This document shows, piece after piece, positions 1 through 64,000 of a stretch of DNA of 64,000 bases; within the stretch, counting starts at the first letter, position 1; the number at the start of each line of letters is the position of its first letter. This DNA comes from Bdellovibrionales bacterium (GTDB lineage: Bacteria > Bdellovibrionota > Bdellovibrionia > Bdellovibrionales > UBA1609). The position numbers were made by a program, and so were the translations under genes. The notes beneath the pieces are model-generated. The model was not told the origin of the DNA, ran no database searches, and was given only the letters and a program-made list of their open reading frames with translations. The DNA lies in NCBI GenBank assembly GCA_965199825.1, contig OZ241329.1:768001-832000 (forward strand), read 5' to 3'.

Positions 1-287
1 ATCGGCCAAGGGCAGTACCAGACACCCAGTTTAGCGCTTTAACTCAATAAACTGTTTCGATTTAAGACGTCGAATTCTACTACAAAAAAAGAACTTTCCG
101 CCTTTAAAACTGAACTCTTTAAAACCAAAAAGGCTTGTGTTCCTTAAGAGTTCAGCCGGAATCAAAACGCAAACTATCAAACAACTAAACATATTTTTTT
201 GATAACAGTTCCAAATTCAACACCGCCGACCAACACAGCTTAAGTGCTTGATCAAAGGAGCGGTATCGAGATTGCTCAGTCAAGGAC

Positions 288-1034
288 ATGAGCAAAACTA
301 TTTTTATTCAGAGCTTGTCTCTTTTGGCATTAATTCTTTCGACTCAAGCTTGCTCGAAAGTAAATTTCAATACAGGTCAAAATGGCAGCGCAGACAGCCT
401 TGCGATTTCAACCCCACTCTCTCAAACCGACAACTCCTCAGGTTCGGCACCACAAATCACTCCACCTTCTGCTGATCCTTTTCCAGCAGACGGTCAGTTT
501 GCCGAATGCTTTTATCAATTTCAGTTTTCACATGACCCGGTTGCATTTTTAAATCCAAGAAATGTGCAAAATTTTGATGCGGAATTTATTAATCTGATCC
601 AAAACGCCAACTCCGATATTGATGTCAAATCAAAAGAGTTGGACCAAGTGAATTCGGTTGAAGGCAATGTGGTTTTTGATTCGCAAGAAGTAGGTTTAAT
701 CAGCGATGTGGCAAAGTCGGTCACAGGATCTGCCGAATGCATTACCCAAATCCAGAATGTTGCAAAAGATGTGAGCGTTTCAAACCAAAACTTAAAATCG
801 GGTGAAATTGGTCAAATTCATAATGTCGAAGGCAATGTGGTCGTAAACAATTTTAATGTAAACAACATCCACGATATCCAAGGCTCACTCGCATTAAATA
901 ACAGCAACGTGATCGAGCTTGCAAACGTTGAAGGCGACGTCATCTTAACAAACGTTCGAGTGCGCTACTTGCATAACGTCAAAGGCCATATCAGTTTGAT
1001 CAATTCTGTAGTGGAGCAAAGTGATCAAAATTAA
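288..1034 (+). CDS. Hypothetical lipoprotein with C-terminal beta-solenoid-like repeats
   Basis: Lipobox-like TQAC after hydrophobic stretch; recurring (N/H/S)V(E/K)G(N/D/H)V motifs. Confidence 0.7.
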   Translation: MSKTIFIQSLSLLALILSTQACSKVNFNTGQNGSADSLAISTPLSQTDNSSGSAPQITPPSADPFPADGQFAECFYQFQFSHDPVAFLNPRNVQNFDAEFINLIQNANSDIDVKSKELDQVNSVEGNVVFDSQEVGLISDVAKSVTGSAECITQIQNVAKDVSVSNQNLKSGEIGQIHNVEGNVVVNNFNVNNIHDIQGSLALNNSNVIELANVEGDVILTNVRVRYLHNVKGHISLINSVVEQSDQN

Positions 1035-2218
1035 TCTTTGCGAAACCAGATCTCGGTTAAAAAATAAATAAATCCAACAGTCGGCAATGCCGACCCGACG
1101 ATTGAAGTGAGCGCCCAACCACCCTTATCAAAAGACCAGGCTCCGATAAATGAACCAAAGGCTCCACCCACAAAAATCACAGCAATATACAAACTGTTAA
1201 GTCGAGCCCGCAGTTCAGCAGGAAGAGCAAAGATCTCGCGCTGACCCAATACAAGGTTTGCACTCACACCCGCATCAAGTAACACCGCACCCAGCGTGAG
1301 AAGTCCGATGGAAGTTGGTGTGCCGAGACTTGAAAATCGAGTGAGCAAAAAAGAAATCGCTCCAGCTAAGAATGCACAGGCTGTTGCCCGATCTGTTTTA
1401 CCTCGATCGGCCATGCGACCAACGATCGGAGCTGACACCGCACCCGTCACTCCTACAAGTGCGAATACCGCAATTGCTGTTTGTGAAAAATGAAAGTCGG
1501 GACCCAAAAGCAAAAGCGGCACCGCGGTCCAAAACAAACAAAACGATGAAAACATGCAAGCCTGATAAATCGCGCGACGCCGAAGCACCGGATACTTCCA
1601 CAAGAGGGTCGACATGGATTTAAGGAGATCAATATATTTTAGTGACAAAGCTTGTGGCTGCCTTGGCGGCAAAACAAAATAGAGAACCCCAAAAAGTAAA
1701 ATCATGAGTGCTGTAGAAAAATAAAATACCGAATGCCACGAGACCAGGTCAGTTAAAAAACCCGCGATAGGGCGAGAAAGCATGATCCCAATCATCAGCC
1801 CACTCATTAGATTGCCAACCACCTGCCCGCGAATTTGTGGCGGCGAAAAGTGGGTGGCATAAGGAACAATGATTTGGATCGCCGAGACCCCCACCCCTAA
1901 AAAAAATGCCGCCATAAAATAAGTCACAACTTGGGTTGAAAATCCGATCGCCACCAAAGCAAACGTTGCCACACCGATCAGCGATAAGATCACCCGTCGA
2001 TTTTCGACAAGATCGGCGAGCGGCACCAAAAATAAAACTCCGCAACCATAGCCAATTTGTGTGAGGGTCACCACTAAGCCTGCAGACGACAATTCGAGCG
2101 CAAGAGATTTGGCAATCATCGCGGTCAGAGGCTGAGCGTAATACAGATTCGCCGCAAGGATACCCACACTCACTCCTAAAAGGAGATTGAGTTTTTTAGA
2201 CAGATTTTGATTATTCAT
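1031..2218 (-). CDS. MFS transporter
   Basis: ~12 hydrophobic segments; LYYAQP, PLADLVENRR, GRMADRG motifs. Confidence 0.9.
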   Translation of the reverse strand: MNNQNLSKKLNLLLGVSVGILAANLYYAQPLTAMIAKSLALELSSAGLVVTLTQIGYGCGVLFLVPLADLVENRRVILSLIGVATFALVAIGFSTQVVTYFMAAFFLGVGVSAIQIIVPYATHFSPPQIRGQVVGNLMSGLMIGIMLSRPIAGFLTDLVSWHSVFYFSTALMILLFGVLYFVLPPRQPQALSLKYIDLLKSMSTLLWKYPVLRRRAIYQACMFSSFCLFWTAVPLLLLGPDFHFSQTAIAVFALVGVTGAVSAPIVGRMADRGKTDRATACAFLAGAISFLLTRFSSLGTPTSIGLLTLGAVLLDAGVSANLVLGQREIFALPAELRARLNSLYIAVIFVGGAFGSFIGAWSFDKGGWALTSIVGSALPTVGFIYFLTEIWFRKD

Positions 2219-2268
2219 ATTGGAAGACCTTAGTCTTTAACGATGCCGAGGGCAAGATTGCGATCTGT

Positions 2269-2997
2269 TTAGTTGAGCTTTTGTCCACTTAACAAAATCT
2301 GACAACCAATCTCCTTGCCGCCTTTTTTCAGCGATGGCAAATGGGTTTCAAAATTTTTAAAATAAGCATTTGCCTCTAAGTGCTGAACTTTTAGTATTGA
2401 TCCTAAATATAACAGAATGGTGTAACCAATGCTTTGTGCGGGTGATATCGCTAAGCCTTCAATAGTGAGATAAAGGGCTTTGATTTGCCAATTCTCCCGA
2501 CGACTTCTTAAAATATTTTTAACAAGATCAAATATTTTTAAAGCGTTTTGGTTGTCTGCATTGTGACCGGTCGACCAAACCCCTCGCTCAAGTTTTTGTC
2601 TTAAAACGAGTTCGTTAAAAACTTCAAGCTCGTCGTCCGAATGCTCGGCTCCGATATTGAATATCCCACGCAATGCTAAAAGATCAAATTTTTCAAAAGG
2701 GACAACGGAATCGTCCAGCGCAAACGCGCGCTGGAAATTAAGAAATGCTTCTAAATAAAATTTATTGTGTAGAGCGTTCCATCCAATTACCGACGAGGTT
2801 TCTCTCATCAAACTCTGTCCCTGACGTCTGGTTTCTGGAATATCCAAGAAGCCCCGGCCCTTTTCGAGATCATAATGGAGTTGATCAAGCTCCATTCGGT
2901 ACTCCGTCGAACATTTAGGACCATGCCACCAGGGTTGCGCAGCGGCCGAAAGACTAAAAAAACTAACAAACAAAAATGATTTAAGCTGTAGCTTCAC
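2269..2997 (-). CDS. Hypothetical secreted protein
   Basis: 242 aa ORF with signal peptide ending SAAA; overlaps upstream MFS gene. Confidence 0.65.
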   Translation of the reverse strand: MKLQLKSFLFVSFFSLSAAAQPWWHGPKCSTEYRMELDQLHYDLEKGRGFLDIPETRRQGQSLMRETSSVIGWNALHNKFYLEAFLNFQRAFALDDSVVPFEKFDLLALRGIFNIGAEHSDDELEVFNELVLRQKLERGVWSTGHNADNQNALKIFDLVKNILRSRRENWQIKALYLTIEGLAISPAQSIGYTILLYLGSILKVQHLEANAYFKNFETHLPSLKKGGKEIGCQILLSGQKLN

Positions 2998-4156
2998 TTT
3001 TTGTCTCTTTAAAAATGGTTAGAAACATTGTAGCTCCAAGGGATGCCAATCCTGCGAGAATAAAAAAGGTGGTGGTAAAACCTAAATTTTCGGTACCAAA
3101 CCCTTGTGCTAATGGACCAATAAAACTTCCCATCGCAAGCATCGTTTGGGCAAGCCCCATCAAGGTATTAAAGCCGCCCTTTCCTTTTGTAAGGTCATGA
3201 GCAATCAGGGCAATCACAACTCCATAAATTCCAGAGCCAATCCCATCAAGGGCTTGAATTGCGATCAATGCGGTTTGATTCGAGGTCAATGCGGTAAGAA
3301 TAATTCGTACAGGAAGGGCAAAAAATCCGATCAAAAATAAATTCTTACGCCCCATTGTGTCGCCATATTTACCTGCGAGCAAAGCCACCGGAATCATCAC
3401 ACCCTGCGAAATTAAAATTGCCACACCCGCGAGATTGTCATTACCGCCTAGTTTTTTGATGTAGAGGCCAACCATTGGAAGGATTGGCGCATTGGCCGCA
3501 TGAAAACAAAAAACACAACCGAGCAAAATCAAAACCTGTGGATTTTTAAGAGGGTTTGCTGGTTTTGTTTCAGAGTCGGCTTGTTTTTTTGTTGGATTGA
3601 GATCACCACTTTTGATCATGCTCAATGCGAGTGCCGCAATCACAGAAGAAAATGCGGTGGTATAAAAAATGGCTTCTGTCCCAATGAGTTGAACAATTGC
3701 TAAAGCAAAAAGTGCCACAACAATTTTGCCCGCATGATTCCAGGCCTGATTCATTCCTGTTATTGCAGAAAATCGTTTGGGTCCTACGAGCGCCATAGCA
3801 AGAGTCGCTAAAAGCGGCATGTAAAACGCACTGCTTGCACCTGCTGTAAACATTAATGATTTAATCATCCAAGGGGTTTTGGTGAGTGGCAGCAAAACAA
3901 TGCTTGCTCCGGTTAGAAGCGACATTCCGGCTAATAGACCTCGATGCGCTTTTACCAAATCACAAATGTAGCCCGCGGGGGCTTGAAAAAATAAAATGCC
4001 AAGACCAGCCATTGCGGCGGCAACGCCGACTTCGCTGTAGCTCCAGCCTAAACCTTTAAGATAAACAGCTAAAAAGGGTGTAACCACAGCGGCGATTTCG
4101 GCGAGAAAAAAATTAGTTGCGTTAAGTGCGACAAGACTTTGTTTTGATGTAGACAT
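2981..4156 (-). CDS. MFS transporter
   Basis: Hydrophobic 391 aa; GYICD and GKYGDTMGRK MFS motif-A variants. Confidence 0.88.
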   Translation of the reverse strand: MSTSKQSLVALNATNFFLAEIAAVVTPFLAVYLKGLGWSYSEVGVAAAMAGLGILFFQAPAGYICDLVKAHRGLLAGMSLLTGASIVLLPLTKTPWMIKSLMFTAGASSAFYMPLLATLAMALVGPKRFSAITGMNQAWNHAGKIVVALFALAIVQLIGTEAIFYTTAFSSVIAALALSMIKSGDLNPTKKQADSETKPANPLKNPQVLILLGCVFCFHAANAPILPMVGLYIKKLGGNDNLAGVAILISQGVMIPVALLAGKYGDTMGRKNLFLIGFFALPVRIILTALTSNQTALIAIQALDGIGSGIYGVVIALIAHDLTKGKGGFNTLMGLAQTMLAMGSFIGPLAQGFGTENLGFTTTFFILAGLASLGATMFLTIFKETKSEATA

Positions 4157-4232
4157 GAGTTTACGTACTACAGAAGCGTATCAATAGCTTCTGCAAATTC
4201 ATGCCATGAAAAAACAATTAAAGGTGCCAGCT

Positions 4233-5402
4233 TTAATTCTTAATTACAAATTTCACACACTTATCTTGTTTCTTTTGCCACATTTCATAGGCATTGGCGG
4301 CCTCATCGATTCCAATTCTATGTGTGATCAAAAAAGTGGGATCAATTTTATCTTCAAGAATCAAATCCAAAAGTGGCTTCATGTACTTTTGCATATGGGT
4401 TTGACCCATTTTAAAAGTGAGACCTTTTGCCATTGCCGCACCAAAAGGCATTTTATCAAGCAGGCCACCATAGACTCCAGGGATTGAAACGGTTCCACCT
4501 TTGCGACAAGCAAGCATTGCTTGGCGGAGCGCAATGGGACGATCCGTCTCCATCATCAACATCGTTTTTGCTTTGTCATAAGCCACTTGCACACCCGTTC
4601 CATGAGCTTCCATTCCAACAGCATCGATACAACTGTCTGGACCACGCCCACCAGTTCGAGATCTCAGTTCGTCAAGCACATCGAGTTCTTCATAATTGAT
4701 AGTTTCAGCACCACAGTAAGTTTCGGCCATCTGAAGGCGCTCGGGAAATCGATCGATCGCAATCACTTTTTCTGCACCCAAAAGATAAGCACTTTTAATG
4801 GCGAATAATCCAACCGGACCGCAACCCCAAACTGCCACGGTGTCGCCACGTTTTATTTTGCAGTTTTCGGCAGCCATATATCCCGTAGGAAAAATATCAC
4901 TTAAGAATAAAACTTTTTCGTCTTCAATATCGCGCGGGACTTGTAAAGGTCCAACATCGGCATAAGGAACCCTTGCGTATTCGGCTTGGCCACCAGCATA
5001 TCCACCATAAAGATGTGAAAATCCAAACAGCCCTGCAGTGGATGCTCCGTTTGCTGTCTCGCAAAGCTCAGCATTTGGGTTGCTGTTATCACACAATGAG
5101 TACTCATCTTGTGAACAATGGTAGCAGCTGCCACAAGACAGTGTGAAAGGGACCACCACTTTATCGCCCACTTTTAATTTTTTAACATCCTTTGCGACTT
5201 CAACAACTTCACCCATAAACTCGTGACCAAGAATATCGCCTTTTTTCATCGTCGGTACAAATCCACCATACAAATGAAGGTCAGATCCACAAATTGCGGT
5301 GGTGGTAATCCGGATAATCGCATCCCCATGAGCCAAGATTCTTGGCTCTGGTACATTTTCGACTTTAAGACTGCGAGTCCCCTGCCATGTTACTGCTCTC
5401 AT
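4233..5402 (-). CDS. Zinc-dependent alcohol dehydrogenase (formaldehyde dehydrogenase-like, YbdR type)
   Basis: ICGSDLH, GHEFMG, CGSCYHC...C, GCGPVG motifs. Confidence 0.93.
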
Positions 5403-5411
5403 AAAATCTCC

Positions 5412-5960
5412 TTAGTGGGTGTAGTTTTGGCCACCACGAGGTTGGCCTTCTGTTGTTGCGATAAATCCGACTTCCATTAATGCTTTTAATCGTCTTAAAT
5501 CTCTCTTCACCACTTGCTGGGGGGATTCGTTCAATATTTTTTCGATAAAATTTGTGACAACTCCACCTGGAGGTTGATAGGTGCCTGTGACACAGACGTC
5601 TGTGCCGCGACCGAAGCTTAATTCTTTAAAAGTCACATCGCCCACATGAGCTACAGTTGAGCCCTCGAGCGATTTCCAAGCAATCAATGATCCTGGAATA
5701 TCTTGAATGATTTCGCTTTCCCACGTCACACCAATTTGACCCTTGAGAGCAGACCAACTCCAGTTCGACGTTTTATCGTCACGAACTATAATTGATGAAA
5801 GATGCGACATAAACTGGGGAAGATTTTTTTGATCGCGCCAAAATTTATAAATCTTTTCGGCCGAGGCAAGTATGGTCAGTGTACTTTGAAACTGAATTCC
5901 ATTTTTTATCTCTTCTGTGAGCCTTGCAGTTTGATCAGACTTTGCGGATTGCTGTTGCAT
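5412..5960 (-). CDS. SRPBCC / cyclase-dehydrase family protein
   Basis: YKFWRDQKNLPQFMSHL, IAWKS, DLRRLKALME; typical partner of the adjacent dehydrogenase. Confidence 0.85.
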   Translation of the reverse strand: MQQQSAKSDQTARLTEEIKNGIQFQSTLTILASAEKIYKFWRDQKNLPQFMSHLSSIIVRDDKTSNWSWSALKGQIGVTWESEIIQDIPGSLIAWKSLEGSTVAHVGDVTFKELSFGRGTDVCVTGTYQPPGGVVTNFIEKILNESPQQVVKRDLRRLKALMEVGFIATTEGQPRGGQNYTH

Positions 5961-5988
5961 GATGAAGCTCCTTTTTAATATTCATTGC

Positions 5989-6004
5989 TGCAATGAGAGA
6001 GCCA
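5989..6004 (-). promoter_or_regulatory. Candidate sigma-54 promoter
   Basis: Minus strand TGGCTC-N5-TTGCA, ~30 bp upstream of the SRPBCC start. Confidence 0.5.
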
Positions 6005-6103
6005 CGTTCAATTCGGCCAACATTTGAATTGGTATTGATTGTGCGGGGCAGTTGTCCCTTTCACGTCTCATTTCTCTTATTGTCTCCACTCTCACTTTAA
6101 GTT

Positions 6104-7366
6104 TTGTTAGATAAAATTATGGCTCGATCGAAAAGTTTGAGTATGGCAACAAAACTTTATCTTATCGTTGGTGTTCTGGGCGCGCTGATCACTCTCGAAA
6201 TGTTTGCCCTCCAATTTTCATTAAACAAATTCGGAGTCGTTCGCCTTTTACTCGAAAATCAAACCGCACTCGTCGGCGAGATCTCATGGTTTGAGCGCGT
6301 TACAACTGCAATTGTTTTTCCAATCGTCCTGATTTTCACGGTGTTGGCGGTGATTTGTCATATGCATGTTGTGCGCAATCTTGTTTTTAGATTGAACACA
6401 TTGAGTCGGGCTGCCGAAATGTTGGGGCACGGCGATTTTTCTTATCGCATCAAAGGAGAAGTCGAAGACGAGATTGGGCAGTTCGCCTACTCGATCAATC
6501 GCATGGCCTCAACTCTTGAGCATTTTTATCGAGATCTTGAAGGTGTTGTCGCAGTGCGAACGAAGGAATTGACCGACCTCGCATTAGATAACGAAAACCT
6601 CTATAAAAAAACAAAAAAAGCCCTTAATGAGCGTGATGATTTTTTAAGCATCGCTTCTCACGAACTCAAAACCCCATTGACCGCATTGATCCTTCAACTG
6701 CAGATGGCCTTAAGAGCCGAAAATAAAAAACCCGATCAGGGTCAAAGTGCACTTGTCGAAAAGTCATTAACCCAAGCAAGCAAATTAGCCGACTTGATCG
6801 AACAATTGCTCGATTTGACGCGCATTCATTCGGGTCAATTTAGTTTACAAGTTGAACCTTCCGATTTTTCGGCGATTGTGCTCGAAGGTATCCAGCAATT
6901 TCAGATCGAGGCGCGTCGAATGGGAATCACCCTTTCGCTCACAGGCGACACCCAAATTTTGGGCAATTGGGATCCTTTAAGATTAACTCAAGTAATTTCG
7001 AATCTTTTAACTAACGCTCTCAAATACGGTGGGCAAAAACCAATCGAGATTCACGTGAGCCATCACTCAGGAAATGCCATCCTTCAGGTTCGCGATCACG
7101 GCGAGGGCATCGCAAAAGAAAGTTTGCCCACAATCTTTGACCGATTCGAAAGGGTTAAAAATCCGATCGCACGTCCAGGACTAGGGCTTGGTCTTTATAT
7201 CACGAAGCAAATTGTTGAAGCTCACGGTGGTTCAATCAAGGTCAAAAGCGAAGTGGGTGTCGGCACAACCTTTACGGTGAGTTTGCCTTTAAATAATTAT
7301 AATAAGAAAGCAGACGATCGTTTTTTGGAAACTTCACCAAGGCTTGCTCCTCCAGAAATGCTTTAG
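6104..7366 (+). CDS. HAMP-domain sensor histidine kinase (start may be ATG 6119)
   Basis: Two TM helices, HAMP, SHELKTPL H-box, NLLTNALKY, DHGEGI, GLGLGL. Confidence 0.93.
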   Translation: MLDKIMARSKSLSMATKLYLIVGVLGALITLEMFALQFSLNKFGVVRLLLENQTALVGEISWFERVTTAIVFPIVLIFTVLAVICHMHVVRNLVFRLNTLSRAAEMLGHGDFSYRIKGEVEDEIGQFAYSINRMASTLEHFYRDLEGVVAVRTKELTDLALDNENLYKKTKKALNERDDFLSIASHELKTPLTALILQLQMALRAENKKPDQGQSALVEKSLTQASKLADLIEQLLDLTRIHSGQFSLQVEPSDFSAIVLEGIQQFQIEARRMGITLSLTGDTQILGNWDPLRLTQVISNLLTNALKYGGQKPIEIHVSHHSGNAILQVRDHGEGIAKESLPTIFDRFERVKNPIARPGLGLGLYITKQIVEAHGGSIKVKSEVGVGTTFTVSLPLNNYNKKADDRFLETSPRLAPPEML

Positions 7367-8807
7367 CCTCACTCAGCTTATTTTGTTTGATCAAAATTCC
7401 GGCCAAATTTTCAAATGCTAGATAATAGTCACCGTTAGCAATACTCTTTTGATAACAGTCTTGGGCCTCGCTCAACTTATTTTCTCGCTCAAAGGTCGCA
7501 CCTAAATTATTCCAGTTTGTGGTCCAAATCGGCTTATACTCAATCGAAAGTTTAAAATGCTCTTGAGCTTCTTTGATGAGACCTCGTCGAAAAAGTTCAA
7601 CCCCTAAATTGTTCTGCAAAATATAGGATTCAGGATCAACCCTCACATCATGAGCATAAAGAGTAAAACCATCTTGCCAATCGAGTGAACGTGAATAGGA
7701 TCGAACTGCAAATGCGAACCCGCAAACCCAAACAAGTGGGATATATTGCTTTTTAAAATTACTAAATAAAAATCCCAAGAGTCCAACCATCGGAAAATAA
7801 AACCAGCGATCCGCCACTGTTCCATCAAGCGGAATTATGATTTGCGAGTGCAGCCCCAACCCGATCAACAGCCAAAATAAAAAAAACAGCGAAGATTGCT
7901 GTTTGTGTCTAAAATAAATAAACCCAAGGCTTGCCGCAATGAGTGCAATCAAAACAAAATATAAAAATGCGGTGGACACATCGTGGATTACCCAGTCTTG
8001 GGTGCCGGTAAGATGAAGTGGAAAAACAAAATCGGCAAAATAATGAAATATTGCTTTTGTGGAAGTCATCATTCTCCCAAAAATCGACACTTGCCCAATG
8101 GCCACAATTTTATCCGACGCATGAGTGAGGCCTGCTCCAAAAAAACGCAAAAATAAATATCCCAAAGCGACCCCAAATACAGACAACCGATATCCGCGAT
8201 GCCGACTATGGCAAAAATATCGATCCACTACCAGTGCCAAAAACAAAAATAATGCACCTGACTCTTTGCTTAACAATGAAAGCAGAATAAAAAAGGCACT
8301 CCAATAGAGCTGTCTTTTAAAGACAAAAATCAAACTCAATAATCCGAAAAACAAAAACAGTACGTCTTGGAGATCTGCAATATAAACCACAGCCTCGGTA
8401 TTCATCGGATGAACCAAAAATATGAGGGCCGCAAAAAATGCTGAGCTGATCGGAAGCAAAAAACAAAACATCAAATAAATGAGGTAGCTATTGACCGCAT
8501 GGAGCGTGATTTGAAAAAGATGAAACGGCACTGGACTATTTGGTGCGATTTGCCACAGAAGCGCATAGGCACTCATCATCAAAGGTTTAAAATAAATACC
8601 TCCCAGCTTATCGCTTCCCGCCCCATTCATTGTTGACATGGTAAAAAATTGGGGAATATTTTTGATGCTGTGGACCTTTTGATTCAATAAAATTTGTTCC
8701 TCATCGTCCATCACAAATTCATTGCTGACAGATCGGCCATAAATGACAAATGCCAAACTTAAAAACACAAAGAGAAATTTCATTTTGCCATCATATCTTG
8801 CCTGCAA
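7272..8807 (-). CDS. TMTC-like multi-pass glycosyltransferase with C-terminal TPRs
   Basis: FVMDD, YFKPL, FLVHPMNTEAVVYI, LLSKESG, ADRWFYFP, TPR tail. Confidence 0.75.
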   Translation of the reverse strand: MQARYDGKMKFLFVFLSLAFVIYGRSVSNEFVMDDEEQILLNQKVHSIKNIPQFFTMSTMNGAGSDKLGGIYFKPLMMSAYALLWQIAPNSPVPFHLFQITLHAVNSYLIYLMFCFLLPISSAFFAALIFLVHPMNTEAVVYIADLQDVLFLFFGLLSLIFVFKRQLYWSAFFILLSLLSKESGALFLFLALVVDRYFCHSRHRGYRLSVFGVALGYLFLRFFGAGLTHASDKIVAIGQVSIFGRMMTSTKAIFHYFADFVFPLHLTGTQDWVIHDVSTAFLYFVLIALIAASLGFIYFRHKQQSSLFFLFWLLIGLGLHSQIIIPLDGTVADRWFYFPMVGLLGFLFSNFKKQYIPLVWVCGFAFAVRSYSRSLDWQDGFTLYAHDVRVDPESYILQNNLGVELFRRGLIKEAQEHFKLSIEYKPIWTTNWNNLGATFERENKLSEAQDCYQKSIANGDYYLAFENLAGILIKQNKLSEAKAFLEEQALVKFPKNDRLLSYYNYLKANSP

Positions 8808-8831
8808 TAAAAGTTAAGTCTAGAAGCGGAT

Positions 8832-10610
8832 ATGGCTGTTTTAATTTCTGCTTTTAAAATCGAAAAAACTTTTGGCGCTCAAGTCTTGTTTGAGGATCTC
8901 ACTTTTTCTATCGAGAGTGATCATCGTGTTGGACTCATTGGACCCAATGGTGCTGGAAAGTCGACTCTTTTAAAGATTTTAAGTGGTCACCAAAAAGTGG
9001 ATGCAGGCTCCATCAGCAGGGCAAATCATTTGTGTTTAGGTTATTTGGAGCAAAATCCGGTTTTTGATCCAACAGACACCGTATTTACCGCGATCATTAG
9101 TGGAGCCGAAGATCCTTATGATAGCGAAACCTTGAGCTTCGCAAGCGAACTCGTTTCGAGATTAAATCTTGAATCCACCGAGGCTGGGAGTGACCGGTTG
9201 GTCAGTGAGCTTTCGGGTGGCTGGAAAAAGCGGGTGGCACTTGCGCGCGAACTTGCCAAGCGACCAAATCTTTTGATGCTTGATGAACCGACCAACCATT
9301 TGGATCTTGAAAGTATCGAGTGGCTCGAAGATTTTTTAAATGAACAACCGCAACTTGCGGTTTTGACCGTGACCCATGATCGACTCTTTTTGCAAAACAC
9401 CTGTAACACCATTTTTGATTTAGATCGTCGCAATCCCGATGGGCTTATCAAGTTCTCCGGGTCCTATGCCGACTTTACCGATTTTAAAGAAGCCAATATT
9501 ACCGCGCTTAAAAATTTGGAATTGAGTCGTAAAAATCTTTTGCGTCGAGAAACCGAGTGGCTTCGCCGTGGGGCCAAAGCCCGACAGACTAAACAAAAAT
9601 CGAGAATAGAGCGAGCTGGAGATTTAAAAGACCAGGTCGATCAATTAAAAAATCAAAATCTAGATCGCCGCATCGATATGAACTTTGGTGAAATTGATCG
9701 CAGTCCAAAAAAATTAATCGAAGCCAAAAATATCACCAAGCGATTTCATGATCGTACGTTGTTTGAGGATTTTTCTTTTTTGCTTGGACCAAAAACACGC
9801 CTTGGAATTTTGGGTAAAAACGGATGTGGCAAATCCACTTTAATTCGGATTTTATTGGGCCTTGAGCAACCGGATGAAGGCACTGTCACCCAATCTGACC
9901 AAGTGAAGTTTGCGTATTTTACTCAGCAAAAGGATGCTCTTGATCCAAAGTTGTCTTTACTCAAGTCGATTTGTCCTGAAGGAGATTATGTTCATCTTCA
10001 GGGACAGGCGATTTTTGCCCGATCTTACTTAGCCCGATTTCATTTTCGCAAAGATCAGATGGATATGCCCGTCGGCAAACTCTCAGGTGGCGAGCAAAGT
10101 CGAATTTTGATTGCCCAACTGATGCTTCAAACTGAGCCGGTTTTAATCCTTGATGAGCCCACCAATGATTTGGACATTGCCACACTTGATGTGCTTGAAG
10201 ACGCTTTGCGCACCTTTCCGGGCGCAGTCATCTTGGTCACCCATGATCGCTATTTTATGGATCAAGTGGCCAATCAAATATTGGCATTTAACGACGAAGG
10301 TGAAATTTTAAAATTTGCAGATTATTTCCAATGGGAATCTTACTCGCAGCAAAAAAAACTGGAGCCCGCACCCAAATCGCAAAATAAAAAAGCGAACACC
10401 CAAAAGCCAAAGACGGGCTACAAAGAGCAACGTGAACTCGATCAAATGTCACACACGATTGAGCTTGAGGAGCAGCATCTTACAGATCTCCAGGCCCTGC
10501 TTGAAAATTCAAAAAATATTGCAGAGCTTGGTCAAGCCATCGCCGATCAACAAAAAAAGATCGAAATACTTTATAAACGTTGGGACGAGTTGGAACAAAA
10601 ACCACTTTGA
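8832..10610 (+). CDS. uup: ABC-F family ATPase (Uup-like)
   Basis: Two Walker A motifs, LSGG signatures, DEPTNHLD/DEPTNDLD, C-terminal RWDELE. Confidence 0.85.
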   Translation: MAVLISAFKIEKTFGAQVLFEDLTFSIESDHRVGLIGPNGAGKSTLLKILSGHQKVDAGSISRANHLCLGYLEQNPVFDPTDTVFTAIISGAEDPYDSETLSFASELVSRLNLESTEAGSDRLVSELSGGWKKRVALARELAKRPNLLMLDEPTNHLDLESIEWLEDFLNEQPQLAVLTVTHDRLFLQNTCNTIFDLDRRNPDGLIKFSGSYADFTDFKEANITALKNLELSRKNLLRRETEWLRRGAKARQTKQKSRIERAGDLKDQVDQLKNQNLDRRIDMNFGEIDRSPKKLIEAKNITKRFHDRTLFEDFSFLLGPKTRLGILGKNGCGKSTLIRILLGLEQPDEGTVTQSDQVKFAYFTQQKDALDPKLSLLKSICPEGDYVHLQGQAIFARSYLARFHFRKDQMDMPVGKLSGGEQSRILIAQLMLQTEPVLILDEPTNDLDIATLDVLEDALRTFPGAVILVTHDRYFMDQVANQILAFNDEGEILKFADYFQWESYSQQKKLEPAPKSQNKKANTQKPKTGYKEQRELDQMSHTIELEEQHLTDLQALLENSKNIAELGQAIADQQKKIEILYKRWDELEQKPL

Positions 10611-11779
10611 CGCCAGAGCGCTTACGCTTTCAATTGGGTGTGATTTGTCTGTTGGCTTTTGCCGGTGTGTTGTTTCTGTGGCAAATCGAAACACCCATCA
10701 AACCCAACTATGACGAAGCTCACTATGTGCCCGCATCACGCGCGCTGTTAGCGGGTCGATTTGCCAACCGAGAGCATCCTCCACTGGCCAAATATTTTAT
10801 TGCGGCTTCGATTTATTTTATCGGTGATCACCAATTGGGATGGCGTCTGCCCAGTGTGATTTTTGGCATGATCAGCCTAGGTGCGGTGATTGGTCTTTGC
10901 CAGGTGGTGTTCCAATCTTATTTTTGGAGCCTGTGGTGCGGGCTGATCACACTGTTTAACTTTGTTCTTTTTGTTCAGGCGCGAATTGCGATGCTCGACA
11001 CTCCCTTTGCCGCATTTTTGATGCTGGGATTTTTATTTTTGGCCAAAGATTATTTTGAGGATAACAAAAATGCTTCTTATTGGGCTGCACTTTTTTTTGG
11101 TTTAGCCTTAGGCACAAAGTGGGCGGGGCTTCCCACAATAGGTCTTAGTTTTTGGTGGCTCAGGCACAATAGAATAAAAAGCGCACTGCTGCTGGTCGCG
11201 ATTTATTTTTCAACATTTATCCCTGTTATGTTTTTGGCCGATGGCACAACCCATATTTTTGCTCTTCAAAAAGAAATGCTCGATCTGCACTTGGGATTAA
11301 AAGCAGGACACAATTACAATAGCCATTGGTGGCAGTGGCCATTGCTCTTTAGGCCAATGTGGTATGCTTTTGATCAAGAACTCGGGTGGGTGCGCGGAGT
11401 TTTTTTGGTGGGCAATCCACTTCTATTTGTGAGTGGTTTTTTGGCTGCTGTGTTTTTGGTTTTTCAATATATTTTTAAATCAAAAATCCGGCACACCTTT
11501 GTTTTGTCGCTTTATATCTTTAGTTTTTTACCGTGGGTGGCGTTTCCGAGATCGACCTCGTTTTTTTACTATTACTATCCGGCCGCGCTTTTATTAGGCC
11601 CCCTGCTTGTGGCGTGCTTTAAGAATCTTGAAAGTCGAAAGCTCAACATCAAGCTGTGGGCCCTTGTCTACTTGATGGTCTGCCTCTCGCTTTTTGTTGA
11701 TTTTTATCCGATTCTTGCTGGGGTTCCCCTTCCGCAAGGGACCTTTCAACGTTGGGTTTGGTTTAAGAGCTGGCTATAG
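10580..11779 (+). CDS. Protein O-mannosyltransferase-like (GT39/PMT) glycosyltransferase
   Basis: YDEAHY, EHPPLAK, GWRLPS, RIAMLD, HNYNSHWWQWP, GNP motifs. Confidence 0.85.
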   Translation: MGRVGTKTTLTPERLRFQLGVICLLAFAGVLFLWQIETPIKPNYDEAHYVPASRALLAGRFANREHPPLAKYFIAASIYFIGDHQLGWRLPSVIFGMISLGAVIGLCQVVFQSYFWSLWCGLITLFNFVLFVQARIAMLDTPFAAFLMLGFLFLAKDYFEDNKNASYWAALFFGLALGTKWAGLPTIGLSFWWLRHNRIKSALLLVAIYFSTFIPVMFLADGTTHIFALQKEMLDLHLGLKAGHNYNSHWWQWPLLFRPMWYAFDQELGWVRGVFLVGNPLLFVSGFLAAVFLVFQYIFKSKIRHTFVLSLYIFSFLPWVAFPRSTSFFYYYYPAALLLGPLLVACFKNLESRKLNIKLWALVYLMVCLSLFVDFYPILAGVPLPQGTFQRWVWFKSWL

Positions 11780-12555
11780 CTCCACGAAGGTAAACTAAAT
11801 TTATATTCTAAAAATTCAACCTCTGTGGAGATCAAACAAGGGCCCTTGGCTTTGATGGTCGAACCATAGAGCACGTCCCCTATCAAAGGATTTTTCTCAT
11901 ATGCTAGTTGCGCACGAATCTGATGAGTGCGTCCCGTATGAAGCTGAATTTTGAGTTCGTAACAATTGGGATCATAGGCCCGGCTCTCCAAAACCGAAAG
12001 ATGGCATTTCAATGTTCCTGAATCCGAAATGATCTTGGGCTGGAATCGGCTCTGCTCCATCATATGATGAAGCTCCCCAGTAAAAGAATTTTGAACTAAG
12101 GCATGATAGATCTTTTTGATTTCACGATTCATCAAAACCTGATTAAACTTTTTTTGAAACTGCGACGTGCGTGCAATCAGCATCAAACCTGAAGTGGAAA
12201 TGTCCAGCCGCTGAGTAATAAACAATTTTTGATTCAAATCTTTTTCGAGCACACTCAAAACATTTTCGTGAATATTATCGAGCGTGGGATGCACAGGAAC
12301 AAATGCGGGCTTATTGACGATCACAAATTCGTCATTCAAAAACACAATGGCATGTTTAAGGTTTGAGATTTCATAGCGACGAGGTGTGGTGTGAAGCCGC
12401 ACAAGGTCGCCTTCATTTAATAAGCGATCTTTCAGTTCGCGCTTTTGATTGATGTAGACGCTCCCAAGTTCGAGCAGCTCTCTCTGATTGCGAGTGATCA
12501 AAAATTCGCTCAACCAGATAGGCTGTTCCATTTTAAAAAATTCAGCCTTGGGCAT
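11746..12555 (-). CDS. RluA-family pseudouridine synthase
   Basis: VNKP, QRLDISTSGL, TGRTHQIRAQL, PLIGDVLYG; start uncertain. Confidence 0.9.
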   Translation of the reverse strand: MPKAEFFKMEQPIWLSEFLITRNQRELLELGSVYINQKRELKDRLLNEGDLVRLHTTPRRYEISNLKHAIVFLNDEFVIVNKPAFVPVHPTLDNIHENVLSVLEKDLNQKLFITQRLDISTSGLMLIARTSQFQKKFNQVLMNREIKKIYHALVQNSFTGELHHMMEQSRFQPKIISDSGTLKCHLSVLESRAYDPNCYELKIQLHTGRTHQIRAQLAYEKNPLIGDVLYGSTIKAKGPCLISTEVEFLEYKFSLPSWSYSQLLNQTQR

Positions 12556-13462
12556 GGCGACGGACCGAAAACAGCATCGATACTCCAAGAATGCCCAAGA
12601 TAATTGCCAAGGACCATTCGATTGAAAGCTCAAAGGGCAATACTGCCATCTTCATACCAATAAAAATCAACACCACACCAAGCCCATACTTAAGATAATG
12701 AAATCGATCCATTATTTTGGTTAAAACAAAATACATCGATCTTAAGCTCATGATGGCAAAAATATTTGAGGTAAAAACAATCAAGGGTTCTTTTGTCAGT
12801 CCGAAGATAGCCGGGACCGAATCTAGCGCAAAAACTACATCCGATATTTCAACCAACAATAAACACAAAAACAAATTGGTAAATAAAAGTTTAGTATTTT
12901 CACGAACAAAAAAGGTTGGAGCTTTTGAAGAACTTAAAGGGAGCAATTTTCTTAAAGTCCGCATTGCAAAACCATCATTCAAATCTTGGTCTTGATTTTC
13001 TTTGATCACTAAAATTTTAAATCCGGTGTAGATCAAAAATGCACCAAACACCTTCATCACTAGTGAAAAGTGGATTAGGTAAGATCCCAATCCGATAAAA
13101 AGCCCGCGAAATAATATTGCACCAAAGATTCCGTAATTTAAAATGCGCGACTGGATCTGCTTTTCGATATTGAAAAACTTAAAAATCACAATAAATACAA
13201 AAAGGTTATCGATCGATAAAACCTGCTCCATCACGTAGCCACCAAAAAACTCGAGTGCTAATTTTTTAGCTTGAATCGCATCGACAGCTCGAGAGGTATA
13301 AAAATAAAGACCGAGATCAAATACAACTGCCAAAAAAAGATTTAAAGCCACCGATGTCACCGCTTTTTTAGGTGGGCTTTTGATTTCGAAAATTAAAAAC
13401 GCAACAACCGCTAAAGAAAAAAGTGGGTAAAACCACCAGATATTTTCAAATGGAAAAATCAT
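12542..13462 (-). CDS. TerC/Alx family membrane protein
   Basis: EQVLSIDNLFVF, DVVFALDSVPAIF, SNIFAIMSLRSMYF. Confidence 0.92.
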   Translation of the reverse strand: MIFPFENIWWFYPLFSLAVVAFLIFEIKSPPKKAVTSVALNLFLAVVFDLGLYFYTSRAVDAIQAKKLALEFFGGYVMEQVLSIDNLFVFIVIFKFFNIEKQIQSRILNYGIFGAILFRGLFIGLGSYLIHFSLVMKVFGAFLIYTGFKILVIKENQDQDLNDGFAMRTLRKLLPLSSSKAPTFFVRENTKLLFTNLFLCLLLVEISDVVFALDSVPAIFGLTKEPLIVFTSNIFAIMSLRSMYFVLTKIMDRFHYLKYGLGVVLIFIGMKMAVLPFELSIEWSLAIILGILGVSMLFSVRRHAQG

Positions 13463-14013
13463 TAAGCACACACTTCCTTTAACACTCGAATGTAGAGTCT
13501 TTGTTCTACCTCTGCAGTTTTGTTCCGTAGACTCTCAAGGTTCTCGTTCGCACTCAGCGCAAAGCTTTCCTGGGCATAGATGGGCCCCTCGTCAAAATTT
13601 TCGTTCACCCAATGAACGGTCGCCCCCGAGTGCGATTGTTTTGAATTCAAAATTGCATTCAAAACATGATGGCCATACATGCCGTGCCCACCAAATTTAG
13701 GTAATAAGCTCGGATGAATATTCAAAATCTGCTTTGGGTATTTTTGCACCAATCCGTCAGAGAGTTTTTTTAAGTAACCCGCCAACACAATAAAATCGGG
13801 TTTGAATTTATCGATCGCAATCTCAACAGATTTTGGATTTAGAATCACTTGGTGCTCAATATTTAACCTTCGTGCACGCTCGATCGCAAATGCCCGCGAG
13901 GTACTTGCGATCAATTGAATCACCTGGGCGTTGATTTCACCACTTTGGCAAGCGCTCACGATGTTTTCAAAATTGCTTCCAGAGCCCGAAGCCAAAACGA
14001 CCAACCTCTTCAT
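13462..14013 (-). CDS. purN: Phosphoribosylglycinamide formyltransferase
   Basis: LASGSGSN, LNIHPSLLPKFGG, GATVHWV...DEGPI. Confidence 0.93.
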   Translation of the reverse strand: MKRLVVLASGSGSNFENIVSACQSGEINAQVIQLIASTSRAFAIERARRLNIEHQVILNPKSVEIAIDKFKPDFIVLAGYLKKLSDGLVQKYPKQILNIHPSLLPKFGGHGMYGHHVLNAILNSKQSHSGATVHWVNENFDEGPIYAQESFALSANENLESLRNKTAEVEQRLYIRVLKEVCA

Positions 14014-14103
14014 CGCCGAATCTTAGTTCGGAAAGTTTTACCGGAGCAATGACAATTTCCGGCACAATCACATCTTTGCATCCAGCCTTAATCCAGCTAA
14101 GCT

Positions 14104-14118
14104 TGGCACTTGCGTTGC
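14104..14118 (+). promoter_or_regulatory. Sigma-54 promoter (-24/-12)
   Basis: Consensus TGGCAC-N5-TTGC, 28 bp before ATG 14147, with AGGAG RBS. Confidence 0.65.
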
Positions 14119-14146
14119 TCAATATGTTTCTTTCTAGGAGTGATTT

Positions 14147-15094
14147 ATGCGCACAGGATTGTTGCTGATCTTATTATCGGTTGTCGGTTGTGGACAAAAC
14201 GCCTCTGAGCATTTGAAAATTGCTCGGCCCCAAGCAAACTCGCGTCAGCAAATGGCCGTGAGCAAAGAACCACTTGTGGGATCTTTATTTATTATGGGCA
14301 CGAGCGGTCGATATTGTTTGAATATGGCGGCAGTTACAGACTCACTCAAAAAAAAGGGTGATGACCTTGTTCGCCTCAACCTCAAAAATTTCAAAATATT
14401 GAATGCGAGTAACGAACCAATTATCGATAAGCACTCAAACCAACTGTTTTTTAAACAACGTGGTCAGCTGATTCTTGATCAGGCAAAAGCGAGCACAATC
14501 GATCAGCCCGAAAATGCCAATTTCCGAAACTTTTTAAGCTTTCATCAAATTGATTGTTCAAAAGCAACTTTAGATCTTGGCGAGCAAATCCGCGAATTTG
14601 ATATTGACCAGGCCCCACTTCAAACAGCTGCGGTCGTTGGAAATCGTAATCAACAATCTGGATTTAAATTGCCTCAAACCACTCAAGGGTCGATTCGTTT
14701 GTTTGACCGCAAAAACCGCGAAGAGTGGACCTTTACTCTTAAAAATTCATTTCTTGAACTTCAAGTGACAGAAAGTCCGAGCACAATTGAAGATCGCTTG
14801 GCTCATTGTCCTCCCACAGTGACCGCTAAAATTCAAAAAACCTATCGCTTTGATTGGGGCAGAGCGCAGTCTCAAGATCTTAAAATCGGCGCGTCTCTAA
14901 CTCAAAGGCTCATCGATCTTGGTGGAACTGAAACTGTCTGGTCACAAGCCTATGTTCAAAAAACAAAAAAAACCGGAACCCTATCGCAAGCTGCAAGTGA
15001 CAACCAAATCAGCGAAACTCTCTACAAAACTTACACAGAAAATTTGGAAAAGTTTGAAGTTCCAAGCTGCGAACCCGAAGCCGCAACAAAATAG
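14147..15094 (+). CDS. Hypothetical lipoprotein
   Basis: Signal peptide with VVGC lipobox; RBS. Confidence 0.75.
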   Translation: MRTGLLLILLSVVGCGQNASEHLKIARPQANSRQQMAVSKEPLVGSLFIMGTSGRYCLNMAAVTDSLKKKGDDLVRLNLKNFKILNASNEPIIDKHSNQLFFKQRGQLILDQAKASTIDQPENANFRNFLSFHQIDCSKATLDLGEQIREFDIDQAPLQTAAVVGNRNQQSGFKLPQTTQGSIRLFDRKNREEWTFTLKNSFLELQVTESPSTIEDRLAHCPPTVTAKIQKTYRFDWGRAQSQDLKIGASLTQRLIDLGGTETVWSQAYVQKTKKTGTLSQAASDNQISETLYKTYTENLEKFEVPSCEPEAATK

Positions 15095-15141
15095 ACCGAT
15101 CGTCTTGTGCTTCAGTCCGGCATCAGCTAAGTAACGCCACT

Positions 15142-15846
15142 ATGCTTATTTTGTTTATGATGCTGCAGCTTTCGTTTGGCTGCTCTATTCTGTCTTTTCC
15201 ATCACGGTCGCCTTACGATCAAATTCTCTTCTCTGCCGAACGCTCAGAGTTGGCGCCATTACTCAACGCCGATCAAGCGACCACCAAAAAATTTGTGTTT
15301 TTTTTAGAAGAACTCTACAAACACAGCAAAGATCCCGATCAGTTTTTGAGAAACTTAAAAAGAATTAGCTTTTCATTGGAATCAAACACTCTCCCCGCGA
15401 TTCATAACGATGGGCATATTATTTTGCCAAAAATTCTAAAGCATAATCCATTGGCTCTGGCCGAAGCCTACCGCACTGTTTTTTTAATAGAAAATGGCGA
15501 CCTCGCAACTTCAACCTTTAGGGCTCAATCTCGTTTGGAAATTGCCTTAAACAGCTACGCCGCAGTTTATGAATTTGTTCGCGAGGTCTACAGCAACGAA
15601 GACTTTCAATTTATCGATAAAAATTTAAGCGGCCCCACTTATCAGGTGGATCTCTATCAGGGTTATTCTCAAAAACCGTTCTTTTTAGATCAACCAACCT
15701 ATGCCTCAACCATCGCCGAGGATTTTGAAACCAAAAAACAAATTAAACAGACCAGAACAAATTTAGCTTTAGGTTTCGGAGTATTAGGCTACGGTATAGC
15801 TACTGCCGGTGGAATCGGCTATCTCGTCTACTATCTTACACATTAG
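15142..15846 (+). CDS. Hypothetical protein with signal peptide and C-terminal TM anchor
   Basis: 234 aa ORF; hydrophobic termini. Confidence 0.65.
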   Translation: MLILFMMLQLSFGCSILSFPSRSPYDQILFSAERSELAPLLNADQATTKKFVFFLEELYKHSKDPDQFLRNLKRISFSLESNTLPAIHNDGHIILPKILKHNPLALAEAYRTVFLIENGDLATSTFRAQSRLEIALNSYAAVYEFVREVYSNEDFQFIDKNLSGPTYQVDLYQGYSQKPFFLDQPTYASTIAEDFETKKQIKQTRTNLALGFGVLGYGIATAGGIGYLVYYLTH

Positions 15847-16675
15847 TCCGAGACAGATAAAGAACCCGAAGCACAGCTGCGTACAACAACTCAGCAGAAG
15901 CCAAATGCAAAACCGTAATCACGGGCGGCGCAAGATAAAGCACGTTCGAAATTCCCAATGCCACCTGAATCAAAACCAGAATCATGATTTGTCGCGACCG
16001 TAAAAGGAGTTCTCCGGTTGAGCGCCTTAAGTTCCAACCCAAACTTAAAACCAAGATCAAAACAAGATAGGCACTCAGGCGATGAAGCACCTGAAGTCCA
16101 ATGCTCCCTTGCAGAGTTGGAATCCATTCTCCGTGACATAAAGGAAAATCAGGGCAGACCAAAGCCGCATTGTGCGAGGCCACACTTCCGCCCAAAAGAA
16201 TTTGCACATAAACCGCTAACAAAACCAATAAAGGTAGAGGCTTGATCGCACCAAATGATTTTTGTTTAAGAGAAAAATAAATCCAAATTAAACATCCAAA
16301 AAGAGCGGTTGCGAGGCCTAAATGAAGTGTGACCACATAAGCCTGAAGTTCGAGCAAAACGGTCAACCCACCCATTGCCACCTGAAACAAAATCAACACC
16401 AACGAGACAAGAGCAAGTACTCGGTATTCGGTTTTGATCAGCCTTCCGCACAGATAAAAAACACCAAGCGCCACCACGCCCGCAATCGCTCGATGAATAA
16501 ACTCGAGATACACTAATGGATGAAAATCAGGAATAAAATCGCCAAAACACAGTGGCCAATCGGGACAAGCAAGCCCGGCCTTGAGCGCACGCACGGCTCC
16601 ACCTAAAACAATCAGTTCAAAAGTCAGAATACAAAGCCAACGATAATATTTTATGCCCATAAATAAAAAAACCAT
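15836..16675 (-). CDS. ctaA: Heme A synthase (COX15/CtaA)
   Basis: AGLACPDWPLC, EFIHR, CPDFPLC, LHR, LHL. Confidence 0.92.
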   Translation of the reverse strand: MVFLFMGIKYYRWLCILTFELIVLGGAVRALKAGLACPDWPLCFGDFIPDFHPLVYLEFIHRAIAGVVALGVFYLCGRLIKTEYRVLALVSLVLILFQVAMGGLTVLLELQAYVVTLHLGLATALFGCLIWIYFSLKQKSFGAIKPLPLLVLLAVYVQILLGGSVASHNAALVCPDFPLCHGEWIPTLQGSIGLQVLHRLSAYLVLILVLSLGWNLRRSTGELLLRSRQIMILVLIQVALGISNVLYLAPPVITVLHLASAELLYAAVLRVLYLSRTNV

Positions 16676-17523
16676 CTGTCAAAAACTGGGACCCCTAAAA
16701 ACACCAACATGCTTAAATTCGTCCAAAGAAAAAACGAGAGCCAGCGCTGCTGACCATGACTCTTAAAATAAATCCAAAATTCATAGAGCATTTTTAAACA
16801 CAATGGAAAAACCAAAAGCAGATAAAGCACATTGGCTTTTAAAAACCACGGAGACAGCATCGCAACACCCACATAAACAAAAACATAAAGGCCGATATGA
16901 TAAAGGGCTTTATCCACCCCAAGTTTAAGAGGCATGACCGGAAATCCTCCCCGCCCATAATCCTCGGCATAACGAATGGCCAAACACCAAAAGTGAGGCA
17001 TCTGCCACAAAAACAAAATTAGAAAGAGGTAAAGACATTCGGGCGAAAAAATATGTTGGCTGTTGACCGAATATCCAATGACCACCGGCATCGCTCCTGG
17101 CAATGCACCGGGGACTGCACCAAACACCCATTTTCTTTTCCAGTAGAGAGTATAAAATCCGTTGTAAAGCACCACAGTTAGAATTGTGAGAAGACAACAT
17201 AAAGTATTTAGAAGCAGCAGCGCCAAAAATCCGCTGACCAAAAAAATTATGGCAAGAACGATGCCCTGCCAAGGTGCAATCAGACCCTGAGGAATGGGCC
17301 GACCTTTGGTGCGATCCATTAGCTTATCAATCTTCCACTCTTGAACTTGATTGAGTACAAAACTTCCGGCGCAAGAAAGATAAAGCCCCACCATCAAAAG
17401 AGCAATTTCGGCAAAATCAACTTTGCGTCCAAGCTCTAAACTCATCGCATAACCCGCAAGAGCACAAACAAGCGAAAAGAGGATAATGCCAGATTTGGTG
17501 AGCGTCGAATAAGCTTTGAACAT
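16651..17523 (-). CDS. ctaB: Protoheme IX farnesyltransferase
   Basis: DKLMDRTKGRP, WQMPHFW, DYGRGGFP. Confidence 0.93.
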   Translation of the reverse strand: MFKAYSTLTKSGIILFSLVCALAGYAMSLELGRKVDFAEIALLMVGLYLSCAGSFVLNQVQEWKIDKLMDRTKGRPIPQGLIAPWQGIVLAIIFLVSGFLALLLLNTLCCLLTILTVVLYNGFYTLYWKRKWVFGAVPGALPGAMPVVIGYSVNSQHIFSPECLYLFLILFLWQMPHFWCLAIRYAEDYGRGGFPVMPLKLGVDKALYHIGLYVFVYVGVAMLSPWFLKANVLYLLLVFPLCLKMLYEFWIYFKSHGQQRWLSFFLWTNLSMLVFLGVPVFDRWFFYLWA

Positions 17524-17670
17524 GGGCTTATTTATACCGACCTCTTGAGCGAAAACGAAGCTCTTTGATCAAGCGGCGCAAAATACGTCACCGCATGAAT
17601 CGATTTCGCAAACCGTGCGTTTTGGTCCAGCTTAAGCTGGAACCAAGTTTGTATTGAATGAGAGATACGC

Positions 17671-18129
17671 ATGGAGGCGGAAATGATTCGTTTAAGCTCA
17701 CTTTTGGTTTTAAGTTTTGTTGTGATTTCGTGCTCGGGTCGCCAAGGTTCTAAGGGTGATCCTGAAGTCAGAGAGTCGGCCGTTCAAGGTCGGTTTCAGC
17801 TGATCTCTCGCCGCTGCTCAAGCATTCGAGAAGTCCAGGATGGACTTAATTTTCGACGTGGTGATTCTGTTTTTTTCCATTTCGATCATCTTGGTCGCTA
17901 CACGATTGATATACTTCTACGTGGCCAGACCGATGTTCAACAAGGCAGCTACCGCGCTTATGGAACTACCCTCTTGATGACCGATGATGGTCAGCCCTAT
18001 GAGCGCGCGGTCACGGTTGAGCCTTCACCTCGTGGAAATTACTTAACACTGATCTCACAAGATTTCGAACGGGGCTACTGCCCACCTGGCGATAAAGTCA
18101 TATCAATTCTACAAAGAATTCGTCATTGA
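17671..18129 (+). CDS. Hypothetical lipoprotein
   Basis: VISC lipobox; beta-rich. Confidence 0.7.
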   Translation: MEAEMIRLSSLLVLSFVVISCSGRQGSKGDPEVRESAVQGRFQLISRRCSSIREVQDGLNFRRGDSVFFHFDHLGRYTIDILLRGQTDVQQGSYRAYGTTLLMTDDGQPYERAVTVEPSPRGNYLTLISQDFERGYCPPGDKVISILQRIRH

Positions 18130-18178
18130 ATTTTTAGAGCTCCCTCGCTAATTTGCACAGTTTTGCAAGGGAGCTAAA

Positions 18179-18688
18179 TTGAGATTATTGATTGTTTGTT
18201 TTCTGTTTTTTGCCAAAAGTTCTTTTGCCAACATCGATCAACTTCGAGCCAAATTTAAAGTGGGCGAAGCTCTTATCGGATTACACCTTCACGGTCAAAG
18301 CGAAGAAAATTTACGCACACGAGGCTTTGAAATTATCGAGCCCGACTTGGACCAGTATTTCGAAGCTTTAAAGTTTGGTCAGATGAACAATGACGACCCT
18401 CGAGAGCTCAAAGCTTTGTGGACAATATTTAATAAGACAGTGCCTGCCATTACGGAATACACAAAAGGTCCACACTTTAATTATCATAAATTTTTAGCCT
18501 GGATCTTTCTTCTTCGTGATTTCACTATTAACTACAAGCCGCTCACTGAGTATCAATACGCAGCCCATGTTCAAGCTCACGGAACGACAAGCACTGCGCT
18601 TCAGCTTCTTAGTTTAGAAGAGCGTGCAAACATCATTCGCACCGAATTCAACAAGCTCGTCGATCCCTGCAACGAAAGTCTGAAGTGA
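18179..18688 (+). CDS. Hypothetical secreted protein
   Basis: Signal peptide ending SFA; TTG start. Confidence 0.6.
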   Translation: MRLLIVCFLFFAKSSFANIDQLRAKFKVGEALIGLHLHGQSEENLRTRGFEIIEPDLDQYFEALKFGQMNNDDPRELKALWTIFNKTVPAITEYTKGPHFNYHKFLAWIFLLRDFTINYKPLTEYQYAAHVQAHGTTSTALQLLSLEERANIIRTEFNKLVDPCNESLK

Positions 18689-19383
18689 GATTTATTGTTG
18701 GTGCGATTGTTACCGCGGGCGTTCTCGCTTTGGTGGTGGCGTATCAGGATTTTAAAAAGCTTCAAAGTGCGGTGGGACTTCGACCGTACTCTTTGTCTCT
18801 CAATTGCCAACAATGGTATCGACCAACCCAATCTTTTTCGGACTATCTCAAGATCATACAGGGAAGACTGTTTACAAAATCGCCCTTTGAATTTTTAAGT
18901 TTAGATATTCAAGGAGGTAGTCCGGTCGCCTACAGCGCAAAATCACATACGGCCGTGATGAAGAATGGCTACATCTTTCACAACTCAGACTATGCGGTAT
19001 ATCAATCCTACACCGATATTCAAATCAACAAAGCGAGTTTACAAACCCCCTACTCGCTGATTTTTAATAAAACGTCACACCACAACAGTTTGCTGACCAT
19101 AGTAAAAAGCAAGCTCGGCTACCAGGTGGCCTTTCAAGAAAGCACGCCGCCAATTCTTTGCGAGGTGAGCAAGGATCAACAAAAGTGCTCAACCGGAACT
19201 TGGACTAAGGCGTTGGATGTCTCGCCTCTAGCTCGAAATGCCATTGATGTTTTTTGTCAAAATCAAAACGACCAATCCAAAAAGCATGAAGCTCTTCGCA
19301 CCGAGCTTCATGCATGGTGCGAGAGTGATTTTTCATTTGATCAAAATTTAAAATTGCCGTGCGAGCTTTTTAAAGGTCGTTAA
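18685..19383 (+). CDS. Hypothetical exported protein
   Basis: N-terminal TM; several Cys; GTGA overlap with previous gene. Confidence 0.65.
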   Translation: MRFIVGAIVTAGVLALVVAYQDFKKLQSAVGLRPYSLSLNCQQWYRPTQSFSDYLKIIQGRLFTKSPFEFLSLDIQGGSPVAYSAKSHTAVMKNGYIFHNSDYAVYQSYTDIQINKASLQTPYSLIFNKTSHHNSLLTIVKSKLGYQVAFQESTPPILCEVSKDQQKCSTGTWTKALDVSPLARNAIDVFCQNQNDQSKKHEALRTELHAWCESDFSFDQNLKLPCELFKGR

Positions 19384-19681
19384 GGATCACAGGTCGTGAA
19401 AAGATGTCGGCCATACAAAACGTAAACATCACGAGCAAAAAGAAAACCGAGCCCACAAGAATTACCCGAAACAATTTGTCGTCGTATTTGAGATGCATAA
19501 AGTAGGAAGCAACAAGCACCGCTTTGACCGTGGCAATTGCCATCGCAATTAGAATGTGGAGCACATGATCCATTTCGGTGAGGCCCGCAGCCACAGTCAA
19601 AATAGTGAGGACAAAGAGTCCTCCTAAAATATTTACGTAAGTTTTAAATGGAATCAAATGGTGGTGAACGGCTTTGCTCAT
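19370..19681 (-). CDS. ctaF: Cytochrome c oxidase subunit IV
   Basis: KAVLVASYFMHLKY; operon position. Confidence 0.88.
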   Translation of the reverse strand: MSKAVHHHLIPFKTYVNILGGLFVLTILTVAAGLTEMDHVLHILIAMAIATVKAVLVASYFMHLKYDDKLFRVILVGSVFFLLVMFTFCMADIFSRPVILNDL

Positions 19682-19688
19682 GAGGTCC

Positions 19689-20330
19689 TCACTTAATTAG
19701 ATAAAGCAGTGGAAATAAATAAATCCAGATCAAATCGACCAAATGCCAAAACAGTCCAACACCTTCGAGTGGAGTGTAATAATGCTCGCTAAATTCACCG
19801 CGATAAGCTCGGATCAAACACCAAGTAATCAATCCCATCCCGATGATCACGTGCGATCCATGAAGACCCGTCATACAAAAATAAAACGAAAAATAAAGTG
19901 CGAGGTTTGCATGCTCTGCACCTTGATAATGAAATAGTCGGCCAGGCTCTAGACCCAACTCAAACTTGTGATGATACTCAAAAGCTTTTACTGCCAAAAA
20001 GACAAAGGCACAAAGAAGTGTGACCCAAAGACTGGCAATGGTCATTTTTCGATTATTTTGGCGCGCGTACCAAATGCTCATAGCCATGGTAAATGAACTA
20101 AACAAAAGAACGATAGTGTTGAGCGTTCCGAGCTTCCAATCCAAAAACTTAGCACCCTCAGAAAACATCTCGCCATAAATGCTGTGATAGATGATGTAGC
20201 CCACAAAGAGCCCACCGAACATCAGGATCTCGGTGGCTAAGAAAATCCAAACACCCAGCTTGGTGGCTTGGAATTCATGTTCAGCATCTTCAAAATGATG
20301 GGCATAAGGATGTGGATTAGCGGTACTCAT
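19689..20330 (-). CDS. ctaE: Cytochrome c oxidase subunit III
   Basis: [24 protein letters not shown]. Confidence 0.93.
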
Positions 20331-21927
20331 AAGGTCCTGCCGATACGGTGGGTTGAATTAAAAAGTTTTCGTGTGGTGGTGGCGATGATGTTTGCCATTC
20401 TAATGTTCGCCCACCCCATGGATTGTCGGAAGCTTTTTCGCCTCTCATCATTCCATGAATGATAACGCCGAGTGCGACCAAAAAGCCAACCCCAATTGTC
20501 CATGCCCCAATCGACGAAATCTTATTTAGATTTTCGTATTCAGGCAGGTAATCGTAATACCTTCGCGGCATTCCCATAGCGCCCAAAATAAATTGGGGGA
20601 AGAAGGTCACGTTAAATCCAACAAAAATTAAAACAAAACTAATTCGTGCTCCAAAATCGCTACACATACGGCCAAACATTTTTGGAAACCAATAGTAAAT
20701 CCCGCCCATAATCGCCATCAAGGTCCCACCCACCATCACATAGTGAAAGTGCGCAACCACAAAGTAGGTATCGTGAAAGTGAACATCCACCGCGATGGTC
20801 GCCAGAATAATTCCGGTCACTCCACCGATGGTGAAAAGGAAAATAAATCCAAGGGCAAACAACAATGGGGCATCAAAACGAATCGCACCCTTGTACAAGG
20901 TTGCGGTCCAGTTAAAAACTTTGATGGCGGTCGGTACACCCACAAGCATGGTCAAGAAAGAAAAGATCACGCCCGCAAGCTCGGACTGACCACTCACAAA
21001 CAAGTGATGTCCCCAAACAAAAAAGCTGACCGCTGCAATCCCGATACTCGAGAACGCAATCGCTCTATAGCCAAAAATTGTTTTATGCGAAAAGGTCGCA
21101 ATCAATTCGCTTACAATTCCCATTGCGGGGAGGATCATGATGTACACCGCAGGGTGTGAATAAAACCAAAAGAAATGCTGAAACAGAATCGGATCGCCAC
21201 CGAGGGCTGGATCAAACACTCCGATGTTTAAAGTGCGCTCAGCCACCAGAAGTAAAAGTGTGATCGCAAGGACCGGAGTGGCCAGCACCTGAATCACCGC
21301 GGTGGAGTAAAGTGCCCACACAAACAAAGGCATGCGCCAAAAAGTCATACCGGGTGCACGCAATTTGTGGACGGTCACAATGAAATTGAGACCGGTTAGA
21401 ATACTCGAAAAGCCCATTACAAACGCACCGAGCACAAGGAGTGTTGTGCCGTTATTTGTTTTGATGCTGTAGGGAGTGTAGAACGTCCATCCGGTATCAA
21501 CACCGTGATAAAAAAGCGAGAAGAAGGCAATCCCTGCGCCGACAATCAAGCAATACCAACTCATCAAGTTGACCCGCGGAAATGCCACATCCTTTGCGCC
21601 AATCATAATCGGCAACATAAAGTTTCCGATAAAGGCAGGAACCCCCGGGATGATCACCATAAACGTCATGATCGCACCATGGAAGGTGAACATCTGATTG
21701 TAAGTCTGAGCGTCGACGATAGTTGGACCGCGACTAAACAATTCCACTCTGATGAGCATCGCAAAGACCCCACCAATAAAGAAGAACGTCAGCACCGCGA
21801 TCATGTACAGAATTCCAATGCGTTTGTGATCCAGCGAGGTCAGCCAACTCCACAGCCCTTTGCCGTGGTTGATGTAGGACTCTGCGCTGTGAGCATCACT
21901 ATGAGTGTGAGCGGTGGACATGTTCAT
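20317..21927 (-). CDS. ctaD: Cytochrome c oxidase subunit I (A2 type)
   Basis: [34 protein letters not shown]. Confidence 0.97.
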
Positions 21928-21933
21928 GTACTC

Positions 21934-22893
21934 CTAATTTTTCAAAGTTTTTAAGTAAGTCACTACGCCCGACAACTCTTGTTCATTGAGTTGCCCAGCA
22001 AATATCGGCATCACGTTTCTCGGAAAGCCTTTAACCACTTTCGCATTGGGCTGCAAAATGGATTCGCGAATGTAGTTTTCATCAGCGATCAATTTTTTGC
22101 CGTCATCAAATTCCCGTTCTTTACCAAAAATATTGGCAAACCCAGGGCCGACCTTGCGATCCAAAGTTGTGTTGTGACAAACCGAACATTTTGCCGAATA
22201 AATCTTTTGTCCAATTTGGGCCAAGTCGAGTCCCTTGTAAGGATCCTTCTCGAGCCACTCTTCATATTGCTTGCGTGTGACCACATGGATTTTTGCCAAC
22301 ATTGACGAGTGGGCCATCCCGCAATACTCCGTACAAAACACTTGATAGTCGCCAACCTTATTGGCCTGAAACCATGTTGCCGAATATCTTCCTGGTACCA
22401 CATCCTGTTTGGTTCTAAATGCAGGAATATAAAAACTATGGATCACATCTCGCGATGTCATAATTAATTTTACCGGAGTATCGACAGGAACATAAAACTC
22501 GTTACTGACTTTGCGACCGCTCAGATAAACAAATTCCCAACTCCATTGCTGTGCGAACACATGGACTTCCATCGCCTCTTTGGGCGAAGTGCGGAGTTCT
22601 TTGTAAACCCACCAGCCCCAACCAAAAACAATCATGAAAACAACAAAAGGAATAAAGCTCCACGCAAATTCCAACACATTGTTGTGTGAAATATAGGCGC
22701 CAGTTTGACCTTCAAATTTGCGACGATATTTGATTGCGAAAAAAACAAATCCACCGATAACAAACACACAAGAAATCAAACTCGCCCACAATAAAAAGGC
22801 GTAAAGGCCGTCGACGTATCCTGCAACCTTACTTCCTTCAGGCGGCATAAAACTCGAACCGGCAAAAGCATGACTTAAAAACAAGCGAATCAT
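21934..22893 (-). CDS. ctaC: Cytochrome c oxidase subunit II with fused cytochrome c
   Basis: DVIHSF, CTEYCGMAHSSM CuA site, CSVCH heme motif. Confidence 0.95.
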   Translation of the reverse strand: MIRLFLSHAFAGSSFMPPEGSKVAGYVDGLYAFLLWASLISCVFVIGGFVFFAIKYRRKFEGQTGAYISHNNVLEFAWSFIPFVVFMIVFGWGWWVYKELRTSPKEAMEVHVFAQQWSWEFVYLSGRKVSNEFYVPVDTPVKLIMTSRDVIHSFYIPAFRTKQDVVPGRYSATWFQANKVGDYQVFCTEYCGMAHSSMLAKIHVVTRKQYEEWLEKDPYKGLDLAQIGQKIYSAKCSVCHNTTLDRKVGPGFANIFGKEREFDDGKKLIADENYIRESILQPNAKVVKGFPRNVMPIFAGQLNEQELSGVVTYLKTLKN

Positions 22894-23717
22894 GGAGCTT
22901 CTCCTTTGGGTGACTTACGACGCCACATTGGGATAAGAACCAATCCCAATACCACTACGATGAGTCCTGCTCCCACACGCATCAAGTTGAATGCGTAAAG
23001 AACATACTTGTTTTCGTTCGGGTCGAAGTGAAAACAGAATAAGATGAGTTTGTCGACAAGAGTACCAATTTTTCCGTTAGAGGCCTCGACTAAAGACATG
23101 CGCACCGTCTGCGGATTAAATTCGATTCCATAAAGATAGCGCGAGATGCGGCCTTCGGGTGTGATCACATAAGCAGCCGAGGCATGCGCAAATATTTTTT
23201 GATCTGGATCCCAGTGAAATTTAAATCCCACACTTTGCGAAATTTTTTGGATCTCATTTTCTTTACCCGTTAAAAAATGCCAACCGTTTGATGAGTTGCG
23301 ACCATACTCTTTGATGTAGGCCAATTTTTTTTTGAGGGCGAGCTCTGGCGTTTCGTGAGAGTCCATACTCACCGCTACGATTTCGAATTGCTCGCCGGCT
23401 GTCCAATCCACATTTTTAAGTGCGGCAGTTAAACCGTTAAGATGATAGTTACAAAGGCTTGGGCAATCGTAATAAACGATCGACAACAAGACCGGTTTTT
23501 TTCCGGTAAAATAATTTTTAATTTTTACGGTCTCGCCCGCATCATCAAGAAATTCGGCATCGAGATCGATGGCTTCACCTAAGTGTTCATCGATGGTGAC
23601 ACCTTCGAGTTCCTTAGGAGTTTTTTCGGCCAATAGAGGTCGATCCTTCATCGGAACGTAGGCGTGAAGTTGAGGGCACAACAAAATAAGGAGGAGACAT
23701 AATTTGGACATTTGCAA
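22890..23717 (-). CDS. SCO family protein
   Basis: CPSLC, WHFLTG, HAS...SRYLYG; in oxidase operon. Confidence 0.9.
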   Translation of the reverse strand: MQMSKLCLLLILLCPQLHAYVPMKDRPLLAEKTPKELEGVTIDEHLGEAIDLDAEFLDDAGETVKIKNYFTGKKPVLLSIVYYDCPSLCNYHLNGLTAALKNVDWTAGEQFEIVAVSMDSHETPELALKKKLAYIKEYGRNSSNGWHFLTGKENEIQKISQSVGFKFHWDPDQKIFAHASAAYVITPEGRISRYLYGIEFNPQTVRMSLVEASNGKIGTLVDKLILFCFHFDPNENKYVLYAFNLMRVGAGLIVVVLGLVLIPMWRRKSPKGEAP

Positions 23718-23725
23718 ATCCAGCT

Positions 23726-24265
23726 TTACTCTGCCGTCTGTGCGAACTTCTCGAGTTTAGCGGCATCGTCGGGGACTTTGTTATTTGTAATGGATCGCAC
23801 AAAGTGCACCAGAGCCCAACGATCAGCCTTTGGCAAATGTTTAAAGGACGCCATTGAAGAGCCTTCAATTCCGTGTTGAAGCACCGAAAAGAGACCTACA
23901 GAATCGCCGCCTTTTTTCCATTTTCCTTCGACCATATTTCGTGGTGGAGGATTAAGCCCAGCTCCCGCAGGGCCATCGCCTTTACCCTCGGCGCCATGGC
24001 AAACCGCACAGTTGGTTTGGAACACAGCTTTGCCGTGTGAAACCAATTCGGGCGAAGATTCCCATAGCTTTGCAACCTTCGAGATATCGGCATCGGCAGC
24101 TGGCTTGTCAGCAGCCAACGTTTGTTCGGGTGCAGCCTCAGGAACTTCTTTAAGATCGATTCCCTTATTGCCATAAATAATAAACGCAAAAAAACCTAAA
24201 GAAAAAACAACCGAGCCCAAGAGAGCAAGGAATCCGCCACGATTGTAAGAGTCGGGATTTTTCAT
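23726..24265 (-). CDS. Membrane-anchored c-type cytochrome
   Basis: CAVCHG heme motif, N-terminal TM, PPPRN. Confidence 0.9.
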   Translation of the reverse strand: MKNPDSYNRGGFLALLGSVVFSLGFFAFIIYGNKGIDLKEVPEAAPEQTLAADKPAADADISKVAKLWESSPELVSHGKAVFQTNCAVCHGAEGKGDGPAGAGLNPPPRNMVEGKWKKGGDSVGLFSVLQHGIEGSSMASFKHLPKADRWALVHFVRSITNNKVPDDAAKLEKFAQTAE

Positions 24266-24300
24266 ATATGAGCCTCAATAATCTTTCTTGAACACAATAC

Positions 24301-24933
24301 TTGAGTGAGAACGAGCGTTCAACTAGCATTTTGAAAGTGATCAAAAACTATCTCGATAAATCTAAATCTGTTTTGCTTGTTGGACCCTTTGCGAGACTAG
24401 TCCCAGCTTCAAGTAAAAAAATTTTTGTCGATGGCGGTGCTCGGCTGCACAAGAGCGGATTGGTTGTGGGCGATGGCGATTCGTATTCTGGACCCCTCGA
24501 CGTTGAACTCCCCAAACGAAAAGATTACTCTGATTTTGCCTTTACCCTACGCCACTTGCCCAAGCACATTTCAGAGGTCAAAACGGTTGGTTTTTTGGGC
24601 GGCCGCCGCGATCATGAATGGATTAATTTGGGCGAGGCCCACCGTTTTTTAAAGAGTCGAAAAAACACAACCTTTACCTTCGATCACAGCATCACCGGAT
24701 TTTCTCAAGGTCGTTTTGATTTTAGAAGGAAGGGTTTGTTTTCACTACTCGTTTTTCAAAACACCCAACTTGAATTGAGCGGAAAATGTGAGTTCAAATT
24801 TCGTGGGCGATTGAAAGCACTTTCGAGTCATGGTTTGAGCAATGTGGGCTCTGGAAAAATAAATCTAATAACAACTGGTCCAGCATTTTTATTTTTCGAG
24901 TCGGAGAACTCGCCGCTCAATGGGTTCGGCTGA
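24301..24933 (+). CDS. Thiamine pyrophosphokinase-like protein
   Basis: VDGG, GDGDS, KDYSD, LGGRRDH, LSN motifs. Confidence 0.75.
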   Translation: MSENERSTSILKVIKNYLDKSKSVLLVGPFARLVPASSKKIFVDGGARLHKSGLVVGDGDSYSGPLDVELPKRKDYSDFAFTLRHLPKHISEVKTVGFLGGRRDHEWINLGEAHRFLKSRKNTTFTFDHSITGFSQGRFDFRRKGLFSLLVFQNTQLELSGKCEFKFRGRLKALSSHGLSNVGSGKINLITTGPAFLFFESENSPLNGFG

Positions 24934-25356
24934 TTTTTCAGAAGCCGGAACGCGGGTAAAGGGCGCATATTTTTGGTCAACTAACTTTTTGGTCTGCTCC
25001 ATTTTTTCAACCAAACTCACCGCACCTTCGCTCGACTCGCTCTTGATTGTTTTTTTGGTAAACCGTTCTTCGACCTCTCGACCTTGACCCGGAAATTTAT
25101 ATTTTACCTCGGCACGCAGCTCATTGTATTTTTGGACCAGCTCTTCGAGTTGCTTGTGACTTGTTACCAACTGCTTCATGAGCTCAGGACTCGAGCCCGC
25201 GTTTCCAGGTTTTTTTAGTAGATGATATTGCTCTTCGGCCTCGTGAATTTTGGTTTCAAAATTCCTGAGTTCGATAAATTTTTTGATATATTCATTTGTT
25301 TGCAATGTGGTGTTGGCGAAGACCAGATTTAAAACGAGCAAAATACATTTAAGCAT
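24889..25356 (-). CDS. Hypothetical secreted coiled-coil protein
   Basis: Signal peptide ending VFA; co-oriented with secA operon. Confidence 0.65.
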   Translation of the reverse strand: MLKCILLVLNLVFANTTLQTNEYIKKFIELRNFETKIHEAEEQYHLLKKPGNAGSSPELMKQLVTSHKQLEELVQKYNELRAEVKYKFPGQGREVEERFTKKTIKSESSEGAVSLVEKMEQTKKLVDQKYAPFTRVPASEKSAEPIERRVLRLEK

Positions 25357-25906
25357 GCTGTTCCCATGAAATCTCTAAGGGTGTGCTTTTTAAAAAAAAC
25401 ACGATCATCGACGCCTTGACCGCGCTGATATCTTGAATTCGAAGCTGGCCTTGCTTTACACTTTGCAAAAGCTCGGGCACATCAAACAAAAATTTTCGAT
25501 CCGAAAGAACGCTGACAACTTCTTGCCGAAGCTCCGAGCTATCAATTCCTGAGATGGTTAAAGTGTAACGAAGATTTCCATCGCGTTGGACCGGAGAGTC
25601 TTGAAAGGACTCTAGCAAGGACTCTTGCGGCTCTTCAACAGGTGGCTCTTCAAACAGTGTTTCTTCGTAAACCGGTTCTGATGGCAAGGCCTCAACAAAA
25701 GGTTGCTCTGCTAGGGGCTCGTCAAATTGATAGTCTTGCTCAGGGGCTTGTTCGACAAAAGGTTCGGGCTCAGGGGTTTGCTGATCTTCATCAAGACTGA
25801 CCACCCGTCCATCCATTTCGAGAAAAACAACTTTGCGGCAATTTGAACATTCGGTGAGACCAAAATCATCACCGATATCGTTCTGGCAGTAGGGACAGAG
25901 GGCCAT
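25349..25906 (-). CDS. Hypothetical zinc-ribbon protein with acidic linker
   Basis: CPYC...CSNC; E/P-rich linker. Confidence 0.75.
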   Translation of the reverse strand: MALCPYCQNDIGDDFGLTECSNCRKVVFLEMDGRVVSLDEDQQTPEPEPFVEQAPEQDYQFDEPLAEQPFVEALPSEPVYEETLFEEPPVEEPQESLLESFQDSPVQRDGNLRYTLTISGIDSSELRQEVVSVLSDRKFLFDVPELLQSVKQGQLRIQDISAVKASMIVFFLKSTPLEISWEQHA

Positions 25907-25915
25907 ACTTTAAGG

Positions 25916-28576
25916 TTAGGTTTTTTTACCGCGCTTTTCAAGCCGACGACGATCGGCTCGGTTGAGCTTTAGACCTTCATCTTGTTGGGGACCAATCGAA
26001 AACTCGCGCCGTGGACTGCTTTGACCCGGCTGTGGTGCGATTGTGCCTGTAGGCTCTTCTGCGCCTTCATAATTGAGATTGAGATCTTCGATGTGGCGCT
26101 GACGTTCGGCCAAATCTTTTGCGGCTTGCTCAGGGGCAACAATCTGAATTTTTAAAAGTTTTTCGACCGCTTCGTTACGAATCAAAACATTGAGTTCTTG
26201 AAACATCGAAAAAGCTTCTTTTTTGTATTCGATCAAAGGATCTTTTTGAGCATAACCTCTAAGATTGATTCCCTCTTTTAAATGATCGATGCGCTCCAGA
26301 TGCTCCTTCCAATATCCATCAATGGTTTGGAGCAGAATCATCCGCGACACCTGATCAAAAAAAGTGTCCATCGTGGCTACTTGTTTGTCGTAGATGCGTT
26401 TGACTTCGGCCGAGACAAACTCGGTGATTTTTTCTGAAGGCCACGAGGTCGCTTCTTCTTCATTGAGGCGCACACCAAACTGCTGTTGCAGCGCTGTACT
26501 TAAACCTTTGAGATCCCAATCTTCGCGTTTGATTTGATCGTTGGCGAAATTATCGAGCAGATCTGAGGTCACATCGCTCAACATATCCAAAACAGTTCGG
26601 TCGACATTTTCGCCGCGAAGAATTGCCTTTCGCATATTGTAAATCGCTGTGCGCTGCTGGTTCATCACATCATCGTATTCGAGCAAATGTTTACGCACAT
26701 CAAAGTTGTGACCTTCGACTTTGCGCTGAGCACTTTCGATTGCACGAGTGACCATGTTGGCGGTGATCGGCTCATCTTCGGGAAGATTCAGAGTATTCAT
26801 AATTTTTTGGATGCGCTCGCCATTGAAAATGCGCATCAAATTGTCTTCGAGTGAAAGATAAAATTTGGAAAGTCCTGGATCCCCTTGTCGACCCGCACGA
26901 CCCCGCAACTGATTATCGATCCGGCGCGACTCGTGGCGCTCGGTCCCGATAATGTAAAGACCACCGGCTGCGACCACTTCTTTTTTCTCGGCATCACATT
27001 GTTCTTTGAATTTCTTGGTCGACTCTTCGATTTTTTGCGGATCCTCTTGGCCAGTGGAGCGCGCCATAAATTCTGGATTACCACCAAGCAAAATATCTGT
27101 TCCACGGCCAGCCATGTTTGTTGCAATGGTCACGGTCCCCTTGCGGCCCGCCTGCGCGATAATCTCGGCTTCACGTTCGTGATGTTTGGCATTGAGAACA
27201 TTGTGGGTGATGCCGTCATTTTTGAGTGAGCGCGAAAGTTTTTCAGATTTTTCGATACTCACAGTCCCCACCAAGATCGGCTGGCCGAGCTCGACTCTAG
27301 ATTTAATATCTTCGGTGATCGCCTTAAATTTTGCTCGCTCAGTTTTATAAATCACATCGTTGATATCAGTTCGACTGATCACCCGATTTGTTGGAATCAC
27401 GTTTACATCAAGATTATAAATCTTTTTAAATTCAACCGCTTCGGTCTCGGCTGTTCCGGTCATGCCCGCAAGTTTGCGATACATGCGAAAATAATTTTGA
27501 AAAGTAATGGTCGCAAGAGTTTGATTTTCGTTTTTTACACTCACGCTCTCTTTGGCTTCGATCGCTTGGTGAAGTCCATCGCTCCATCTTCGGCCCGGCA
27601 TCAAGCGGCCCGTAAACTCATCAACGATCACGATCTCGCCATCTTTGATCATGTAGTCCACATCAAGTTGGTAAAGATGATGGGCTTTTAAGCCTTGATA
27701 AATATGGTGAAGAATATCGATGTGATTGGGATCGTAAAGATTGTCGATGGCGAGGAGTTCTTCCACCTTGTGGTTGCCCTCATCTGTGAGTGAAGCGGTT
27801 TTCGATTTTTCTTCCATCACAAAATGCACATCGATCTTGAGATGGGGAATGATTTTGTTCACTTCGTGATATTTGTCGGTGGATTCGTCTTTTGAGCCCG
27901 AGATGATAAGCGGAGTTCGAGCCTCATCGATCAAGATCGAATCGCACTCATCGACAATGGCGAAGTTGAGTTCGCGCTGAACCATTTCTTCGAGCGAAAA
28001 TTTCATATTATCGCGAAGATAATCAAACCCAAATTCATTGTTTGTTCCATAAGTGATGTCGGCGCCATAAGCCTCTTGGCGCTCGCGATCGCTTAAGTCG
28101 TGAACGATGGTACCGGTTGTCAAGCCCAGCCAATGGTAAAGCTGACCCATCCATTCGGTATCCCGTTTGGCGAGATAATCGTTTACGGTGATCACGTGAA
28201 CGCCGCGCCCCTCGAGCGCATTGAGATACACAGGTAAAGTGGCAACAAGCGTTTTACCTTCTCCGGTTTTCATCTCGGCAATGGTTCCGCGGTGCAGACA
28301 AATGCCACCAATCATTTGTACATCGTAATGGCGCATTTTTAACACGCGGCGAGAAGCCTCACGACAAACCGCAAAGGCCTCGGGCAAAAGATCATCTAAA
28401 GTTTCGCCATTTTTGATGCGCTCTTTGAGCTCTGGCGTTTTGGCTTGAAGTTCCGAATCGGACAGAGGCTGCAATTTGGCCTCAAAAGAATTAATCTGCT
28501 CCACCAATGGGCGCAGTTTTTTCATGTCGCGTTCGTGCTTAGTTCCGAATAATTTGGCTAAAAAAGATGAAAACAT
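25916..28576 (-). CDS. secA: Preprotein translocase ATPase SecA
   Basis: [38 protein letters not shown]. Confidence 0.99.
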
Positions 28577-28611
28577 AAGTTTTAGAGAATAGTCCTTTCA
28601 AGAAGAAATGT

Positions 28612-29091
28612 CTAGGAAGGGTCAAAGTTCAACTGCCGAAGACCTTCATAAACCACAACCGCAACTGCGGTTGCGAGATTTAAACTGCGTATTTTGCCGA
28701 GCACCGGAATCGTCATAATCTGGTTTTTGTATTTTTCTAAAATCCAATCTTCAAACCCCACCGTCTCTTTACCAAACACCAACCAATCGCCAGGTTGAAA
28801 CTGTGTTTGATAGGCCGACTTTGCATGCTTCGTTTCAAAAAAATGAACACGCGAAGGATCCTCGACCTTTTTCCACCACTCATCCCACGTTTGATGATGA
28901 GTCCACTCGAGATGTTGCCAATAATCAAGACCTGAGCGCTTCAAATTTTTGTCGGTAATTTCGAAACCCAATTTGCCCACAAGATGAAGACTGCACCAAG
29001 TTCCAACACAAGTGCGACCAATATTTCCGGTGTTCTGCGGAATTTCGGGTTCAATCAGGACAACATGAAAAGAGCGATGCGGATATTTCAC
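28612..29091 (-). CDS. trmL: tRNA (cytidine(34)-2'-O)-methyltransferase
   Basis: PEIPQNTGNIGR, GLDYW, FGKET, RSLNLA. Confidence 0.93.
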   Translation of the reverse strand: MKYPHRSFHVVLIEPEIPQNTGNIGRTCVGTWCSLHLVGKLGFEITDKNLKRSGLDYWQHLEWTHHQTWDEWWKKVEDPSRVHFFETKHAKSAYQTQFQPGDWLVFGKETVGFEDWILEKYKNQIMTIPVLGKIRSLNLATAVAVVVYEGLRQLNFDPS

Positions 29092-29147
29092 ATAGGAGCG
29101 ATAGACTTCGAAATGATTTTAGGTCAAAGGTCGACAAGCCTTGTCAT

Positions 29148-29543
29148 TTGGGATATGAAAAATATTTTAGGGGTAATAGCGTGCAAGATCAAATCACGTA
29201 CATGGGTTACATGTGGGTTCAAATTGAAGATGGAATTTTAACTTTCGGTATCAACGAGTCAGGACTCGATGAGTTTACCGAAATCAATGCGGTCGATTTG
29301 CCTGCCGAAAATGACAGCGTCGAACCTGACGAAGTCTGTGGCGAGATCGATACCGATCAAGGCCCAATGAATTTATATTGTCCGGTTCAAGGCAAAGTTG
29401 TCGAGATCAACGAAGCGGTCGTTGAGAATCCTTCGCTCATTCAAGAAGATTGCAACGGCGATGGCTGGTTATTTAAAGTTGAGGCAACTAACTCGAGCGA
29501 CGTGGATGAGTTTGCTTCGGCTTCGACTAATGATGCGGATTAA
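29148..29543 (+). CDS. Glycine cleavage H-like protein lacking the lipoyl Lys (true start probably 29181 or 29202)
   Basis: WV..EDG..TFGI, LYCPVQGKVVEINE, GWLFKV. Confidence 0.8.
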   Translation: MGYEKYFRGNSVQDQITYMGYMWVQIEDGILTFGINESGLDEFTEINAVDLPAENDSVEPDEVCGEIDTDQGPMNLYCPVQGKVVEINEAVVENPSLIQEDCNGDGWLFKVEATNSSDVDEFASASTNDAD

Positions 29544-29544
29544 C

Positions 29545-29621
29545 GTATTCAAATATCCTAAAAGCTCAGACATGCGGTCGCCATTAGGCGATCCGAACTC
29601 GCTTTTAGGACATTCGAATAC
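29545..29621 (+). repeat. REP-like hairpin, copy A
   Basis: AAAAGCTCAGACAT...CCGAACTCGCTTTT inside a long imperfect inverted repeat; reverse orientation to copies B and C. Confidence 0.75.
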
Positions 29622-29825
29622 TTAAACCTTGGGGATGGTTTTTTTGTGAGATTTTTTTGACGATCATGCCCGGACTCAGATAAATATATTTTGTTGTTCT
29701 TATGATCGAATAACTTAACAAAGCTACAAGTAAATTGTCAAAGATGCTAATCGCGACTGACGTCGCGACCAAAAAGCAGCCTCATTGGACCGTAAACGAA
29801 ACTAGGCAGTTGGACTGTATTCGCA

Positions 29826-30317
29826 TTAACGGTTGTTACAGCGCAGATCTACAATTTTGTCGTAGCGCTCATTCGTATTAGGCAATATTCGAATACTGAG
29901 TGTATGAAATTCGACTCCCTGAGCGACGGTGCTTTCGTCTTTCGAGTTAAAATCAGGCCAGTGATTACGCCAGCTGTATCCAAATTGCTCACAAATTCTG
30001 CTAAAAGCGTCATACGTCGACTTTACAACAAACTCTTGCCCATTTTCCTGAATCCTTACGTTTTTCAATAAAGCACCTCGAGACGAAGGCTCGATCGATT
30101 CGACGACAAAAGAGTTATCTAGCTGCATGACCGCTTGATCATAGGCCTTGACGATTTCCGTCGCTGGGACCTCTGCCGATTGGCTCGAAGTAGTCTTAAC
30201 TGAAATTGCGTTGGCAACGCCTGCGACCATAAAATTCAATGTAAGTATCAATAAATAATATTTTACAGATTGAGCTTTTCGTTGATTCATTGAGAACCTC
30301 TTTTGTTTAGGTCTCAT
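29826..30317 (-). CDS. Hypothetical secreted protein
   Basis: Signal-like segment ending VANA; true start probably downstream. Confidence 0.55.
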   Translation of the reverse strand: MRPKQKRFSMNQRKAQSVKYYLLILTLNFMVAGVANAISVKTTSSQSAEVPATEIVKAYDQAVMQLDNSFVVESIEPSSRGALLKNVRIQENGQEFVVKSTYDAFSRICEQFGYSWRNHWPDFNSKDESTVAQGVEFHTLSIRILPNTNERYDKIVDLRCNNR

Positions 30318-30435
30318 TCTGCAAACGCTGGACTACTTTCTTAAGCCACTAATTCTAACCTACTCGCCGCGATGGCAATCTTAAGATTTTAAATTACAAA
30401 ATACGGCATTTTATGTCTGAAAAATGTCTCTTCGC

Positions 30436-31110
30436 TCAAAATTTAGTCACCGAAAAACTTTGGGACATCAGTGGCATAGGCGCAGTCATTTTTGCAGCGA
30501 AGGACTGCTTTTGCTCCGGGCACGATTTTTTGAGTGGATCGTTTTTTGATAAAGCGGTTCGAGTGTTCTCCACCATTGTTTCTTGGATGGTTGCCGTACG
30601 CCTTAATCGCTGACTCAGGAGATCACGCGAGCGTTCGAAGTCTTTAAATTCTTCCAAAGTCATAGCAAACCGGATGTCCACCTGAAGTTCATCCCCAGCG
30701 TTATAAAGTCGTGCCCGCTCTTTGAGTTTTTTTGCAGGCGACGCTTTTGCCACTTCTTTCTCAAGTGCGCGCTTGGAGCCCTGTGCAAGTTTCAACCAAT
30801 GCTCGGCATTTTTAGGCGTGATCACACTGCAAATTCGATTGGCTTTAGAGATCGAAAGCTGCCCCGAAGCGATTTGTAATTTGAGCTCAGGGATCAAGGC
30901 ACATTTTTTAGCAACTTTATTAAAAATACTGATGAGCTCTTCAGTCATATTGAGCTTGTTGCAGGTAAAATCAAAAAGTGATCGACTCCCATAAACATAA
31001 TGGGTTTTTGCTCGCCAAACATTTTCGATTGAAAGCACCAATTCCGCATCTGAAATATTTTTGACCGACACAGCCTTGAGTACGCGAAAATAAATTTTTT
31101 GATGATCCAC
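30436..31110 (-). pseudogene. Truncated HNH-family paralog lacking the HNH domain (may still be expressed)
   Basis: Near-identical to 36218..37042 up to NDPLKKSCP, then divergent; no HNH motif. Confidence 0.8.
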
Positions 31111-31346
31111 AATTCGCTCCTACTTAATAAAGCGAAATCTATCAAAAAAAATATCCACTGCAAATTGATATAAATAAATATTGTAGGTTATTGATCGGGC
31201 GAAATTTCCGGTGGTGGCTTTTACTTTGTCAAAAAAATTTGAGCGGGCACGACTCTTTACGTTTAACGCTGAACTCAGCGACACTAACCTATTTTAAAAA
31301 ATCCCAATCTCAACTCGAACACGATCTCTAGACTAAGGAATTAAGA

Positions 31347-31423
31347 GGCTTAAAAGCGAGTTCGGCTTGGCACGCGATTGCGCAGGCAATCGAGTGCCAA
31401 ACGCATGTCTGAGCTTTTAAGCC
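31347..31423. repeat. REP-like hairpin, copy B
   Basis: GGCTTAAAAGCGAGTTCGG...ATGTCTGAGCTTTTAAGCC with inner GATTGC-gcag-GCAATC stem. Confidence 0.75.
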
Positions 31424-32898
31424 CCTTGATTCCCCATTGGCTGACTTAAAAACTGCGAGCCATCAAAACTAACGATTCTTTTATCACCATCAACGATAGT
31501 GGCGACATGGACGGGTCTGCTCCAAATTGCAAAAAGATTTTGTAAGGTCGCATTCATATACTCGCCCTGCATTTCGATACCTTCGTACATGTGCTGAAGC
31601 AGCAGCTCACCTCGATTGTTAAAGTTGGCATCGACCACCGAAATTATGGGTTGGCCAAAATTGGTAAGCTGAAACAAAAACTTCTTTTTGATCAGCTCAA
31701 AATCGCGGGTGTCGACTTCGTATTGGTTGGTGCGCTTATTAAATTTGTAAACAAACATTTTATTTTCGACACAGAACTCTTCGGTCAAAAATTCATCGAT
31801 AAACGTGACGTCGTTGTAGTGCTTGCGGACTTCAAAAATTTTTTTGCGGCCAAGGCCTGTTTGTTTGTCCCAGTTCTTTTTTAGAGAAATGTCGTTGCAC
31901 TCTGACCATTCTCTGCCGAATTGGCCTTTGTTCCAGCGCATCTCGATATTGCGAAAGAGTTCGATGCCCACTTTATAGGGATTGAATCCTGTGGGCGACA
32001 TCGCCATCGTGCCCGCATGACGATCGGCAAAATCAATAATTTCTGAGTCATCCACAATTCGCTCGGTCATCAATTTGGAGTGCCAGTAGGAGGCCCAACC
32101 TTCGTTCATGATTTTGGTCATTCCTTGAGGCGCAAAATAATAGGCCTCATCACGAATGATCGACATAATGTCTTGCTGCCAATTTTTAAGAGGTGCGGTG
32201 TGAATCAAAAATTTGAGAACATCACGCTCGGGAGGAGGGGCAGCAGTCATCTGGTCTTCGCGCTTTTGCATTTCGCGCAAGTATTCGGGCGGATTGATGT
32301 AACCTTCCATATAGTCGCGGTGCACTTTGAGTTTTCCAGGCGCCGACTTTTCACTGGGTGGAGGAAGCACATCTTCTTTTATTTTAATTTGTGAATAGGG
32401 AGAGTAGCGATCGATCAAATTTTCGATGCTTAAGCACTTATCAATAAAATCTTCGACCACATCCACACCCATCCGATCAATGTAGCGGCGGATGCGGGTG
32501 GAGTGATTGGCCATTGCATCCATCATTTTGCGATTGGTCTGCGAAAACCACATATTGTTTTTAAAAAAATCGCAGTGGCCAAATACATGGGCCATCACCA
32601 ATTTTTGATCGATAAATTCATTGCCCTCCATCAGATAGGCGTAACAAGGATCATTGTTGATCACGAGCTCATAGATTTTTGACAATCCATACTCATAACT
32701 TTTGGACATCCGGTCGTATTCCATTCCAAAACGCCAGTGAGGGTAGCGCACCGGAAATCCGCCATAAGAGGCGATCTGATTCATTTGCTCATAAGTGACG
32801 AGCTCAAAAATCGTGTCAAAAAAATCGAGGCCGACATCTGCGGCAATTTTGCAGATCTTTGCGCGCTCGCGTTCCAGTTCGGGAGTGAGGTTTGCCAT
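31417..32898 (-). CDS. spoVR: SpoVR family protein
   Basis: RYPHWRFG, IYELVINNDP, AHVFGH, TKIMNEGWASYWH. Confidence 0.95.
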   Translation of the reverse strand: MANLTPELERERAKICKIAADVGLDFFDTIFELVTYEQMNQIASYGGFPVRYPHWRFGMEYDRMSKSYEYGLSKIYELVINNDPCYAYLMEGNEFIDQKLVMAHVFGHCDFFKNNMWFSQTNRKMMDAMANHSTRIRRYIDRMGVDVVEDFIDKCLSIENLIDRYSPYSQIKIKEDVLPPPSEKSAPGKLKVHRDYMEGYINPPEYLREMQKREDQMTAAPPPERDVLKFLIHTAPLKNWQQDIMSIIRDEAYYFAPQGMTKIMNEGWASYWHSKLMTERIVDDSEIIDFADRHAGTMAMSPTGFNPYKVGIELFRNIEMRWNKGQFGREWSECNDISLKKNWDKQTGLGRKKIFEVRKHYNDVTFIDEFLTEEFCVENKMFVYKFNKRTNQYEVDTRDFELIKKKFLFQLTNFGQPIISVVDANFNNRGELLLQHMYEGIEMQGEYMNATLQNLFAIWSRPVHVATIVDGDKRIVSFDGSQFLSQPMGNQGA

Positions 32899-33987
32899 TT
32901 ATTTTCCCTTGCCGAGAAAATCCTTTATCGACTGCAAAATGCGATCGCGGTTTTCTATACGGCTCATCACAAGGTTTTCTTCATTGGTAAAAGATTTTTC
33001 AAGATCCTTAATAAACTGACCACTGCCGTATTTGCTCTCGACCTGGCCATAGCCAAACATATTTGTTTTTGGCAAAAAGAATTCTTTTAGCAATGCAATA
33101 CAGGCCTTGGTGTCCTCACCGCTCCAATTGTCGCCATCACTAAAATGAAATGGATAAATGTTCCACTGACTTGGAGGGTAATCGGTCTCAATAATTTGTT
33201 TACACAATTTGTAGGCCGAAGAAATCAGAGTTCCGCCCGATTCGGATGTCGAAAAAAACGTTTTCTCGTCAACCTCTTTGGCTGCGGCATCGTGAATAAT
33301 AAAACGGCTGTCGAGTCCTTTGTAGTTTCGTCTGAGCCACGTGTTGATCCAAAAACTCTCGAGGCGAACGATCTCTTTTTGCTCGTCACCCATCGACCCT
33401 GAGACATCCATCATATAAATCACGACCGCATTGGATTGCGGCTTTACCGATTTTTTTGAAGCGCGATACCGAAAATCTCTGCGGATCGGCACGATCACCG
33501 GATTGTTTGGATCATAGTTGCCGGTAGACATATAGCGCTTGAGAGCTTCTTTATAGGAGGATTTAAAATGGCGCAGCGACTCGGGCCCCACTTGCGATCG
33601 ACCGGTATAAGAATGAGTAACGCTATCAATATTTTTATTACCGCGCGACTGAATCCGCGGAAGCTCAAGCTCCTCGCCTAAAATATCGGCAAGCTCTTCA
33701 AAGCTAAGTTCGACTTCGAGCTCATGCTCACCGGGCTGATCGCCGGCTTCGCCCTTGCCCGACTCTTCAACTCCGTCGCCGGGTTGACCTTGTCCTTGGC
33801 CAACTCCACCCGATTGTTTTGGCCCATAACGAAAGCGCGGAATTTCAATCTGTGGGATCGGAATCTTGACGTACTCATTTTCGCGCTTACCGATCATTTC
33901 GCCATGGGTGACATACTTTTTGAAATTCTCTTTGATCCGTCCCCGCACAACATCGCGAAATCGACTGTGATCTTCTCGAATTCCCAT
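32899..33987 (-). CDS. yeaH: YeaH/YhbH (DUF444) vWA protein
   Basis: [24 protein letters not shown]; position between prkA and spoVR. Confidence 0.92.
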
Positions 33988-33991
33988 AAAG

Positions 33992-36079
33992 CTATTTTTT
34001 ATCTTTCACATCACCACGTGCAAAAATGCTGGCCACATAATGGAGCACATCGATTGCCGAGATCTCATCGTAACCGAATTCTTTGATCAATCGAGTTTTG
34101 ACGATGTCGATTTTTTCTTGAGTGTCTTTATCTGTAACAGAGCTCACCAAGGACGTGAGCTTAATGCTGTCTTTTTGATCTTCGAAAAGTTTGAGTTCTA
34201 AAGCCCGATGCAGTCGCTCATTTGTTTTGTAATCAAATTTTTTACCTTCGAGAGACAATGCTCCGATGTAATTCATAATCTCACGGCGAAAATCATCTTT
34301 GCGTGATTCTGGAATTTCAATTTTGTCTTCAATTGATCGCATCAATCTTTCATCCGGCTCATCGTCCTGTCCGGTAAACTGATTTCGTACGCGCTCTTTT
34401 TGTGTGTAAGCCTTGACGTTGTCGATATAGTTTCCACACAAGCGTTGAAGTGCACCTTCGTCAGCCGAAATGGCTCGCTGCACTTCGGATTTAATGATCT
34501 CCTCATACTCTTGCTTCACCACACTTAAGAGTTCGCGGTAATCGGTTTTTAATTCTTCATTCGCAATCAGAGAGTGGTGCTTTAACCCAGCCTCGAGCTC
34601 ATTCATCACCATAAAAGGATTTACCGATCCCTTATTTCTTTGTTGCGCCATCACGATTGCGTTTGAAAGTTTGTCTTGAATGTAGCGAGGAGAAATCCCT
34701 CCAAGCCCTTCGCGTTTTGCATCTTTTCTTAACTCTTTGATATTGTCTTCGGTGTAGCTCGGAAGACTTTTGCCATCATATAATTTAAGTTTTTGAAGAC
34801 GGGTGAGATTTGCTTTTTTTGGTTTTTCTAAACGAGTGAGAATGGCCCACATCGCACCCATTTCAACCGTGTGCGGTGCAATGCTCACACCGCGAAGAAC
34901 CCGGCTATTAAAATCCTTGCGATAGATTTTAACTTCGTCTCGCAATTTTGTGATGTAGGGAATATCAATTTTGACGGTGCGATCCCTTAAGGCTTCCATA
35001 AACTCATTGTCTTGAAGTTTGCGATACTCAGGCTCGTTGGTATGCCCAATAATCACTTCGTCGATATAAGTTTGAGCAAACTTTTTTGGTTTAATTCTGT
35101 GCTCTTGCGAAGCTCCCAAAAGATCATACAGAAACGCGACATCGAGTTTTAAAACTTCAACAAATTCAATCATGCCGCGATTGGCGATATTGAATTCACC
35201 ATCAAAGTTAAATGCTCTTGGATCAGAATCCGATCCATATTCGGCGATTTTGCGATAATTCATATCGCCGGTGAGTTCGGTGGAGTCTTGGTTTTTTTCA
35301 TCTTTGGGTTGAAAGGTTCCGATTCCTACCCGATCGGCTTCGCTTAACACCAATCGTTTGACTCGCACGTGGCTCAAAACTTTTGAAACATCGCCATTAT
35401 AAATATCCATCAGTTTTTTAAAAATAAATCGGCTTGGCGGACAGAGCTCTCCTTTGATCTGCACCCGAAACTCGGTTTTGTTTCCGCGATTAAGTTCTTC
35501 ACAAATTTTGGCGCGCATCTCTTCAGGAATCAGTAGCAGAGGCTCTTCGTGCATCGGACTTGGAAACACTTTGACGTTGGGTCCCAGCACATCTTCAAAG
35601 CGGCCCTCTTCATCAAACCACTCGAAAGTATAAAGGGCACCCTGATCGGTTTTTGCGTATTTCTCCACACCTTGTTTGAGCAAGCGACAGATTGTCGACT
35701 TCGCACTTCCCACAGGGCCATGAAGAAGAATGACTCGCTTTTCGGTTCCATAGCCCAAGGCCGCAGCTCTCAAAACATTGACCAATTTCATCAACGGAAT
35801 TTCTGCGCCGAACACAGCGTCGCGTCCGTCATTTTCTTCGTCATCAAAAAAGCGATAATGGGTCATTTGTTTTTTAACGTCGGTGTAATTCTCAACACCT
35901 TTTTCGATCACAAGATCATACATGCGCTGAAAGGCATTGCGCGTGACCTTTGGATTTTCACGAATCAAATTGAGATAATCATCAAATGTTCCAGACCAAC
36001 TGAGATCTTGAAACATTTTGTTATCTTGTAAGGACTTGATGAGTGCGGAATAATCCACACGACCTGAATTGCCCGCCAT
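33992..36079 (-). CDS. prkA: PrkA/YeaG serine kinase / AAA ATPase
   Basis: [33 protein letters not shown]. Confidence 0.95.
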
Positions 36080-36217
36080 GTGCTAACCTCCTCGAACTTA
36101 CACTTAAGTATGCATGAAAGGCGAAGGGGGTACCAATGAATCTACGACCCCGACTAATGACTAGGAATGCTCTGTAGTGTTCAAAGGGTTTTGCAATGAA
36201 CGGTTGAGCGGCAGCAG

Positions 36218-37042
36218 CTAGTGGCTATTCTGATGGTGGGCACGATGATGCCCCGAACAAAGAATTGTTAGGTTATCTAGTTCGTTCGTCCCGCCTTCTA
36301 ATATCGGTTTGATATGATGAATATCAATATGTCGCCGCTGCTGGCAGCGCACGCCGTTTTCATCAACATGCATGCATTGACTAGCGCATTTGTGCTGAAC
36401 TTGACGCTTGAGGATGACAGTCATTTTTTGTGAGCCAGTTTTCACAGGTGGGCACGATTTTTTTAGTGGGTCGTTTTTTGATAAAGCGGTTCGGGTGTTA
36501 TCTACCATCGTTTCTTGAATCGTTGCCGCGTGTCCTAATCGCTGACTCAAAAGATCACGCGAGCGTTCGAAGTCTTTAAATTCTTCCAAAGTCATAGCAA
36601 ACCGGATGTCCACTTGGAGTTCATCCCCCGCGTTATAAAGTCGTGCACGCTCTTTGAGTTTTTTTGCGGGTGAGGCTTTTGCCACTTCTTTTTCGAGAGC
36701 ACGCTTGGAGCCCTGTGCAAGTTTCAACCAATGTTCGGCATTTTTAGGAGTGATCACACTGCAAATTCGATTGGCTTTGGAGATCGAAAGTTGGCCCGAC
36801 GCAATTTGTGATTTGAGCTGTGGAATGACGGCACATTTTTTAGCAATTTTATTAAAAATGCTGGTGAGCTCTTCAGACATATTAAGTTTGTTGCAAGTAA
36901 AATCAAAAAGTGATCGACATCCATAAACGTAATGGGTTTTTGCTCGCCAAACATTTTCTATTGATAAGACCAATTCAACATCTGAAATATTTTTGGCCGA
37001 CACAGCTTTGAGTGCTCGAGAATAAATTTTTTGATGATCCAC
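36218..37042 (-). CDS. HNH endonuclease with helical (DUF222-like) N-terminal region
   Basis: QC..C..IHHIKP..GG.N...NL..LCSGHHRAHH; GTG start after AGGAG. Confidence 0.88.
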   Translation of the reverse strand: MDHQKIYSRALKAVSAKNISDVELVLSIENVWRAKTHYVYGCRSLFDFTCNKLNMSEELTSIFNKIAKKCAVIPQLKSQIASGQLSISKANRICSVITPKNAEHWLKLAQGSKRALEKEVAKASPAKKLKERARLYNAGDELQVDIRFAMTLEEFKDFERSRDLLSQRLGHAATIQETMVDNTRTALSKNDPLKKSCPPVKTGSQKMTVILKRQVQHKCASQCMHVDENGVRCQQRRHIDIHHIKPILEGGTNELDNLTILCSGHHRAHHQNSH

Positions 37043-37391
37043 AATTCGCTCCTATTTAATAAAGCGAAATATATCATAAAAAATATGCGCTGCAAATTGA
37101 TATAAATAAATATTGTAGGTTATTTCTCAAGCGAAATTTCCGGCGGTGATATTATCTTTATCAAAAGTTTGAGCGGGCACGATACTTGATCGCTAATTCA
37201 AACCGAAACATTTCGCACACCAGTAGACAGCGCTAGCCCTGGTTACAAATCATAGATGATAAAAACGGTGTGGTTTGTTATTCAACCGAAAAAATGATTT
37301 CGTGCATGAAGGTGAAATAAGATATTGGAAAATGTCGCTCAAGCGAGCGGGCACGATCACCGCTACTCATAGATCAGGAATGAAGATCCTG

Positions 37392-37447
37392 AAAAGCGAG
37401 TTCGGCTTGGCATAAGATTGCGAAAGCAATCGAATGTCTGAGCTTTT
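37392..37447. repeat. REP-like hairpin, copy C
   Basis: AAAAGCGAGTTCGGCTTGGCA...GATTGC-gaaa-GCAATC...ATGTCTGAGCTTTT. Confidence 0.75.
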
Positions 37448-37454
37448 AAGCATC

Positions 37455-38090
37455 TCAAGGTTTTTCTAAACTAAACAATCCCTCGCGCGCATCAATCTTA
37501 GGCGAATAGTTTTGAAAGTTCATCTGTAAGCTTCCCAATTCATGCGACACCATGACGGTTCGCTTATCTGCAAATCGGTCGCTCACTTTGATTTCGAGAT
37601 GATGAGGAATTTCTTGGCAAGTTTTTAGCAAACCTTTTTCATCGTTCGAACATTTCCAGTCTGCACTTTGAACAGGTCGATCAAATAAAATATTATAAAA
37701 CCAGTGCGGATCCATTGGGATTGGCAAAACGTTTTTTAGACTCTCTGGTTTTGCGGGCCCAACAAAAAACTTTTTCTGAGGGACTACGACGTACCGAAGC
37801 TCGTCGCCATTCAAAACAATTGTTGCAACATGCCCACCAAGACTTGAGGTGAGATCAATGCGCAAATGCTCGTCGCTGACCGCATTGGCTTTCATGTAAA
37901 GAATAAAAGTTTTTTGATTTTTAAGATCGCGAACCAAAACCTTGGCTTCAAAATGCCCTGAGGTTTTGTCGGATAATTTTACGGGTGTTGTTTGACAGTT
38001 AGTGAGAAGCAGGCTCGCGCAAAGTGGTATCGACCACTTGATGATCCACTGCTGCCAGTTTGCTACGGATTTCTTGAAGTTTCTTTTCAT
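37455..38090 (-). CDS. LolB-like lipoprotein (start uncertain)
   Basis: LLLTNC lipobox; LRIDL..SLG beta-rich pattern; follows a large TPR gene as lolB often does. Confidence 0.55.
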   Translation of the reverse strand: MKRNFKKSVANWQQWIIKWSIPLCASLLLTNCQTTPVKLSDKTSGHFEAKVLVRDLKNQKTFILYMKANAVSDEHLRIDLTSSLGGHVATIVLNGDELRYVVVPQKKFFVGPAKPESLKNVLPIPMDPHWFYNILFDRPVQSADWKCSNDEKGLLKTCQEIPHHLEIKVSDRFADKRTVMVSHELGSLQMNFQNYSPKIDAREGLFSLEKP

Positions 38091-39840
38091 CTTTCTCGGT
38101 CTCCACCGCTCGTCGGTACATGCTTTTTGCTTTGTCCACAAGCTGGAGTCGATAATAAACGTCGCCAAGGTGTTCGGCAATAATGCTTTCTTGAGGGCCC
38201 ACATTTGCGGCTTCTTCCAAAAATTTAAGCGATTGGTCAAATTCGCCTTTTTTAAAGTGAATCCATCCAATGGTATCCAAGATAAATGGATCATGCGGTT
38301 GAAGGGTCAATGCTTTTTCTGCAAGCTGCTCGGCTTTATCGAGTTCATGACCCTGTTGCGCATACGTGTAAGCCAAAAAATTGAGAGCTTGAACATGTTC
38401 GGGCTCTAATTTGAGGACGGTGTTCATTTCATCAATGCACTTGTCGGCTTTGTCCAAACGATCGGCCATTAATCCAAGATAAAAGTGGAGTTGTGGATTC
38501 AGTGGAAATTGAATCGTTGCGCTGGTGAGCATATTGAATGCGGTGCTTGATTCTTTTTGCTCATCTAGGATGGCGGCATAAAAAGCGTAAAGCTGGGGCT
38601 GGTCGTGACGTTCGCTTAAAGCTTTTTCGACAACCTTACGTGCTAAGCGCAGATCTGTTTTTTTGATGATCGATGCACTGTGGATAATAGCGTCGGGATA
38701 AAATTGGCTGTTTGAGGGAACAAGTTTAAAATGATCAAGAGCTTTATTGGTTTGCTGAATTTCTTCGTAAACGGCTCCAAGATAAAAACGAATCTTGTCG
38801 CTCTCAGGGGCTTGAACAATAATGTCTTCGAGTAAAACAACTGCACGCGGATACTCTTTGCGTTCAACCAAGAGCAAAGCAATTTTTAATTTTAGGGTCA
38901 AATTGTCATGCTCTAAATTATCGACAACCTCGAGTTCAACCAAAGCGTGATCGATATCTTCTTTTTCTAAATAATAGGAGGCAAGCTCTTGAGCCACATC
39001 ATGGTTTGGTCCGTAATGATCTTCAAAATCTCTTAATACTTTGATCATCGCCTCAATTTTATTCTGATCTTTAAGATTAGCGGCGAGATCTAAAATTGCC
39101 ACATCTAATCCGGGCTTGATGCTCAAAGCTTTTCGAAATGCGGCTTCGGCGTCTTTTAATTTTCCCATTTGTTCATAAACTTTACCTTCGAACAAAAAGG
39201 CTTGTGCGCGCTCGGGATTGTCTTTTTGATTGCTGAGCTCTTTGAAAATGGCAATCGCTTCGTCGTATCTTTTTTGCTCGGCCAACACGGCGGCTTTTAA
39301 AACTTTGGCAGAGGTATTGTCAGGATCAATTCTCAAAGCTTCTGTGTATTGAACCAAAGCTTTTTCATAAATTTTGAGTGTGCAGTAAATTTCGCCCAAT
39401 GCGAGATGAGTCCGAAGTGTGTCGGGCTCAATTTCAACCGCAATTTCGGCTTGCTCTAAAGATTCTGTCATTGCTTGAGTCTTTGCATACTCGCCAGCAA
39501 GGCGGAGATGTATCCCTGCAGCCTTTGGATCATAAATGGTTGCAAGCTTGAATTCTTCAATCGCTTCGGTTGATTTGCCGTCGAGACTCAAAGCCTCGCC
39601 CAAAGTGAAGTGATAATCAGCCTGGCTGCGAAGATATACTGGATCAAGGTTTGGATTTTTTAAATCCTCGCTCGGTGGTGTCATTGAGCGTGGTGCAAGA
39701 TTTGATAAGTTCTCAAAATTTTTAGTTTGTGATGCGCAACCCGCACAGATGAGTAAGAAAAGAGCACCACAAAATTTTATTTTCACCATCATACATTTAT
39801 TTCGGATGCTCGAAGATGTCGCATAAGGCTTGTGTTTCAT
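37999..39840 (-). CDS. TPR-repeat lipoprotein (start probably ~39790)
   Basis: CAGC lipobox; many TPRs; ALNFLAY, LDTIGW, EHLGDVY. Confidence 0.88.
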   Translation of the reverse strand: MKHKPYATSSSIRNKCMMVKIKFCGALFLLICAGCASQTKNFENLSNLAPRSMTPPSEDLKNPNLDPVYLRSQADYHFTLGEALSLDGKSTEAIEEFKLATIYDPKAAGIHLRLAGEYAKTQAMTESLEQAEIAVEIEPDTLRTHLALGEIYCTLKIYEKALVQYTEALRIDPDNTSAKVLKAAVLAEQKRYDEAIAIFKELSNQKDNPERAQAFLFEGKVYEQMGKLKDAEAAFRKALSIKPGLDVAILDLAANLKDQNKIEAMIKVLRDFEDHYGPNHDVAQELASYYLEKEDIDHALVELEVVDNLEHDNLTLKLKIALLLVERKEYPRAVVLLEDIIVQAPESDKIRFYLGAVYEEIQQTNKALDHFKLVPSNSQFYPDAIIHSASIIKKTDLRLARKVVEKALSERHDQPQLYAFYAAILDEQKESSTAFNMLTSATIQFPLNPQLHFYLGLMADRLDKADKCIDEMNTVLKLEPEHVQALNFLAYTYAQQGHELDKAEQLAEKALTLQPHDPFILDTIGWIHFKKGEFDQSLKFLEEAANVGPQESIIAEHLGDVYYRLQLVDKAKSMYRRAVETEKDEKKLQEIRSKLAAVDHQVVDTTLREPASH

Positions 39841-40006
39841 TTCTGGTCAAAGGCTTGGGCAATTCGCCAAGGACCAGGTTTTAAGCTCGACTTGACAGGT
39901 TGTGACGCGCGGGAATATGTTCAGCGCGATTTGGGGGGCCGCTTTGGTCACCTTTTGTGACCAGTCCAGGGTCGACATTTAGTGGTTATTCTTTGAGGGA
40001 GGCATT

Positions 40007-40543
40007 GTGAATCAAGAGACGGTAATGACGAGCAAGGCAAACAGCAGAACTAAAATAATCAAGCGATATCAAAATCGAAAACTCTACGACACTCAGCAAT
40101 CCTGTTACGTGACTTTAGACGACATCGCAAAAATGATTCGCTCGAGCGAAGACGTGATGGTGATCGATAATAAAAGCAAAAATGATATTACTGCTGCAAC
40201 TCTCACCCAAATTATTTTTGAATCCGAAAAGAAAGCTTCGCAGTACGCTCCCTTGTTTACGCTTCGTGAAATTATCCAAAACGGAAACGGCAGCATCTCT
40301 AGCTTTTTGGCAAAACTTGGCGCATTTCCTAAAGACTATGCCGAAAAACAAACCCAAGCTTTGGGCGAGATGATGAACTCCGATCGTAACGACTCACGCA
40401 GCTCTTACGATGATGTGAAGCAAACCCTCGAAGAACGTGTCGCAACCGCAGCCAACGCGGCCACGTCGTCAGATTCAAGCCAACGCGGCTACAATGAGCT
40501 TACTCCTGAGCTTCCATCGTCAAATAAAGGTTTTAACAACTAA
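40007..40543 (+). CDS. PhaR-like PHA synthesis regulator DNA-binding protein
   Basis: IIKRYQNRKLYDT..S.YVTL, DIT..TLTQIIFE. Confidence 0.85.
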   Translation: MNQETVMTSKANSRTKIIKRYQNRKLYDTQQSCYVTLDDIAKMIRSSEDVMVIDNKSKNDITAATLTQIIFESEKKASQYAPLFTLREIIQNGNGSISSFLAKLGAFPKDYAEKQTQALGEMMNSDRNDSRSSYDDVKQTLEERVATAANAATSSDSSQRGYNELTPELPSSNKGFNN

Positions 40544-40550
40544 TCATTTA

Positions 40551-40587
40551 TCTGCGTGCAACTTTTTGTTCACGCAGAGTCCTTTTT
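40551..40587 (+). terminator. Probable intrinsic terminator
   Basis: TCTGCGTG...CACGCAGA stem followed by T-run after stop. Confidence 0.5.
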
Positions 40588-40902
40588 AATTTTTGCGGCA
40601 TTTTGATTTTGAACTGATGTTGATCGTGAGCACGACAGCTTTGTGGGCACGTAAAAATCTCGAGAGGTGTCAGTCTTTAAATGACTGGGCACGATCAGTT
40701 GAAACTATCGACTCAACAAGAGTTTAGAACACCCTTAAAGATTTCGTTAGAAGCGGGCACGATAATATCTCCGGCGATGTTATTTTATGGGTCAATTAAA
40801 AATTAGCGGGCACGATAAATTCTATCTGATTATAATACCGCGGAGATGTCATTCAAGCTTCTCTCCCACATCATGTGCACGATCAAAGGCTTCTCGAAAA
40901 AA

Positions 40903-41785
40903 GTGGGCACGACAACTTACTGCGGGCACGACAACTTACTTGCGGACACGATAACTTACTTGCGGACACGATAACTTACTTGCGGACACGATAACTTACT
41001 TGCGGACACGATAACTTACTTGCGGACACGATAACTTACTTGCGGACACGATAACTTACTTGCGGACACGATAACTTACTTGCGGACACGATAACTTACT
41101 TGCGGGCACGATAACTTACTTGCGGGCACGACAACTTACTTGCGGGCACGACAACTTACTTGCGGGCACGACAACTTACTTGCGGGCACGACAACTTACT
41201 TGCGGGCACGACAACTTACTTGCGGGCACGACAACTTACTTGCGGGCACGACAACTTACTTGCGGGCACGACAACTTACTTGCGGGCACGACAACTTACT
41301 TGCGGGCACGACAACTTACTTGCGGGCACGACAACTTACTTGCGGGCACGACAACTTACTTGCGGGCACGACAACTTACTTGCGGGCACGACAACTTACT
41401 TGCGGGCACGACAACTTACTTGCGGGCACGACAACTTACTTGCGGGCACGATCACTTACTTGCGGGCACGATCACTTACTTGCGGGCACGATCACTTACT
41501 TGCGGGCACGATCACTTACTTGCGGGCACGATCACTTACTTGCGGGCACGACAACTTACTTGCGGGCACGACAACTTACTTGCGGGCACGACAACTTACT
41601 TGCGGGCACGATCACTTACTTGCGGGCACGATCACTTACTTGCGGGCACGATCACTTACTTGCGGGCACGATCACTTACTTGCGGGCACGATCACTTACT
41701 TGCGGGCACGATCACTTACTTGCGGGCACGATCACTTACTTGCGGGCACGATCACTTACTGTGGGCACGACAACTTACTTGCGGC
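40903..41785. repeat. 20-bp tandem array, consensus TGCGGGCACGACAACTTACT
   Basis: 42 full units at 40921-41760 plus terminal variant units. Confidence 0.98.
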
Positions 41786-41857
41786 AAAACCCTGAGCTCC
41801 AGCGACCGCAGTTTTAATTGTGAAGGCGTGACGAGGAAAACTTTGACTAAATAAAAA

Positions 41858-42151
41858 TCAATCGGTGATTTCTGCCTTCAAAGCCCAATCCACAATCACA
41901 TCCGAATTTGAAACCTGATCGGTCTCGATAAGAAGATTTCGATGCTCAGCAATGGCTATCGCCGTAAGGTCTCGCACCACCACAACATGTTGAGGTGACA
42001 TGGGGAGCACAACATCAAAAGCATGATCGTTTTGCTGTACGGTTGCGGTCACCACACCGCTCTCATCAATCGACAAAGCATGAGGATCGATGCTGACCCG
42101 AATGTAATCTGCTGCAAATGCCGAAAGAGCGCAAAATAAAAGTTGGAACAT
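41858..42151 (-). CDS. Small secreted hypothetical protein
   Basis: Signal peptide ending AFA; AGGAG RBS. Confidence 0.65.
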   Translation of the reverse strand: MFQLLFCALSAFAADYIRVSIDPHALSIDESGVVTATVQQNDHAFDVVLPMSPQHVVVVRDLTAIAIAEHRNLLIETDQVSNSDVIVDWALKAEITD

Positions 42152-42181
42152 AGAATCTCCTTTAAAACAAAATTACTACTA

Positions 42182-43453
42182 CTAACGGTAGCTGCGCCAA
42201 AGGAGAAAAGATTTTTGTCTTGATTTTACAACGATCGAAGCAGGAGCTTTGGATTCACTGGTGGGTTGGTTTTCTTCAGAGAGCCCTTGCACAGATACGG
42301 TATGCACGCCCGCGGGCACGAGAATGCGAGCGATCTGAAAGCTTTCGGGCAAAGTGGACCACTGCCTTAAATCGGCCTGATCAGCTAGGTTGAGCCCCAT
42401 CAGTGTAAGTTGACCTAATAGAGGATTTTTTTGTGCAATCTGATCGGCAATCACCACTTTTGTGGCAAGGCCCGCCACTCGCTTCGCAATCAAACCGGCG
42501 TATTGATCATTCAAGGTTTTGATCGAAACATCCTCAACCGAAAAGACATTTTGGGACAAACTTGAGCCTGCCCCTTCGACAATCAGTCGAGCGCCCGTCG
42601 TTTGTGAGCGCACCGGATACAATCTCGGGATTTGGGCAAACTGCGGACTTGGATTTTTGCGCGGGCCCCAGCCTTGCTCATAAATCAAAACGATTTCGCC
42701 ATAATTTTTGTCGCGCCAATGAGGATTTATTTTTTCGCGCGGAAATTGGGCGCGCCATTTTTGAAGTTCTTCGGGCCTTTGGGCAGCCTCAGCTGCGCGA
42801 ATTAAATCGTTATGCAAAAAAGGCATGTTCGGCTGAACTTTAAAAGCATTTACATAATCGATGTAGGCATTGTCGTAATTAAAATCATTTTCCCAAATCA
42901 GAGCCGACAGATAAAATGCAAATGAATTTTGCTCGTAAGGACGCTTGGCTTCGTATCTATATTTATAAAGCTTTTCGTTGAGTCGGCGGGTTTCGACAAG
43001 GGCATTTTCGGAATCGTGGAGCATTAAAAAATTGACCGCAAGCATGGCGTTGATCATCACTTTTTCGTAATCATCCCCTTTGTATTGAATCATACCTTCG
43101 TTCAACACAAGAGATCCGAATTGTCGTGAGATCGAATGGTAATCGACAATGTCTGCGATTTTTTCGGCTTTTAAAAATGCGGCATTACTTTCTTTGTATT
43201 GACCTGCATTCTGCAAAACGGTGCCGTAATCAAAAAGGTAAACCAACTGGTCGTCATTTTCGGCTTCGGCCAAGAGCTTTAAAATATTTGCGGCTTTTTG
43301 CAGTTCGCCGGTGCGAAGAAAAGTGCGCGAGGCCTCAACCTTTGTTTGGTATGAGGCGCAAGCGACTAGGAGAAAGGGCAATAAACAAAATCTATATGCC
43401 AAGGTGTTTCTTTTTAAAGATTTTGCGAATCTGTTTATAATCGGTCCAAACAA
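42182..43453 (-). CDS. COG3014-like TPR lipoprotein (true start probably downstream)
   Basis: LVAC lipobox, YKGDDYE, ADLRQWSTLP; adjacent to lpoB. Confidence 0.75.
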   Translation of the reverse strand: MFGPIINRFAKSLKRNTLAYRFCLLPFLLVACASYQTKVEASRTFLRTGELQKAANILKLLAEAENDDQLVYLFDYGTVLQNAGQYKESNAAFLKAEKIADIVDYHSISRQFGSLVLNEGMIQYKGDDYEKVMINAMLAVNFLMLHDSENALVETRRLNEKLYKYRYEAKRPYEQNSFAFYLSALIWENDFNYDNAYIDYVNAFKVQPNMPFLHNDLIRAAEAAQRPEELQKWRAQFPREKINPHWRDKNYGEIVLIYEQGWGPRKNPSPQFAQIPRLYPVRSQTTGARLIVEGAGSSLSQNVFSVEDVSIKTLNDQYAGLIAKRVAGLATKVVIADQIAQKNPLLGQLTLMGLNLADQADLRQWSTLPESFQIARILVPAGVHTVSVQGLSEENQPTSESKAPASIVVKSRQKSFLLWRSYR

Positions 43454-43976
43454 TCAAACCTGTTTGCAAGTTGGTAAGATTCAAACTCACTTTGTAATAA
43501 ACAGTTTTATCGCGACCAGCCTCTTGAACAATCGAATCGAGTCGGCCATTTAATATAAAATCGGCTGCGGTTTGTTGACCTTTGTTTTTACGAGTCTCGC
43601 GTGAAGCATTTTCGGATTGGTAGTCGATCTCGTTTGCCATATCTTCGCGAGCCGATTTATCCACAAAAGATAATTTTCCAGAACGCATCAGCTCGGCGGT
43701 AATCATGTCGGTGATGCTTTGAGTATCAATAATCTCACTGGTTTTGTTTTGTAACTTTGTGACCATCACAACCGGAACTCGTTTTGCCGACATCACCGCA
43801 TTCGAATTTTCAGCACTTGAGACCAACGCCTTAACAGCGTTTTGCATATCACTCTCAGACCACTGGTCAGTGAGCAAATTTGTTTTTTCAACATTGGTAT
43901 CATAATCGCCTTTTACAAAAGCGCTCGGTCCACAGGCGGTTAAAAACATCAAACATAAAACCAAAATCTTTTTCAT
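43392..43976 (-). CDS. lpoB: Penicillin-binding protein activator LpoB
   Basis: LTAC lipobox, NKTSEIIDT, ADFILNG, TGLIVW. Confidence 0.8.
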   Translation of the reverse strand: MKKILVLCLMFLTACGPSAFVKGDYDTNVEKTNLLTDQWSESDMQNAVKALVSSAENSNAVMSAKRVPVVMVTKLQNKTSEIIDTQSITDMITAELMRSGKLSFVDKSAREDMANEIDYQSENASRETRKNKGQQTAADFILNGRLDSIVQEAGRDKTVYYKVSLNLTNLQTGLIVWTDYKQIRKIFKKKHLGI

Positions 43977-44107
43977 ATAAGGTCTCCTCGTGGGCACATG
44001 ATACGAGAAGCCAATGACCGAAGGCAATGCGATTTCGGACTCATCTCAGTGGCATTGTGAATTACATTCGTTCACATCGCGGTTGGCATTTTGCTTCAAG
44101 CCGACAT

Positions 44108-44494
44108 ATGGCAAAGCAATCTGTTTTGATAACGACGAGCCAAGATGCAGCGCTTCATCTTCGCAAACTCATCAGTTATGAGGTCGAGGAATTATGGATT
44201 CTCGCACTCGCCTCAAACTGCACCCTTTTGCGAAAGCAGTGTTTGTTTCGTGGAACTGTAGATGAATGTTTAGTGCATCCCAGAGAGATTTTTAGATTTG
44301 CGGTATTAGCGCGAGCCTCATCTCTGGTTCTTGCCCACTCACATCCCAGCGGCGAGTGTTTTCCATCAGAGGCCGATGTTTCATTTACCCAGCGCATATT
44401 AAAAGCGAGCGAGCTTTTTCAAATCCCAGTTGTTGATCATTTAATTTTAACCCGAACCGCCCACTTTAGCTTTAGTGATCGGCTTTGGCTTTAG
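44108..44494 (+). CDS. RadC-like JAB domain protein (JAB domain only)
   Basis: GTVDECLVHPREIF, AHSHPSG...PSEAD, DHLIL. Confidence 0.88.
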   Translation: MAKQSVLITTSQDAALHLRKLISYEVEELWILALASNCTLLRKQCLFRGTVDECLVHPREIFRFAVLARASSLVLAHSHPSGECFPSEADVSFTQRILKASELFQIPVVDHLILTRTAHFSFSDRLWL

Positions 44495-45018
44495 CGAGGG
44501 GACTTTCTAATTTTTTGAACTTTGATCACTTCGGACTGATCATTGAGGACCACGTGGTAACCACCTTCACGGGCATTTTCGACAAACTCTTTTAGATAAG
44601 CTTTGTTTAAATTTTTATTGTATTCGCTCATAAATTTTTTGAGCTCGATTTCTTGTTCGATTCGATCTTCGGCGGTAGGCGAGCTGGGGCGTCGGTCCAG
44701 CTGGACATCTTTGACCGCCTTCATTCCGAGATCTTCGGTTGCTAGAGTAATCCCCGACATCCGATCTGATTCGGATGACATTGTCGAATTCTCGCCCAAT
44801 TTAGGAGCGGTCATCTGATTTTCGAGTTGAGCTTTCATTTGTTGAAATTCAATTTTTTTGGCAACATCTTGAAGTGAACGATTCAAACTTTCATTATTTT
44901 GTTTGGCCTGTTTTTGTTTTACGACTTGATGATCTTTATCCAAAAAAATACTCAAGAGCATTAAACCCAGAAGTGTGCAGATTCCGATTGTTAAATATTT
45001 CTCGTTTTGAGACGGCAT
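44491..45018 (-). CDS. Hypothetical membrane-anchored coiled-coil protein
   Basis: N-terminal TM; GGAG RBS. Confidence 0.7.
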   Translation of the reverse strand: MPSQNEKYLTIGICTLLGLMLLSIFLDKDHQVVKQKQAKQNNESLNRSLQDVAKKIEFQQMKAQLENQMTAPKLGENSTMSSESDRMSGITLATEDLGMKAVKDVQLDRRPSSPTAEDRIEQEIELKKFMSEYNKNLNKAYLKEFVENAREGGYHVVLNDQSEVIKVQKIRKSPR

Positions 45019-45111
45019 GGTGTGCTCCTTCTGTCATACTAAAGAGCAAACTCAGAGCCGGCCCAGCTCTTTTGAGTTGAAGAGCTGTGATCAAAATTCA
45101 AACAGTGCAAA

Positions 45112-45624
45112 TTATTTGGTGAGTTTGGAGAGCGCAAGACCGTGCAGGATTGAGGCATAGCCAGAGCTTGCAAGAAAGAAATTCTTCTGCATTTTGGGAG
45201 CAAGTTTCGAATACTCCGACATCGGAAATTTTATGATTACCAGATTTTTTCGAGAGAGTCGCTTGAGTTGCTGAAGCTGTCGAAATGCGTTTGCATCCAA
45301 AACGGTTTTTAAAGATAAAACCAAAACGTATTCACCCTGCGATTCGTAGCAATCGAGGTAAAAATAATCATACTCACCCTGTTTAAATTCGACCAATTCA
45401 TAATCCGGACCAAATTTAGAAAGTGCCATTGAATGAATGAGGCTTATCGGAGCTTGATCACTCACTGCGATAATTAAATCTTTGTCGGATTCGATTCGGA
45501 CATGTTGCTGTTCGATGTATTCGTAAATCAAATAATCGGTGGGAATGGCTTGAAGCAAATCGGCACAACCAAAATTTGATGCCACCGCACTTTGCAGCAA
45601 CATGATCAAACTAAATAGAATCAA
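45112..45624 (-). CDS. Hypothetical secreted protein
   Basis: Signal peptide followed by GCADLL. Confidence 0.6.
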   Translation of the reverse strand: MILFSLIMLLQSAVASNFGCADLLQAIPTDYLIYEYIEQQHVRIESDKDLIIAVSDQAPISLIHSMALSKFGPDYELVEFKQGEYDYFYLDCYESQGEYVLVLSLKTVLDANAFRQLQQLKRLSRKNLVIIKFPMSEYSKLAPKMQKNFFLASSGYASILHGLALSKLTK

Positions 45625-45646
45625 TTTTCCCCCGGTGGCGTTCTAT

Positions 45647-47581
45647 TTATTCAACATCAAGAACGATTGGTAATTCAATCTGAAATTCGGTTCCACGCCG
45701 GGGTTCAGAACTGACACGAATCTCACCGCCATGCTTTTGAACGATACCATATGAAATACTCAAACCTAGACCTGTTCCTTGTCCAACAGACTTTGTGGTA
45801 AAAAATGGATCAAAGATCTTTTCTTGGGTCGCCTTCGACATGCCCTCACCGGTGTCACGAATCGTAATTAAAATTCTGGTTTTTTTAAGGGACTTTGTTG
45901 AAATAAAAATTTTGCCTTCGCCCTTTATGGCTTGAGCTGCATTCGAGAGAATGTTCATAAACACCTGATTAAGCTGACTGGGATGACACATGATCAAAGG
46001 AATTTTCCCAAAGTCTTTGACCACTTCGATCCTATTTTTAAGCTCGCCGGTCAAAAGCTGTAGTGTCGCATTGAGACCTTCGTGCACATCCACTTCTTTG
46101 ACCTGAGCCTCCTCCAGTCGCGAAAAATTGCGCAGTCCAATCACAATATCCCGGGTTCGGCGGGCGCCATCTTCGCAACTTTGGATTAATCGGGGCAGGT
46201 CCTTTTTGATATAATCAAAGTCCATCTCATCTTTGGCTTTTTCTAATTTGGTCGCCGATTTTTCGGCAATTTGGATCAGCTTGATTAATTTTTCGGTATA
46301 CTCACGGAGGTGGGCCATATTTGAATAAATAAACCCTATTGGATTATTTAATTCATGGGCAATGCCAGCAACCAATTGTCCAAGGCTTGCCATCTTGGCG
46401 GTATGAACGAGTCGTACTTGAGTGTCGCGGATTTCGACATTGGCTTTTTCGAGCTCATTGATTTTATTTTTCAATAGCTGCTGAGCCTCAAATATGCGGC
46501 CCGACATTTGGTTAAAGCTCTCGGTCAAAAGCCCAAGTTCGGTATTTTGGGTTTTGGGCAGCTGCACTTTTTCATTTTGAAAATCTGTTTTTTCGAATGC
46601 TTCAAGAACATCATAAAGCGGCTTTAGTAATATCCTCGAGATGATCACGCTGAGGGCGATCAGCAAAATCACAATCACCCCAAGCACAGTTAAAAAAGCG
46701 TAATTTACATTTTGTAAGACCGCATGGGCCGAAGTTTTTGAAGCCCCAAGGCCGAGCTCCAGTTTTGATTCACCCCACTTGAGTTGTTGCATCATGAATT
46801 GAAACGGCTCACCCTGCAGTTTGATTTCAAAAAATCCAGAATCTCTCGCAAGACTTAAAATTTGGCTCGGGTTATAACTTGAAAGAAACGGCGTAGTGGT
46901 CAAAACGTTTTCGCCATTTTGTTCAAACAAAACAATTTCGAGCTTTAAGCGATTTTTTAAATTGGTGATAAATGTTTCATCAAGTGAGATCACCTCTTCG
47001 AGGTAGCCCACCAAGCGACCGGTGCTATTTTTTAATTTCTTAAAGAACACCAAATCAATTCGTCCATTGAGCGATGTTTTTGTTTTATCAAAATGAAATT
47101 CTGCGGGCATCAGCTCTGCACGGTCTTGCGACTCTTTCAAAAACTTTTCGTTCAGATAAAAATCGGCATCTTCAAGATTTTGCTTCCGCTCGATACTGCC
47201 CTTTGCGGTGCGATAGGGAGCGACTTGGAGTCTCCCATCCCGATTGTAAATCCAAATCCGGTGGGCAAAGCTGGTGTTGAGCCATTTGACCGTAAGATCT
47301 TTTGCCACACTCAGTTGGTTGGTCGATAGGGAATACAGCAAGGACGCATCGGTGGAGTGGCGGCGGCCCTCAGTGGTCAGATTGCTTTGCATGTCTTGCA
47401 GGATCGCTTCGATTTCACGCCCATTGCCGCGCAAACGTTTGCTCAACTCTTGATCGATGGCTTGCTCGTATTTTATGATTGAGTAAATCGAGAGCACCGC
47501 AAGCGGCACAATCGAAAACAATAAAAAGCAAAGCATCAGAATCGCACGAAGTGATTTTTGCGGATTTTTTTTGAAAGGCAT
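45647..47581 (-). CDS. Periplasmic-sensor HAMP histidine kinase
   Basis: AHELNNP, QVFMNILSNA, DTGEGM, PFFTTK, GTGLGL. Confidence 0.94.
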   Translation of the reverse strand: MPFKKNPQKSLRAILMLCFLLFSIVPLAVLSIYSIIKYEQAIDQELSKRLRGNGREIEAILQDMQSNLTTEGRRHSTDASLLYSLSTNQLSVAKDLTVKWLNTSFAHRIWIYNRDGRLQVAPYRTAKGSIERKQNLEDADFYLNEKFLKESQDRAELMPAEFHFDKTKTSLNGRIDLVFFKKLKNSTGRLVGYLEEVISLDETFITNLKNRLKLEIVLFEQNGENVLTTTPFLSSYNPSQILSLARDSGFFEIKLQGEPFQFMMQQLKWGESKLELGLGASKTSAHAVLQNVNYAFLTVLGVIVILLIALSVIISRILLKPLYDVLEAFEKTDFQNEKVQLPKTQNTELGLLTESFNQMSGRIFEAQQLLKNKINELEKANVEIRDTQVRLVHTAKMASLGQLVAGIAHELNNPIGFIYSNMAHLREYTEKLIKLIQIAEKSATKLEKAKDEMDFDYIKKDLPRLIQSCEDGARRTRDIVIGLRNFSRLEEAQVKEVDVHEGLNATLQLLTGELKNRIEVVKDFGKIPLIMCHPSQLNQVFMNILSNAAQAIKGEGKIFISTKSLKKTRILITIRDTGEGMSKATQEKIFDPFFTTKSVGQGTGLGLSISYGIVQKHGGEIRVSSEPRRGTEFQIELPIVLDVE

Positions 47582-47589
47582 CTTTCCCG

Positions 47590-48488
47590 TTATTGCTGAA
47601 GGCTCTTATCTTCAACCCATAGGATAATCCGAATTTGGCCTTGAGGCATAACTCGAGGATGACTCTCCTTAGAGATCCGGACTGGACCAACGGCCTCGAG
47701 GCGATTTTTTAGCGCCTCAAAATTCGCTTGAGGAATTTTAAAGTGATAATACTTTCCACCCGGTTTGTGCCAACCAAGCTCCACCGTTCCGGCTTTTAAT
47801 CCACCAAGCGAGAGGATCGCCGCGCGAATCTGATCGCCCACTTGCTCGGTATCTTCAAACGCCATAAAGGCCCGAAATAAAACGCCCTTGGCTGGACCCT
47901 TTGCAGGGGGCCCTTCTTCAAGAGCTTCATCCTTGGCAATTTGGGCTGCCGATAATTCTTTAACATGATCAGGTGGTTTGATTACCGGAGCTTCGGTGAG
48001 AGGAATAGCAACAGGTGCTGCCGCAACTGCCACAGGGGCAACGATCTTTTCTTTTTTGGCTTCAACAAGAGTGATGTCATTGGGATGTTGAGGAATCAGC
48101 TTTGCGAATTTGGACCACGGAAGAGTGATCGCAATGCCGGCCACCAAGATCGAAATTCCCAAGGCCTCAAGACCCCAGCGCAAAAAGTCGGGCCAGTTTT
48201 TTGGATTTAACGACTGCACCGCACGCTCGCCCTTGGATCGCATATTTAAAATGCTATCGATCAGAGCTGTATCCATTTTTAGATTTTTAAGTTCATCGCA
48301 AATTTGTATGCCGCGCTCAAGATTTTCGAGCTCAGATTTTGTTTCGTCACAATCAGGAATAAATTCGATCAAGGCTTGCTTACGTTCCTCATCTAAATGG
48401 CCCACCACGTACTCATACAAAAGTTCTTGGGCCATAAAGCGCGAAAGAAGACGCGACTTCTTTTTTTTAAGAGGTGTCACTTCTAAAT

Positions 48489-48492
<4 letters not shown>
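47590..48492 (-). CDS. Hypothetical single-TM protein, anti-sigma-like topology
   Basis: ELLYEY..G.LD..R N-terminus resembling a degenerate anti-sigma domain; TM; follows sigma-like ORF. Confidence 0.55.
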
Positions 48493-49996
<1,504 letters not shown>

Positions 49997-50054
49997 CTAT
50001 AAAAGTCTCTTTAGGACTTTAGAGCAATCTTAAAATTGGAGTCAATACGCCAGT

Positions 50055-51707
50055 TTAGCTCATGAAATGACTGTCAGCGTTATCGACCCACCCCATCTCA
50101 TGATGAAGATGAGTTTTGAGCTTGGTTTTTTCAACCGAAAAATCGGTCTGACCCAATTTTTCTGTAAAGACTTTTGCTAAAGCTTCAAACATAAAAAAGC
50201 CATGATTTTTTTTGGCTAAAAATAATGGAGTTCGTCTTAGGTAAAAATCGGTGAGGTTCAAACACTGAGTGTGATCAATCGCAAAGTCGGCTTCGGCCAT
50301 CCAATATGCCGCTTCTAAATCGCTGGTTGAAACTTTCCAACGTGTCATCCGAGTTAAAATTTCGAGCGCTTCATAACCATGACGACTGATGGCTCGTTTG
50401 ACCAAATCTTGAGGAATATGAGTTTCTTGCGACCACGCTTCGATATTCGAATTCGCCTTGGCCATGCGCTCTGGCGATGCCAAAGGATTTAAGGGCTCGG
50501 TGGTTTTTGTGCGACCAAACTGAATTTTTTTATCCACCGGAAAAAACCGCAAAACTTTTTTTACCGTCTGCTCGGCCATATGACGATAAGTTGTATACTT
50601 ACCCCCCGACACAACGGTTAACCCCTCATCGGTTGTGAAAATCACATGTTCACGGCTGACTTTGCTTTCGGATTCAGATCCATCCGCAATCAAAGGCCTG
50701 ACACCCGAATAGCTCGCAATCACATCTGCAACCGTTAACTTGGCGAGCGGAAAATAATCATTGGCGATCTTTAATAAATAATCCACATCACGAGTTTCGG
50801 TTTTGACCGTACTGGGATCACCCTTAAAATCGGTGTCGGTTGTGCCAACGATCACCATCTCTTCTCGAGGAATCGCAAAAATCACCCGATCTTCTTTTTC
50901 GAGCGCCATAACCACCGCATCTTCGAGTGGAAATCGCTCGCGCGAAAAAGTCAGATGAATTCCCTTTGTGGGCCGCATCCGATTTTTCCACTGATGATCA
51001 ATTTTTTGATTGAGCAAATCGGTCCATGGCCCCACAGCCGACACAAAATGGCGCCCACGAATTACAAACTCTTGTTTTGAAATTTCATCGCGTGCATTGA
51101 TCGATGTGATTTTACCATTTTCAAAATTAGCACCAAGAGCGCTCACGTAATTTGCACACTGAGCACCATAACTAAAAGCCGAGCGCATTGTCTCATGGAC
51201 TAAGCGATCGTCATCCATATAGGCATCGTAATAGGAATAGGCGCACAATAAATCAGATTGGTTTAACCAGGGAACCACCTCTTTGACCTCGTCCACATTG
51301 AGCTTTTGATGCAGTTCTGGAGCATCAAACAGTGCAAGGGCATCATAAAGCCACATGCCAAGACTCATAATAAATGGGCGCACTCGGCCCGAGCGATAAA
51401 GGGGTAAAACAAATTTAAGCGGATGGACAAGATGGGGCGCGATATCAAACAGCAACCTTCGTTCACGCAAAGCCTCAAACACCAATCCAAATTCAAAATT
51501 TTCGAGATAGCGAATGCCACCATGAATCAGCTTACTTGATCTTGAGCTTGTACCAGCCGAAAAATCTTGCTGGTCGATAAGCGCCACAGACATTCCGCGG
51601 CTTGCGGCATCGCGAGCGACACCAGCGCCGGTTATTCCACCGCCGACCACAACGAGATCAAATGTCTTTTGTTTAAAATTCTCAATGGCTTTTGATCTCG
51701 AAAACAT
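50055..51707 (-). CDS. glpD: FAD-dependent glycerol-3-phosphate dehydrogenase
   Basis: GGGITG, GTSSRSSKLIHGGIRYL, GTTD, GGKYTTYR. Confidence 0.93.
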   Translation of the reverse strand: MFSRSKAIENFKQKTFDLVVVGGGITGAGVARDAASRGMSVALIDQQDFSAGTSSRSSKLIHGGIRYLENFEFGLVFEALRERRLLFDIAPHLVHPLKFVLPLYRSGRVRPFIMSLGMWLYDALALFDAPELHQKLNVDEVKEVVPWLNQSDLLCAYSYYDAYMDDDRLVHETMRSAFSYGAQCANYVSALGANFENGKITSINARDEISKQEFVIRGRHFVSAVGPWTDLLNQKIDHQWKNRMRPTKGIHLTFSRERFPLEDAVVMALEKEDRVIFAIPREEMVIVGTTDTDFKGDPSTVKTETRDVDYLLKIANDYFPLAKLTVADVIASYSGVRPLIADGSESESKVSREHVIFTTDEGLTVVSGGKYTTYRHMAEQTVKKVLRFFPVDKKIQFGRTKTTEPLNPLASPERMAKANSNIEAWSQETHIPQDLVKRAISRHGYEALEILTRMTRWKVSTSDLEAAYWMAEADFAIDHTQCLNLTDFYLRRTPLFLAKKNHGFFMFEALAKVFTEKLGQTDFSVEKTKLKTHLHHEMGWVDNADSHFMS

Positions 51708-51713
51708 ATGACC

Positions 51714-52166
51714 TCAAATCATTTTTGAGGTGCGCACCGCAAAGACTTTTTCTTTTGAGAGCTCACCTTTTAATAGACTGTCATAAGATTCAGACTCAGA
51801 AAAGAGGCAGCGTTGAAAATGTTTTTCTCGCGACAGACGAATCGCCGTATTGGCAAGCTGGAGCGCAATTTCGGGGTTTAAAAAATTCATCGTCTCCACC
51901 CACAAGGTCTGGGTCAGCCCTTGGTAAAACAATAAGGGCTGGGCTAAAAAATAACCCAAAAGTTGATCTTGATCAAAAAGACCAAAGCTCCAACCCAATG
52001 GGAGATAGTGGCTCAATGATTCATCTCTTGATCTTGAATGCCACTGGGCAAATTGCAGCTCCATCGGATCATTCTGCGATTGAGAAAGTACATTTTGATC
52101 AAAGCTTTTAAGTTGTTCGCGATGCTGTTCGGTTAAAATAATAAATTCCATGTCTTTGGCTAGCAC
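51714..52166 (-). CDS. Hypothetical protein (GNAT-like fold possible)
   Basis: 150 aa ORF co-oriented with glpD. Confidence 0.65.
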   Translation of the reverse strand: MLAKDMEFIILTEQHREQLKSFDQNVLSQSQNDPMELQFAQWHSRSRDESLSHYLPLGWSFGLFDQDQLLGYFLAQPLLFYQGLTQTLWVETMNFLNPEIALQLANTAIRLSREKHFQRCLFSESESYDSLLKGELSKEKVFAVRTSKMI

Positions 52167-52207
52167 GTCACTAGACGAACGAAAAGGTCTCTGTTGTAAT
52201 CCTTAAG

Positions 52208-52942
52208 ATGACACCACAAAAATTATCCCAAATTTTAAAAGCGGTCGATGACGTCCTTAACTCTACTCCCCCGCCACACTACGCCGCATTTGATGCCGAT
52301 GGCACTTTGTGGAACACCGATTTAGGCGAGGCGCTTTTTAAATATCAAATCAAGCATCACCTTGTGCCGCTTCCGCCCAAAGCTTTCGAATATTATTTTG
52401 AAACAAAAGAAAATGTGTCCCACGAAAAAGCCTACCTCTGGCTTGCCCAAATCAACAAAGGGGTGTCACTGGAACAAGTGCGGGCTTGGGCAAAAACATC
52501 GGTGAATGAACTTGATCCTGTACCCGTGTTTGAAAATCAAAAAATCTTGATTGAGCATTTGGTAAAACGAAACGTAAAGGTTTTTATCGTAACTGCTTCA
52601 ATCAAGTGGGCGGTTGAGCCAGGTGCCCGGTTTTTTGGTTTAAATTACGACAATGTGATCGGCATTCGCACTAAGGTGAACGATGGTATCATTACCGATG
52701 TTCAAGAGGGACCTCTCACTTATCGCAAAGGAAAGGTGGATGCTTTGTTGATCGAAACCGGAGGAAAGCCCCCATTTTTATCTTCAGGCAACACCGAAGG
52801 CGATCTTTCGTTGCTTGAATCGGCCACACATCTTCGGATCGTGATGGCAGCCTCACCAAAATCAAATGATAATTATCAAACCGAGCGGCGCTTACTCGAT
52901 ATCGCCAAAGAGCGCGGCTGGTTTTATCACGACTTTTTATAA
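52208..52942 (+). CDS. HAD-family hydrolase (SerB-like)
   Basis: FDADGTLW, IVTAS, GKV, GNTEGD. Confidence 0.88.
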   Translation: MTPQKLSQILKAVDDVLNSTPPPHYAAFDADGTLWNTDLGEALFKYQIKHHLVPLPPKAFEYYFETKENVSHEKAYLWLAQINKGVSLEQVRAWAKTSVNELDPVPVFENQKILIEHLVKRNVKVFIVTASIKWAVEPGARFFGLNYDNVIGIRTKVNDGIITDVQEGPLTYRKGKVDALLIETGGKPPFLSSGNTEGDLSLLESATHLRIVMAASPKSNDNYQTERRLLDIAKERGWFYHDFL

Positions 52943-54244
52943 ACTCTCGAGTGTATGAATATCTTTTGGTGCTTGTGCGGTCATCACCTCGCATCCGGTA
53001 TCGGTCACAAGCACATTGTCCTCGATACGAATGCCGATTCCGCGCAATTCTTTGGGCGCTGTTTCGTCAGACGCCGGAATATAAATTCCTGGCTCAATCG
53101 TAAAGGTCATCGAAGCTTCAAGCTTGCGGGGTTGACCATCAGTCTCGGTCAAACCTGCATCATGAACATCCATACCTAAAAAATGCCCCACCCCATGAGG
53201 ATAATATTTTTTAAAAGACTGATCAGCAATGCGGTCTTTACGAGTTCCACGCAGCAGCCCCTCTTCAATCATCAGATCGGTGAGATACTCAACGGTTCGA
53301 TCTTGCATGCTTCGCAAAGTGACTCCAGGCTTAACCACCGCAATCAGTTCTTTTTGCAATTTTAAGATGCGTTCGTAAAGCCGACGCTGGGGTTGATTAA
53401 ATTTTTCAGACACAGGAAAAGTTCTGGTAATATCCCCACCAAAATAATTGTACTCGGCTCCTGCATCGACCAAAAGCAAATCGCCCGCTTTCAGATTTTC
53501 ATCATTAAAAACATAATGCAGAGTTGTCGCCGCATCGCCACCCGCAACAATCGAGCCATAGCCCTCGCGTGTAGCCCCGCGCTCAAGAATTGCCTTTAAA
53601 AAAACACCTTGAAGAGTGCGTTCATTGACCCCGGGCTTAGTGGCCTTCATCACTTCGACGTGAGCCTCCGCAGTAATTTGACAAGCTCGCTTAAGCCACT
53701 CGATTTCTATTTTTGATTTCCGAACACGCATTTCACCAAGTAAAGGTGTTGCATCATGAATCGCGGGCAATCCTTTACCGCTTCGACCGCGCTTGGCTTT
53801 GATTGACTCAAGAATTTTTAGAAACTGAGAATCGAATTCGCGATTTTTAAAAAAACTATAATAAATGTCATCCACTTCGTTCAACAGCTCAGGCACCATC
53901 TTTTCGATTTGATCAAAGGTGTAACATTGATCCATCGCAAATAAATCTTTGGCCGCATCAGGACCGTAGCGAAAGCCGTCCCAGGTTTCACGTTCGAGAT
54001 CTTTTTTGCGCACAAATAAAACAGATTCGGGATTTCTGCCAGGGCGAAAAACAAAAAGACTTTCGGGCTCATCAAATGCGGTTAAATAAAATAAGTTTGT
54101 ATCTTGCCTGTACGGATGATGCACATCATGATTGCGAATCATCTCAGGGTGTGAGGCAATCACCAGTGCCTTACCGGTCATGCGATGAGCAAGTTCGAGT
54201 CGTCTATTTTTGAAGTAAGAAATTTCAACCGTGGGAATTCTCAT
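52937..54244 (-). CDS. pepP: Xaa-Pro aminopeptidase
   Basis: TLHY, DAGAE, DITRT, HGVGHFLGMDVHD, TIEPG, GIRIED. Confidence 0.95.
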   Translation of the reverse strand: MRIPTVEISYFKNRRLELAHRMTGKALVIASHPEMIRNHDVHHPYRQDTNLFYLTAFDEPESLFVFRPGRNPESVLFVRKKDLERETWDGFRYGPDAAKDLFAMDQCYTFDQIEKMVPELLNEVDDIYYSFFKNREFDSQFLKILESIKAKRGRSGKGLPAIHDATPLLGEMRVRKSKIEIEWLKRACQITAEAHVEVMKATKPGVNERTLQGVFLKAILERGATREGYGSIVAGGDAATTLHYVFNDENLKAGDLLLVDAGAEYNYFGGDITRTFPVSEKFNQPQRRLYERILKLQKELIAVVKPGVTLRSMQDRTVEYLTDLMIEEGLLRGTRKDRIADQSFKKYYPHGVGHFLGMDVHDAGLTETDGQPRKLEASMTFTIEPGIYIPASDETAPKELRGIGIRIEDNVLVTDTGCEVMTAQAPKDIHTLESL

Positions 54245-54246
54245 TT

Positions 54247-55068
54247 TTAAAATCCATACTTTTTGGCAATGGCTTGAGCTTGTTTGCGGCTCGCCTTTTC
54301 GCCAATCACAATGGCTTCGCGTCGTTTTTGGGTCTCGGCCAAATCAATACCTGGAGTGGCAATTAAAAATGCTTCGTCAAACATATTAGCTTTAAGAAGT
54401 TGCCCTTTAATTTGCGAATACGCTTCAATCCCTTGGGCTGGAGTTTTTAAAACATCAATGTAAATCAAAATATCAAAGTTTTGTGAACGAAGGTTTTGTA
54501 CAAGATCGGCAACAAAAGTCAGAGGTGGAGGTGCGGTCATTGTGTCGACACATTTTTTGAGAGTCTCAGAAAATTCACCCCGATCTTGGAGCGAAAAATC
54601 TTTGAGATCAGCACAAAAAAATCGCACAGGGGATTGCTCGATCGATCGACCTTTTAAATTGTCTTGATAAAAATGGATCAGCGGATCTTTAGGTTTTGAA
54701 AAAAACGAATGCGAGCTCTCTTTGTTTTCGAGTTTATAAAGCTTCCATTCTGCATCATGAATTTGACCATTTTGAGCATACAGTGCTGCAACCAAACTGC
54801 CCCACTCGATTCCAACAACAGCTTCCACCGGCACGCGCGACCTTAAGAGTTCTTTTAAAACTCCAAGCTCGGCAAAGCTTCGAGCATGACCTGGACCAAA
54901 CACAACCGCAACATGATGAATGGGTTTTTCAACAATCACCGGCTTTGGAGCCTCGACCGGTTGCGGCTGCTCTTGGGGAAGCACAACACCATCTTCGGTT
55001 TTAATTTTAGGATGAGTGGCGCAACCCACCAAAAAAAGTAGCGTAAAGAAAAAATTCTTGGTTGCCAT
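54247..55068 (-). CDS. Patatin-like lipoprotein with degenerate catalytic motifs
   Basis: LVGC lipobox; GPGHARSFAELGVL; GIEWG. Confidence 0.65.
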   Translation of the reverse strand: MATKNFFFTLLFLVGCATHPKIKTEDGVVLPQEQPQPVEAPKPVIVEKPIHHVAVVFGPGHARSFAELGVLKELLRSRVPVEAVVGIEWGSLVAALYAQNGQIHDAEWKLYKLENKESSHSFFSKPKDPLIHFYQDNLKGRSIEQSPVRFFCADLKDFSLQDRGEFSETLKKCVDTMTAPPPLTFVADLVQNLRSQNFDILIYIDVLKTPAQGIEAYSQIKGQLLKANMFDEAFLIATPGIDLAETQKRREAIVIGEKASRKQAQAIAKKYGF

Positions 55069-55768
55069 CTTGCCCCTTTATTCGACTGGGCACGTATCTC
55101 AAATTTGTAAATCCAAAGTCTTCAAATGCCCGCTCCATCTTAAACTTTAGGTTTTCATAAAGTCTATGGTCTTTTACGATTCCTTTTTTGTTTAAATCTT
55201 TTTTTGTGAGTTCAAATTGTGGTTTTACAAGAATCAAAATTTTTGAATCCCGTGTCAATAACCCTAAAAGATGCGGAACAACTTTAAGACACGAGGTAAA
55301 CGAAACATCACACACGATCAAATCAAAAGGTGCTTCATTTAAAATCTCAGAATGTGTAGACGCCTGTTGCGCCGAAAGATGATCAAAATACTTCAGAGAG
55401 TTTTTTAATTTTTTGTTCAGCTGAGAATGACCGACGTCAATTCCAACTCCAGCCCTTGCACCTTGTTGCAATAAGCAATCAGAAAATCCGCCGGTGGATA
55501 AGCCCACATCTAAAAATTTTAATCCCGTCACATCGATTTGCAAATCCTGAAGTGCTCCTTCGAGCTTTAATCCACCACGCGAAACATAGCGCAAACAGTT
55601 TTCACTGCTCAATCGGATTTGATTTGTATTGGTAAATTCACTGGGTTTTAAAGCCGTCTGCCATTTTTCTTTAAACACTTCGACCTGACCCAATCGAATC
55701 AGCTCTTGGGCTTTTGACCTTGAGGGTGCGAGTTCGAGCTCAACCAATTTTTGATCAAGCCGACTCAC
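55007..55768 (-). CDS. tlyA: TlyA rRNA methyltransferase
   Basis: S4 domain RLD..SRSKA, YVSRGGLKL, LVKPQFE, GNQEF. Confidence 0.93.
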   Translation of the reverse strand: MSRLDQKLVELELAPSRSKAQELIRLGQVEVFKEKWQTALKPSEFTNTNQIRLSSENCLRYVSRGGLKLEGALQDLQIDVTGLKFLDVGLSTGGFSDCLLQQGARAGVGIDVGHSQLNKKLKNSLKYFDHLSAQQASTHSEILNEAPFDLIVCDVSFTSCLKVVPHLLGLLTRDSKILILVKPQFELTKKDLNKKGIVKDHRLYENLKFKMERAFEDFGFTNLRYVPSRIKGQDGNQEFFLYATFFGGLRHSS

Positions 55769-56646
55769 GACTCGCGGCTTTGATTAAATTCAATTAAAAA
55801 ATGAAGATCTTCAGGCTCGGCAAATTCGCTGGTCAGCTCAATCGATTTTTTTGAGAGCTCTTGCAACAATTGAACAGCACCTTCGCGGCTTAATACATTG
55901 ATGTAGTTTACGGGCTCAGGACTTTCAGATTTAAAATCGAGCAAATCATCTTTAAGTTGAAATGCAAAACCAAGTGTAATCCCAAGCTCTCGCGCGGCTT
56001 CGCGCGTAGAAATTGAAGCTTGTGCAACAACTGCCGCACCTTCACAGGCGGCACGAATCAATGCTCCCGTTTTCATTTCGTGTAGTGTCTGAACGAACGC
56101 GGCACCATGTAGTTTGGTCGGAGAAATATCAAGCGCTTGTCCGCCCACCATCCCGCGCACACCGGCGGCTTCAGACAAAATTTTAATCAGTTCAACTGCA
56201 GTTTCTGGAGGATAGTGTCGTGCGAGTGCCCCAAAGGCTTCGGTCAATAGAGCATCACCCGCAAGAAGAGCCATCGCCTCGCCATACACTTTGTGATTGG
56301 TGGGTTTACCTCTACGAACGTCATCATTGTCCATGCAGGGAAGATCATCGTGAATCAAAGAATAGGCATGGATAAATTCAAGCACGCCTGCCCAAGTCAT
56401 CACATCAAGCACTGATCCATTGAGACATTGGGTCACGATGCATGTGAGCAGCGGACGAAATCGTTTTCCACCCGACAGCAACGAATAGCGCAACGATTCA
56501 ATCAGTTGCTCTTGGCCCGGCCCTTCGGGCAACCACTCCGAAGACATTCGATCCAGAGTGTGCTCGATGGTTTTTAAGAGAGGGTAAAATCGCTCTTCGA
56601 TGGGATTACTCTTGGATAACAAAGGTTTCTGTAACGAGAGTTCCAT
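55765..56646 (-). CDS. ispA: Polyprenyl (farnesyl) diphosphate synthase
   Basis: GGKRFRP, SLIHDDLPCMD, KTGAL, FQLKDDLLD. Confidence 0.93.
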   Translation of the reverse strand: MELSLQKPLLSKSNPIEERFYPLLKTIEHTLDRMSSEWLPEGPGQEQLIESLRYSLLSGGKRFRPLLTCIVTQCLNGSVLDVMTWAGVLEFIHAYSLIHDDLPCMDNDDVRRGKPTNHKVYGEAMALLAGDALLTEAFGALARHYPPETAVELIKILSEAAGVRGMVGGQALDISPTKLHGAAFVQTLHEMKTGALIRAACEGAAVVAQASISTREAARELGITLGFAFQLKDDLLDFKSESPEPVNYINVLSREGAVQLLQELSKKSIELTSEFAEPEDLHFLIEFNQSRES

Positions 56647-56827
56647 CAGCCTCCACTTTTAATAATGTCTGAACCTTTTGTTCGACTTCGCCGAGTTGCA
56701 CGTGGCATTCCCGCGACAACCGCACACCTTCTTCAAAAGTTTTGAGCGAATCCTCAAGACTGAGCTCACCCTTTTCCATAGTGCGCACAATTTCTTCGAG
56801 ACGGTTTAATTTTTTTTCGAAATCCAT
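56606..56827 (-). CDS. xseB: Exodeoxyribonuclease VII small subunit
   Basis: FE..L.RLEEIV..ME.GEL.LE...FEEG. Confidence 0.93.
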   Translation of the reverse strand: MDFEKKLNRLEEIVRTMEKGELSLEDSLKTFEEGVRLSRECHVQLGEVEQKVQTLLKVEADGTLVTETFVIQE

Positions 56828-58185
56828 TATTTTACTCCTGCTTGAAATTCTCCGTCAGCCACACGGATCGTGATCACATCACCAGATGAAACATCATTTT
56901 TTGAACGAACAATTTTATTTTCTTTTGCAACGATCGCATAGCCTCGATCCACAACCTTGAGTGGACTTAAAACATCGAGCACTTGAGCCGAAGTCCCAAT
57001 GCGATTTTTTTGACTCTTAATTAAAGCAACTAACGCACCCTCGAGTTGGCTCCGAAAAAACCGCAAACGTTCCGATTTTAATTTTACAACTTCGCGCGGC
57101 GAAACAAAACGCGAATTGAGCATGGTCACTCGCAGGCGATCATCACTGATTGATCGCTGTATCGCATTTTCGAGTCGGCTTTTGAGCTCATCAAGACGAA
57201 GCATCGTGTCTTGCAATCGCCGCCGTGGATCGACCAGCTGCCGAGTCAAATGATCAAGACGTTGCCGACGTATTTTTAACCAATGGGCTTTAAGATTGCG
57301 ACATCGTGCAAGCAGTTGGCGAAGTGTGTTTGTCAATTCACTCGCACTTTTGACCACGAGCTCGGCGGCGGCCGAAGGTGTGGGCGCTCGTAGGTCGGCA
57401 ACAAAATCGGCAATAGTAAAATCAATCTCATGACCAACCGCCGAAATTGTGGGAACGCGCGAAGCTGCGATGGCTCGAGCAACCGGCTCGGTGTTAAACG
57501 CCCACATATCTTCAATGCTGCCGCCACCTCGACCGATAATCATCGCGTCGATGTCGTTGATCCGTTGGGCCAGCTCAATCGCTTTAACAATCGATTTTGT
57601 GGCTTGCTCACCTTGTACGACAGTGGGGATCACAGTAATTTTAAGCCCACGAAATCGGCGATGAAGAACATTTAAAATATCACGAATCGCCGCACCTGTT
57701 GGCGAAGTGACCACCGCAATATGCTTTGGGTGTGCCGGAAGCGGCCGTTTTCGCGATCGATCAAACAGACCTTCAAGCGACAGTTTTTTCTTGAGTTGTT
57801 CAAAAGCAAGCTGCAAAGCCCCTGCACCGACAGGCTCCATCGCTTCACAAAAAACTTGGTAGTTCCCGCGCGGTTCATACACCGTGATTTTACCGCGCAC
57901 CAAAACTTCCATTCCATCAGCAGGACGGAATTTTAACTTTTGGTTGTTGGCTTTGAACATGATCGCATTGATTTGGGATTTTTGATCTTTTAAACTAAAA
58001 TAGTAGTGGCCAGAAGAATGCGGTTTAAAGTTTGAGATCTCACCTTTAATCCAGATTAAATTAAATTTGTTTTCTAAGGTCTGACGGATCAGCTTGTTTA
58101 AATCAGATACAGAAAAAACCTGTGGCTGTTCGTCTTTAGGGATTGTGTTGTCGATTGTATTAAAATCGAGCTCGATTTGCTCCAT
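56827..58185 (-). CDS. xseA: Exodeoxyribonuclease VII large subunit
   Basis: SGHYYFSLKD, GRGGGSIED, GHEID, APTPSAAAE. Confidence 0.97.
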   Translation of the reverse strand: MEQIELDFNTIDNTIPKDEQPQVFSVSDLNKLIRQTLENKFNLIWIKGEISNFKPHSSGHYYFSLKDQKSQINAIMFKANNQKLKFRPADGMEVLVRGKITVYEPRGNYQVFCEAMEPVGAGALQLAFEQLKKKLSLEGLFDRSRKRPLPAHPKHIAVVTSPTGAAIRDILNVLHRRFRGLKITVIPTVVQGEQATKSIVKAIELAQRINDIDAMIIGRGGGSIEDMWAFNTEPVARAIAASRVPTISAVGHEIDFTIADFVADLRAPTPSAAAELVVKSASELTNTLRQLLARCRNLKAHWLKIRRQRLDHLTRQLVDPRRRLQDTMLRLDELKSRLENAIQRSISDDRLRVTMLNSRFVSPREVVKLKSERLRFFRSQLEGALVALIKSQKNRIGTSAQVLDVLSPLKVVDRGYAIVAKENKIVRSKNDVSSGDVITIRVADGEFQAGVK

Positions 58186-58215
58186 GAAGGCGCAAGGATA
58201 AAATGATGTGGTAGC

Positions 58216-58431
58216 TCAGTCAATAAGCAGATTTTGCAGAGACCAGAGGCTTCCTACGATGAGACAGACGAACCCAAGGTGACGGTGCCCTTGAATTTGT
58301 TTTACAATCGCTTGTGGGAGCCGCTCTTCGGCTGCCTCGATCAGTTTTGGCATGTTCAACACGATTGTCATTACCGCGCCGTAACCAAAGACAAAAAATG
58401 GAAAAATCAAGTCGATTTCTTTGTACGTCAT
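58216..58431 (-). CDS. Small two-TM hypothetical protein
   Basis: 71 aa ORF with two hydrophobic segments upstream of xseA. Confidence 0.55.
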   Translation of the reverse strand: MTYKEIDLIFPFFVFGYGAVMTIVLNMPKLIEAAEERLPQAIVKQIQGHRHLGFVCLIVGSLWSLQNLLID

Positions 58432-58749
58432 ACTTTCGTTATCGGTTGAGGCGGATCAAAATGTTACAGGACCTTCAGACATATTTTCTTACGGCATAAC
58501 AATTGATCACTAGCTGTTGGGGTTGGGATTTGCTAAAGTGGAATCTGTTCTTGTGGACTGAAGACAACGTAAATCCTATAAAGAATATTTATGGGGCCTG
58601 TCCCTGGGGATGGTGTGCATGCTCAACTTCGCATTGAGAAGCCTAAAGTTCCTATTATGGGCACCCACTTTAAAAAACATGGGTTTTGCGGATCGATCAG
58701 TTCCACAAGAATTTTTTTTTGCCCTTGGGTGGTTTTCGTTTGTTGGGTT

Positions 58750-59280
58750 TCGTGCCCGCTTTTTTTTGGGCGGTTGAGTTTGTCGTGCCCACATCTTTAT
58801 TTGATTGGCCGAAAAAATCTTTGTTTTTAAAAAGTTTGGTGTTTGTGGAACCATTTCCTTTTTTTGCCTGGCGTGGATTTGAAGCTAAAAATTTTGTCGT
58901 GCCCCCTTTGTGTTTCGGTTGGGCCGAAGTTTTTCGTGACCGTCTTTAGATTCATTAGAGCGAATTTTTTTGTTGTGCCCATTCCTTTAAATCAAATGGA
59001 ATCTTTGTTTTTAGAAGTTTGGTATTTTGTAGGATCATTTAATTGTCATGTTCGGATTTTGTTGGTGGCCGAAGTCTGTCGTGCCCGCCTTGAGATTGTT
59101 TTTTTGTCGTGCCCGCTTCTTAAAATCATAAGGAATTTTTTGTTCTTAGAAGTTTGGTGATTTATAGGAGACTTTACTTTTCTTACCCAGCGCAGATTTA
59201 AACCTAAAGAATTTTGTCGTGCCCATCTTTAGATTCATGAGACCGAATTTTTTGTCGTGCCCGCACAAATTTTCTTGACG
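58750..59280 (+). repeat. Degenerate cluster of TCGTGCCC motifs upstream of the HNH gene
   Basis: Motif at 58750, 58783, 58897, 59079, 59107, 59217, 59255; variants near 58934 and 58973. Confidence 0.88.
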
Positions 59281-59473
59281 GGATTTTGTTATTGCTTAAA
59301 TGGCCCTGGCTTCTATTTTCAAGCCAAATACCCTTTTTCTGCTCCAAATCATCTCGCAGACATCACCAAGCTCAACAAAGACGCCAACAAATGAACCTGT
59401 GATTCACATCCGACAAGCTGTAAAAATGAAAGATTAGAAACCCGTGGTAATCTCCTCTAAATAGGAGATATTT

Positions 59474-60316
59474 ATGGATCATTCAAAAATTCATCTCAAT
59501 GCGTTGACCGCTGCTGATGCTCATCGCAAAACCGAAATGGAATTGCTCAATGCTTTAGAGCTTGTTTGGAAAAACAAAACCTTTTCGCAATATGGTTGCC
59601 GATCGTTGTTTGAATATTCAACCAAACACCTCAAATTATCCGAAGAGATGGCAAGTATTGTAAACAAAATTGCAAAAAAATTTACTGAACTTCCTGAACT
59701 TAAAGCAGGCATGGAGTCTGGTGAACTTTCACTCTCAAAAGCGAATCGAATCACTGCGGTTGTCACAAAAGAAAATGTGGATCACTGGATGAATTTGGCC
59801 AAGGGCACCAAACGCAATCTCGAAAAACAAATTTCCATGGTCCAACCCGAGAAAGCAATTCCGGAGCGGGCACGACATCAAAAAGCGGGCGACACTTTAC
59901 GAGTCGCGATTTCTTATTCGATGACTCAAGAGGAATTTGCAATGTTTGAACGGACACAAGATCTTTTGAGCCAAAAATTAAAGCGACCGGCCTCGATCGG
60001 TGATGTTCATCTTGCAGCTCTTAAAGAGCTCCAGCAAAAGCTCGACCCGTTAGAAAAACCGATTCGCCAAAAATCAGCGGGCACGACAAAATTGACCATC
60101 GCACTAAAGCGAAAAATCCATCACAACCTGAAAAGTCAGTGCAGTCATATTGATCAATCCGGCGAGCGTTGCCCCGCGCGACGCCACCTTGATGTTCATC
60201 ACATCATTCCTAAATCGCAAGGCGGATCAGATAACGAAGAAAACCTGACCCTTTTATGTTCAGGACATCATCGTGCTCACCATCGAAAGGCTAGGAACTC
60301 CCAAAAAGCGTTTTGA
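59474..60316 (+). CDS. HNH endonuclease, divergent paralog of 36218..37042
   Basis: MDH.KI, YGCRSLF, LS.SKANRI, LDVHHIIP..GG.D...NL.LLCSGHHRAHH. Confidence 0.9.
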   Translation: MDHSKIHLNALTAADAHRKTEMELLNALELVWKNKTFSQYGCRSLFEYSTKHLKLSEEMASIVNKIAKKFTELPELKAGMESGELSLSKANRITAVVTKENVDHWMNLAKGTKRNLEKQISMVQPEKAIPERARHQKAGDTLRVAISYSMTQEEFAMFERTQDLLSQKLKRPASIGDVHLAALKELQQKLDPLEKPIRQKSAGTTKLTIALKRKIHHNLKSQCSHIDQSGERCPARRHLDVHHIIPKSQGGSDNEENLTLLCSGHHRAHHRKARNSQKAF

Positions 60317-60355
60317 GTCGCTGCGCCAACCTGCGACACTAAATGAAAGAGGTGG

Positions 60356-62053
60356 ATGTTGATGATTTCTCGTTTTTGTTTGGTCTTGATGCTGATCGCT
60401 AGCAATGTAACGCAAGCTGCAAATACAACTCCGCCACCAGCACCTGCTGCGCCCTACTCACCCTTCAATCCCAACGACAGAGCTGCACAATGTTCCTCGG
60501 CAAAGAATGCAATGCAAACAGCGGGCTCCACTTTTAGCACGGCATGTGGAAAAGCGAAGATGAGCAACAAAAATAAAGATTTTGAATATTGCTCTGCGGA
60601 TATTTTAAAATGTCGCTCTTGCGTTGATGGCTCAGATAGCACTTCGATTCCGCCGGGGATAACATGCAACGATGTTAAGTCGTCGTCTAAAGATTCTGAT
60701 TCGTCAGCCAAAGATTCTGCAAGTAAATCAGAATACATCAAGGTCACACCTGATGCCGAATCTACAAAAGGCGAATTTGCAAACTGTCCAAGTCTGGCCG
60801 GCGAAGATATGAAAAATTATATTCAAGAAGTCCGAGAGAGTCAGACAAAAGTGCATGAGCTTACAGATAAAGTTTCTAAAGCCCAAGAGGAACAGCAGGC
60901 GCTCAAAGACGATCTTAATGTTAAAATTGAAGAAATCGAAACGAGTGCTCAAGAAAAAAGTCAGGCCGCCCAAGATGCAGTTCAAAAATATAAAGAAGAG
61001 CTTGTGGATGCTCAAACCCAGATGCTCGACGACATTCAAAAATTGAATGTTCAAGTTACAGAAATAGTTGCCAAAGAGGGCCAGGTCCGTATTCAAAAAG
61101 ATGCCAACCAAGAAAAATATAATGAAATGGTCACAACCGAACAGCTTAAATGTCATGGAACAGCTCTGACAAAAGTTGATGCACTTAGAAATTCACGCTT
61201 GGCCGCACAAGATGCAGGGACTTATACCGCAGGGAATTTCAATAATCTTTTGCAAGGCGTGGGGCTTGATACAAGATCTAAATCTCAATTGCTTGCCCAA
61301 CAATATTATCTTTGGTGCTTACAAGATCAAAGTTATCGTGCCCAAATTTCTACAGGCCTTGAGCAAAAAAGAATTTCGGATAAGTCTGCGGATGCCCAAA
61401 TCGTTGCTTATGATAATCAAATTAAGGGAATCAATGCCCAGATCACTACAATTCAAACAACGAAGTTAGATACCGCAAATCAAAAAGTTTCGGCTCAAAT
61501 TCAGAGAACCCAATCAAAACTCACCACAGATTTACAAACTCTTCAGAAAAAAGAATCGAATATCCGACAAACTAATGCCACTAAAGCCGCAGCAAAAGAT
61601 CGAGAGATCGCAAACTTAAATCAACAACTCGCTGAAGAAAAAGATTATCTTAAGCAGAAACAAGACTATCTTGCTCTTAAAAATAAGTACGGTGCCGGTG
61701 CGATGAGCGATGCCAATGCTTACAGTGATGCAAGCGCAGCGATGGACAGTTATGTTGGAGCGGTACGAACCTACTATAGCAGCTGTTGTAACGATATTAA
61801 ACAAGATCCTACATGTGACCAAAAATCTAATTTTGTTTGCGGAAAAGTAGATCAGACTGCGGATTGCCTCGGTAAGCCAGGGAACCAAAGTCTTTATGAT
61901 TCAACTACCACCCCACCAGCAACAACTGCACCGACAACTCCTGCAGCAGCCCCCGCAAACGACGCACCCGCAACCACCCCCGCCAGCGCAAGACCACACG
62001 GCAGACAAAACGGCGGCCGACGGCCTTCCTCAAGCTCCGACTCCGTCCAATAA
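60356..62053 (+). CDS. Secreted long coiled-coil protein with Cys-rich ends
   Basis: Signal peptide; Q/K/E heptad core; Pro/Thr/Ala-rich tail. Confidence 0.8.
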   Translation: MLMISRFCLVLMLIASNVTQAANTTPPPAPAAPYSPFNPNDRAAQCSSAKNAMQTAGSTFSTACGKAKMSNKNKDFEYCSADILKCRSCVDGSDSTSIPPGITCNDVKSSSKDSDSSAKDSASKSEYIKVTPDAESTKGEFANCPSLAGEDMKNYIQEVRESQTKVHELTDKVSKAQEEQQALKDDLNVKIEEIETSAQEKSQAAQDAVQKYKEELVDAQTQMLDDIQKLNVQVTEIVAKEGQVRIQKDANQEKYNEMVTTEQLKCHGTALTKVDALRNSRLAAQDAGTYTAGNFNNLLQGVGLDTRSKSQLLAQQYYLWCLQDQSYRAQISTGLEQKRISDKSADAQIVAYDNQIKGINAQITTIQTTKLDTANQKVSAQIQRTQSKLTTDLQTLQKKESNIRQTNATKAAAKDREIANLNQQLAEEKDYLKQKQDYLALKNKYGAGAMSDANAYSDASAAMDSYVGAVRTYYSSCCNDIKQDPTCDQKSNFVCGKVDQTADCLGKPGNQSLYDSTTTPPATTAPTTPAAAPANDAPATTPASARPHGRQNGGRRPSSSSDSVQ

Positions 62054-62095
62054 ACCCAATTTGCATTCTCAAAAGTTAGACGCTACCTTTTGAGA

Positions 62096-64000
62096 ATGCG
62101 AAAAATTATAGCTCTTGTTTTGGTGTTGTTTTTTCTTGGCGTTGCCGGTCTTGCTGGTACCGTTTTTTATGTGGCTCAAAATCTGCCGCAGATGATTACG
62201 CTTCAAGATTATGAGCCGCTTTTGGTCAGCGAAGTGTTTGATCGAAAAAATAAGAAAATTGGTGAGTTCTATCGTGAAAAACGGATTCTCACTCCGTATG
62301 CGCAGATTCCGCAATCTGTGGTGCGGGCTTTTGTCTCGGCCGAAGATGGATCGTTTTTTAAGCATGGCGGCATCAATTATCTCGCGATCTTTCGGGCGTT
62401 TGTTGAAAACATCCAGGCGGGCCGTAAAAAACAAGGTGCAAGTACGATCACGCAACAAGTGGCGCGCTCGCTTTTGCTCACCAGTGAAAAAACTTACGTG
62501 CGTAAAATTAAGGAAATCCTTTTGGCTTACCGAATGGAATCGAATCTTAAAAAAGAAGAGATTCTTTATCTTTACCTAAATCAAATTTATTTGGGTCAAG
62601 GGGCATACGGGGTGGCCGCAGCTTCAGACATTTATTTTCGTAAACCACTCAAAGATATTTCGGTGGGCGAATCGGCAATGATCGCAGGCCTTCCCCAAGC
62701 TCCTTCGCGCTACAGTCCAATTTATAATCCAAAGCGCGCCAAAGAACGTCAGATCTATGTGCTTAACCGCATGGCCGATGATGGAGCGATCACAAAAGAA
62801 GTTGCTCACGCCACCGCTAAGGAACAACTCAAGGTTTATGTGCGCGAAAATTTTCAGGACAAGGCGCCATTTTATCTCGAGACTCTAAGACAACTGTTGG
62901 TCAAAAAATTAGGCGAAGTGCCCGTGCTCGATCGTGGTTTAAAAATTTACACTGGGCTTGATCTGGATTTGCAACTCGCCGCTCAAGAAGAGGTTCGCAA
63001 AGGGTTGCGCGATCTTGATAAACGCCAAGGCTTTCGTGGTGCACTCAAACATATCGAAGCCTCTGATGAGACCGCCGCTTTTTTGAAACTCACTCGTGAC
63101 AATTTGATTGATGATCTCTCGCCGGTCAGAATCATTCGCGAAGATGGAACAATTTTAGAAAAAGGCCCGCTGAATTTGACCCAAACCGCGCCGGGCCTTC
63201 CGCCTTATGCGACCATTGGTAAAATCACACAAGGTTTGGTTACAAAAGTTGATGATCATTACGGACTTGTTTATGTGCGTTTTGCTGAAAGCAAGGCACT
63301 CATGGATCTTGAAAAAATCGCTTGGGCCGGAAAGCCCGATGCCCAAGTTTCTTCTGAAGGACGAAAAATCCGAAAGCCTTCTGAGGCACTAAAAAAAGGC
63401 GATGTGATCGAGATACAGATTCAGAATCGTGTGTTTGCTTCTGAAAGACTCGATAAAGAATTTGCCGCTCTTAAAAAAAAGATGGGCAAAAAATATCGGC
63501 CACCCGAAGATTTGCCCAACTTTAAAGAATATGCCGAGGTCACTTTAGAGCAAACGCCGCTGGTCGAGGGTGCTTTGATTTCACTTGATGAAGCCACTGC
63601 CGATGTTGTGGCAATGGTGGGCGGATATGATTTTACCAAATCAGAATTCAATCGAACCCTTCAAGCTGCAAGACAGGCCGGATCAAGTTTTAAACCGTTT
63701 GTTTATTCTTCGGCCTTGGACAAAGGATTTAATCCGACAACTCCCATTCTTGATGCCCCCATCGTTTTTGAAGAAGAAGGCGATGCCCACGAAGGCCAAG
63801 ATATAAAAACGTGGAAGCCCACCAATATCGGCAAAAAATTTGAAGGCGATATTTTATTTCGGAATGCTTTGATTCGTTCGCTCAATGTCCCGACCGTTAA
63901 AATTATCGAAAAGGTCGGTGTCGATTGGGCCGCCACTTATGCCCGACGCTTAGGAATTTTTAATCCACTCAATATGGATTTTACTTTGGCGTTGGGATCA
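62096..64000 (+). CDS. mrcA: Class A penicillin-binding protein 1A (partial, runs off the window)
   Basis: Not in ORF track; read by hand from ATG 62096: TM, EDGSFFKHGG, GASTITQQ, RKIKE, GSSFKP, SLNVP. Confidence 0.93.
   Translation, partial: MRKIIALVLVLFFLGVAGLAGTVFYVAQNLPQMITLQDYEPLLVSEVFDRKNKKIGEFYREKRILTPYAQIPQSVVRAFVSAEDGSFFKHGGINYLAIFRAFVENIQAGRKKQGASTITQQVARSLLLTSEKTYVRKIKEILLAYRMESNLKKEEILYLYLNQIYLGQGAYGVAAASDIYFRKPLKDISVGESAMIAGLPQAPSRYSPIYNPKRAKERQIYVLNRMADDGAITKEVAHATAKEQLKVYVRENFQDKAPFYLETLRQLLVKKLGEVPVLDRGLKIYTGLDLDLQLAAQEEVRKGLRDLDKRQGFRGALKHIEASDETAAFLKLTRDNLIDDLSPVRIIREDGTILEKGPLNLTQTAPGLPPYATIGKITQGLVTKVDDHYGLVYVRFAESKALMDLEKIAWAGKPDAQVSSEGRKIRKPSEALKKGDVIEIQIQNRVFASERLDKEFAALKKKMGKKYRPPEDLPNFKEYAEVTLEQTPLVEGALISLDEATADVVAMVGGYDFTKSEFNRTLQAARQAGSSFKPFVYSSALDKGFNPTTPILDAPIVFEEEGDAHEGQDIKTWKPTNIGKKFEGDILFRNALIRSLNVPTVKIIEKVGVDWAATYARRLGIFNPLNMDFTLALGS

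Follow-up and report, generated by a model that had tools for sequence, protein, structure and literature searches.

DUF222-HNH repeats, REP13E12 among them, have been on record since the first genome of a mycobacterium. These actinobacterial loci are multi-copy chromosomal genes whose products have a DUF222-type domain at the N-terminus and an HNH domain at the C-terminus. According to a 2026 preprint, gene conversion in M. tuberculosis affects REP13E12 (DUF222/HNH) loci more often than most others, and the repeats are recombination hot spots with no defined function (PMC13061034). The literature searched on this family describes no cognate motif, motif-bounded units or tandem arrays. REP13E12/DUF222-HNH is the closest known relative of the genes analysed here, which are likewise multi-copy and have a similar domain order. 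Unlike its members, the proteins encoded in the window (the whole 64,000-nt stretch of DNA analysed) are shorter, at ~270 aa, and are not matched directly by the Pfam DUF222 model.

Other described systems share single features with this locus. Free-standing HNH homing endonuclease genes also combine a DNA-binding module with HNH, lie between genes, are under purifying selection, and show presence or absence at a conserved syntenic site, which we observe at one site in another genus. Such genes normally occur in one copy and, on inserting, destroy or remove their target, whereas here each of 27 copies keeps the site around and inside itself, and the family was not matched in plasmid or phage collections at E 1e-5. 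REP/RAYT systems likewise place a nuclease-type gene beside a short, lineage-specific repeat on which it presumably acts. The enzyme here is HNH and not an HUH Y1 transposase, and the motif is found at genes and in nine arrays rather than as hundreds of dispersed solo copies. ParB, KorB and SopB, with their parS, operator and sopC sites, offer a tentative resemblance in helix-turn-helix fold, 16-20-bp palindromic sites (in relatives of our family), sites within the protein's own gene, and tandem site arrays; sopC is itself a tandem array of sites. They differ in that our family has a nuclease domain, 27 copies and no partner ATPase gene. The locus differs from IscB/OMEGA in having no full IscB (RuvC-HNH) match, and Rfam gave only 6S RNA in the window.

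The window lies in the 2.84-Mb chromosome of a small, predatory, Bdellovibrio-like bacterium (G000). An earlier note on this DNA had named three HNH-family paralogs, and sequence comparison confirms that the three open reading frames (ORFs) are mutual paralogs, with Pfam HNH matches in two and the HNH part missing from the third (Table 1). Genome-wide, the ~270-aa protein is encoded at 27 paralog loci plus one remnant, a multi-copy dispersed chromosomal repeat of the kind seen in DUF222-HNH (REP13E12-like) families. The paralogs are under purifying selection (median dN/dS 0.14 for the 172 of 276 pairs with dS <2.5), and dS exceeds 1 in the majority of pairs. Segment-wise and sliding-window identity revealed no mosaic or recent gene-conversion signal between paralog pairs. 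In the taxonomic family, 52 genomes out of 109 (G000 counted) gave matches, often 10-26 per genome, and at E <=1e-10 the N-terminal domain has 10,349 matches among cluster representatives. A metagenome scan for close relatives gave matches at the HNH-motif level only. The 30 ORFs scanned at 25916-64000 are housekeeping genes or belong to no Pfam family; as the earlier note had stated, none encodes a transposase, Cas protein, RAYT or reverse transcriptase.

Table 1. Features of the window. Offsets (+) are positions within the gene.
Feature	Position	Strand	Description
P0002	59474..60316	+	Full-length paralog, 280 aa: DUF222-like N-terminal domain, linker, HNH (Pfam, fold, alignment)
P0001	36218..37042	-	Full-length paralog, 274 aa; Pfam HNH at C-terminus
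P0003	30436..31110	-	Truncated paralog, 224 aa; N-terminal half only, without HNH part
Motifs upstream of P0002	58750..59264	+	7 sense-strand copies of TCGTGCCC, clustered in degenerate repeats
Motifs upstream of P0001	37173-37182 and 37347-37356	-	Two sense-strand copies
Motif upstream of P0003	31243..31252	-	One copy
TTGAC	59275..59279	+	-35-like, 12 nt past proximal motif; followed by ~190-nt leader and AGGAG
P0002 +394 motif	59868..59875	-	Antisense, codons E-R-A-R
P0002 +605 motif	60079..60086	-	Antisense, disordered linker, codons 202-205
P0002 3'-end motif position	60271..60278	+	H-R-A-H codons, one mismatch (TCGTGCTC)
P0001 intragenic motifs	36450-36457 and 36238-36245		+585 and +797, both sense
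P0003 intragenic motifs	30518 and 30709		Start positions
Gene-less array	40687..41784	-	Between convergent genes; scattered motifs 40687-40931, then 44 tandem 20-bp units

The full-length protein combines a DUF222-related helical domain at its N-terminus with an HNH nuclease domain at its C-terminus, the two joined by a disordered linker. Pfam HNH (PF01844) matches the C-termini of P0001 and P0002 above the gathering score (E 4.5e-6 and 3.9e-9). As expected of a beta-beta-alpha-metal motif with catalytic His, Asn and His and with Cys/His zinc ligands, an alignment of 33 sequences shows no variation at C223, C233, H242, H243, N257, C262, H265, H266 and H270. A PDB profile search also matches the HNH domains of McrA and IscB. 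Scores on the NCBIfam IscB model reach 29-32 bits, short of its cut-off of 175, and cover the HNH part alone. Pfam returned HNH families alone for the paralogs and no HUH Y1 (IS200-like) transposase. The DUF222 model (PF02720) did not match P0001-P0003 at E <=0.1 and matches one of the 33 members of alignment A1. A relationship is suggested by P0035, which aligns with P0002 at 27% identity (pairwise E 1e-24); residues 30-132 of P0035 match PF02720, and it is with this DUF222 part that P0002 residues 25-132 align. Among the nearest Atlas clusters, one bears the name 'DUF222 domain-containing'.

The N-terminal domain has a putative DNA-binding fold of the ParB/KorB type. In VIA-align, residues 16-125 resemble the DNA-binding domains of KorB and Spo0J (Z 6.3-7.1, rmsd 2.8-3.4, 90-96 residues), namely KorB 8qa8 (Z 7.1, rmsd 3.4 over 96 residues), KorB 1r71 (Z 6.6, rmsd 2.9 over 94 residues) and Spo0J 1vz0 (Z 6.3, rmsd 2.8 over 90 residues); every fold match here is below Z 8, a range that can mean a common helical arrangement. 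For ParB 6s6h, Z was 7.2, though the rmsd was 10.3 across 111 residues. The N-terminal CTPase domain of ParB was not detected in the paralog protein, and Foldseek gave no structural match at E <=0.001. The linker is predicted to be disordered, with pLDDT <50 at P0002 residues 199-204.

The motif is strongly enriched in the window. There are 60 occurrences of the 8-mer core GGGCACGA, where 1.44 are expected, and 48 of TCGTGCCCGC, where shuffles give an expectation of 0.12. The 10-mer TCGTGCCC sits at the core of a larger unit of 18-20 bp, (A)AGTTGTCGTGCCC(G/A)CTCAA. All sites listed by the earlier note are present, including those upstream of the three genes and the 8-mers at 14296, 42314, 48640 and 61336. 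It had missed that the motif also lies inside the genes and that the 10-mer belongs to this longer unit. Across the genome, 158 of 300 10-mers fall within the 2.9% of the chromosome that is <=1.5 kb from a paralog start; a further 119 belong to nine gene-less arrays, and 23 are at other positions. The suggested enrichment near paralogs is thus borne out, with 277 copies at paralogs or arrays; isolated 8-mers (n=57) are at about chance level. The motif is non-palindromic and occurs on both strands inside the gene, and no palindromic form was found in G000. Its orientation does not switch with replication direction at either GC-skew extreme (near 0.96 Mb and near 2.34 Mb). A sigma-54 promoter reading of the array unit was rejected by eye, the GGCAC-to-TTGC spacing being wrong for the consensus.

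Every paralog copy (27 of 27) has a sense-strand TCGTGCCC upstream. The TTGAC that follows is conserved among the paralogs and in other genomes, and a consensus promoter scan did not call this promoter. We also considered an RNA structure in the leader. In 11 leaders from genome G044, just 3 of 24 predicted pairs show compensatory change. The strongest predicted helix joins a segment of the -35/-10 interval to the Shine-Dalgarno region and is thus unlikely to exist in the RNA.

The motif is also maintained inside the coding sequence, at three positions where synonymous sites are held fixed. It is found at +394 in 20 of 27 paralogs, in the linker in 25 of 27 (+585 sense or +605 antisense), and exactly at the 3' end in 25 of 27. 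For the codon test, three broken copies were set aside and the other 24 used. Within the motif, His is encoded by CAT in 24/24, Arg by CGT in 24/24 and Ala by GCC in 23/24, and a single Arg codon is used where other invariant Arg columns use 4-6. At the +394 site, the Arg codons are CGG (18/20) and CGA (21/23). Nucleotide-level constraint acts on the motif. Some copies have the linker motif in sense and others in antisense, within a region predicted to be disordered, which argues for recognition of the motif as double-stranded DNA.

Homology between young duplicates begins and ends at motif copies. In the youngest pair (dS 0.14), it runs from the proximal motif to 5 nt past the 3' motif, and two further young groups follow the same pattern, with edges within 0-16 nt of motif copies. 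For the window pair P0001/P0003, homology extends ~170-270 bp upstream of the proximal motif, across a separate 70-nt hairpin repeat. At the other end, it finishes with the linker motif 30518-30525: identity falls from 16-18/20 to 3-7/20 right past the motif's 3' edge. The HNH-only remnant begins at the linker motif. The 3' boundary is also the end of the conserved protein domain, which alone would stop detectable homology in older pairs.

Motif copies are further amplified without the gene. The earlier note had placed a 20-bp array at 40903-41785; the array is there, with limits at 40905-41784 (period 20, 44.1 copies, 98% matches), and is one of nine gene-less arrays in G000. No promoter-like sequence was found near these arrays. 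Their origin as cassette relics was considered and rejected, with no HNH promoter, leader or coding remnant adjoining them. Downstream of two paralog copies, the motif-bearing 3' gene end is tandemly duplicated. Sequencing-run contigs break at paralogs and mix copies, and yielded two observations alone: in run X3, from a related strain, a contig lacks one 28-bp unit at 59077 in the cluster upstream of P0002, and run X4 has a motif-like loose end. The samples of runs X2 and X3 probably contain relatives.

Some relatives carry 16-20-bp palindromes of their own, specific to subfamilies. In the complete genome G009, all nine copies of the 14-mer palindrome TCTGCCCGGGCAGA lie <=1.7 kb from three paralogs. 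Within single genomes, paralog subfamilies have different palindromes, with two identical copies per locus, and paralogs with different palindromes occur in G053, among others. Where loci of different genomes share a palindrome, their putative recognition helices are similar. In some relatives, sites are found upstream of the gene as well as inside it. A strict test found a repeated palindrome at 20 of 78 distinct full-length loci outside G000, and the multi-copy genomes G044 and TPBS_17 MAG show no clear motif. On the question whether each clade has its own co-varying motif, some homologs do have one, and it differs between subfamilies of one genome.

Filled and empty sites in relatives were also compared, and one syntenic site in a related but different genus shows both states. 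G047 has the empty state, G054 and G061 the filled one; the comparison covered five of the other 17 members of the genus. G054 has a 1884-bp insert between convergent genes, and in G047 the same two stop codons lie ~20-45 bp apart. In G061, a homolog with 23% identity occupies this site. Peredibacter strains are reported to have 6 of their 10-13 HNH gene sites in common and no more (PMC13147790).

We lean towards the view, held with modest confidence, that the paralogs are selfish nuclease cassettes whose protein would bind and cut its own motif. The earlier note had proposed a self-propagating element or a nuclease/DNA-binding system recognising this motif, and the in silico tests favour that proposal; binding and cleavage by the protein are inferred. 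The 27-copy family would consist of ~1.05-kb cassettes, each encoding a sequence-specific nuclease, and (A)AGTTGTCGTGCCC(G/A)CTCAA would be the family's own DNA site. Judging from young duplicates, a cassette would start at a motif copy upstream of the promoter-like TTGAC and end at a motif copy within the codons of the last catalytic residues (H-R-A-H). The N-terminal domain would bind the motif, and the HNH domain would nick or cut at or beside it. Repair between motif copies could then copy cassettes to new motif sites, and could equally generate half-cassettes, deletions and the expansion of motifs into tandem arrays. Binding beside the promoter may add autoregulation. Strand transfer goes beyond an HNH nuclease alone, and the copying step has no known enzymology.

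Autoregulation could also be the whole story. The motif would then be the operator of the family's own DNA-binding domain, a toxic nuclease would be held tightly off by repression loops that link upstream to intragenic sites, and the paralogs would be an ordinary expanded family that is not mobile, with arrays as by-products or protein sinks. The motif lies 11-56 nt upstream of the conserved TTGAC in most copies, some relatives have upstream and intragenic sites, sites are subfamily-specific inside one genome, and the fold resembles KorB. KorB operators adjoin promoters, and the lac O2 and gal OI operators lie within coding regions. However, that same 11-56-nt distance varies from copy to copy, and there is therefore no fixed operator geometry; the palindromes of relatives are 160-900 bp off, upstream or downstream of the gene. 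Autoregulation also leaves unexplained the duplication boundaries that coincide with the motif, the half-cassettes, the nine arrays that have neither promoter nor gene, and the filled and empty site. We consider it unlikely as a full account.

Selfish nuclease cassettes would further have to be distinguished from cargo or targets of another factor, either a host recombinase, such as an Xer-like tyrosine recombinase, or a transcription factor that recognises the motif or palindromes. Several palindromes share a layout in which two arms flank a 6-bp centre that varies; ACTCTG-NNNNNN-CAGAGT, for instance, occurs with the centres CCCGGG, TGCGCA, TTTAAA and TACGTA. Arms with a variable centre resemble recombinase core sites, and direct motif repeats at both cassette ends fit site-specific recombination. 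Yet there is no recombinase gene in the loci or among the 30 scanned window ORFs, the gene at the loci is invariably from one family, and the sites occupy conserved intragenic positions. The arms also differ between subfamilies of one genome, which a single host factor would not tolerate. A separate factor is, in our judgement, decidedly improbable. Least credible, and by a wide measure improbable, is an element acting in the transcript, with motif or palindromes folding into hairpins that serve stability or processing, or that belong to a guide-like RNA as in IscB: the palindromes of relatives could fold, each gene has a ~200-nt leader and the HNH domain scores weakly on the IscB model, but the G000 motif is non-palindromic and lies on either strand within the gene, the leader pairs and the IscB score are as poor as described above, Rfam detected 6S RNA only in the window, and the gene-less arrays have no promoter-like sequence nearby.

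The selfish nuclease cassette reading has a wider form, which we offer only tentatively and regard as somewhat doubtful. The family may represent a new class of mobile element, made of single-gene cassettes. An HNH nuclease equipped with a helix-turn-helix reader, in place of a transposase or recombinase, would recognise 16-20-bp sites that bound and punctuate its own gene and would spread by break-induced copying from one such site to another, with one site for each subfamily. G000 is an unusually clear case, with one protein family, one motif, 27 copies, and boundaries and breakpoints that coincide with the motif. If the protein is indeed a site-specific nuclease acting on sites around its own gene, this would reveal a new route for genes to spread within a genome, and the family would be a natural library of nucleases paired with long specific sites. 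In its wider form, the reading would also account for the nature of the REP13E12/DUF222-HNH repeats.

Across the 64 kb of the window there are 48 copies of the 10-mer TCGTGCCCGC and 60 of its 8-mer core, where shuffles predict 0.12 and 1.44, respectively. In the assembly holding the window (G000; 2.84 Mb, 43.8% G+C; window at G000:C1:768001-832000), the 10-mer is present 300 times on the chromosome, C1, and the 8-mer 522 times; neither is found in the four small contigs. An earlier note had tied the motif to three paralogous HNH-family genes. Genome-wide mapping bears this out. By tblastn, G000 holds 27 paralog loci, at 45-84% amino-acid identity to the window paralog P0002, plus one HNH-only remnant. 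Within 1.5 kb of a paralog start, a zone of 2.9% of the chromosome, lie 158 of the 300 10-mers; another 119 fall within nine gene-less intergenic arrays. The other 23 lie outside both, several of them inside giant ORFs. Isolated 8-mers (n=57) are about as numerous as shuffles give. Four giant ORFs (1443-2347 aa) carry the 8-mer or 10-mer 4-5 times each, on one strand only; such copies are probably repeats within the coding sequence that have no relation to the paralog cassettes.

Tandem Repeats Finder (TRF) places the motif in 24 of the genome's 118 tandem arrays, including nearly all high-copy chromosomal ones. The units are 16-25 bp long and are variants of (A)AGTTGTCGTGCCC(G/A)CTCAA. The window has one large array (period 20, 44.1 copies, 98% matches), with irregularly spaced motif copies ahead of it. 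A few bases ahead of some motif copies stands a second short word, CACC(G/T)CCGGAG, often at the array edge nearest the gene; a larger composite unit, about 75 bp long, may include it. Cumulative GC skew on C1 has its minimum near 0.96 Mb, where one gene-less array is situated, and its maximum near 2.34 Mb; only 1 of the 27 paralogs lies between 1.6 and 2.5 Mb. Contigs C3, C4 and C5 repeat internally: their TRF rows return with periods of about 3.46, 2.1 and 12.2 kb, respectively, as if small circular elements had been assembled into concatemers.

The coordinates in the earlier note all hold, as does the paralogy of its three ORFs. P0001 and P0002 are full length with a C-terminal Pfam HNH domain, which P0003 lacks. 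The catalytic and zinc residues of the HNH domain do not vary across 33 aligned sequences. Among paralog pairs, median dN/dS is 0.14 (range 0.06-0.30; the 172 of 276 pairs with dS <2.5). An AlphaFold model built from the 33-row alignment has a mean pLDDT of 84.8. Foldseek returned no match to this model at E <=0.001; a representative-wide structural aligner placed residues 203-278 on HNH domains. For residues 16-125 it gave KorB (Z 7.1 and 6.6), Spo0J (Z 6.3) and ParB (Z 7.2, poor rmsd), in each case the DNA-binding domain. All these Z values fall below the aligner's safe level, so a fold of this type is a lead from the model, not a result. A distant relative with a RuvA_C domain has a DUF222 part too, and P0002 aligns with this part over residues 25-132. 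The N-terminal domain family is large, since its profile matches 20,394 cluster representatives at E <=0.001 and 10,349 at E <=1e-10. Among named relatives, those nearest to the protein come from Pseudobdellovibrionaceae MAGs.

All 27 paralogs have a sense-strand motif upstream, at some loci repeated in arrays (7-26 units; period 18-42 bp). Motif copies also lie inside the genes, which the earlier note had missed: antisense at +394 from the gene start (20/27), in the linker between the N-terminal domain and HNH (+585 sense or +605 antisense; 25/27) and sense at +785 to +797 (25/27). The upstream plan is common to the cassettes, as we call each gene with its upstream part. Motif copies come first, and an A/T-rich stretch of 11-56 nt separates them from a conserved TTGAC; a ~200-nt leader then runs to a strong ribosome-binding site. 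A consensus promoter scan of the window did not call the TTGAC promoter.

Coordinates of features in the window, elsewhere on the G000 chromosome (C1) and in one relative
Feature	Location	Strand	Details
P0003	window 30436-31110		224 aa, truncated
P0001	window 36218-37042		274 aa
P0002	window 59474-60316		280 aa
Exact 10-mer	window 32007-32016	+	within spoVR-like gene, ~900 bp upstream of truncated paralog, orientation opposite to it
Irregular motif copies	window 40687-40931		
20-bp tandem array	window 40905-41784		
CACC(G/T)CCGGAG word, examples	window 40770-40790; C1:512618, 1249028, 1566046		
Hairpin repeat, AAGCTCAGACAT...CCAAGCCGAACTCGCTTTT	window 31352-31405, 37392-37434; C1 near 982907, 983050, 983374, 984514, 1029719		~70 nt
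6S RNA gene	window 58544-58716	+	Rfam RF00013, 61 bits
HNH-only remnant	C1:1029899		
Cassette copy	C1:2539304		directly after tRNA-like 3' end
Gene-less array at GC-skew minimum	C1:953715-953895		
Giant ORFs	C1:201074-234374, 1327041-1331372		
Locus with insertion at cassette site (L083)	G063:C1:185400-189400		

DNA homology between paralogs spans about -55 (or -232) to about +815. In the youngest pair (dS 0.14) similarity starts at the promoter-proximal motif and stops 5 nt past the 3' motif; beyond His-His the protein tails are unrelated and are translated from flanking DNA. In a four-member group, similarity sets in <=8 nt from a motif copy and stops about 15 nt past the 3' motif. In a third young pair, the 3' end of the gene, motif included, is duplicated in a tandem run, and similarity ends after these duplications. 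Truncated P0003 matches its full-length partner at 16-18 of 20 positions up to the linker motif and at 3-7 of 20 right after it, and the HNH-only remnant starts at the linker motif. The exception to a motif-bounded start is the window's own pair, which shares 170-270 bp more upstream, including a separate hairpin repeat. Of about 7 copies of this repeat, three stand directly ahead of an HNH cassette or of the HNH remnant. A contig from sequencing run X3, compared with the window, is shorter by a single 28-bp motif unit at 59077. The cassettes seem to be placed beside RNA genes and between convergent genes; the 6S RNA gene ends ~35 bp ahead of the P0002 motif cluster.

The earlier note proposed comparing filled and empty sites in relatives, and one such site exists. 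A 14-kb stretch around one paralog in a relative, G054, is syntenic across all 18 genomes of its genus, and the site was compared between G054 and 5 of the 17 others. G054 has a cassette inside the 1884 bp separating two convergent genes; its palindromes come to within 64-70 bp of the flank on each side, and the last of them is reversed. At this site the two stop codons in G047 are about 20-45 bp apart, and G061 has a homolog, 23% identical. G048 has 400 bp of unrelated DNA. In G057 some 2.3 kb separate the flanking genes, and the HNH protein of G054 has no match there. G063 has an unrelated ~800-bp insertion with perfect terminal inverted repeats, whose ORF resembles, by eye, an IS200/RAYT-type transposase.

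The simplest account is that these are selfish cassettes of one family, and that their protein recognises the motif and breaks the DNA at it; we infer the binding, cutting and copying chemistry. Repair between motif copies would then yield new cassette copies, half-cassettes, deletions and arrays. An HNH nuclease is not known to join strands, a step that would fall to host repair. The earlier note's reading, an element or system whose protein recognises the motif, is supported by indirect evidence. Pure autoregulation is a rival explanation of the motif.

A second rival is a separate host recombinase or regulator, and here the relatives are informative. Homologs occur in 52 of the 109 genomes of the taxonomic family (G000 included), often with 10-26 matches, and also in Myxococcota MAGs. 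Many of these loci carry 16-20-bp palindromes (e.g. ACTGTGCCCGGGCACAGT, ACTGGGCCCGGGCCCAGT, ACAAGTCCCGGGACTTGT, GTCCCACGTGGGAC), typically one upstream and a second either in the linker or a short way downstream. The 14-mer TCTGCCCGGGCAGA has 9 copies in the complete genome G009, all <=1.7 kb from three paralogs. Palindromes differ between paralog subfamilies of single genomes, with two identical copies per locus; those of G053 are ACTCTG-CCCGGG-CAGAGT, ACTCTG-TGCGCA-CAGAGT and ACTCTG-TTTAAA-CAGAGT. Where different genomes share a palindrome, the putative recognition helices are similar, which makes a single host factor hard to reconcile with the data. The earlier note asked whether each clade of homologs has its own co-varying motif, and this holds in part. 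Subfamily-specific palindromes fit it, but the feature is common rather than universal, because a strict test finds a repeated palindrome in 20 of 78 distinct full-length loci outside G000 and two multi-copy genomes have none. The G000 motif resembles one half-site (GTGCCCG) of the relatives' palindromes; its palindromic form was looked for in G000 and is absent. The paralog loci of G044 (L032-L042) share an inverted repeat, CTTTCGCG / CGCGAAGG, between promoter spacer and ribosome-binding site, and a divergent small ORF upstream is apparently common to the copies. No CCCGGG-type palindrome was seen at these loci.

Codon use argues for constraint on the motif as DNA. We aligned 24 full-length copies, leaving out the truncated, deletion and early-stop copies. 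At the 3' motif the codons are His CAT (24/24), Arg CGT (24/24) and Ala GCC (23/24), and at +394 the Arg codons are CGG (18/20) and CGA (21/23). Each of six other invariant Arg columns shows 4-6 different codons, invariant Ala columns show 3-4, and dS is >1 for most paralog pairs. The linker motif encodes S-C-P or A-G-T-T, depending on the strand, in residues 199-204, which are disordered in the structure model. Because its place is kept on either strand in a stretch without protein constraint, it points to recognition as double-stranded DNA and away from the weakest rival, an RNA element.

REP13E12/HNH/DUF222 sequences are counted among repetitive elements in one report (PMC10589994). REP13E12 regions are described as without defined function and as among the loci where gene conversion is most frequent (PMC13061034), and two Peredibacter strains have 10 and 13 HNH endonucleases, 6 of them at shared sites (PMC13147790). 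In full-text searches on DUF222-HNH, REP13E12, Bdellovibrio HNH endonucleases and multicopy palindromic HNH elements, no cognate motif or motif-bounded units came up for the DUF222-HNH family. The cassettes may be a new class of mobile element, though this is less likely than not. They probably belong with the known but unexplained DUF222-HNH repeats, as a new variant.

Follow-up and report, generated by a model that had tools for sequence, protein, structure and literature searches.

An 8-nt word bounds the block shared by two copies of a multicopy HNH gene in a Bdellovibrionales genome and is a putative binding site of the encoded protein and a putative preferred break point

The window analysed here is a 64,000-nt stretch (C1:768001-832000) of the 2.84-Mb genome, labelled G000, of a Bdellovibrionales bacterium. 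It contains three copies of an HNH family gene, and copy 1 lacks the HNH domain. Positions preceded by C1 are those of the contig and all others are those of the window (Table 1). The question raised by this locus is why copies 1 and 2 are alike over a block that begins and ends on the same short word. When the window was compared with itself using blastn, 30518-31252 and 36450-37182 were 89.25 % identical over 735 bp, and both ends of both segments fall on GGGCACGA in the same orientation, as the sequence-only reading had stated.

The fall in identity at the two motifs is sharp. In 20-nt bins kept in register, copies 1 and 2 share 18, 19 and 17 of 20 nucleotides on the inner side of the left motif and 4, 4, 8, 3 and 4 of 20 on its outer side; outside the right motif the values are 9, 6, 6 and 6 of 20. 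Of the 24 nt beyond the left (linker) motif, 4 are identical; the corresponding count is 20-24 in five further close pairs, including two with the same dS as copies 1 and 2. The earlier claim that identity collapses immediately outside the block is thus correct for the abruptness of the fall, but approximately 40 nt of linker homology continues past the left motif and a hairpin block lies beyond the right motif. The short remnant that had been noted outside the block is CAGTCATTTTT, which lies at 30483-30493 in copy 1 and at 36418-36428 in copy 2 and is read in frame (KMT) in each; from its frequency in the genome, the probability of a chance occurrence is p ~3e-5 per 30-nt window. The hairpin forms a second common block (31336-31422 and 37376-37451; 77 %, E 3e-13), found ~85 nt past the right motif in copy 1 and ~195 nt past it in copy 2, and the stretch between the right motif and the hairpin block is unalignable.

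Copies 1 and 2 differ with a dS of 0.44 and a dN/dS of 0.085. Judged by these values, the duplication is old and the N-terminal half is under purifying selection, and the edges of the block would therefore also mark where function ends. Of the 15 amino acid differences, 6 seem to be derived in copy 1 and 4 in copy 2, and 5 are ambiguous. The chance that the two copies are a mis-joined repeat created by the assembly is negligible, as they differ at ~10 % of sites and contigs from run X1 span both copies into unique flanks with no other letters; nothing in favour of an artefact was found.

Table 1. Features of the window that are relevant to copies 1, 2 and 3
Feature	Position	Strand	Details
Copy 1	30436..31110	-	224-aa ORF, DNA-binding half only; residues 1-198 homologous, HNH absent
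Decayed family linker past site	30478..30517	-	Includes in-frame KMT remnant; probable true truncation near 30478-30483
Linker site, copy 1	30518..30525	+	GGGCACGA; codes SCP on gene strand; left end of shared block
Internal motif, copy 1	30709..30716	-	ERAR codons, +394, opposite orientation; no break there; copy 2 has one mismatch
Promoter-side site, copy 1	31245..31252	+	~12 nt outside TTGAC-like box; right end of shared block
Hairpin repeat, copy 1 side	31336..31433	.	98 nt, z -8.1; shared with copy 2 and HNH-only remnant, C1:1029.7k
spoVR, DUF444 and prkA genes	31417..36079	-	Between copies 1 and 2, outside the repeat
Copy 2	36218..37042	-	Intact 274-aa gene; predicted ParB/KorB-type HTH 16-127, ribbon-helix-helix 144-195, HNH 203-274
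Terminal motif, copy 2	36238..36245	+	Within HRAHH codons; in 25/27 copies
Linker site, copy 2	36450..36457	+	Left end of shared block
Promoter-side site, copy 2	37175..37182	+	Right end of shared block
Second upstream site, copy 2	37349..37356	+	Copy 1 has a degenerate counterpart near 31318; copies unalignable from here to the promoter-side site
Hairpin repeat upstream of copy 2	37376..37451	.	77 % alike to the copy 1 side
Orphan word array	40687..41784	+	~44 units of 20 bp included; no adjacent family gene
Copy 3 upstream sites, seven	58750..59262	-	Seven occurrences of the word
Copy 3	59474..60316	+	Intact 280-aa gene; internal motifs at 59868 and 60079

The sequence-only reading had also proposed that a role of the motif as an end point would explain the loss of the HNH domain from copy 1. 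In copy 1, the loss is not at the motif itself. A DNA profile of the family aligns the copy 1 linker as far as 30478, ~40 nt beyond the motif, and detects no HNH-like DNA downstream of the linker, placing the loss ~35-40 nt past the word. The simplest reading is that copy 1 is a duplicate of the whole element, including the hairpin, from which the HNH part was lost near 30478-30483 and in which the 24 nt beside the site were replaced or scrambled; replacement of a site-to-site unit within an older locus fits too. A deletion from the linker motif to the terminal motif was considered for copy 1 and rejected, as its tail lacks the AYCAY-type sequence that trails the terminal motif elsewhere. In strain X3, which was sequenced at low depth, copy 2 was recovered together with its flanking sequence and HNH domain, and, among the differences listed within the block, 11 of the 19 checked carry the copy 1 letter. 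This might reflect exchange between copies 1 and 2 or the presence of a third, related copy. The flanks of copy 1 are not covered in X3, but the depth is too low for this to carry weight. The low-depth X3 contigs also include a joint that goes back from 36274 to 30517, and the contig of a paralog appears to fit this joint better than a circle would.

On the gene strand, the word reads TCGTGCCC. It occurs 60 times in the window, where 1.44 are expected, and 522 times in the genome compared with ~55 expected from order-2/3 Markov models, and its one-mismatch neighbours are near expectation. The genome contains 27 full or near-full paralogs, which are dispersed, and one HNH-only remnant. All 27 paralogs have the word upstream; it is found reversed at +394 in 19 of them (and displaced by an insertion in one more), at +585 in 14 and reversed at +605 in 11. 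The conserved DPLxK ends at the start of the word, and the block common to copies 1 and 2, which runs from the promoter-side site to the linker site, consists of the promoter and the N-terminal half. The possibility that the +585 and +605 forms represent inversion of the linker was rejected, as both half-sites, separated by 12 nt, occur together in one copy and in the remnant. Several further features recur upstream of family members. A ACACCGCCGGA-like word found ~25-45 nt after the motif is a recurrent upstream module (e.g. C1:246440, 512617, 1249027 and 2565798, and near 37140 in the window). Distant members (G000, G056, G068 and G035) have in common a TTGAC box with T-runs after it, at ~-200 to -240, and a CATGNTA box close to -35 to -60, and copies 1 and 2 have a shortened form of this layout.

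Homologs of the protein are named from Pseudobdellovibrionaceae and Bdellovibrionales. Of the 121 genomes of the order that were searched, 68 contain the family, frequently as many copies; the genus is represented by this genome alone. The 139 full-length loci that were fetched are a chosen sample and not a census, with L103 (identical to L102) and the two-gene loci L050 and L056 excluded. A GC-rich palindrome was found in the linker window of 38 of these 139 loci (14, 13 and 11 in controls), and the same palindromic core was present both upstream and in the linker in 15 of the 139, compared with 1, 0 and 0 for control windows, so that 124 lack a perfect pair. An earlier word-based count gave 13 of 89 loci paired compared with 0, 0 and 2 in controls, and 2 of 267 when upstream regions were swapped. 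The words of the relatives are palindromes of 10-20 bp, many with a CCCGGG centre. The word in the window is one arm of a CCCGGG palindrome, the full form of which does not occur in this genome, i.e. only half-sites are found here. In G035, neighbouring elements use three different words, each of which is matched within its own element. Words with an RRCGYY-type centre are found in one recognition-helix clade and most of the CCCGGG or CGCGCG words in the other. This agreement between word and clade is consistent with recognition of the word by the helix, but kin share both and it is no proof. In L100, L083, L084, L165 and L046, the upstream site repeats 10-25 bp of the linker coding flank plus the palindrome, as if copied. 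A scan of the genome contigs for an empty site using a single protein recovered only four unrelated HNH matches.

Half-genes in the relatives provide a view of where breaks occur. The HNH-only locus L154 (G040) is 95.5 % identical to the full-length L044, over a match that begins precisely at the palindrome, and the 29 bp that lead up to and include its palindrome are 96.6 % identical to the upstream site of L044. In this locus, the outer flank of the promoter site is joined to the HNH side of the linker site, and, from the sequence of its junction, L154 is the product of a deletion between the two sites. It is the sole exact, recent junction found. The HNH-only remnant at C1:1029.9k is most like copy 2, with a match that starts at +584, at the linker motif, though the two are only 65 % alike, and it adjoins the same hairpin as copies 1 and 2. 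As this remnant starts at the linker word and has the same hairpin, it appears to be the reciprocal of copy 1. In G056, six N-only loci, which are 73-80 % alike and were counted as one event, terminate in their own palindrome, either intact or differing by one nucleotide; wherever the alignment extends that far, they cease to resemble one another 3-41 nt beyond it. Two HNH-only loci, L191 and L192, begin at a palindrome or close to one, a close parent for comparison being absent, and L186 is N-only and ends ~20 codons past a near-palindrome. Site-to-site tandem units of 107 and 123 bp were found in G026, and in-frame units of 129 bp in G040. However, not all truncations involve a site. Four of the eight internal HNH-only loci that start in or near the linker are without one (L033, L158, L195 and L197), four more HNH-only loci start elsewhere (L182, L196, L199 and L200), and no matching palindrome is found at the ends of the N-only L146 and L147. 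Loci at contig ends were excluded from these truncation counts (L018, L153, L155-157, L161, L162, L176, L178, L179, L193, L194, L201, L202, L204 and L205).

The sequence-only reading had regarded the motif as a recombination or conversion end point. The recombination part gains from the half-genes and units that end at the word across the family (L154, the C1:1029.9k remnant, the G056 loci and the G026 and G040 units), but the conversion part does not, as four long identity tracts among the 27 paralogs have no inner end at an internal motif. Their inner ends are at +287, +138, +662, +2 and +128, two outer ends are just past the terminal motif, where homology stops anyway, and conversion starting at motifs was therefore not seen in these tracts. 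Of six short identity runs, one has its end just past +394. In word-less relatives, too, the similarity of close pairs reaches no further than the TTGAC box on one side and the stop codon on the other, the places where the word sits in this genome, and these shared limits indicate that the edges are partly set by selection. One recent conversion tract was observed between paralogs at C1:875607-876128 and 904586-905107 (approximate positions), which are 100 % identical from ~+290 to +809 and ~90 % identical in the first 200 nt. For two copies, the trees differ as if domains had been swapped at the linker, with weak support. No joint at a motif and no circle were found among the joints listed (15 of 35) in contigs of runs X1 and X2 that match the window, noting that contigs drop rare forms, nor among the joints listed for the contigs of all three runs.

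The word is also found away from the gene. Approximately ten further loci in this genome are orphan tandem arrays of the word, with units of 16-20 bp and no family gene nearby, and nearly all of the high-copy short-period arrays of the chromosome contain it. Two interpretations of these arrays were tried and rejected, namely that they are clean whole-gene deletions, as the arrays listed have no terminal tail, and that their phase reveals a fixed nick position, as junctions are at either edge of the word or in the spacer. A separate repeat, GAACGAAGGTA, is found in 61 places on C1 and often abuts motif arrays.

The predicted structure of the protein bears on whether it could recognize the word. 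The model of copy 2 has a mean pLDDT of 90. Foldseek returned nothing at E <0.001 for this model, its E values being above 0.04, with weak rows for ParB, Spo0J and Noc (E 0.08-0.56). In a wide structural search, residues 16-127 matched ParB (Z 7.3, rmsd 3.4, 98 aligned), KorB (Z 6.9) and Spo0J (Z 6.4), residues 144-198 matched the ribbon-helix-helix proteins TraM (Z 4.8) and MazE (Z 4.4), and residues 203-274 matched the HNH domains of IscB, a phage nickase (GVE2), the Gme nicking enzyme and McrA. All of these are below the Z 8 caution line and the model-based matches are treated as leads. When two chains of residues 1-197 were modelled together, the predicted homodimer scored 0.73, whereas no control exceeded 0.00. 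This mark of 0.73 is reached by 20 of the 30 solved pairs and by 1 of the 23 single chains. The runs agree in at least 90 % of contacts with a pLDDT of at least 84, and the interface includes the strand 141-150. The N-terminal half is therefore predicted to consist of a ParB/KorB-type helix-turn-helix and a dimerizing ribbon-helix-helix.

In domain searches, PF01844 (HNH) was matched by 62 of 63 aligned members. PF02720 was above the cut-off in none of the three window copies and was matched weakly by one of the 63 members (E 0.0017). No ParBc CTPase domain was detected in the family proteins, and the ParB-fold match begins at residue 16, leaving no room for an N-terminal CTPase domain. Pfam and NCBIfam yielded only HNH, with no HUH/Y1 transposase and no tyrosine or serine recombinase in the family proteins. 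The IscB model NF040563 matched with the HNH part only (29-32 bits, cut-off 175), leaving the PLMP and RuvC parts of IscB unmatched. Carriage of the family by phage was considered and rejected, as the N-terminal half had no match among 50,697 phage records.

No description of this system was found in the open-licence PMC and bioRxiv literature, and several known systems resemble it in part. DUF222/13E12 proteins (PF02720 plus PF01844) are, like the family here, multicopy and combine an N-terminal domain with HNH, and atlas neighbours of the N-terminal half include a cluster with 12 % DUF222. The family here is probably a distant DUF222/13E12 relative. The 13E12 genes are rearrangement hot spots and inversion breakpoints in Mycobacterium tuberculosis, and the breaks are ascribed to homologous recombination; the available part of that account mentions no short site (PMC13157036). 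ParB and Noc bind 16-bp palindromes as two-fold pairs and the centre of the NBS is CCCGGG (PMC7383237). The putative likeness of the family to ParB, Noc and KorB lies in the best structural match of residues 16-127 and in the palindromic words of the relatives. The family differs in that no CTPase domain was detected, the protein is fused to HNH and multicopy, the site lies within the gene itself and this genome has half-sites only. In REPtrons (RAYT/TnpA-REP), a nuclease gene is flanked by its own short repeats, which are also dispersed and in tandem (PMC3116915, PMC3337134 and PMC8266576). The family gene is likewise flanked by its own short repeats, also dispersed in the genome. However, the family here is HNH rather than HUH/Y1, has many gene copies, has the word within the reading frame and has co-oriented half-sites where REPs are hairpins. 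The likeness to free-standing HNH homing or nicking endonucleases (I-HmuI type and phage HNH nickases) and to IscB lies in the HNH fold, where the matches of copy 2 include the GVE2 and Gme nicking enzymes and IscB. Phage HNH nickases are site-specific (PMC3592412). Homing enzymes are known for sparing the locus that encodes them, whereas the family gene carries several copies of its own word.

The best explanation for the locus, to which we assign a probability of about 0.55, is that the 8-mer at both ends of the block is the protein's own putative binding site and a preferred, though not the sole, break point, and that copy 1 stems from an old duplication of a multicopy HNH gene, of which it retains the half without the nuclease. 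Here, we infer binding, self-repression, pairing of the two sites and a role for HNH in the breaks. A dimer of the N-terminal half would bind the promoter and linker sites and repress its own promoter. The two sites would be short repeats, maybe held together beside a nuclease, and repair or slippage between them would delete or duplicate the stretch that they frame. Selection would keep the harmless binding half up to its site, and the sequence beyond would decay; for copy 1, the actual loss would be ~40 nt past the site.

It is possible, though doubtful, that selection and passive slippage are sufficient, i.e. that the word is a selected binding site at the edge of the useful region and the breaks are random or repeat-mediated and do not involve the protein. 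This would fit the dS of 0.44 with a dN/dS of 0.085, the family-like linker that runs ~40 nt past the word in copy 1, and the conservation of DPLxK, which stops where the word starts. It would also fit the breaks of word-less relatives at the same functional limits, the array junctions at either word edge or in the spacer, and the many truncations without sites. However, the 4 of 24 identities in the linker after the word are below the approximately two-thirds expected from dS, and nearly all of the high-copy short-period arrays hold this non-palindromic word. The clean site-to-site deletion in L154 also argues for more than passive events, though slippage between 16-bp repeats could also yield L154.

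Catalysed excision and reinsertion, in which the protein pairs and nicks the sites and a circle of promoter and binding domain reinserts, with copy 1 being such a unit in an older decayed locus, is unlikely. Reciprocal products are present in one lineage, namely copy 1 (N-only) and the C1:1029.9k remnant (HNH-only), which both break from copy 2 at the linker word beside the same hairpin, and some upstream sites copy 25-45 bp of linker context (L100 and L083). HNH fold neighbours include nickases, which are described for phage (PMC3592412). The inner identity of 89 % exceeds the outer 77 %, but the latter fits the same age as a dS of 0.44. Moreover, a circle would leave the hairpin behind, no recombinase domain was found in the family proteins and no motif joint was among the contig joints listed. 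Least credible of the biological alternatives, and very improbable, is target-site duplication, in which the entire gene would move as a target-specific element, inserting at the word and leaving a duplicate of it at both ends, and copy 1 would have used the internal word as a false end. The 27 copies are dispersed, the similarity of close pairs begins 6-8 nt ahead of an upstream word and ceases 4-14 nt beyond the terminal word, the flanks being unrelated, and a pair in G026 ends exactly at its own palindrome. However, in most word-bearing relatives the second site sits in the linker and not at the end, the orphan arrays do not have the signature of the terminal tail, and some pairs are alike beyond the terminal word.

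We put forward only as a speculative suggestion that the family is an undescribed selfish element of Bdellovibrionota, in which a ParB-type dimer would pair two private in-gene sites and HNH would nick, leading to site-to-site deletion, duplication and spread of the site. Such an element would shed nuclease-less repressors and promoterless nuclease stubs, and its recognition helix would re-program the site by lineage. The family, present in more than half of the genomes searched in the order, is annotated only as HNH endonuclease. For each member, the paired sites allow a DNA target to be predicted directly from the locus itself. If the protein drives site-to-site events, this would be a new means by which a small nuclease propagates repeats and reshapes a chromosome, and the family would offer a natural set of ParB-like nucleases that differ in their 10-20 bp targets. 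The findings may also bear on the related DUF222/13E12 genes at mycobacterial inversion breakpoints.

Finally, other repeats in this genome were recorded. The 98-nt hairpin repeat has ~10 copies, which include those at 29557-29616, 31336-31433 and 37376-37451 in the window and those at C1:982.8-984.6k, 1029.7k and 1818.8k. Copy 1 together with a 163-aa ORF (29826-30317) is flanked by two oppositely oriented hairpin copies, and a 322-aa ORF at C1:983440-984405 is framed likewise. The repeat content of two other contigs is unlike that of the chromosome, with a 60-bp tandem array present twice on C5 (21 kb), at a distance of 12.2 kb, and an array of 320 bp on C2.

Follow-up and report, generated by a model that had tools for sequence, protein, structure and literature searches.

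The word TCGTGCCC(RC) is the signature word of a multicopy family of HNH genes, three members of which (copies 1, 2 and 3) lie in the 64-kb stretch of DNA analysed here (the window). Sequence comparison and structural modelling lead us to propose, with a probability of roughly 55%, that this word is the cognate site of the family's own protein and that its gene-proximal copy is an operator just upstream of a -35 element. The sequence-only reading of this DNA had treated the word and the TTGAC that follows it as one bipartite site. The four sites are real, but they join two separate features, and word and block are better described as a real, selected feature in which a lineage-specific self-site stands next to a family-wide -35-like box.

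The word and its bipartite sites

A pattern search backed by shuffles recovered all four of the sites that had been claimed. The copy 1 site (31227..31252, minus strand) consists of the motif, a 10-nt spacer and TTGACA, the last starting 122 nt 5' of the start codon. At copy 2 (37159..37182, minus strand) the spacer is 8 nt and the box TTGATA, with a second upstream motif copy at 37347-37356. The copy 3 site (59255..59280, plus strand) again has a 10-nt spacer, followed by TTGACG starting 199 nt 5' of the start codon, and the site at the array locus (40790..40815, minus strand) has a 10-nt spacer and TTGACC and is not followed by a gene. The pattern TCGTGCCCGC-N(6-12)-TTGA has 4 matches in the window, with gaps of 10, 8, 10 and 10, a number reached by none of 100 shuffles (mean 0.00). 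TTGAC stands at a gap of 10 after 3 of the 27 non-array TCGTGCCC sites, and three TTGAC at any one gap were seen in none of 20,000 flank shuffles. By alignment, these four sites amount to about two independent observations, not four. Copies 1 and 2 are 89% identical across 735 bp beginning at the motif, and homology 5' of it takes the form of a shared hairpin (77% over 87 bp). Copy 3 is, judged in the same way, an independent instance of the block: 24 of the 26 bases are identical to those of copy 1, and between the middle parts of the two leaders there is no relationship (a score as good came from 492 of 500 shuffles). That the 26-bp block is kept beside an unrelated leader middle points to selection on the block.

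The word is far commoner in the window than its bipartite form, with 68 matches to the 10-mer at up to one mismatch against 2.9 expected. Of the non-array 8-mer sites, 22 of 27 fall within the four loci, some of them inside genes, as expected of a site that the family's protein reads for itself; 5 copies lie outside the four loci against 1.3 expected. The bases after TCGTGCCC are non-random, being RC in most of 22 copies. Exact 10-mers also occur in unrelated genes near the loci, at 32007-32016 (plus strand) and 42312-42321 (minus strand), 2 against 0.09 expected. A full palindrome is absent from the window, where the nearest inverted half-sites are 191 bp apart, and this would argue against hairpin recognition in this clade.

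Upstream copies are clustered. A degenerate repeat region 5' of copy 3 (58750..59264, plus strand) holds nine same-strand motif copies, seven of them exact 8-mers; a 6S RNA gene (58544-58716, plus strand; Rfam RF00013, 61.1 bits) ends 34 bp before the first motif of this cluster. At the array locus a tandem array of 44 20-bp units, each with the motif (40905..41784, minus strand), is trailed by seven same-strand copies that are exact or at one mismatch to the 8-mer (40626..40912, minus strand), among them the bipartite site. Variant units of the array are grouped in blocks, and unique spacers are absent. The bipartite site sits in an orphan 53-bp left end (40767..40819, minus strand), which by nhmmer and alignment is a homolog of the beginning of the leader in copies 1 and 2; it is the best non-gene nhmmer match (model positions 5-57, E 0.03). 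Its 40-nt global alignment score was reached by none of 2000 shuffles, and in a looser local alignment test 41 of 500 shuffles reached the score. A tblastn search from 40540 to 42000 found no gene remnant behind the site. A CRISPR-like array was ruled out here, as the units are head-to-tail 20-mers with 98% matches and no unique spacers, and the ORFs at 41120-41854 are just open frames of the repeat.

The sequence-only reading placed the word upstream of the genes, which holds, and called it the gene-proximal upstream motif at each nuclease gene. It takes that position at all three genes, but copy 1 lacks the HNH and is not a nuclease; also missed were the copies of the word inside the genes and its match to one arm of a family-wide palindrome. 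The copy 1 gene (30436..31110, minus strand; 224 aa) encodes HTH-like and RHH-like parts without an HNH, and could be a binding-only regulator. The copy 2 gene (36218..37042, minus strand; 274 aa) has both parts and an HNH (Pfam HNH, E 4.5e-6). In the 280-aa protein of copy 3 (59474..60316, plus strand), residues ~1-128 are ParB/KorB-like and helical, 141-190 RHH-like, and 209-278 form a zinc-bearing HNH. Copies 1 and 2 differ by 40 synonymous and 15 non-synonymous codon differences over 197 codons, the copy 1 gene departing from copy 2 shortly past the linker motif, and the proteins of copies 1 and 3 are 43% identical. The source genome holds at least 19 copies of the family (17 proteins on the presumed source contig, and copies 1 and 2). 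Two window segments, 21520-21624 and 15926-15997 (plus strand), show a weak tblastn likeness (E 0.01-0.1) to the zinc/HNH part of some paralogs, on the opposite strand to other ORFs, which is probably chance.

Within the genes, a motif copy lies antisense to copy 1 at codons for ERAR (30709..30718, plus strand), with equivalents at 36641-36650 in copy 2 (one mismatch) and 59866-59875 in copy 3. A second is found in the linker before the HNH of copy 3 at AGTT codons (60077..60086, minus strand), and in copies 1 and 2 in the opposite orientation at SCP codons (30516-30525 and 36448-36457), so that copies 1 and 2 carry the linker motif in sense and copy 3 carries it in antisense. A third occupies the HRAH codons that end the HNH of copy 2 (36236..36245, minus strand), with an equivalent at one mismatch in copy 3 (60271-60280). 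At all eight in-gene positions of the three genes where the peptide is compatible with the motif, the codons used are those that give it (8/8); codon usage would yield such codons with a chance of 0.006-0.085 per position, the positions not being independent. The linkers of P0001-P0019 read SC or GT[TI] in 19 of 19 cases, corresponding to the two motif orientations (peptide evidence only). From these codon choices, selection on the in-gene motif appears to act on DNA rather than on peptide.

The TTGAC box and the extent of the unit

From the comparison of leaders, TTGACR is a separate, family-wide -35-like box. It occurs within 450 bp upstream in 26 of the 28 relatives' loci with leaders (11 of 12 genomes); in control windows it is found in 108 of 814, and among the 52 other ORFs in the window it precedes 7. 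The six relatives that carry their own motif upstream have gaps to the next TTGAC of 209, 123, 230, 194, 60 and 570 bp. This range of 60-570 bp makes the 10-bp spacing specific to the window lineage, and the idea of a fixed motif-TTGAC spacing throughout the family is abandoned.

An earlier remark that no convincing -10 boxes are present was borne out, since none of the four TTGAC/TTGAT sites has a -35/-10 pair in the promoter scans. No -10 hexamer matching at 4 or more of 6 positions follows the four window boxes at 16-18 bp, the best candidate after TTGAC/TTGAT being GAAATT (3/6) at 18 bp in copies 1 and 2. A candidate extended -10 (TGnTAnnnT) lies closer to the gene, at 37068..37076 (minus strand) for copy 2, 31136-31144 (minus strand) for copy 1 and 59445-59453 (plus strand) for copy 3; it is present in 3/3 genes, 29-34 nt before the start, with a background of 0.03 per 60 nt, and a promoter scan picks out the copy 2 instance as well. 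The poor -10 candidates after the boxes and the nearer extended -10 together suggest that the -35 in the window may be vestigial. The idea of an operator beside a -35 gains indirect support from TTGACR in the 26 leaders and from the modelled ParB/KorB-like domain. Among the 26 relatives' loci carrying TTGACR, which made up the -10 survey, xAxxxT follows at 15 bp in 15 (within L002, L004-L018, L028, L043 and L045), nine of which come from one genome. The usual sigma-70 spacing between -35 and -10 is 16-18, and 15 bp is short.

JBFWYS, with 14 family loci, shows where the repeated unit begins. Conservation of its leaders starts just 5' of TTGACR, most paralog leader alignments begin 7-50 bp upstream of TTGACR, and paralog homology runs mostly from the promoter to about the stop codon, with ragged edges. 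The alternative in the sequence-only reading, that the site is an element terminus, is upheld in part, in that the identity of copies 1 and 2 and the JBFWYS alignments start at or near this left edge, but inverted ends or target duplications are not evident. JBFWYS leaders (e.g. L006:2560-2650) also contain a conserved inverted repeat with arms about 70 bp apart, the first of them overlapping the -10-like hexamer; no upstream palindrome copy is present in JBFWYS.

The surroundings of the window genes hold other repeats. Neighbouring genes are prkA-yeaH-spoVR, a TPR gene, xseA, the 6S RNA and unannotated ORFs. A hairpin repeat with fixed ends and a variable middle lies just after three stop codons, at 31352-31420 (minus strand), 37392-37450 (minus strand) and 29559-29606 (plus strand); copy-specific flanks lengthen its stem (fold z -7.9, -0.9 and -6.1), and it is REP/REPIN-like. 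One such hairpin lies just upstream of each of copies 1 and 2, and the prkA-yeaH(DUF444)-spoVR operon is bracketed by direct repeats (30436-37450) made up of copy 2 and copy 1, each together with its hairpin and leader. A structured leader RNA or omega-RNA was considered but gained no support: Rfam finds only the 6S RNA in the window, and the leader folds do not surpass those of shuffles (z -0.2, -1.8 and -0.2).

Protein architecture and the palindromes of relatives

The N-terminal domain (model pLDDT 87, pTM 0.72) is predicted, with moderate confidence, to be a ParB/KorB-like helix-turn-helix. Its top structural match among 48,161 chains is the DNA-binding domain of a ParB-parS structure (Z 7.0, rmsd 3.5, 96 residues aligned), followed by KorB at ranks 2 and 3 (Z 6.9 and 6.5) and Spo0J at rank 5 (Z 6.0). 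The first 7 rows of a Foldseek search are all ParB, none at E < 0.001, and Pfam HTH_ParB gives weak, below-cut-off matches in 19 of 135 family members. Against a protein reading its own site, all of the fold matches have Z < 8, values common for helical domains. The all-helical first 128 residues align to the DNA-binding domain; no Pfam match to a ParB-CTPase domain was found in the window proteins or relatives, and no parA gene adjoins the window genes. Residues 141-190 are predicted as strand-helix-helix, with weak matches to the N-domains of TraM (Z 4.7) and MazE6 (Z 4.6), and a paralog matches Pfam ParG (E 5.7e-4). A homodimer model of residues 126-200 scored 0.53 against 0.00 for the best control, with runs agreeing in at least 95% of contacts and pLDDT of at least 71. 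Of 30 solved pairs 20 attain the pass mark, as does 1 of 23 single chains, and the pass of residues 126-200 may reflect resemblance to solved RHH dimers. The HNH is C-terminal in copies 2 and 3 and missing in copy 1, and none of its catalytic or zinc residues varies across the 31 sequences compared. A PDB sequence search gave biologically meaningful matches for the HNH only. A role as a defence system was rejected, PADLOC matches being confined to the HNH stretch.

The family comprises 1,670 representatives at E up to 1e-30, the named relatives belonging to Bdellovibrionota and Myxococcota; the window itself is probably from Bdellovibrionota. Our set of relatives covers 59 loci in 17 genomes (GTDB), the best being 43% identical over most of the protein. 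Most of these genomes carry an 18-bp palindrome, placed in the linker before the HNH in Bdellovibrionota and in the tail after it in Myxococcota. The best 18-bp linker or tail palindrome pairs at 8-9 of 9 positions in 18 of 57 loci against 77 of 1410 control windows, a count for which the search window was chosen after viewing the data, paralogs are not independent and 2 of the 59 loci, which lack sequence, are left out. Its core varies by genome and even by paralog group (CCC-GGG, CTT-AAG, CAC-GTG, CAG-CTG), the two commonest being CAC-GTG and CCC-GGG; in consensus parS and NBS, palindromes of 16 bp, the cores are CAC-GTG and CCC-GGG (PMC7383237). The left arm of the L004 palindrome agrees with the window word over its inner six bases, and two half-sites of this kind stand in the linker of L001, the nearest relative.

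In-gene and upstream copies covary. In 6 of 27 loci, from 6 of 12 genomes, the 900 bp upstream hold the gene's own palindrome variant again, with 14-16 of 16 bases matching, a count that omits 4 of the 31 near-full-length loci (L022, with the palindrome unassigned, and L027, L032 and L055, with leaders below 300 bp). In the control, 13 or more bases were reached in 14 of 1511 windows, and other genomes' motifs score lower at those sites. The upstream palindrome copy is amplified in tandem at L002, L033 and L049, as the word is in the window, and distal flanks of relatives hold 0-1 match per motif. Three observations weigh against a self-site: the own upstream variant is missing in 21 of the 27 leaders, including 10 of 10 from JBFWYS; the putative recognition helix of the window proteins is acidic (SEEMASIVNK); and JADZEO pairs near-identical helices with differing palindrome cores. 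A recognition-helix code was tried and dropped, there being only a weak association confounded by phylogeny. Exact matches to the 10-mer in relatives were likewise set aside, as the 8 found (7 of 59 loci, three at one homologous position) are about the number estimated by chance.

Elsewhere among the relatives, JALHOQ gene linkers contain in-frame 9-bp tandem repeats without a palindrome, several at contig ends (L019:1-119, L026:52-119, L037:1-107, L058:1-119), and in some Myxococcota-type members (L040:9860-11356, also P0033 and P0036) the tail with the palindrome is followed by a terminal RuvA C-terminal-like domain.

Proposed mechanism, alternatives and known systems

In the mechanism that we propose, the protein would dimerise via its ribbon-helix-helix-like module, and its ParB/KorB-like helix-turn-helix domain would read double-stranded DNA. 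Most relatives would retain an 18-bp parS/NBS-like palindrome, and the window clade one arm of it in either orientation. TTGAC would be a separate -35-like element close to where the repeated promoter-to-stop unit has its left edge. From the last upstream site, 8-10 bp before TTGAC, bound protein would control its own promoter, most probably as a repressor that keeps a risky nuclease in check. By arithmetic, the operator would occupy about -55 to -46 if TTGAC is the -35. Extra sites in coding linkers and upstream clusters could provide added binding capacity or loops, and the array locus would be an orphan left end whose site was amplified. A KorB operator 4 bp upstream of a -35 gives 4-5-fold repression even without clamp closure (PMC11790492), which fits a family protein without a CTPase domain.

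A second explanation, which we think possible but unlikely, is that the site marks where a mobile element ends or is nicked: once the protein is bound there, the HNH nicks nearby and repair copies the promoter-to-stop unit. It would also cover the orphan ends and tandem expansions, and is compatible with a self-site, to which it may be an added function. The at least 19 gene copies, a copy 1/copy 2 alignment that spans leader motif to linker motif, the orphan left end at the array locus, paralog homology typically from promoter to stop and the invariance of the HNH residues in 31/31 sequences all fit such copying, and the half-sites could derive from palindromes broken at the centre. Tandem arrays are roughly tenfold denser near genes (48 in 132 kb versus 13 in 373 kb); however, the genome's palindrome is present in only 4 of the 48 near arrays, and 36 of the 48 come from two genomes. 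No terminal inverted repeats or target duplications are evident in repeat scans at copies 1 and 3, the unit has ragged edges, and homology of copies 1 and 2 extends, at a weaker level, 5' of the motif and a few codons beyond the linker motif. The non-random bases after TCGTGCCC are unlike junction scars, and phage and plasmid collections gave no match.

That a host regulator (e.g. an SOS-type repressor) binds the site and controls all copies is improbable. There is precedent in LexA peaks at six 13E12-family genes of M. tuberculosis (PMC3381160), and a site next to a -35-like box and five 8-mer copies outside the loci against 1.3 expected would suit it, but the word also lies in coding linkers and 44-fold arrays, the motif differs between paralog groups within JADZEO, JALHOQ and DATAHZ, and its near absence from distal flanks (0-1 per motif) would be unlike a host regulon. 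We give equally little credence to a neutral repeat word spread by slippage and gene conversion among paralogs with its spacing merely inherited, since, although three of the four sites are homologous and gene flanks are repeat hotspots regardless of word, copies 1 and 3, whose proteins are 43% identical, have kept the 26-bp block where other leader parts are unalignable, and palindrome symmetry is preserved by two-sided changes across and within genomes.

Turning to known systems, the family resembles OMEGA IscB in having a similar HNH (NCBIfam residues 211-273; structure Z 7.0), many copies and a 120-340-nt leader, but it scores 32 against a cut-off of 175. Identity with IscB was rejected, as 280 aa leave no room for RuvC and Rfam and folding reveal no omega-RNA. 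There is a likeness to DUF222/13E12 (REP13E12, PF02720) of Actinobacteria, also multicopy with a helical N-terminus and a C-terminal HNH. PF02720 scores above cut-off in 3 of 7 Myxococcota relatives (profile ~2-118) and weakly in 5 of 135 aligned relatives, with no match in the three window proteins, and among Atlas clusters that have a family, the nearest one shows DUF222 in 12% of its members. On these profile matches the window family is a distant relative of DUF222/13E12, not a filed member. The window proteins are shorter, and the consulted text on DUF222/13E12 gives no cognate DNA site or ParB-like fold (PMC13157036, PMC10589994). M. tuberculosis has 19 copies of 13E12, which act as recombination substrates (PMC13157036).

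DUF222/13E12-type HNH genes are abundant and multicopy, and their biochemical function is not known. Our analysis proposes for them a DNA-binding fold, a dimer module and a per-genome target readable from the gene itself, which makes binding, cutting and mobility directly testable; if true, the self-site system would explain the position of these genes in repeat hotspots and next to assembly breaks (of 59 loci, 34 terminate no more than 600 bp from the match). A search of titles and abstract openings, most subscription journals being outside its scope, found no published description of such site-gene pairing. A broader and doubtful possibility is that these are selfish protein-guided nuclease elements, from Bdellovibrionota and Myxococcota to DUF222/13E12, in which a ParB-derived HTH would read a self-written parS-like site and the HNH would nick beside it, copying the unit and yielding minisatellite arrays and orphan ends. 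Were this so, site specificity would drift by genome as in ParB/Noc, and sequence data would give access to thousands of nuclease-site pairs as a natural library.

The proposed self-site has its nearest parallels in two further systems. With ParB-parS, Noc-NBS and KorB-OB the family shares a predicted DNA-binding fold, a modelled dimer module, 16-18-bp palindromes with CAC-GTG or CCC-GGG cores and, as in proximal KorB repression, a putative operator just 5' of a -35; it differs in having no CTPase domain or ParA neighbour, an appended HNH, many copies and, in the window, half-sites only, whereas the ParB-HNH fusions described in PMC12704722 have a CTPase fold instead. With RAYT-REP/REPIN, in which each enzyme lineage is paired with its own short repeat around the gene (PMC3337134), it shares lineage-specific gene-repeat pairing, the own variant upstream in 6 of 27 loci being unmatched by other genomes' motifs. 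Unlike RAYTs, the family has an HNH and not an HUH-tyrosine, is multicopy and not single, and carries its motif in coding sequence; the motif is not dispersed in relatives' flanks, and the window has no hairpin repeat of the word. The family's proposed recognition is like that of ParB/KorB and its enzyme-repeat pairing like that of RAYT-REP, and it is a member of neither.

Follow-up and report, generated by a model that had tools for sequence, protein, structure and literature searches.

A 44-unit minisatellite in a Bdellovibrionales chromosome, built from a word that accompanies a multi-copy HNH gene family

Closest described systems and the HNH-family protein

Bacterial minisatellites are usually taken as chance products of slippage, and both bacterial VNTRs and plasmid iterons consist of head-to-tail units with blocks of variants. 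The window analysed here, a stretch of 64,000 nucleotides (positions 768001-832000 of chromosome C1 of Bdellovibrionales genome G000, which is 2.78 Mb long and has overlapping ends), contains a minisatellite at C1:808903 that shares the head-to-tail units and the variant blocks (Table 1). It is unlike VNTRs and iterons in that nearly all arrays of this genome have one core, referred to below as the word, that no Rep gene or origin lies nearby and that unit lengths are unphased. Homing endonuclease genes disrupt their own target, whereas the HNH genes that accompany the word hold several intact putative sites. For the mycobacterial REP13E12 / DUF222-HNH genes we know of no described mode of spread. 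Like the genes studied here, they are multi-copy and dispersed and combine a helical domain with a C-terminal HNH domain; they may differ in that Pfam DUF222 was hit by no more than 2 of 119 homologs here (E 0.009), and the cited parts of the literature describe neither a cognate site nor minisatellites for REP13E12 (PMC10589994, PMC3592412).

In REPtrons (RAYT/TnpA-REP, BIMEs, REPINs), as presented in the cited parts of four papers, an enzyme gene is flanked by a cognate short repeat that is spread genome-wide, and the repeats are lineage-specific and form tandem higher-order arrays, as is the case here (PMC8266576, PMC3116915, PMC5581495, PMC6006769). The repeat occurs in many extragenic copies that cluster at the gene of the enzyme, and the word behaves likewise. 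RAYTs are HUH enzymes, mostly single-copy and, in the same parts of these papers, without evidence of mobility (PMC8266576, PMC3116915, PMC5581495, PMC6006769), whereas the word is partnered by a nuclease of the HNH type that has a predicted ParB-like HTH, is present in about 28 copies and is duplicating. The word also lies inside the gene, forms head-to-tail arrays of 16-25 bp units and is non-palindromic, without a hairpin or GTAG foot; the corresponding words of relatives are palindromic. The system works like a REPtron but is set apart from it by the defining features, since the enzyme is not of the HUH Y1 type (the word is near 2 of 17 Y1 genes versus 25 of 25 HNH genes) and hairpin plus foot are absent.

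ParB dimers bind the palindromic 20-bp parS site through the recognition helix of their HTH (PMC7383237, in the part cited). ParB-parS, Noc-NBS and KorB-operator systems, as far as that source covers them (PMC7383237), resemble the present one in the predicted HTH fold and in the palindromes of about 20 bp found in relatives; unlike them, the protein studied here has a C-terminal HNH domain and no detected CTPase domain, its putative sites lie in its own gene and G000 carries what is likely a half-site. Phage HNH enzymes are described in the cited part of PMC3592412 as nickases with site and strand specificity that, when fused to a DNA-binding domain, cut close to the site of that domain, and the HNH domain of our protein resembles those of GVE2 (Z 6.3) and Gme (Z 5.5). 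A literature search that covered main texts and was thin on subscription papers yielded no description of a word-HNH system. New here are the stand-alone minisatellite as an extreme product, the census of arrays and a parallel case in genome G546.

A structure model obtained with AlphaFold from an alignment of 119 sequences reached a pLDDT of 95.7 (37 from the single sequence). Residues 16-140 of the model matched the DNA-binding domains of ParB, KorB and Spo0J (ranks 1, 2, 4 and 5) with Z scores of 6.3-7.5, which are middling and below the caution level of the tool. Residues 144-192 matched weakly (Z 4.8) the N-terminal domain of TraM, which we take to be a ribbon-helix-helix, and residues 205-274 matched HNH nucleases, the two nickases among them. 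A Foldseek search against the PDB gave nothing at E 0.001 or better. Among the 119 homologs, Pfam detected HNH (PF01844) at the C-terminus of 118, HTH_ParB in 2 and DUF222 in 2 (best E 0.0087). From the model, the protein is predicted to begin with a ParB-like HTH, followed by an RHH-like segment and then by the HNH domain. The family comprises 14,804 sequence clusters, has no described mode of spread and occurs in 89 of the 151 genomes of the order; the closest outside protein is P0002, and the best match in a GTDB sample was 43-50%. The closest outside homolog cluster (P0151, P0152) has the recognition helix of the G000 type and S-C at the position of the word, and carries an N-terminal extension of repeats of about 8 residues.

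The array, its surroundings and the word census

Each unit of the array consists of the site word GYGG(G/A)CACGAY and an A/T-rich linker, and four 20-bp variants are arranged in blocks (GGACACGA is a variant form of the word). A 19-bp GTGGGCACGACA is followed by 1x GGGCACGACA, 8x GGACACGATA, 1x GGGCACGATA, 16x GGGCACGACA, 5x GGGCACGATC, 3x GGGCACGACA, 8x GGGCACGATC (the final one 19 bp) and a closing GTGGGCACGACA. TRF reported positions 40905-41784 with period 20, 44.1 copies and 98% match, and the parse of all 44 units left no spacers between them. The original prediction of 44 units in variant blocks without spacers was thereby borne out, the copy number being that of the assembly, and so was its observation that the first and last flanking units are alike. 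Its reading of the blocks as successive local expansions also agrees with the data: 19-bp units and GTG-type units of ancestral type lie at both edges, and the variants differ from one another by single changes. This arrangement would fit internal turnover of the array. One 8-unit block carries a G-to-A change in the core, and similarly damaged blocks have expanded elsewhere in the genome.

Table 1. Features of the window (positions within the 64,000-nucleotide stretch)
Feature	Position	Strand	Basis
Truncated HNH paralog, 224 aa, HNH domain lost	30436..31252	-	89% identical over 209 aa
Intact HNH-family gene, 274 aa	36218..37042	-	Pfam, word scan, structure model
Two site words upstream of the 36218..37042 gene, pointing away from the gene	37175..37356	+	word scan
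Left neighbour gene, PHB_acc_N DNA-binding domain, outside element	40007..40543	+	PF07879, E 9e-29
Six dispersed, partly degenerate same-orientation word copies	40626..40882	+	word scan; BLAST
Module B (CTCCGGCGRTGT-type word)	40769..40780	+	sequence comparison
44-unit minisatellite	40903..41784	+	unit parse, TRF, contig overhangs
Right neighbour, 97-aa ORF, convergent with left gene, outside element	41858..42151	-	ORF list, Pfam
Cluster of seven exact copies of the site word, upstream of the 59474 gene	58750..59279	-	word scan
Intact HNH-family gene, 280 aa	59474..60316	+	word scan

In contigs from sequencing run X1, which may stem from the same sample as the assembly and which cover the edges of the array, the left-flank contig overhangs to 40962 and the right-flank contig to 41731. 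These ends coincide exactly with the limits of unique 31-mers, the last on the left and the first on the right, as computed from the window. Because the contig ends match these limits, both edges of the array exist in run X1; the contigs break where the repeat is expected to break them, which speaks against the assembly artefact that had been named as a possible refutation. Elsewhere in the assembly, one set of tandem repeats on contig C5 recurs at a distance of 12,187 bp, which suggests that a small replicon was assembled in duplicate.

The original prediction did not include six dispersed word copies that precede the array, at 40628, 40645, 40687, 40755, 40808 and 40875. This stretch resembles the DNA found upstream of HNH genes at other loci of G000 (75-79% in BLAST against C1:512577-512646, 246401-246768, 2565765-2565822 and 1575846-1575910). 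The six words and a second module lie in the 280 bp before the array, which match both HNH-upstream regions and other stand-alone clusters; the second module, module B, recurs in clusters upstream of HNH genes, in further stand-alone arrays and at some of the Y1 loci. This match to HNH-upstream DNA gives the locus the look of an orphaned copy of such a region, the last word of which would have run away into the array. A third word, TACCWTCGTTCRC, has 76 intergenic matches on C1 (for example at 1538562 and 1576486), often abutting arrays, and a similar word is present at Y1 loci of G546. The 97-aa ORF to the right had no Pfam match. No terminator-like site was found within 40400-42000, where promoter matches were at chance level only, and folding of 40600-40960 was not notable (z -1.45). 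A CRISPR or guide-RNA array was rejected on the missing spacers and on the lack of any Rfam match at E 0.1 within 36000-43000.

The core GYGGGCACGAY occurs 393 times in G000; the reversed control gave a single match there, and 40 relatives have 0-10 copies of the core. A 12-mer version was counted 223 times versus at most 4 in 108 genomes of the family, and 228 tandem word pairs were found versus 0 in 398 of 400 genomes of the phylum. With TRF restricted to periods of 8-40, a minimum of 4 copies and a match of 85% or more, the word is carried by 16 of the 18 arrays on C1 and by 16 of 20 over all contigs. The search for similar arrays in the genome, which the original prediction had named as a check, showed the minisatellite to be one of 16 word-built runs on C1, with units of 16-25 bp, mostly 17-19 bp; word arrays are intergenic and spread across the chromosome. 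As an 8-mer, the word has 522 copies on C1, 348 of them intergenic and 162 no more than 1.5 kb away from HNH genes. Local duplications of 30-300 bp that have become degenerate are also centred on it. In ordinary coding DNA the word is slightly enriched (10 copies against a control mean of 2.75) and no avoidance was seen there, which makes efficient, lethal double-strand cutting at the word unlikely. A scan of genome contigs for triple words gave at least 119 stretches; the 80 that were inspected had short repeats of 3-12 words, and no HNH-family gene lay beside any of these 80. A metagenome scan for the system returned 3 loci, all distant.

The period of 20 bp had been taken as about two helical turns, as in an iteron-like protein-loading array. 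This part did not hold: since the periods of the sister runs span 16-25 bp, the 20-bp period carries no phasing signal, and the array lies 163 kb from dnaA (C1:972130) and the skew minimum (972316). There is no Rep gene among the neighbours of the array, and stand-alone clusters show no strand bias (7 leading versus 7 lagging). An iteron or replication-origin function was thus rejected on the distance to dnaA, the non-Rep neighbours and the range of periods.

The word at HNH genes of G000 and of relatives

Chromosome C1 has 28 loci of a 270-aa HNH gene that are about 50% identical to the window copy. In 25 of 25 called HNH genes the word lies 100-500 nt upstream on one strand, with 0 on the opposite strand, and in other genes the same test was positive for 39 and 43 of 2414 (two strands). 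Inside the HNH genes there are three word positions, the first at +394, the second at either +585 or +605 and the third in the range +785 to +797; a fourth internal site suspected at +180 from a 200-bp periodicity was not supported. In the window, the 36218 gene has words at 36238 and 36450 and a degenerate copy at 36641, the 59474 gene has words at 59868 and 60079 and a degenerate copy at 60271, and the truncated paralog has words at 30518 and 30709 and an upstream word at 31245. The truncated copy and the 36218 gene are in direct orientation and bracket three genes, which we take to be prkA, yeaH and a spoVR-like gene; it is the left copy that is without its HNH domain.

The word is conserved inside the HNH genes as DNA. 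Among 64 conserved degenerate codons in the 24 intact genes (4 of the 28 loci were excluded as broken), the four most fixed were codons of the word (24/24, 23/24, 21/23 and 18/20), in genes of which the four-fold sites are near saturation (median identity 0.39). At positions 196/198, A (135/147) and R (134/147) prevail in outside homologs, and S-C-P, as spelled by the word, is found in 14 of the 28 G000 copies. The proposed link to an HNH-family protein was hence substantiated by the word upstream of all called HNH genes and at their most fixed codons. Eight close pairs of paralogs mostly show homology between about -250 and +800, with unrelated DNA on either side, and this homology of about 1 kb corresponds to the stretch from the first upstream word to just beyond the last internal word; an identical tract of 521 nt between HNH copies stops 4 nt beyond that word. 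Empty sites were seen neither for HNH elements nor for arrays, close relatives included. Across the order, HNH genes have a TTGAC and then a T-tract at some 200-270 nt ahead of their start codon, as at 59275 in the window, where the TTGAC comes next on the gene strand after the word cluster; it is missing from the paralogs at 30436 and 36218. A AAAACCCATG box is found near -30 of HNH genes, and the intervening DNA is variable with a near-constant length.

In relatives, 93 of 96 HNH loci were analysed (3 were dropped, with no HNH cysteines found or too short a flank); because these are best hits related by kinship, the following counts are not independent. The linker of the gene shares at least 12 nt with its upstream DNA at 20 of 93 loci versus 1 of 93 control windows, no shared word being found at this threshold in the other 73, and a perfect palindrome of at least 12 nt lies in the linker at 31 of 93 versus 5 of 93. 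An earlier, narrower test for shared words was weak (6/36 versus 6/108 windows), AACNNNKCCCGGGMNNNGTT matched 7 of 151 genomes, and a poorly designed pattern, GYCCCGGGRC, showed no general enrichment over control. The words of relatives are mostly lineage-specific palindromes of about 20 bp. Because one half of the G362 palindrome matches the start of the G000 word, the latter is likely a half-site of such palindromes. Word copies lie in or beside HNH genes in 7 of 7 cases in G473 and 9 of 9 in G256, and, in G502, at one of the listed HNH genes in 2 of 6. In G036 and G481, HNH subfamilies differ both in the predicted recognition-helix residues and in their palindromes, a correspondence that is confounded by descent. 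Microsatellites of 6-8 bp and tandem repeats of 20-120 bp often lie less than 1 kb from HNH genes of relatives (L005, L008, L029, L031, L210, L214, L267, L273, L278).

G546 offers the parallel case. Its own word has 85 matches, with 0 in the control and 0-1 in two congeners, and sits in HNH linkers, in intergenic palindromes and in frame in giant ORFs; it also forms 29-bp tandem arrays at three contig ends, one of them directly upstream of an HNH gene. Most copies are far from HNH genes. At L246, L247 and L248 the HNH-linked palindrome recurs every 0.5-2.6 kb in and between ORFs of up to 3416 codons, apparently in frame. Palindromic symmetry often runs 3-6 bp into otherwise variable flanks (L230-L253), which suggests arm-to-arm copying at the site.

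Possible origins of the array

The arrays are word-specific, the gene duplicates are bounded by the word and the words are matched to lineages. On this basis we give a probability of about 0.5 to the reading that the minisatellite is a stand-alone expansion of a putative 11-bp binding word of the HNH nuclease, grown through nicking and duplicating repair. The predicted ParB-like HTH would read the word, the HNH domain would nick at or near it, and strand-displacement or slipped re-synthesis would copy 16-25 bp that contain it. Each such duplication would add a site and so invite the next event, and ordinary slippage or unequal exchange could then turn the variants over into blocks. In 9 of the 16 runs the periodic span is a whole number of units, in keeping with the duplication of one site, and 6 of these 9 begin no more than 1 nt from the word's 5' edge; 7 of the 16 fit expansion between two pre-existing words equally well, and the single-site pattern is suggestive only. 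Clusters have G/T-rich DNA before and C/A-rich DNA after them (intergenic controls are weaker, with the same sign), an asymmetry that repeated single-strand exposure could produce. The multi-copy HNH nuclease element is probably selfish. More tentatively, it may represent a selfish ParB-like-HTH/HNH class, widespread in Bdellovibrionota, that writes its recognition site into both its gene and its borders, is mobile as a 1-kb unit delimited by such sites without a HUH or DDE transposase, and by nicking at the site generates minisatellites, palindromes and in-frame insertions in a sequence-directed way.

The strongest rival accepts the word as the HNH binding site and has the arrays arise by ordinary slippage and be kept by selection as titrating decoys or loading platforms. 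ParB-type proteins do bind arrays of sites, the arrays here are intergenic and chromosome-wide, and the 16 of 18 that carry the word would be explained without a special mutation process. Against such selection, unit length is unconstrained, the degenerate local duplications also centre on the word, and the 8-unit block with the altered core, like the damaged blocks elsewhere, fits drift in a duplication process; we therefore consider it unlikely. That the array is no more than a neutral VNTR, or that it represents iterons or an error of assembly, is very improbable. The copy number of 44 rests on the assembly and not on spanning reads, and block structure is generic for VNTRs, but the contig break points match exactly, and the position far from oriC and the lack of phasing do not suit an iteron; the neutral-VNTR reading is removed by the word-specificity of the arrays.

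The two remaining rivals assign the word to another protein, and we regard each of them as improbable. If a host regulator or nucleoid protein used the word as an operator on the HNH genes, and the arrays were unrelated slippage products, the fixed place of the word upstream of the conserved TTGAC and promoter-like box would be accounted for. This agrees poorly with a word that is private to one genome and with different palindromes at different HNH subfamilies within one genome (G036 and G481, where descent confounds the comparison), and none of four LexA-type patterns occurred in the 3 upstream regions tested. Alternatively, the word could be a REP-like substrate amplified by a Y1 (RAYT-like) transposase, the HNH genes merely collecting or exploiting it. 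G000 has 17 Y1_Tnp genes, one array lies upstream of the Y1 gene at C1:247000, the Y1 word and the array word both begin with GGGCA, and RAYTs lie beside clusters of their cognate repeat, with REPs in tandem arrays, in the cited parts of PMC3116915 and PMC8266576. However, 13 of the 17 Y1 genes have unidirectional upstream clusters of a word of their own, GGGCANTGTCA, often in local duplications of 140-224 bp (for example at 155843, 247000 and 1598466 on C1), an architecture identical to that of the HNH genes with another enzyme. The HNH-type palindrome was found at 1 of 24 Y1 loci in five relatives, with related words at one more, and at 0 of 5 in G473. Since Y1 genes carry their own word, the HNH-type word is rare at Y1 loci and the array has no notable fold, a RAYT origin is unlikely.

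Nearly all conserved minisatellites of this chromosome thus have one word in common, and this word goes with a family of nuclease genes. The word would offer a concrete substrate, so that movement of HNH genes (perhaps of REP13E12 too) and nucleation of repeats become directly testable, and site-specific nickases of one family, whose sites vary naturally, could be a resource for tools. A 308-aa IS1-like transposase that scores below the NCBIfam cut-off is also present in six copies, at C1:1289493 and five more loci.
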